A DNA stretch of 15,634 nt from Candidatus Hermodarchaeota archaeon (GCA_016840065.1 JAEOTB010000067.1:1-15634), one strand, 5' to 3'; positions 1 to 15,634 are shown, counted from the first letter of the stretch. Numbers and translations are program-made. Notes: generated from the sequence alone by a model not told the origin.

Positions 1-1343
1 TGCAGGTCGTGGACCGTCACGGACACGCCATAGGTTCCGGGGTCTAAGGTGATCGCATTCGTGAGGTAGGCATTGCTGCCCCAACTTGGATAGCTGGTCG
101 TGGTCAAGGCGAAGTGGGTGGTATCGTTGAGGGTCCAGTGGCTGACCCCCATGGTATCGGCGACTGCCAACGGATAGTTCAACGCCTCACCATAGTCGAG
201 GACCTGATCCGTGGGAGTGATGGTCCACGTGGGCGCCGTGTTCGTGGGGTAGATGTAGATCTCGTCGTCACTGCCGTCATCGCCATGCCAGGTGACCTGA
301 CCATTGTGGATCTGCGGAGCATAGTCATCGTAGGCGTTGCTGGTGAGCTGGATGGTAGTTGTGCCATCCCAGAAGAAGATCTCGTCGTCGCCATCGATGC
401 CCACCCAGGTGACCATACCGTTGTGAATCTGCTGATCCGTGTCAATGTAGTCGTTGTTGGTGATTTGGGTGGTGTGGGTGCCGTTCCAGATGATGATCTC
501 GTTGTCGCTGCCATCGAAGCCTTCCCAGGTGACCTGGCCGTCGTGGATCTTCGGGTTATAGTCATGGTAGGTGTTGCTGGTGAGCTGGGTCGTCGCAGAG
601 CCATTCCAGAGGAAAATCTCAAAGTCGCTGCCTTCATCGCAGTACCAGGTGACCTGGCCGTCGTGGATCTGCGGGTTATAGTCAGGTTGGGTGTTGTTGG
701 AGATGTTCGTCACCGTCGACCCATCCCAGAGGAAGATCTCCCAGTCGATCCCATCAAGGCCCCACCAGGCGACCTGGCCGTTATGGATCTGCGGATACCC
801 GTCAGTGTAGGTGTTGCTGGAGATGTTGGTCACCGAAGACCCATCCCAGAAGAAGATCTCGTCGTCGCTGCCATCGGAGCCCTTCCAGGCGACCTGCCCA
901 TTGTGCACCTGCGGAGACCCGTCAATATAGGTGTTGCTGGAGATGTTGGTCACCGAAGACCCATCCCAGAAGAAAATTTCGTAGTCGTTGCCGTCAAAGC
1001 CTTCCCAGGTGACCTGGCCATTATGCACCTGCGGATTATCATCATCGTAGGTGTTGCTGGAGATGTTCGTCACCGTCGACCCATCCCAGAAATAGATCTC
1101 CCAATCGTTGCCGTCGTGTCCACGCCAGGTGACTTGTCCGTTATGGATCTGCGGGTACTCGTCAGTGTCGGTGTTGTTGGTGAGCTGAGTAATGGTGTAG
1201 AGGTAGGGTGGGGTCGGTGCATCTCGTTGTCCGGTGCTGGTGATGCTTGGGGAGTGGTGCCCTAGCTGGGCAGAACCAAGAATCGGAGCGACCATCATCA
1301 GAAGAAAGAGAGCGAGTATGGTTACTTGCTTGGTTATATTCAT
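1..1343 (-). CDS. Secreted/surface protein with 8 tandem ~40-aa beta-propeller-like repeats followed by an Ig/cadherin-like domain; runs off the left edge (partial)
   Basis: Manual translation from ATG at 1343: MNITKQVTILALFLLMMVAPILGSAQ (signal peptide), then repeats such as PQIHNGQVTWRGHDGNDWEIYFWDGSTVTNISSNTYDDDN, then NTAPTWTITPTDQVLDYGEALNY...PGTYGVSVTVHDL. The frame is open to the window edge. Many N-x-S/T sequons. Confidence 0.9.
   Translation of the reverse strand, partial: MNITKQVTILALFLLMMVAPILGSAQLGHHSPSITSTGQRDAPTPPYLYTITQLTNNTDTDEYPQIHNGQVTWRGHDGNDWEIYFWDGSTVTNISSNTYDDDNPQVHNGQVTWEGFDGNDYEIFFWDGSSVTNISSNTYIDGSPQVHNGQVAWKGSDGSDDEIFFWDGSSVTNISSNTYTDGYPQIHNGQVAWWGLDGIDWEIFLWDGSTVTNISNNTQPDYNPQIHDGQVTWYCDEGSDFEIFLWNGSATTQLTSNTYHDYNPKIHDGQVTWEGFDGSDNEIIIWNGTHTTQITNNDYIDTDQQIHNGMVTWVGIDGDDEIFFWDGTTTIQLTSNAYDDYAPQIHNGQVTWHGDDGSDDEIYIYPTNTAPTWTITPTDQVLDYGEALNYPLAVADTMGVSHWTLNDTTHFALTTTSYPSWGSNAYLTNAITLDPGTYGVSVTVHDL
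255..1190 (-). repeat. Intragenic tandem repeat, 8 units with 120-bp period (last spacing 117 bp)
   Basis: A ccaggYgacY... unit recurs, with the gac at about 294, 411, 531, 651, 771, 891, 1011 and 1131. 47 bp are identical between 808-854 and 928-974. Confidence 0.92.
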
Positions 1344-1451
1344 GATCGTTCATTCCTTCATTGTAGTACTCTATTCTAAATTCCTTGGAGTACTTGTATT
1401 GAACTTCCTTTTATGTACTAATTTTCTCCTTTAACATCACAGAACGCACCA

Positions 1452-1492
1452 TTTGAGGGCACTCATCGCTCAGGGCCTAGGAACAACGTACC
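1452..1492 (+). repeat. Diverged direct repeat A, left copy (flanks HEPN-MNT)
   Basis: tttgagggcactcatcgct-cagggcctaggaacaacgtacc matches 2500-2541 at 35/42 columns. Confidence 0.85.
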
Positions 1493-1599
1493 CTGTTGGC
1501 AACAATCGTTGAATAATTGTAGAATAGGGCGGGTATAGAGGTGGAGTTTTTTAAGGAATGTGTGCTTTAGTCTAGCCATCTGAATCATGGAGTTGTGGT

Positions 1600-2034
1600 A
1601 TGCCGCCTAATCAGCCCGTCAACCGAGAGCTGGTCGAGGCTCGAATCCGGGAAATCAATGACGCGCTTCAAACACTCAACACTCTTACCTGCAAGGATTT
1701 CAAAACATTGGTGTTGGTAGAGTTGCTAGCCCTTCGATATCTAGTAATCCAGCTCGTAGAAGCGGCAGCTAGTATTTGTATCAATCTCCTGGCTGCTCGT
1801 TTCAACGAACGCGCTGAAGGGTTCCCGGATTGCTTCACACGTCTAAGCGTGAAAGGGTTGATAACTGAGTCTCTTGCCCTTGCACTGGCAGGTGCAGCCC
1901 GGCTCCGAAACCTTCTCGTTCATCGCTACTGGGACATCAACGATGAACAACTCTACCTCAGCGCGAAAACAGGCGGAGCCGATTTCCTAGCTTCTGTGGA
2001 TAAGGTTCGGATAATTCTCGAGGAGGGAACATAA
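1600..2034 (+). CDS. hepT: HEPN-domain (DUF86) RNase toxin, type VII TA HepT family
   Basis: 144 aa helical protein with the RX4HXY motif (RNLLVHRY), followed by WDIN; adjacent to an MNT gene. Confidence 0.88.
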   Translation: MPPNQPVNRELVEARIREINDALQTLNTLTCKDFKTLVLVELLALRYLVIQLVEAAASICINLLAARFNERAEGFPDCFTRLSVKGLITESLALALAGAARLRNLLVHRYWDINDEQLYLSAKTGGADFLASVDKVRIILEEGT

Positions 2035-2038
2035 CCCG

Positions 2039-2491
2039 ATGGACGACTCGCCCACAATACAACCACACACTACTGAGAAGCTCGAGTTTGTATATCGCAC
2101 TCGTACAGCCCGGCAACGACGGAAGCTACGTCAAAGAATCACAGCCGCGCTACAAGAAGATCCCCAAGTGATGCTAGCTTACTTACATGGTAGCTTTGCG
2201 CGAGGCGAACCCTTCCGTGATGTTGACATTGCTCTCTGGCTCCAAAGCGATGACCCAAAAACAGCGTATTATTATTCTGTTCAAGTTGCGATAACACTTA
2301 GCAATACCCTTGGTCTCCCCGTTGATGTACAAGTACTCAACCACGCCCCCCTTCCCTTTCAATACCATGTGCTCTCCTATGGTATCCAGCTGCTCCCTCG
2401 TAATGAGGTACTACACTATCAGCTCTTTGACCTTTTCACCCGCCAATACCTTGACTTCCAAATACTGACCCGAAACACATTATCCCCCTAA
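2039..2491 (+). CDS. mntA: Minimal nucleotidyltransferase (MNT) antitoxin, MntA-like adenylyltransferase
   Basis: AYLHGSFARGEPFRDVDIA (GS..DxD) and VDVQVLNHAP motifs. GGAGG SD at the end of the upstream gene and a 4-bp gap from the HEPN gene. Confidence 0.88.
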   Translation: MDDSPTIQPHTTEKLEFVYRTRTARQRRKLRQRITAALQEDPQVMLAYLHGSFARGEPFRDVDIALWLQSDDPKTAYYYSVQVAITLSNTLGLPVDVQVLNHAPLPFQYHVLSYGIQLLPRNEVLHYQLFDLFTRQYLDFQILTRNTLSP

Positions 2492-2499
2492 AAGGGCTT

Positions 2500-2541
2500 T
2501 TTGAGGGCTCTAATCGCTTCAGGGTCTGGGAACGACGAACC
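2500..2541 (+). repeat. Diverged direct repeat A, right copy
   Basis: tttgagggctctaatcgcttcagggtctgggaacgacgaacc; starts 8 bp after the MNT stop codon. Confidence 0.85.
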
Positions 2542-2604
2542 TGGTACAAATTCCAAGGAGAAGTCACATTCATAAGTGGGTTAGACGGTGTGGAGGTGAT
2601 TCCC

Positions 2605-3258
2605 ATGATTGAAGGACTGGAAGCACGATTGAGGGCACGCGTCCTCCAAGAGAGCGCAGCCGTTGCCATAGATGAATGGACGGAGTTCCTCAACAGGCTC
2701 GATGTTCCCTTCTTCAACTATCGAGGCACCCACGTCACCGAAGTGGTCCGGATTGCCAAATATCTAGCTCGGGAGACGGGTGCGGACTATGACGTGGTGG
2801 TGATGGCGGCGTGGTTCCACGATGTGGCAAAACCTGGCACGGAAGGAACTGGGCGTCCTCATGGACCAGAATGCGCTGCTGTCGCTCGCACATACCTGCT
2901 GAAGGAGGGCGTCAATCCAGAAGTGGTTGAACGGGTGTGTGATGCCATCGAGAAACACGTGGGGTATACTCGCGATGCGCCCCTTACACCCCTTGAAGCC
3001 CAAGTTGTCTGGGAATCCGACAAGCTAGCCAAGCTAGGCATCACCAGCATGTTATTTCACCTAATCAACGGTCTGCGATATGAGCCCAACCCCAACTTGG
3101 ATGATATCCTTGAAAGAATGCGAAAGGGTCTGCCTGGGCTAAGGAAGATTGAAGCCAGTATGTTCACGGAACCGGGGCGACGAATCGCCAAGGCCCGGAT
3201 GCGCAGCTACGAATCCTTCATCGCTCTGCTAGAGAACGAGTTGAAAATGGAACAGTGA
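2605..3258 (+). CDS. HD-domain metal-dependent phosphohydrolase
   Basis: H(VTEV)...AAWFHDVAK...H...IEKH...WESDKL layout of the HD family. Start moved to ATG 2605 because GGAGGTGA (2592-2599) precedes it. Confidence 0.9.
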   Translation: MIEGLEARLRARVLQESAAVAIDEWTEFLNRLDVPFFNYRGTHVTEVVRIAKYLARETGADYDVVVMAAWFHDVAKPGTEGTGRPHGPECAAVARTYLLKEGVNPEVVERVCDAIEKHVGYTRDAPLTPLEAQVVWESDKLAKLGITSMLFHLINGLRYEPNPNLDDILERMRKGLPGLRKIEASMFTEPGRRIAKARMRSYESFIALLENELKMEQ

Positions 3259-3322
3259 ACCGATAGATTCTCCTCCACCGTGCGACCATGAGCCTTCCAA
3301 AGTAAATAATGTAAATATCCAG

Positions 3323-3367
3323 AAAGCAAATAAGTTTAGAAGTGGCGTTTTCTCACGGTGTTAACTC
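3323..3367 (+). promoter_or_regulatory. Conserved upstream region (probable BRE/TATA promoter and RBS) of small protein copy 1
   Basis: 35/45 ungapped identity with 9640-9684, upstream of the paralog. An AAAGC(A/T)AATAA element and CACGGTGTTA are conserved. Confidence 0.6.
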
Positions 3368-3610
3368 ATGACCCAATACAACCTTAAAGGCAGTGTCAAT
3401 TTTAAACACGACGAAGACTATGTCGCCGGTGCCCTCGGTATTCCTGGCCGCTGGGGCCCCATGTTGGATGTAGCTAGGCAGGCCTGGAAGCATGGCCAGA
3501 CATTCTCTGAAAAGATCGAGTACCTTGTCAGTAAACTCAACGGTGCAGAACTCGTTCTTGCCCTCATCTTCTTTGGAGATATATGGGACCCCACGGAAAA
3601 GCAAGGCTAG
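3368..3610 (+). CDS. Small hypothetical protein (80 aa), copy 1
   Basis: 52/70 aa identical to 9685-9957 with the frame conserved, which supports a real gene. No family recognised. Confidence 0.85.
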   Translation: MTQYNLKGSVNFKHDEDYVAGALGIPGRWGPMLDVARQAWKHGQTFSEKIEYLVSKLNGAELVLALIFFGDIWDPTEKQG

Positions 3611-3630
3611 CGGATTGGCTAAGAACTAAC

Positions 3631-3748
3631 GTGTTCACTGGACCTGGGCGGCGGATTGCCAATGCCCGGATACGCAGTCATGAATCCTTCATCAACCTGC
3701 GAGAAAGCAAGTTGAACATGGAACAATGACTGGATAGACTCTTCACCC
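3631..3748 (+). pseudogene. 3'-end fragment of an HD-domain gene homolog plus downstream spacer (diverged direct repeat B of 3160-3278)
   Basis: Encodes VFTGPGRRIANARIRSHESFINLRESKLNMEQ* versus MFTEPGRRIAKARMRSYESFIALLENELKMEQ*. 78/99 nt identical; similarity continues past the stop (gatagaYtct). Confidence 0.9.
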
Positions 3749-3787
3749 TCCCTATGTGTACTAAGATGATGAAGAAATCAGTGGATA

Positions 3788-4360
3788 ATGGCGGATGAAA
3801 TGAAAAGGAAACTCGGTCTTGGAGAAGATTGGCCAATGGTTGTCCTGTTCATCCTCGGAGTTCTAGGCCTCATCATCCTGTTTCTGGACATTATCTTCTA
3901 CCAAAACCCCGATATAGGGCTTCAAGTGTTTAGCTTCACAGGTGCCATCCTTCTAGTTGAAAGACTTGTACGTAACCTATTCACACCCCTCGGCATCATT
4001 GGTCTAGTCGTAATCATACTTTGTGGGGCCCTTGAAATCAAAGCACGGCTGGATCTGAGGAAGGTCGGAATGACGATAGTTGGGTCCGTCAGACTCGAAA
4101 TAGTGGAAGGACACAAACTGCTTACAGAGGGCATCTACAAACACATTCGCCATCCCCTGTACCTCAGCCAAATCCTAGGAATAATCGGGATGGCAATGGT
4201 GCTAACCAGCCTAATTGGAGTTGTATACTTCGCAATCATAATGATTCCCCTCCTGCTGGTACGGATACGCATTGAAGAAGAGATGCTCATCGAAGCCTTT
4301 GGAGACGAATACCGCGAGTACCAGAAGAGAACGAAGAAGCTCATCCCCTATCTGTTTTAA
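3788..4360 (+). CDS. Isoprenylcysteine carboxyl methyltransferase (ICMT/Ste14/PEMT-like) family membrane protein
   Basis: Multiple TM segments; L.TEGIYKHIRHPLY and RIRIEEEMLIEAFGDEYREYQKRTKKLIP signature motifs. Confidence 0.9.
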   Translation: MADEMKRKLGLGEDWPMVVLFILGVLGLIILFLDIIFYQNPDIGLQVFSFTGAILLVERLVRNLFTPLGIIGLVVIILCGALEIKARLDLRKVGMTIVGSVRLEIVEGHKLLTEGIYKHIRHPLYLSQILGIIGMAMVLTSLIGVVYFAIIMIPLLLVRIRIEEEMLIEAFGDEYREYQKRTKKLIPYLF

Positions 4361-5053
4361 TCACAGGACAAAGAAAGGCACTACTCCAAGAGAGACCAGG
4401 AAGACAAGACACCCACTCAAAACCAAGATAGAGAGCGGTAAATCGAAACCACGCAACCTTCCAATAGGAATGAGAAAGGACGACTTTTCCCTGTACGCCG
4501 TATACTGTTCACCAAACTTCTTAGAAAGATAGAACTCCTCGATTAACGCCAAGAAGAAATACAAACCTAGCTCCACAAACCAGACCATCAGAGTACCCTC
4601 GGGGGTCAACCAGCCAACCCCATAAGTACTCTTGAGTAGCGAATAACTCATCGCTGTCAACCCCAGTGTCAACAGGAGAAAACCCGTATACTGTGGATGC
4701 CGGATGAACCGATAAGGACCCGAAGTAACCAGCCCCTCCTTCCTGTGCCACAACAAGTACACGACAGAAAAAACGGCTAGAGCTAGACCCGCTACTACAA
4801 AGCCCAGCGCAACAGGAGAGAAGAAAGACCCGCTTTGTATGAAGTCGACAACCGCTAGGTGCAGGCTAGCTGGGAGCTGCTGCCCCAACAGAGCTAGATA
4901 CAACACAAGGGGCAAGGTCATCAAGGCAGGATACACGCCCATCGGAGGAATCTGCACGATCAGGGGAACCAAGTAACCGCTAACTTTCAGGAACCCAGCT
5001 CTGATCCTAGACACAAACGACATAGCAATCAACAGGGAAACCCAAGTAAGCAC
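4361..5053 (-). CDS. ICMT/Ste14/PEMT-like family membrane methyltransferase (second, divergent)
   Basis: LVTSGPYRFIRHPQYTG and EEFYLSKKFGEQYTAYREKSSFLIP motifs; extra C-terminal TM helix. The GTG start is uncertain. Confidence 0.85.
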   Translation of the reverse strand: MLTWVSLLIAMSFVSRIRAGFLKVSGYLVPLIVQIPPMGVYPALMTLPLVLYLALLGQQLPASLHLAVVDFIQSGSFFSPVALGFVVAGLALAVFSVVYLLWHRKEGLVTSGPYRFIRHPQYTGFLLLTLGLTAMSYSLLKSTYGVGWLTPEGTLMVWFVELGLYFFLALIEEFYLSKKFGEQYTAYREKSSFLIPIGRLRGFDLPLSILVLSGCLVFLVSLGVVPFFVL

Positions 5054-5116
5054 CTACTTATTATCCTAAAGGTTAGAACAAGTCAAAGGAGTTCATTCAA
5101 CAGATTAGAACACCCA
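5051..5116 (+). repeat. Diverged direct repeat C, left copy (flanks the 379-aa gene)
   Basis: cacctacttattatcctaaaggttagaac...gttc...agaacacccaa versus 6334-6387. The core tatcctaaaggttagaac matches 17/18. Confidence 0.7.
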
Positions 5117-5180
5117 AGAACTAGTCTAGTCCCGTATCCCATCTGACCCGAAAGGGCTATCAGCTAGTAGGTTTCAATAT

Positions 5181-6320
5181 ATGGTCATGGGCTCTGTGAG
5201 GGATAACTTGATCAAGCATCTGGATACACTGCGGGCCTTCATCCTCGAAGTCCACAAGGTCGATTCCGGGCTCTACACCGTGGACCAAGTCGACACCTTA
5301 CTCCCTCAGCCCAACGCCTTCAAGTACATCGACCGAGATTGGGCCAACACTCTCCGTGAAGCCCTCGGCTACATCGAATGGTACCTGCGGCTGGTGAGAA
5401 CATGGGCTGACCATTTCTATAGCATAGTTCTGAGCCTTGGTGCTACCCAGGAGGAGGCAGTCCGTATCCGGAAACGAGAACTGGGCAGCTTCACCGTCTT
5501 CAAAGACAAAGTCTTCGAAAAGACCTATATTGACGGGGTCCTTAAGGGTCTCCAGAGTGAAGCAGAACGCGTCCTCAAGGATTCACAAGCACTCATGGAC
5601 AAAGGCCCTAGATTGTTCGAACTGATTAGACAATTCGGTGGTCCTTACTTTGAAAAAGTCCTAGAAATCGGTATGGCCTGGATTGCTGTAGACCCCAATG
5701 ACCTATACACCCCCCTCAAAGGGCTCACAAAAACCAGTAAAGCCGCGAAAACCTCCGAAGACCTGATAATGTCTTTTGGACGGTACCTCGACCAAATCGC
5801 CTCCCTGCTTGCTACCATACCTGTGTTTGTAGGGCTTGAAACAGTCTTAAACTTCACGGACTCACAAATGCAGGCCAGCCGAGAAAGCCACCAGAACCTC
5901 ATTAACCAAGTAGAAAATCTGCAGGGTTACATCGAACAGTACCACGAGGCCCTAAACCAGATAAACCAGCACATCACTTTCCTGCTACTCCCAGTTCTTC
6001 CAAACACTACCCCGGTTCAACAATGGATTACCCGTCATCAATCTAGCCGCACAACCCTCACTGAAAAACTCCTTCCCTCCTCCATCGACCCCAAGGCGCT
6101 AGCCTCCACGCTCCAAGCCGCCAGTGACAAACTCGTAGTAACGGATACCATCATCGACACCGCCCGGCTCCTCCTCACTAAAGCACTCCCCTTCAACGCC
6201 ATCATCCAGTCGCCCTCCATCACCCAGTTTCTCGACGCCGCAAAACAGAGAATCACCATTTTCTGGAGATGGCGACCTCACATCGAGAAAACCTTCGCCA
6301 GCCTACAATCCAGCCTATAG
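5181..6320 (+). CDS. Hypothetical soluble, predominantly alpha-helical protein (379 aa)
   Basis: Long ORF with natural composition and amphipathic/coiled-coil-like stretches. No motif recognised. The start may be 5181 or 5187. Confidence 0.8.
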   Translation: MVMGSVRDNLIKHLDTLRAFILEVHKVDSGLYTVDQVDTLLPQPNAFKYIDRDWANTLREALGYIEWYLRLVRTWADHFYSIVLSLGATQEEAVRIRKRELGSFTVFKDKVFEKTYIDGVLKGLQSEAERVLKDSQALMDKGPRLFELIRQFGGPYFEKVLEIGMAWIAVDPNDLYTPLKGLTKTSKAAKTSEDLIMSFGRYLDQIASLLATIPVFVGLETVLNFTDSQMQASRESHQNLINQVENLQGYIEQYHEALNQINQHITFLLLPVLPNTTPVQQWITRHQSSRTTLTEKLLPSSIDPKALASTLQAASDKLVVTDTIIDTARLLLTKALPFNAIIQSPSITQFLDAAKQRITIFWRWRPHIEKTFASLQSSL

Positions 6321-6333
6321 CACCCCTCGCTCC

Positions 6334-6387
6334 CACCTAATATCCTACAGGTTAGAACGGCGTGTTCTAGGGTTAAGAACACACCAA
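6334..6387 (+). repeat. Diverged direct repeat C, right copy
   Basis: cacctaatatcctacaggttagaac...gttc...agaacacaccaa. Confidence 0.7.
6359..6385. terminator. Inverted repeat between convergent genes (possible bidirectional terminator or protein-binding site)
   Basis: GGCGTGTTCT-agggtta-AGAACACACC (9/10 stem), overlapping TAGAAC-N5-GTTCTA. A perfect palindrome CCATGATCATGG lies at 6397-6408. Confidence 0.35.
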
Positions 6388-6417
6388 ACAGATGAACCAT
6401 GATCATGGAAGCTGTTG

Positions 6418-7767
6418 CTACCTATCACACATAACCGAAAAAGGAGTCTGAATAGCTGTTAAAGCAAACGTTATTGACGCGTCTACATGAAAACGCTTAC
6501 AAGTACGCGTGAACCCGTAAAACACGACCACAGCAAAGACACCACCCGCTACCGCAACTAGCGTAACCCCAGCCCAGAATTCAGGACCGAGAGGTGGTGT
6601 TACAGGAGGGGTGTAGGGTGTAGGAGGTGTGTTGTCTCCTGTCCATACTGGTGCTTCTTGTACCGTGAATGATTCACCCAGGGCATCCAGTGTTCCTAGA
6701 GCTCGCAGTATTTCTACTGCCGCATAACATCGCATAAGCTGCTCTCTAACGGGATTATCAATATCGCTAGGAATATTGACAAACCCTCCATGCATTGGAG
6801 TTTGACAGGAAAGCACAAACTCTGTAGTCAGAGTAGCATTTACCTGGTTCAACCTACCCAACAACTCCAAGCTTAGAATGGCAGAATAAGTATGCGCCAG
6901 TTCACCAGCAAATGATCCATCATCTTCATAGAAGCCCATCAGATAATTTTCGATTGCGTCTGCTGAAACCAAGCCAATCGTACCAAGATGATGAAGAACT
7001 GAAACGCCGTTAATTGTACCTGATGGAGAACGTGTGCCTTCAAATGTAACCGAAAAACCTGCTACTGAACCATCTGAATCGTAATATCCAAGCGTGTACT
7101 GATTAGTAAGTGCCGAATTTATACGCCCAAGTTCACCAAGACAATTTAATGTTGCAATATCATTATACAAAGGCCATATGAGGCTGCTGTAACTACTGGG
7201 TTGACTGTTGAACCCTCCATCGCTGGTCCTGTAACAATCCATCACCCAGTTCGTTGTTGCCTCTTGATTAATAGAGTCCAACGCGTTGAGGTGATATAGG
7301 GTTTCGACCGCACCGTTTACAGTACCGTAGTCAACAGGAGTTTCCCAAGGGCTAGTAGTAAAACCACCGTCTACTTCTTCACAATCGACCACGAATGAGA
7401 TTAGGCTAGCTTCATCAATGGCAGAGAGTTCGTCAAGTACTGACATGACAAGTGTTGCCCACTTGGATGCTTTCAGAAGAGCAGCAGAGCGGGGTTCCAT
7501 TAGATTGTCAATGAAGCCTCCATCCACCATCTGGAGCTCAGAGATGAAGTCGACTATTGCTTGATGTCTTGTGGTATCATAAGCTTTTGAATAGCGAATA
7601 GCGTGTACTGAAATGGTCTCCATTTGGGGTGGGGAAGTATGGGTTTGCAGGAGTGGGATTGATGGATTCTTGTCAATTCCTGTTAAACTATACACTGAAG
7701 GTAAGAGAATCATTGCTGTTAAAGCTAGTAGAACTCCACACAGGAGAATCTTCAGTTGTTTGTGCAT
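6418..7767 (-). CDS. Prenyltransferase/squalene oxidase repeat protein (GGTase-beta-like alpha/alpha barrel), secreted and membrane-anchored
   Basis: Repeated (D/H)GGF motifs (VDGGFID, VDGGFTT, SDGGFNS, DDGSF, MHGGFVN), each followed by T..A...L..LG helices. N-terminal signal/TM, Pro/Thr-rich linker (NTPPTPYTPPVTPP) and C-terminal TM. Confidence 0.85.
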   Translation of the reverse strand: MHKQLKILLCGVLLALTAMILLPSVYSLTGIDKNPSIPLLQTHTSPPQMETISVHAIRYSKAYDTTRHQAIVDFISELQMVDGGFIDNLMEPRSAALLKASKWATLVMSVLDELSAIDEASLISFVVDCEEVDGGFTTSPWETPVDYGTVNGAVETLYHLNALDSINQEATTNWVMDCYRTSDGGFNSQPSSYSSLIWPLYNDIATLNCLGELGRINSALTNQYTLGYYDSDGSVAGFSVTFEGTRSPSGTINGVSVLHHLGTIGLVSADAIENYLMGFYEDDGSFAGELAHTYSAILSLELLGRLNQVNATLTTEFVLSCQTPMHGGFVNIPSDIDNPVREQLMRCYAAVEILRALGTLDALGESFTVQEAPVWTGDNTPPTPYTPPVTPPLGPEFWAGVTLVAVAGGVFAVVVFYGFTRTCKRFHVDASITFALTAIQTPFSVMCDR

Positions 7768-7892
7768 TCCTTATCCCATCTGAAGTCGGAGGTGTCGCCT
7801 TCTTTCTTATATCAGTGGATTTACGTTATATGATTTTTGTACTGCTTCGGTTTTAAGATATCTGAGGAACCTGACAATTCGTTATGTAGCGA

Positions 7893-7925
7893 TGGTTCCC
7901 AACCTAAATTTTCATATAGTATTTG
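7893..7925 (+). promoter_or_regulatory. Conserved upstream element of LLM copy 1 (probable promoter)
   Basis: tggttcccaacctaaattttcatatagtatttg is close to 11412-11444, upstream of LLM copy 2. Confidence 0.55.
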
Positions 7926-7949
7926 TCTGTCCTACACTTTGGTGATTTT

Positions 7950-8783
7950 TTGAGTAGGAAAACAAAGTTCGGCATCTACATTGCCAATCATGGCATTACT
8001 AATAATCCACAAGATTACGTCGCATTAGCTAAGAGTTCAGAAGAACATGGATGGGAAGGGTTCTTCATATGGGACCACGTTTTCCTACCGTGGGCACCAG
8101 ATCAAGCTGTATTGGATCCATGGATCGTCTTGTCCGCGATAGCTACTCAAACAAATAACATGGCTATTGGAACCACAGTGACACCATTACCACGAAGAAG
8201 GCCAACGGTCATCGCACGAGAAGCAATAACACTCGATAGACTTTCTAATGGACAATTTATTCTAGGTGTGGGATTAGGAGGCACTGCTGAACTGAAAGCC
8301 TTAGGTGATGAGGAGGATCCTAAGACTCGAGGAGAGATGCTGGATGAATCGTTACTCATCCTCAAAGGGTTGTGGTCTGGCAAACCCTTTACCTTTGATG
8401 GCAAACACTTCCAAATCAAAGAACCAGTGACATTCAAACCAGAAGGGAAAATCAAGATTTGGTGCGGAGGTAACTGGCCCAACAAGAGACCATTCCGACG
8501 GGCTGCGAAATATGACGGGATATTTCCATTGAAAGTCGGTTCTGACCCCTCAATCTATCCGCAAGATATGCGAGAAATCATGAGTTACATTGGCAAGTAC
8601 AGGAAATCGCTGGACACCTTTGATTGGGTAAAGAGTATCTACACCATTGCAGACCGAGAACACGACGCCTATATCCATGAATTCATCGACATGGGTGTAA
8701 ATTGGCTCCTAGAGGCATTCTGGCCCGCACGGTGTGGCTTGAAGGAAATTCAAAAGAGAATCGAACAAGGTCCCCCAGAATAA
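7950..8783 (+). CDS. LLM-class (luciferase-like) flavin/F420-dependent oxidoreductase, copy 1
   Basis: GWEGFFIWDH, DPW..LSAIA..T...IGTTVTPL.RRRP..IAREA.TLDRLS.G.FILGVGLG and IWCGG motifs. TTG start at 7950 after a GGTGA SD, conserved in the paralog. Confidence 0.92.
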   Translation: MSRKTKFGIYIANHGITNNPQDYVALAKSSEEHGWEGFFIWDHVFLPWAPDQAVLDPWIVLSAIATQTNNMAIGTTVTPLPRRRPTVIAREAITLDRLSNGQFILGVGLGGTAELKALGDEEDPKTRGEMLDESLLILKGLWSGKPFTFDGKHFQIKEPVTFKPEGKIKIWCGGNWPNKRPFRRAAKYDGIFPLKVGSDPSIYPQDMREIMSYIGKYRKSLDTFDWVKSIYTIADREHDAYIHEFIDMGVNWLLEAFWPARCGLKEIQKRIEQGPPE

Positions 8784-8924
8784 TTTTGGAAAGACGAGTA
8801 CTTTTCGAGTGGAAATGGAGCTATTTACTCTAGACATCTATAGACTACTCGGTAAATAACAGTTTTAAATTAGGGAGCTAATTACTGGATAGAACGTACA
8901 CTATCTGTACGCTGGGTTGGGAAG

Positions 8925-9545
8925 ATGCAAATTATTTGGCCCAAAGCATGTGTAGCATGTGGTCGCGGGGATGAGCAGACCCCACTCACACGGCACCGCT
9001 ATCCTTTCAAGCATTCTCAAATGATTGGTGGCGAACCATCCCTCCACCTTTGCCCCCCCTGCTATTCGCGGGCTAGAAAACGCTACATCACCGGTGCTGT
9101 ATCCCTCTTCCTTATCTTTGCCATAGCACTACCATTGACACTACTCTTCTACACAGTTACTGTCCAGTGGCAGACGATACTCGGGTTATATCTTACTGAA
9201 CTGGAATATCAGTTATCTACACTATCCTTTCTAAATCAACAAGCCACAATAAGCAATGGATTATATTGGGGCTGCCTAGGCATTGCTCTTCTCTTCCTCG
9301 GGCTCTGGATAAGGTGGATTACAGGCAAGCGTCATCTAGCGAAACAATCCCTGAAGATGAAAGTCGATAAACTTGAAAAATCTCTTTCGGACTTGAAACC
9401 CCTCAGACCACAATTTACCAAATTCCCGACCAAGGTTAAACTCTATAGTTATACCGAAGAGGATGTGGCATACGAATTAGATGTGTCTGCAGCATACGCG
9501 CAAATCTTTCTCAGCGCTAACCCAGCATGGAAGGAGTGTACGTAA
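8925..9545 (+). CDS. Hypothetical membrane protein with an N-terminal CxxC...CxxC Zn-ribbon and two TM segments
   Basis: CVACG...HLCPPCY, followed by hydrophobic helices (GAVSLFLIFAIALPLTLLFY; GLYWGCLGIALLFLGLWI). Confidence 0.75.
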   Translation: MQIIWPKACVACGRGDEQTPLTRHRYPFKHSQMIGGEPSLHLCPPCYSRARKRYITGAVSLFLIFAIALPLTLLFYTVTVQWQTILGLYLTELEYQLSTLSFLNQQATISNGLYWGCLGIALLFLGLWIRWITGKRHLAKQSLKMKVDKLEKSLSDLKPLRPQFTKFPTKVKLYSYTEEDVAYELDVSAAYAQIFLSANPAWKECT

Positions 9546-9577
9546 CGCGACAGAACCCCTCAAGCGGACGATGGCGA

Positions 9578-9610
9578 CGAGTAAGGTCCTCCAGAATAAT
9601 CCGGGAAAGA
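9578..9610 (+). repeat. Diverged copy of the LLM gene 3' end and downstream bases (direct repeat D of 8762-8794)
   Basis: cgagtaaggtcctccagaataatccgggaaaga versus cgaacaaggtcccccagaataattttggaaaga, 27/33. It retains GPPE*. Confidence 0.75.
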
Positions 9611-9684
9611 TATTTTACAGCTAGCGGGTGGATAACCTCAAAGCTAATAACCCTAGAAGCGGCGGCTTGTCACGGTGTTATCTT

Positions 9685-9957
9685 TTGACCAAGTACAACC
9701 TCAAAGGCAGTATCACCTTCAAACACAACGAAGACTATGTCGCCGACGCCATCGGCATCCCGGACCGCTGGAATCCCCTGTTGGATATGGCTCAGCAAGC
9801 CTGGAATCATGGAAGGACCTTATCCGAAAAGATCGAGTACCTGGTCAGCCGACTCGACGGCGCGGAACTCGTCCTCGCTCTCATCCTCCTTGGGGAAAAG
9901 GTGGAATGGTCACCTTCAGATCACCCGTTATGGTGGAATAAATACAGCCAGAAATAA
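9685..9957 (+). CDS. Small hypothetical protein (90 aa), copy 2
   Basis: TTG at 9685 aligns with ATG 3368 of the paralog. 74% identity over 70 aa; the C-terminal tails are unrelated. Confidence 0.82.
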   Translation: MTKYNLKGSITFKHNEDYVADAIGIPDRWNPLLDMAQQAWNHGRTLSEKIEYLVSRLDGAELVLALILLGEKVEWSPSDHPLWWNKYSQK

Positions 9958-10126
9958 TTGTTCAGCAACGGAGAAACTTGCATTGAACTTGATGGATATC
10001 ATTCACCGACAGCGTGCCCCGAAACCATGGGCGGAGGGCGAAAAGACCCCGTGGAATGCCCCCGACTTCAGTCAACGCATGCTCAAGGAACACTTGTCGC
10101 AGGAGCACGATCTTGCCAGCCGTTGC
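9958..10126 (+). pseudogene. 5'-end fragment (RBS plus 48 codons) of a SAM methyltransferase homolog (direct repeat E of 12398-12566)
   Basis: Ungapped offset of 2440 bp. MNLMDIIHRQRAPKPWAEGEKTPWNAPDFSQRMLKEHLSQEHDLASRC versus MKLLDIIHRQRAPKPWAEGEKIPWDAPDFSQRMLNEHLSQEHDLASRR. 21 nt differences in 144, of which 15 are synonymous. Confidence 0.93.
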
Positions 10127-10173
10127 GAATTCTTGGGTAGTCATTGGTCCCATAGATCGAACACATTCAACAA

Positions 10174-11160
10174 CTATGAATGTTCTCTGAGAAATTTAAT
10201 GAGTTCCGAATTCATCTTGGAAACATGTTCTCCTAACCAGACTACATGTCCTATATTCTCAAGACTTAGTAACCTAGCATTCGGGATAGACGTTGCTGAA
10301 AATTCAGCATTGGAGTATGACACATCTCCATCAACTGTTCCATGAATCACCAATGTTGGACAATTTACAGCTTCCAAGGAGGTAAAAGATATCTGTTGAA
10401 GTTGCTCAATATCATTGTTTAGACCAACCTTTCTTGGACTCATTGGACATGTCGTGCGGATGAACCTCTTATACCAATCAACTTGCTCCGGGATAGCCAT
10501 CACTTGTGAGATATAATTATCTCGATCCTCAGAATCTACAATCATTGTCTCTTTGAGCGCTTGCTTTAACGACCAAGCAGTCGAGCGCCTAGTCAACATA
10601 TCATATATCCACACTCCAAAATCTGCTATGGAATCAGACAAAAATATCCTACCAAGCAAAGAATTCATTGCGTCTAAGTTCACGGTATATTCACGACTGA
10701 CTGCTGCCATTAGAATAAGAGCACTTATTCGGTCTGGATGCCGTAGAGCAAAGTGCAGAGCTACAGGACCTCCCGCTGAAGCTCCTAGAATCGCGACTTC
10801 TGGTATCCCCAGAGTAACCAATAGTGCTTCAATTGCATCTGCTTGTTCTTCGAATGTTTCCCCTGTGCTCAATGGTGTGCGCAGATACCCTGGTCTAGAT
10901 ATTGCCAATAATGAAAAACCCTCTTTGATCCACATACCCATATCAATTGAGCTTTGATCATATCCTCCAGGAGCTCCGTGTAGTGTTAAGAGTACAGGTC
11001 CACTTCCCTTCAGAGAGTACTCGATCTCACCCATTGAAGTAACAGCTATTTCGCTGCCTTCATTTAGAGTGTTGAGTAAATTCCGCTTCCACCGCCTGAA
11101 TGATATGATAATAAAGACAAGTAGTACTGCTAATAAGACCAGGGAGAGTTCAACGAACAT
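10174..11160 (-). CDS. Alpha/beta-fold hydrolase with N-terminal membrane anchor
   Basis: LHGAPGG oxyanion loop, SRPGY, nucleophile GASAGG, HGTVDGDV and IGH. ATG 11160 precedes the TM helix; an alternative TTG start is at 11208. Confidence 0.88.
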   Translation of the reverse strand: MFVELSLVLLAVLLVFIIISFRRWKRNLLNTLNEGSEIAVTSMGEIEYSLKGSGPVLLTLHGAPGGYDQSSIDMGMWIKEGFSLLAISRPGYLRTPLSTGETFEEQADAIEALLVTLGIPEVAILGASAGGPVALHFALRHPDRISALILMAAVSREYTVNLDAMNSLLGRIFLSDSIADFGVWIYDMLTRRSTAWSLKQALKETMIVDSEDRDNYISQVMAIPEQVDWYKRFIRTTCPMSPRKVGLNNDIEQLQQISFTSLEAVNCPTLVIHGTVDGDVSYSNAEFSATSIPNARLLSLENIGHVVWLGEHVSKMNSELIKFLREHS

Positions 11161-11340
11161 AATGAGCACACTCAGCTTGATAGCATCACATTCTTTGCAC
11201 ACTCGCAAAGTACAATCGTGCTTAAATCACCATCTGTATCCTATCTCTGTTTTGATAATCTTTCCGAATGAAACTGCAGAAAGGTGAAGTCTAAGCAGAC
11301 TTTGGTCAAGGACACCCCGAAGCGAATTAGACTACAGGTT

Positions 11341-11361
11341 AGAACACTTTGAATTGAGTTA
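11341..11361 (+). repeat. Direct repeat F, left copy (flanks LLM copy 2)
   Basis: agaacactttgaattgagtta versus 12338-12358 agaacactttgaattgaatta, 20/21. Confidence 0.85.
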
Positions 11362-11495
11362 TTCTCGACAAAAGGGGAGTTGCTCCATTTTTGGGGAGTT
11401 GTTAGAGTTATTGGTTCCCAACCAAAATTCAGATATACTCTTTGCATGAAAACACGTCAATAGAGATTTAACAGCATTATTTTTTGGTGATTTTG

Positions 11496-12329
11496 TTGAG
11501 TAGGAAAGTAAAGTTCGGCATATATATTGCTAATCATGGACTTACCAGTAATCCACAAGATTACGTCACGTTAGCGAAGAGTGGAGAAGAACATGGATGG
11601 GAAGGGTTCTTCATATGGGACCACGTTTTCCTACCGTGGGCACCAGACCAAGCCGTATTGGATCCATGGGTTATATTGTCTGCAATCGCTACTCAAACGC
11701 ATAAAACGGCTATTGGTACAACGGTAACCCCATTAGCAAGAAGAAGGCCCATGATAATAGCACGAGAAGCAATGACACTCGATAGACTTTCTAGTGGAAG
11801 ATTTATTCTTGGTGTGGGATTGGGAGGTACAGGAGAACTCAAAGTTCTCGGTGAAGAGGAGGACCCTAAGACTCGAGGAGCTATGCTTGATGAATCGTTA
11901 CTAATCCTCAAAGGGTTGTGGTCTGGCAAACCCTTCACCTTTGAAGGCAAACACTACCAAATCAAAGAACCAGTAATATTCAAACCAGAAAGTAAGATTA
12001 AGATTTGGTGCGGAGGTAACTGGCCCAACAAAAGACCATTCCGACGGGCCGCGAAATATGACGGGATTTTTCCATTGAAAGTCGGATCTGATCCCTCAAT
12101 CTATCCGCAAGATATGCGAGAAATCATGAGTTACATTGGCAAGTACCGGAAATCCCTGGACTCCTTTGATTGGGTAAAAAGCATATACACCCTTGGCGAC
12201 AGAGAACACGACGCGTATATCCATGAATTCATTGACATGGGTTGTACTTGGCTATTAGAGGCTTTCTGGCCAGCACGGTGTGGCTTGAAGGAAATTCAAA
12301 AGCGAATCGAACAAGGTCCTCCCGAATAA
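11496..12329 (+). CDS. LLM-class (luciferase-like) flavin/F420-dependent oxidoreductase, copy 2
   Basis: 277 aa, about 248/277 identical to copy 1. GGTGA SD before TTG 11496. Confidence 0.92.
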   Translation: MSRKVKFGIYIANHGLTSNPQDYVTLAKSGEEHGWEGFFIWDHVFLPWAPDQAVLDPWVILSAIATQTHKTAIGTTVTPLARRRPMIIAREAMTLDRLSSGRFILGVGLGGTGELKVLGEEEDPKTRGAMLDESLLILKGLWSGKPFTFEGKHYQIKEPVIFKPESKIKIWCGGNWPNKRPFRRAAKYDGIFPLKVGSDPSIYPQDMREIMSYIGKYRKSLDSFDWVKSIYTLGDREHDAYIHEFIDMGCTWLLEAFWPARCGLKEIQKRIEQGPPE

Positions 12330-12337
12330 TTTTGGAA

Positions 12338-12358
12338 AGAACACTTTGAATTGAATTA
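12338..12358 (+). repeat. Direct repeat F, right copy
   Basis: Begins where similarity between the two LLM downstream regions ends (ttttggaaaga). Confidence 0.85.
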
Positions 12359-12422
12359 AGGCTTAATACGTTAGCCACTAATCAACACTAGATGTTGTTG
12401 TTCAACAAAGGAGAAACTCACT

Positions 12423-13274
12423 TTGAAACTACTGGATATCATTCATCGACAGCGTGCCCCTAAACCGTGGGCTGAGGGGGAAAAGATCCCGTGGGATGCC
12501 CCAGACTTTAGTCAACGAATGCTAAACGAACACCTGTCCCAAGAGCACGATCTTGCCAGTCGTCGCTTCGAGATTATCGATAAGCACGTCAACTGGATTC
12601 ACAATCAGGTTCTGAAGGGGAATCCGACTCGAATTCTTGACCTTGGCTGTGGACCTGGATTGTACACGAATCGTCTGGCAAGACTTGGGCACAGTTGTGT
12701 AGGGATCGATTTCTCTCCAGCATCAATAGCTTATGCCAGAGAGCAGGCTGAGGAAACGGGTCTCGAATGTACGTATATCCACCAAGATATTCGGACAGCA
12801 GGGTATGGCGACGAGTATGGCCTTGTCATGTCGATTTATGGCGAGTTTAACGTTTTCCGTCCTAGGGAAGCAAGAGGTATTCTTGAGAAAGCCTGTCGCG
12901 CCTTGGCATCCAATGGGTTTCTACTTCTTGAACCGCACACGTTTGACGCCGTCGCTAAGATAGGAGAACGGTCCTCTTCGTGGTACTCGGCAGTGAAAGG
13001 GTTGTTTTCGGAGAAGCTGCACCTGTGCCTTGAAGAGAGTTTCTGGGATGCGGAACACAATGTAACGATTCAACGGTACTATATCGTCGATGCTATGTCA
13101 GGTGAGGTGACGCGCTATTCGTCCAGTATGCAGGCGTATACGGACGAAGAATACCGGTCGTTATTGGCTGAATGTGGGTTTGGTGAAGCGATGTTTTATT
13201 CATCATTGGGTGGAAGCGGGAGTGATTCAGAGGGCTATTTGATGGCTATCCTTTCACAGAAGGGCGTGGCCTAA
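12423..13274 (+). CDS. Class I SAM-dependent methyltransferase
   Basis: Motif I ILDLGCGPG, GIDFS, QDIR and LASNGFLLLE. AAGGAG RBS before the TTG start. Confidence 0.92.
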   Translation: MKLLDIIHRQRAPKPWAEGEKIPWDAPDFSQRMLNEHLSQEHDLASRRFEIIDKHVNWIHNQVLKGNPTRILDLGCGPGLYTNRLARLGHSCVGIDFSPASIAYAREQAEETGLECTYIHQDIRTAGYGDEYGLVMSIYGEFNVFRPREARGILEKACRALASNGFLLLEPHTFDAVAKIGERSSSWYSAVKGLFSEKLHLCLEESFWDAEHNVTIQRYYIVDAMSGEVTRYSSSMQAYTDEEYRSLLAECGFGEAMFYSSLGGSGSDSEGYLMAILSQKGVA

Positions 13275-13321
13275 CTAGCGTGTGTTACAAGCCTTTTCTT
13301 GACAACGTGTTCCTCCGATGT

Positions 13322-13527
13322 TGGATTTAAATCTCTGATGCCCTGTTAGTTGAACTATGTCTGTTGTGGCGGTTGTAAAGGGAGAACGAGGTCTTGAACC
13401 CATTTTTAGGGCAATAGAGCTGATACCCTTCAAGGAAGCGCTTGAGCCCTTTGAAAGGGTCTTGGTGAAACCTAATCTGATTACAAGCCACACTTTCGAG
13501 ACCGGAATCACAACGCATCGAGTCTAG
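13322..13527 (+). pseudogene. Promoter plus 5' fragment (53 codons) of a DUF362 gene homolog (direct repeat G of 14390-14583)
   Basis: ATG 13357 gives MSVVAVVKGERGLEPIFRAIELIPFKEALEPFERVLVKPNLITSHTFETGITT-HRV*, with 42/53 aa identical to the N-terminus of 14425-15249. Ungapped offset of 1068 bp including the TATA-like tggattt(a/t)aat. Confidence 0.92.
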
Positions 13528-14333
13528 TCTCCTCCAGCGAGGAATTCCAGTATCATGGGTACGACCAGGTCTTCCTGCTCGCGTGTGAAGGCGTGTGGTG
13601 CATCCCTGAATACATGTAACTTGGCTCGAGGTATGCGTTCGGCGAGGATTCGGGCGTTCTCGGGATGAAAGAGCACATCCTTCTCTCCTGCCATGATCAG
13701 ACAGGGAACGTGAATATCTGGTAACCGTTCATAGGTCCCCTTCCAGCTCATCACGGCCTGTGCTTGCCGCCATTTCCCAGTGAAGGTTGTCGGGTACTTG
13801 ATGGCTTGGGTCTCCTGCATCAAGGTGTCCCGGTGGGCTTCCACAAACGCAGGCGAGTACACTATACTCCACCACAGTTCCATTGCCTCCTCTGTTGACA
13901 TGGTCGGGGGTGGATTCGAAGCCGTCATCATCTTCTGTTGCACCTCACCTGCAACAGGCACGCTGTGGGGACCACCAAATGTCGTCATACTTAGAATCAG
14001 ACGTAGAACCTTCGTGGGATACGCTAGGACAAGTTCTTGAGCTATCATGCCGCCCATCGAGGCACCAAAGATATGGGCCTGCTGATACTCAAGTTCATCC
14101 ATTAATCCTGCGACATCGTCAGCCATCATTTTGATAGAATATTCAGCGTCAGGGACGGTGCTCCGTCCGGTTCCACGGTTATCGAACAAGACGACCTGAT
14201 AGGACCTGGCTAGTTGCTTCCAAAAGGGTCCCCACATCTCCACACTTGCCCCAAACCCATTAATCATGACTAGGGGCGGTCCTTCTCCATGAAGTTCATA
14301 GTAAACCTCGATATCGTTAACTTTTACCTTCAA
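13524..14333 (-). CDS. Alpha/beta-fold hydrolase (3-oxoadipate enol-lactonase-like family)
   Basis: YYELHGEGPPLVMING, FDNRGTGRS, GASMGG nucleophile, GEKD and DAPH. Confidence 0.92.
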   Translation of the reverse strand: MKVKVNDIEVYYELHGEGPPLVMINGFGASVEMWGPFWKQLARSYQVVLFDNRGTGRSTVPDAEYSIKMMADDVAGLMDELEYQQAHIFGASMGGMIAQELVLAYPTKVLRLILSMTTFGGPHSVPVAGEVQQKMMTASNPPPTMSTEEAMELWWSIVYSPAFVEAHRDTLMQETQAIKYPTTFTGKWRQAQAVMSWKGTYERLPDIHVPCLIMAGEKDVLFHPENARILAERIPRAKLHVFRDAPHAFTREQEDLVVPMILEFLAGGD

Positions 14334-14389
14334 TGCTTCACTCTCACGGGGATACTGGTCTGAAAAACTACATATTAACCTCGAAAGAC

Positions 14390-14404
14390 TGGATTTTAAT
14401 ATTT
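14390..14404 (+). promoter_or_regulatory. Probable archaeal TATA box about 30 nt upstream of the DUF362 start (short or leaderless transcript)
   Basis: GAAAGACTGGATTTTAATAT; position conserved in the fragment copy at 13322. Confidence 0.5.
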
Positions 14405-14424
14405 AACGTTTTGTAAATAGGAAC

Positions 14425-15249
14425 ATGTCATTAGTGGCTGTTGCTAAGGGAGACCGCGGACTTGAACCTGTATTTCGGGCAATGGAACTAATACCCTTCA
14501 AGGAAGCGTTCGAGTCCTATGACACGGTCTTGGTGAAACCTAATCTCATCACCGGTCACACCTTCGAGACAGGAATCACCACCGACCCCGTCGTAGTGGA
14601 GGCGGTGCTCTTGAAGATCCAGGAACTGGACAAGAAAGCGATTGTGGTGGAGACCGCGGGCGGCATCACTTCACCCGACGAAGCCATCATCGAGACTGGG
14701 ATGATGGAAGTCCTTGACCGGCTGGGTGTCGAATATGTCAACATGGGGAAGCTTGACGACCAGGTCGAACTGGAGGTAGAGAATCCTCGGGCATTAAAGA
14801 CCTTCAAGGTAGCCCGTCTCGCCACCGAGTCAGCGATTATCACAGTGCCATCAATGAAGACGTTGGGGCACACATCTATCACGATGGGATTGAAGAACAT
14901 GTTCGGTATGCTCACAACATCGAGCAAGTATCCCCTTCACAAACTGGGCACAAACAACTTCATCTACGACATCTGCAAGACCCTACCACCCACGCTCAGT
15001 GTGATCGATGGCTTCTATGGCAAGTCTGGCAGGGGTCCATGGAGTGGTGCACCAGTGAAGATGGATACAATCATCGCGAGCGTGGATCCAGTCGCCGCAG
15101 ACGCCACAGCCGCCCGATGCATCGGCATCGACCCCAATACGATAGATCACGTTCGTTGGCTCCATGAAGCTGGTATGGGTGAAATCACCGACATAGAAGT
15201 TGTAGGTGATGGCATCGACGCTGTCTACCAGAAATGGGAGCTAGATTGA
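14425..15249 (+). CDS. DUF362 domain protein
   Basis: VLVKPNL, TTDP.VVEA, VPSMKT..H...TMGLKNMFG, IDG..G...GP..G and DPVAADA motifs. Confidence 0.85.
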   Translation: MSLVAVAKGDRGLEPVFRAMELIPFKEAFESYDTVLVKPNLITGHTFETGITTDPVVVEAVLLKIQELDKKAIVVETAGGITSPDEAIIETGMMEVLDRLGVEYVNMGKLDDQVELEVENPRALKTFKVARLATESAIITVPSMKTLGHTSITMGLKNMFGMLTTSSKYPLHKLGTNNFIYDICKTLPPTLSVIDGFYGKSGRGPWSGAPVKMDTIIASVDPVAADATAARCIGIDPNTIDHVRWLHEAGMGEITDIEVVGDGIDAVYQKWELD

Positions 15250-15327
15250 AGTTTAGAAAACCGTACTTCCAAAATGCACTTATCTGCTGAGATCCTTCGG
15301 TGTATTTCGATTGTGCAGGTGTGAAAT

Positions 15328-15634
15328 ATGGGCAACACCACTGAGACAAAGCCGGAAGTTGTTGGCAAGGAACTTGGAATCTTTGAGAAGTATCTGCCAT
15401 TATGGGTAGCAATCTGCATGGTAGCCGGAATCCTTCTATCTATGTTCGTGCCCAACATCGGTGCAGCCATAGATTCCTGGAAGATTGGCAACATCTCTGT
15501 GCCCATCGGGATATGTCTATTTCTTATGATGTACCCTGCAATGCTCAACATCCAGGGCTCTGAGTTAAAGAAACTCGGACAAAACCCTAAACCCATCATC
15601 CTCACATTAATCTCAAACTGGTTGATTGCACCCA
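15328..15634 (+). CDS. acr3: ACR3-family arsenite efflux transporter (partial, runs off the right edge)
   Basis: Manual translation: MGNTTETKPEVVGKELGIFEKYLPLWVAICMVAGILLS...ISVPIGICLFLMMYPAML...LTLISNWLIAP. This has the Acr3 FE+YL.LWV, MMYP and NW.I.P motifs. AGGTG SD upstream. Confidence 0.88.
   Translation, partial: MGNTTETKPEVVGKELGIFEKYLPLWVAICMVAGILLSMFVPNIGAAIDSWKIGNISVPIGICLFLMMYPAMLNIQGSELKKLGQNPKPIILTLISNWLIAP

Follow-up and report, generated by a model that had tools for sequence, protein, structure and literature searches.

Orphan arrays in Rhs/CDI loci and in the effector-immunity loci of the Vibrio cholerae T6SS have been explained by "C-terminal displacement", and PMC5361080, which cites the Rhs work, attributes the successive displacements, which leave orphan genes and shifted 3' ends, to homology-facilitated illegitimate recombination. 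In these arrays a homologously anchored incoming module displaces the end of a resident gene. That older 3' end is shifted but kept, along with the gene downstream of it, and successive events produce an array in direct orientation without an integrase. Homology-facilitated illegitimate recombination was defined experimentally in bacteria, in the original studies cited by PMC5361080 (de Vries and Wackernagel 2002; Prudhomme et al. 2002; Meier and Wackernagel 2003; see also PMC3240628). It joins one homologous and one illegitimate end, with microhomology at a joint; foreign genes enter without a recombinase, and recipient DNA is usually replaced without duplication. Nothing of the kind is known to us from Asgard archaea. 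Each integration of a WHO homing element at yeast FBA1 likewise puts a new 3' end on the target gene, with the former one shifted downstream (PMC7282813), and is driven by an endonuclease that the element encodes. Integrons accumulate gene-sized accessory modules serially at one locus, and in tandem islands at tRNA and tmRNA genes repeated copies of one target gene end, normally made by an integrase, separate the inserted modules.

The locus described here is an entire MAG contig of 15,634 nt from Candidatus Hermodarchaeota archaeon (GCA_016840065.1 JAEOTB010000067.1:1-15634), hereafter the window; the assembly to which it belongs (G000) comprises 2.59 Mb, is 84% complete and has 5% contamination. 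An earlier note had described it as a serial array of captured genes, each module bracketed by its own diverged direct repeat. All seven repeat pairs were recovered by self-BLAST of the window and a repeat finder (Table 1), and they are real and non-random; for a window of 15.6 kb, our own estimate of chance matches is <0.01 for each of C, D and F. The gene content proposed for the brackets was also confirmed, and the pairs are indeed different sequences apart from a motif common to C and F, four of the seven being coding gene ends. Repeat lengths span 21 to 193 nt, the gene-end repeats are 77%–85% identical, and the longest exact run is ~17 nt. Two larger paralogous pairs, LLM1/LLM2 and small1/small2, overlie this pattern. 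A transposon with target-site duplication was considered and rejected, as the lengths vary, the copies had already diverged when they were joined, the repeat finder returned no inverted repeats flanking any module in the window, and there is no transposase; the earlier note had drawn the same distinction.

Table 1. Coordinates of genes, relics, element copies and repeat pairs in the window
Feature	Position	Strand	Remarks
Repeat A, left copy	1452–1492	+	Intergenic, upstream of HEPN; unique to this locus in the genome apart from its partner
HEPN (HepT-like) and MNT (Polbeta nucleotidyltransferase)	1600–2034; 2039–2491	+	PF01934, PF18765; inside A
Repeat A, right copy	2500–2541	+	Just upstream of HD gene; G003 contig begins near here
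Intact HD-domain gene	2590–3258	+	PF01966
Repeat B, left copy	3161–3276		Last 33 HD-gene codons plus ~18 nt
small1	3368–3610	+	80 aa, no family assigned; paralogue of small2; bracketed by B
Repeat B, right copy	3632–3747	+	HD-gene 3' end relic; frame and stop intact
ICMT2	4361–5053	−	ICMT/PEMT-family membrane methyltransferase (Pfam); start abuts element copy 1
Element copy 1 (earlier C left)	5059–5115	+	nhmmer left arm E = 4e-7, right arm E = 6e-3
p379	5181–6320	+	379 aa, no family assigned; bracketed by C
Element copy 2 (earlier C right)	6338–6384	+	Downstream of PT449; nhmmer
LLM1 unit with upstream region	7893–8794	+	Luciferase-like monooxygenase gene 7923–8783; tail 8762–8794 is D, left copy
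Zn206	8925–9545	+	Zinc-ribbon membrane protein; bracketed by D
D, right copy	9578–9610	+	Resident LLM 3' tail relic; 27/33 to LLM1 tail
small2	9628–9957	+	Paralogue of small1; 88.5% to G003:C120
E, left copy	9958–10126	+	5' stub of methyltransferase allele; ribosome-binding site plus 48 codons
hyd1	10174–11208	−	Alpha/beta hydrolase, cargo; Pfam
Element copy 3, left arm, with F left copy (11341–11361)	11325–11361	+	nhmmer, genome motif search
LLM2 unit	11412–12340	+	Gene 11484–12329; bracketed by F
F right copy (12338–12358) with remainder of split element	12338–12395	+	20/21
Intact SAM-methyltransferase unit	12398–13274	+	Gene 12423–13274; Pfam; start is E, right copy
G, left copy	13322–13514	+	DUF362 upstream region plus 52-codon stub; 77%–81% to 14390–14582
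hyd2	13524–14333	−	Alpha/beta hydrolase, cargo; Pfam; only 27% identical to hyd1
Intact DUF362 unit	14390–15249	+	Gene 14425–15249; PF04015; contains G, right copy
Pair A	1452–1492 / 2500–2541		35/42, one gap, E = 1e-4 (self-BLAST)
Pair B	3161–3271 / 3632–3742		78% (self-BLAST)
Pair C	5050–5079 / 6329–6358		25/30; better described as gapped two-part match, 5059–5115 / 6338–6384
Pair D	8762–8794 / 9578–9610		27/33
Pair E	9958–10126 / 12398–12566		84.6%, 169 nt
Pair F	11341–11361 / 12338–12358		20/21 (95% identical)
Pair G	13352–13514 / 14421–14582		81%; extends to 13322 / 14390 at 77%
LLM1/LLM2	7938–8794 / 11483–12340		88.6% (self-BLAST)
small1/small2	3315–3579 / 9632–9896		78%

Three of the gene-end relics (B, E and G) are long enough for a codon test. 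They were once working alleles, because their differences from the intact copy are mainly synonymous: by codon position these number 3/4/13 for the B relic against the HD-gene tail (dN/dS 0.21), 5/1/15 for the E stub (dN/dS 0.07, dS 0.83) and 6/3/21 for the G stub (dN/dS 0.13), with dS of 0.74–0.83 across the three and no indels. The pooled share of third-position differences, 49/71, departs from what would be expected had the stub begun as an identical duplicate and then decayed neutrally (p = 4e-5). For comparison, dN/dS is 0.12 for the intact LLM1/LLM2 pair, orthologues of G000 and its relative G003 have dS of 0.47–1.0, and G000 and genus g2 are separated by a dS of 0.97. The relics had thus diverged to about the level of species or genera, and their truncation came late. 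The DUF362 stub and intact copy share 79% protein identity, while each reaches 90% to an orthologue in genus g2, whose members have one DUF362 copy per genome; the upstream part of the left copy of G also matches relatives over a longer stretch than does that of the intact copy. This agrees with the earlier note's suggestion that the duplicated ends are diverged alleles.

The events are of different ages, in keeping with the serial addition that had been proposed. G003 carries the orthologous B relic in a form decayed by indels, and B is therefore older than that species split; the small1 orthologue in the same genome (G003:C177) is 83% identical. D is absent from G003, where small2 comes immediately after the LLM gene on contig C120, with one tail and no Zn206, which is the un-inserted state that the earlier note had suggested looking for in relatives. 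The D relic and the bases downstream of it match this LLM-small2 junction and not the LLM1/LLM2 type, and a third copy of D, at 12308–12340, is simply the LLM2 tail. LLM1 itself is probably a mosaic, judged against the single reference allele in G003: its sliding identity to that allele drops from 87%–91% to 73%–80% beyond ~8540, where it becomes LLM2/G002-like, so that at least ~270 nt of its 3' end would have been replaced or displaced. The 5' third of LLM2 is 90% identical to genus-g2 LLMs, compared with 86.6% to LLM1. The two copies of F are 95% identical.

Backbone genes of the window are found in sister genomes, unlike the cargo: hyd1, hyd2, Zn206 and HEPN-MNT were not detected in any of them with DNA queries, nor were hyd1 and hyd2 with protein queries. 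The hydrolases are foreign, with their closest relatives in other Asgard families. Protein search found no hyd1 in its own genus, and its ORF, but nothing beyond it, matches a genome of another family (f6) at 79% aa and 81% nt identity; hyd2 was found in 0/18 genomes of its family, and its best matches, at 58%–59% aa, are in family f18. That these four modules were not detected in sister genomes agrees with the gene addition proposed in the earlier note, but the cargo derives from distant Asgard families rather than from lineages with the same locus. Neither hyd1 adjoining the methyltransferase nor hyd2 adjoining DUF362 was seen in any of the genomes searched, and homologues of the methyltransferase in metagenomes have no neighbours in common with the window gene; the failure to find a donor arrangement for either combination in these genomes counts against the explanation that we favour below. 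HEPN-MNT, the only toxin-antitoxin-like pair in the window, had no DNA match among 40 relatives. The repeat around it, A, is a short intergenic duplication that we assign neither to the gene-end relics nor to the element described next.

The claim that every module has its own private repeat fails for C and F, which are copies of one conserved cis-element. Their shared core, CCTAMAGGTTAGAAC, occurs four times in the 2.59-Mb assembly, three of them in the window, and is part of a two-part element, TTATCCTAMAGGTTAGAAC ... GTTCTACAYTYTTGAACACC, with directly repeated arms and only 1–4 exact copies per genome. Its place is fixed: across two genera it lies upstream of an Opp-permease gene on four contigs and upstream of an ICMT2-type gene on three, and six other contigs from two genera show this conserved upstream position. 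Copy 1 occupies the orthologous position in G003:C177, where the arrangement with ICMT2 recurs, as it does more loosely in G016:C15. Like copy 2, the copies in G000:C7 and G003:C130 follow PT449-like genes, with an Opp permease next, and the spacer and right arm of copy 3 (up to 12395) resemble G003:C177. The p379 module (5146–6321) has three different contexts in three genomes. On our reading the element probably belongs to the neighbouring genes (ICMT2-type genes, Opp permease, PT449 flank), and C and F are no capture scars in their own right. F is probably a duplication of 21 nt from inside the element, placed around the LLM2 module, and one of its junctions has a microhomology of 3 nt; read directly, that junction shows the right copy overlapping the LLM2 tail by three bases, AGA.

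As the earlier note had reported, there is no recombinase in view: the window ORFs have no recombinase domain in Pfam, and the inserted genes gave no match to recombinase, transposase or nuclease families in Pfam and further family searches, in which p379 matched no family at all and small1, small2, Zn206, hyd1 and hyd2 likewise showed no nuclease family. The whole 84%-complete assembly has zero matches to PF00589, which is matched in 14 of 14 control genomes, and zero to PF01797; its three TnpB genes all lie on other contigs. The window thus differs from WHO elements in the lack of a nuclease match, and from tRNA and tmRNA islands in having seven different sequences and no integrase that we could find. 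It differs from integrons in having neither IntI nor any other tyrosine recombinase. Nor do its modules end in anything like attC, the imperfect inverted repeat with R''/R' cores found at the 3' end of every integron cassette, the repeats being fragments of different genes. Integron cassettes are mostly promoterless and share one orientation behind Pc; here modules lie on both strands, and p379, small1/small2 and the LLM genes travel with their own upstream regions. A genome-wide survey, which the earlier note had recommended, found comparable relics, terminal gene fragments beside an intact homologue, at about ten other loci, with a 16:0 excess of direct orientation. Nothing here suggests dedicated machinery of the integron-like kind that had been envisaged.

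Several other origins can be weighed against these data. Small circles, each carrying a gene and a short piece of an allele of its neighbour, could integrate by single crossover in the manner of Campbell and so duplicate that piece around the insert, the route by which the earlier note had the repeats serve as crossover anchors. We consider this unlikely, even though in every pair the insert lies between repeats of equal extent and an intact copy is always retained, the local terminal fragments are all direct genome-wide, and the two LLM tails around Zn206 correspond to a single one in G003. Equal extents follow automatically from Campbell insertion, which speaks against our preferred explanation. 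Anchors of 21–193 nt with 77%–85% identity (78%–85% for the repeats put forward as anchors) and longest exact runs of ~17 nt offer homologous recombination a poor substrate. A crossover in the 33-nt anchor at D would not yield an LLM1 whose 3' ~270 nt are not of the resident, G003-like type, a replacement that fits end displacement better. The circles would also be only ~0.5–2.4 kb, without a replication or recombination gene. Weakly against reciprocal chimeras, the first 52 codons and the remainder of intact DUF362 rank relatives alike, while the stub ranks them differently, a comparison over 156 nt only. Alternatively, the methyltransferase, DUF362, HD and LLM genes may have had old paralogues within the genome that diverged under selection, one copy of each later being truncated by deletion. 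Intact pairs of LLM and of the small protein are present here, the small1/small2 split predates that of G000 and G003, PT449 and Zn206 have paralogues on other contigs, and low stub dN/dS is equally expected; nevertheless this seems quite improbable. Neither DUF362 nor this methyltransferase was seen as two full adjacent copies in any relative, and what lies between the copies is foreign to the family. With both DUF362 copies nearer to genus-g2 orthologues than to each other, the paralogy must predate the genus split and be followed by loss in every g2 genome searched, and the identity of hyd1 to hyd2, only 27%, leaves no collinear unit that could have been duplicated.

We give very little credence to a site-specific cassette system using the two-part element as its site and an unrecognised recombinase encoded elsewhere. 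Same-orientation pairs of the element, 1.0–1.35 kb apart, do bracket p379, LLM2 and a two-gene module in G002:C113, and the low-copy element has left and right contexts that vary between genomes. Its fixed position upstream of Opp and ICMT2-type genes, however, is the behaviour of a promoter, operator or leader; it is missing, without degenerate copies by nhmmer, at the junctions of A, B, D, E and G (5/7 brackets), and no recombinase family turned up near any copy or in the genome. It is just as hard to believe that the contig is a chimera of co-assembled related populations. Contamination of the MAG is 5%, over its final 127 nt the window is identical to the beginning of G002:C54, which was binned to another species, and contigs of several relatives break within LLM genes; the junctions of E, F and G are known from this one MAG contig, which also weighs against our own explanation. 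A chimeric join, however, requires a shared k-mer, and none is shared with the intact copies at 10126/10127 and 13514/13515; a de Bruijn graph keeps copies that are 77%–89% identical apart, B was assembled independently in G003, and the D relic matches the G003 junction.

On balance we lean towards recombination of the displacement type, in which one end is homologous and the other illegitimate. A DNA segment from a relative at roughly species-to-genus distance would arrive with one or two extra genes and a full-length, diverged allele of a gene already resident. A first crossover would take place in shared sequence, and the other end would be joined illegitimately within the resident allele, so that the new intact copy comes to lie beside what is left of a largely displaced allele, a 5' stub in E and G and a 3' tail in B and D; selection would retain only outcomes with one working copy. 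Both this mechanism and the direction of each event are what we infer. The resemblance to Rhs/CDI and T6SS orphan arrays lies in an intact gene with the displaced end of an older allele nearby (B, D, E, G), and in relics that derive from diverged functional alleles and not from fresh duplications. The window differs in that it has no polymorphic toxin and immunity content, its genes being HD, LLM, methyltransferase, DUF362 and hydrolases; it has one relic per gene in place of a string, 5' stubs as well as 3' tails, and an Asgard archaeon as host. The AGA overlap at the right LLM2 junction is a possible counterpart of the microhomology in homology-facilitated illegitimate recombination. In the classical form of that process the foreign tail is without homology, whereas here the joint lies inside the resident copy of a gene that the donor carries intact; the classical model does not by itself predict such a joint, with the duplication that results, four times over, which weighs against our explanation. 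So does the inefficiency of homologous crossovers at ~15%–20% divergence in the bacteria that have been tested.

Of the earlier interpretation, then, the diverged alleles, the different ages and the absence of an integrase stand, while the private scars at C and F, the crossover anchors, the donors sharing the locus and the integron-like system do not. The relics in the window are most likely scars left by recurrent exchange of DNA with related lineages, and no new integron-like capture machine is called for. By a modest balance of probability, this part of the genome would be a fast-changing island whose repeats are by-products of ordinary recombination of the displacement type.

All seven direct-repeat pairs (A to G), which the earlier note had read as brackets around captured gene modules, were recovered in place by self-BLAST and a repeat finder. 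For the short pairs C, D and F, the chance expectation is by our own estimate <0.01 each per window of this size; a third copy of D is the tail of LLM2, the second luciferase-like monooxygenase gene, itself. In pairs B, D, E and G one copy is a relic, the leftover end of a gene beside an intact, diverged copy. The window is a whole contig (C49), one of 131 in a 2.59-Mb MAG with 84% completeness and 5% contamination.

Genes of the window in order, direct-repeat pairs with their relic copies, and related features (positions refer to the window unless a contig of the source assembly, G000, is named)
Feature	Order	Position	Strand	Description
40-aa-repeat protein	1	3-1343	minus	
HEPN and MNT	2			
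HD	3			HD-domain gene
small1	4			80 aa
ICMT1, ICMT2	5		plus, minus	ICMT-family membrane methyltransferases
p379	6			Family unassigned
PT449	7		minus	Membrane-anchored, prenyltransferase-like repeats
LLM1	8			Luciferase-like monooxygenase
Zn206	9			Zinc-ribbon membrane protein
small2	10			
hyd1	11	10174-11208	minus	Alpha/beta hydrolase
LLM2	12			
MT	13			SAM methyltransferase
hyd2	14		minus	Alpha/beta hydrolase
DUF362	15			
ACR3/SBF-type transporter	16			Start only
Pair A				35/42, E = 1e-4
Pair B				111-116 nt, 78%; right copy duplicates the HD gene's final 33 codons and stop
Pair C				25/30, short
Pair D				27/33, short; right copy, final codons of an LLM gene and 11 following bases
Pair E				169 nt, 84.6%; left copy, ribosome-binding site and first 48 codons of MT
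Pair F				20/21, short
Pair G				163-193 nt, 77-81%; left copy, DUF362 upstream region and first 52 codons
Element copy before ICMT2		5059-5115		
Element copy after PT449		6338-6384		
Third element, left part		11325-11361		Left arm and F
Third element, right part		12338-12395		F, spacer and right-arm-like piece
Synthase-like relic and intact gene		G000:C65:1712-1945 and 6678-7742		
TnpB-like ORF end and its repeat		G000:C17:1627-1667 and 6717-6757		
Second PT449-like gene, apparently split		G000:C54:11445-11661 / G000:C7:1-1266		

Differences between relics and intact copies fall mostly at third codon positions (first/second/third: 5/1/15 in E, 6/3/21 in G and 3/4/13 in B), and the coding parts of these three relics contain no indels. 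Their dN/dS values are 0.07 (E), 0.13 (G) and 0.21 (B) at a dS of 0.74–0.83, the same regime as the intact LLM1/LLM2 pair (dN/dS 0.12); for scale, orthologue dS is 0.47–1.0 between the source genome and the sister species G003, and about 1.0 to the sister genus. A null model of identical duplication followed by neutral decay of the stub expects ~45% of differences at third positions; 49 of 71 are found there, and the null is rejected (p = 4e-5). Hence either the joining brought together working alleles that had diverged beforehand, or the truncation of one copy is recent. The same pattern excludes a target-site duplication that later decayed, in agreement with the earlier note. The DUF362 stub and intact gene share 79% protein identity, each is 90% identical to some sister-genus orthologue, and the sister-genus genomes that matched hold one DUF362 copy each; old paralogy with universal loss is thus less economical than exchange between lineages. 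Metagenomes yielded 80 loci with homologues of the methyltransferase MT (up to 79% aa), none sharing a neighbor with the window, so they offered neither an empty site nor a donor for E or G; none of these homologues is nearer to the E stub than the window's intact MT.

The sister species G003 carries the HD gene, small1 (one of two small protein paralogues) and an HD-tail relic in an order matching the window, in a structure assembled independently there. The G003 relic has acquired indels, and the presence of the B structure with a decayed relic indicates that B predates the species split. For D, a comparison with relatives of the kind the earlier note had proposed does reveal an empty site: in G003, small2 directly follows the LLM gene, with a single tail and no Zn206. 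In the window, the D relic tail and the sequence that follows it are of the G003 junction type (TAATYCGGGMAAGATATT) and differ from TAATTTTGGAAAGAC, the tail type common to LLM1, LLM2 and the sister genus. In a sliding comparison, LLM1 is 87–91% identical to the G003 gene up to about position 8540 and 73–80% thereafter, where it groups with LLM2 and the related genome G002. The simplest reading, which has one reference allele (G003) behind it, would be an end displacement: the LLM 3' part and Zn206 would have been imported through a crossover within the LLM gene, with the outer end attached to the resident gene 33 nt short of its end. The 5' third of LLM2, at 90% to sister-genus LLMs versus 86.6% to LLM1, is, judged by these identities, a case of further mosaicism. 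Contigs of at least five relatives (G001, G002, G003, G004 and G015) start or end within LLM, a gene that in those populations, too, probably has several copies or varies strongly.

The short motif that the earlier note had noticed in both C and F is real and common to the two, and it belongs to a conserved two-part element that lies upstream of genes in relatives. The element consists of TTATCCTAMAGGTTAGAAC, a spacer of 5–36 nt and GTTCTACAYTYTTGAACACC; its arms are direct repeats of one another and short palindromes as well. Of the C/F core, CCTAMAGGTTAGAAC, the 2.59-Mb assembly holds just four copies, three of them in the window, which rules out a generic genome-wide motif. Exact copies of the element number 1–4 per genome in the genus and in two sister-genus genomes, and these alone are meaningful, one-mismatch matches in relatives being at background level. 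In four contigs (G000:C7, G002:C113, G003:C130 and G007:C64) the element immediately precedes an Opp-type permease gene, and three others have it upstream of ICMT2-type genes (the window, G003:C177 and, as a one-mismatch copy, G016:C15). This recurrent position before ICMT2-type genes indicates that the copy before ICMT2 is native; the next copy, after PT449, is also in its native place, with the Opp gene next in other contigs. The 379-aa protein p379 therefore sits between pre-existing elements with no scar of its own, and the claim that C is a private scar around it falls. F is the 21-nt interior of a third element that is split by the LLM2 module, with an AGA overlap between the right F copy and the tail of LLM2, and it may be a genuine recent insertion-duplication. 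Profiles of both arms (nhmmer) revealed no degenerate copies at other junctions. We read the element as a putative promoter, operator or leader motif, perhaps doubling as portable homology; that it is a recombination site seems most improbable. The second PT449-like gene (90–95% nt), whose two parts overlap by about 126 nt, is also followed by the two-part element and the Opp permease gene, and is probably a paralogous locus at which the assembly breaks.

The backbone genes of the window have counterparts in family genomes by DNA search. The same search returned none for HEPN-MNT, Zn206, hyd1 or hyd2 in the 18 other family genomes, and a distant paralogue of Zn206 on another contig of the source genome. 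By protein search hyd2 is likewise absent from all 18, its best matches (58–59%) coming from another family. The inserted genes thus appear foreign to the family. For hyd1, not found in its own genus, a gene from yet another Asgard family (G133:C62) is 79% identical in amino acids and 81% in nucleotides across 10183–11204, with similarity limited to the ORF and dissimilar flanks, which suggests a fairly recent transfer between Asgard families. Exact-protein look-ups gave no record for either hydrolase, and their nearest homologues have neighbors without a methyltransferase, LLM or DUF362. Identity between hyd1 and hyd2 is only 27%, so triplication of a collinear unit (hydrolase-LLM-MT-DUF362) is ruled out and a duplicated unit of this kind cannot account for the geometry of E and G. 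Together with 35 nt upstream, p379 occurs in three contexts in three genomes of the genus; it matches no family in Pfam, NCBIfam or PADLOC, and Atlas gives weak leads only, to helical toxin-like folds. The last 127 nt of the window (15508–15634) and the opening 127 nt of G002:C54 (1–2373) are 100% identical. G002:C54 is binned to another species, and on it the ACR3-type gene runs on and is followed by a second p379 homologue (72% aa). The identity resembles a k = 127 graph overlap, and this contig may truly continue the window, or the bins may share one assembly. At the other end, the first gene encodes a predicted secreted protein with seven to eight tandem 40-aa (120-nt) repeats (HNGQVTW...DG.D.EI..WDG) and no Pfam match; similar genes lie on several contigs of G002 and G003.

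No recombinase, transposase or nuclease family is matched by the window ORFs, in line with the earlier note, which saw no recombinase, and Rfam (E up to 1) and tRNA scans found no known RNAs. The tyrosine-recombinase family PF00589, Xer-type gene included, has no match in the whole 84%-complete assembly, against matches in 14/14 control genomes; such a gene may have diverged too far to match, or be encoded outside the assembled part. The Y1-transposase family is also unmatched across the assembly, and three TnpB-like genes of the assembly lie on other contigs.

Local repeats within 10 kb in the source genome are 172 direct versus two inverted; tandem paralogues and repeats internal to proteins make up most of them. 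When terminal fragments near an intact homologue were sought at the protein level, 16 direct and no inverted cases emerged, an approximate count, since several of these "stubs" are RING or zinc-ribbon domains common to neighboring paralogues. Genome-wide, where the earlier note had proposed to measure such bracketing, direct-only relics thus occupy roughly ten loci; the window (15.6 kb) holds three of the clearest, a density figure from one genome. A robust case is a 3' relic of a myo-inositol-1-phosphate-synthase-like gene on C65 (72 codons, 85% aa, direct, 4.7 kb from the gene); it is a scar like those of the window, left by a gene of housekeeping type. Others are an HD-protein fragment on C51 and arrays on C69 and C88. 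On C17, the final 41 nt of a TnpB-like ORF are found again 5 kb downstream (93% identity); this second copy may represent a solitary right end or guide-RNA region of the TnpB-like element.

Displacement-type recombination is the best-supported origin of the relics. An incoming segment from a related lineage would bear an intact diverged allele and extra genes; one end would recombine in shared sequence, and the other would be joined illegitimately within the resident allele, whose stub would remain. The logic is that of the homology-facilitated illegitimate recombination proposed for Vibrio T6SS orphan-immunity arrays and Rhs "C-terminal displacement" (PMC5361080). WHO elements at yeast FBA1 likewise show repeated 3'-end replacement (PMC7282813), whereas the window inserts have no nuclease match.

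Campbell-type insertion of small circles, the route preferred in the earlier note, would arrive at the same final geometry as displacement; we consider it improbable, as the supposed anchors are poor in identity, LLM1 is a mosaic and the intact DUF362 is weakly indicated to be of single origin along its length. Old paralogues thinned by later deletions would fit the low dN/dS and would require unseen double copies and many losses, a history that we find quite improbable. A chimeric origin of the window in assembly is unlikely: no k-mer is common to the joints and the intact copies, and there is independent support for B and D. The array is best described as a set of recombination scars plus a conserved cis-element; the general kind of scar is known, the host and the gene set being what is unusual. 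Serial additions, diverged alleles and the lack of a detectable recombinase survive from the serial capture array first proposed; a new integron-like system does not.

Asgard archaea are the closest prokaryotic relatives of eukaryotes; to our knowledge little is known of how they take up foreign genes, and we know of no genetic tools for the group. We give a small chance to a more general reading, in which Hermodarchaeota-type Asgard archaea would routinely gain genes by integrase-independent, homology-anchored additive recombination, each event leaving a diverged neighbor-gene end. Such islands, assembled by cellular recombination and repair machinery, would correspond in function to integrons, with the two-part element perhaps serving as portable homology and the roughly ten direct-only relic loci reflecting the same process. 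At present this is descriptive comparative genomics, and the mechanism is of a familiar type. The island is a readable record of several gene gains, from before the species split to recent, with cargo from other Asgard families, flanking alleles at species-to-genus distance and no integrase or transposase found, and the two-part element is a candidate cis-regulatory site. Should closed genomes bear the pattern out, relic ends could be used to date and count recombination-driven gene gains in uncultured archaea.
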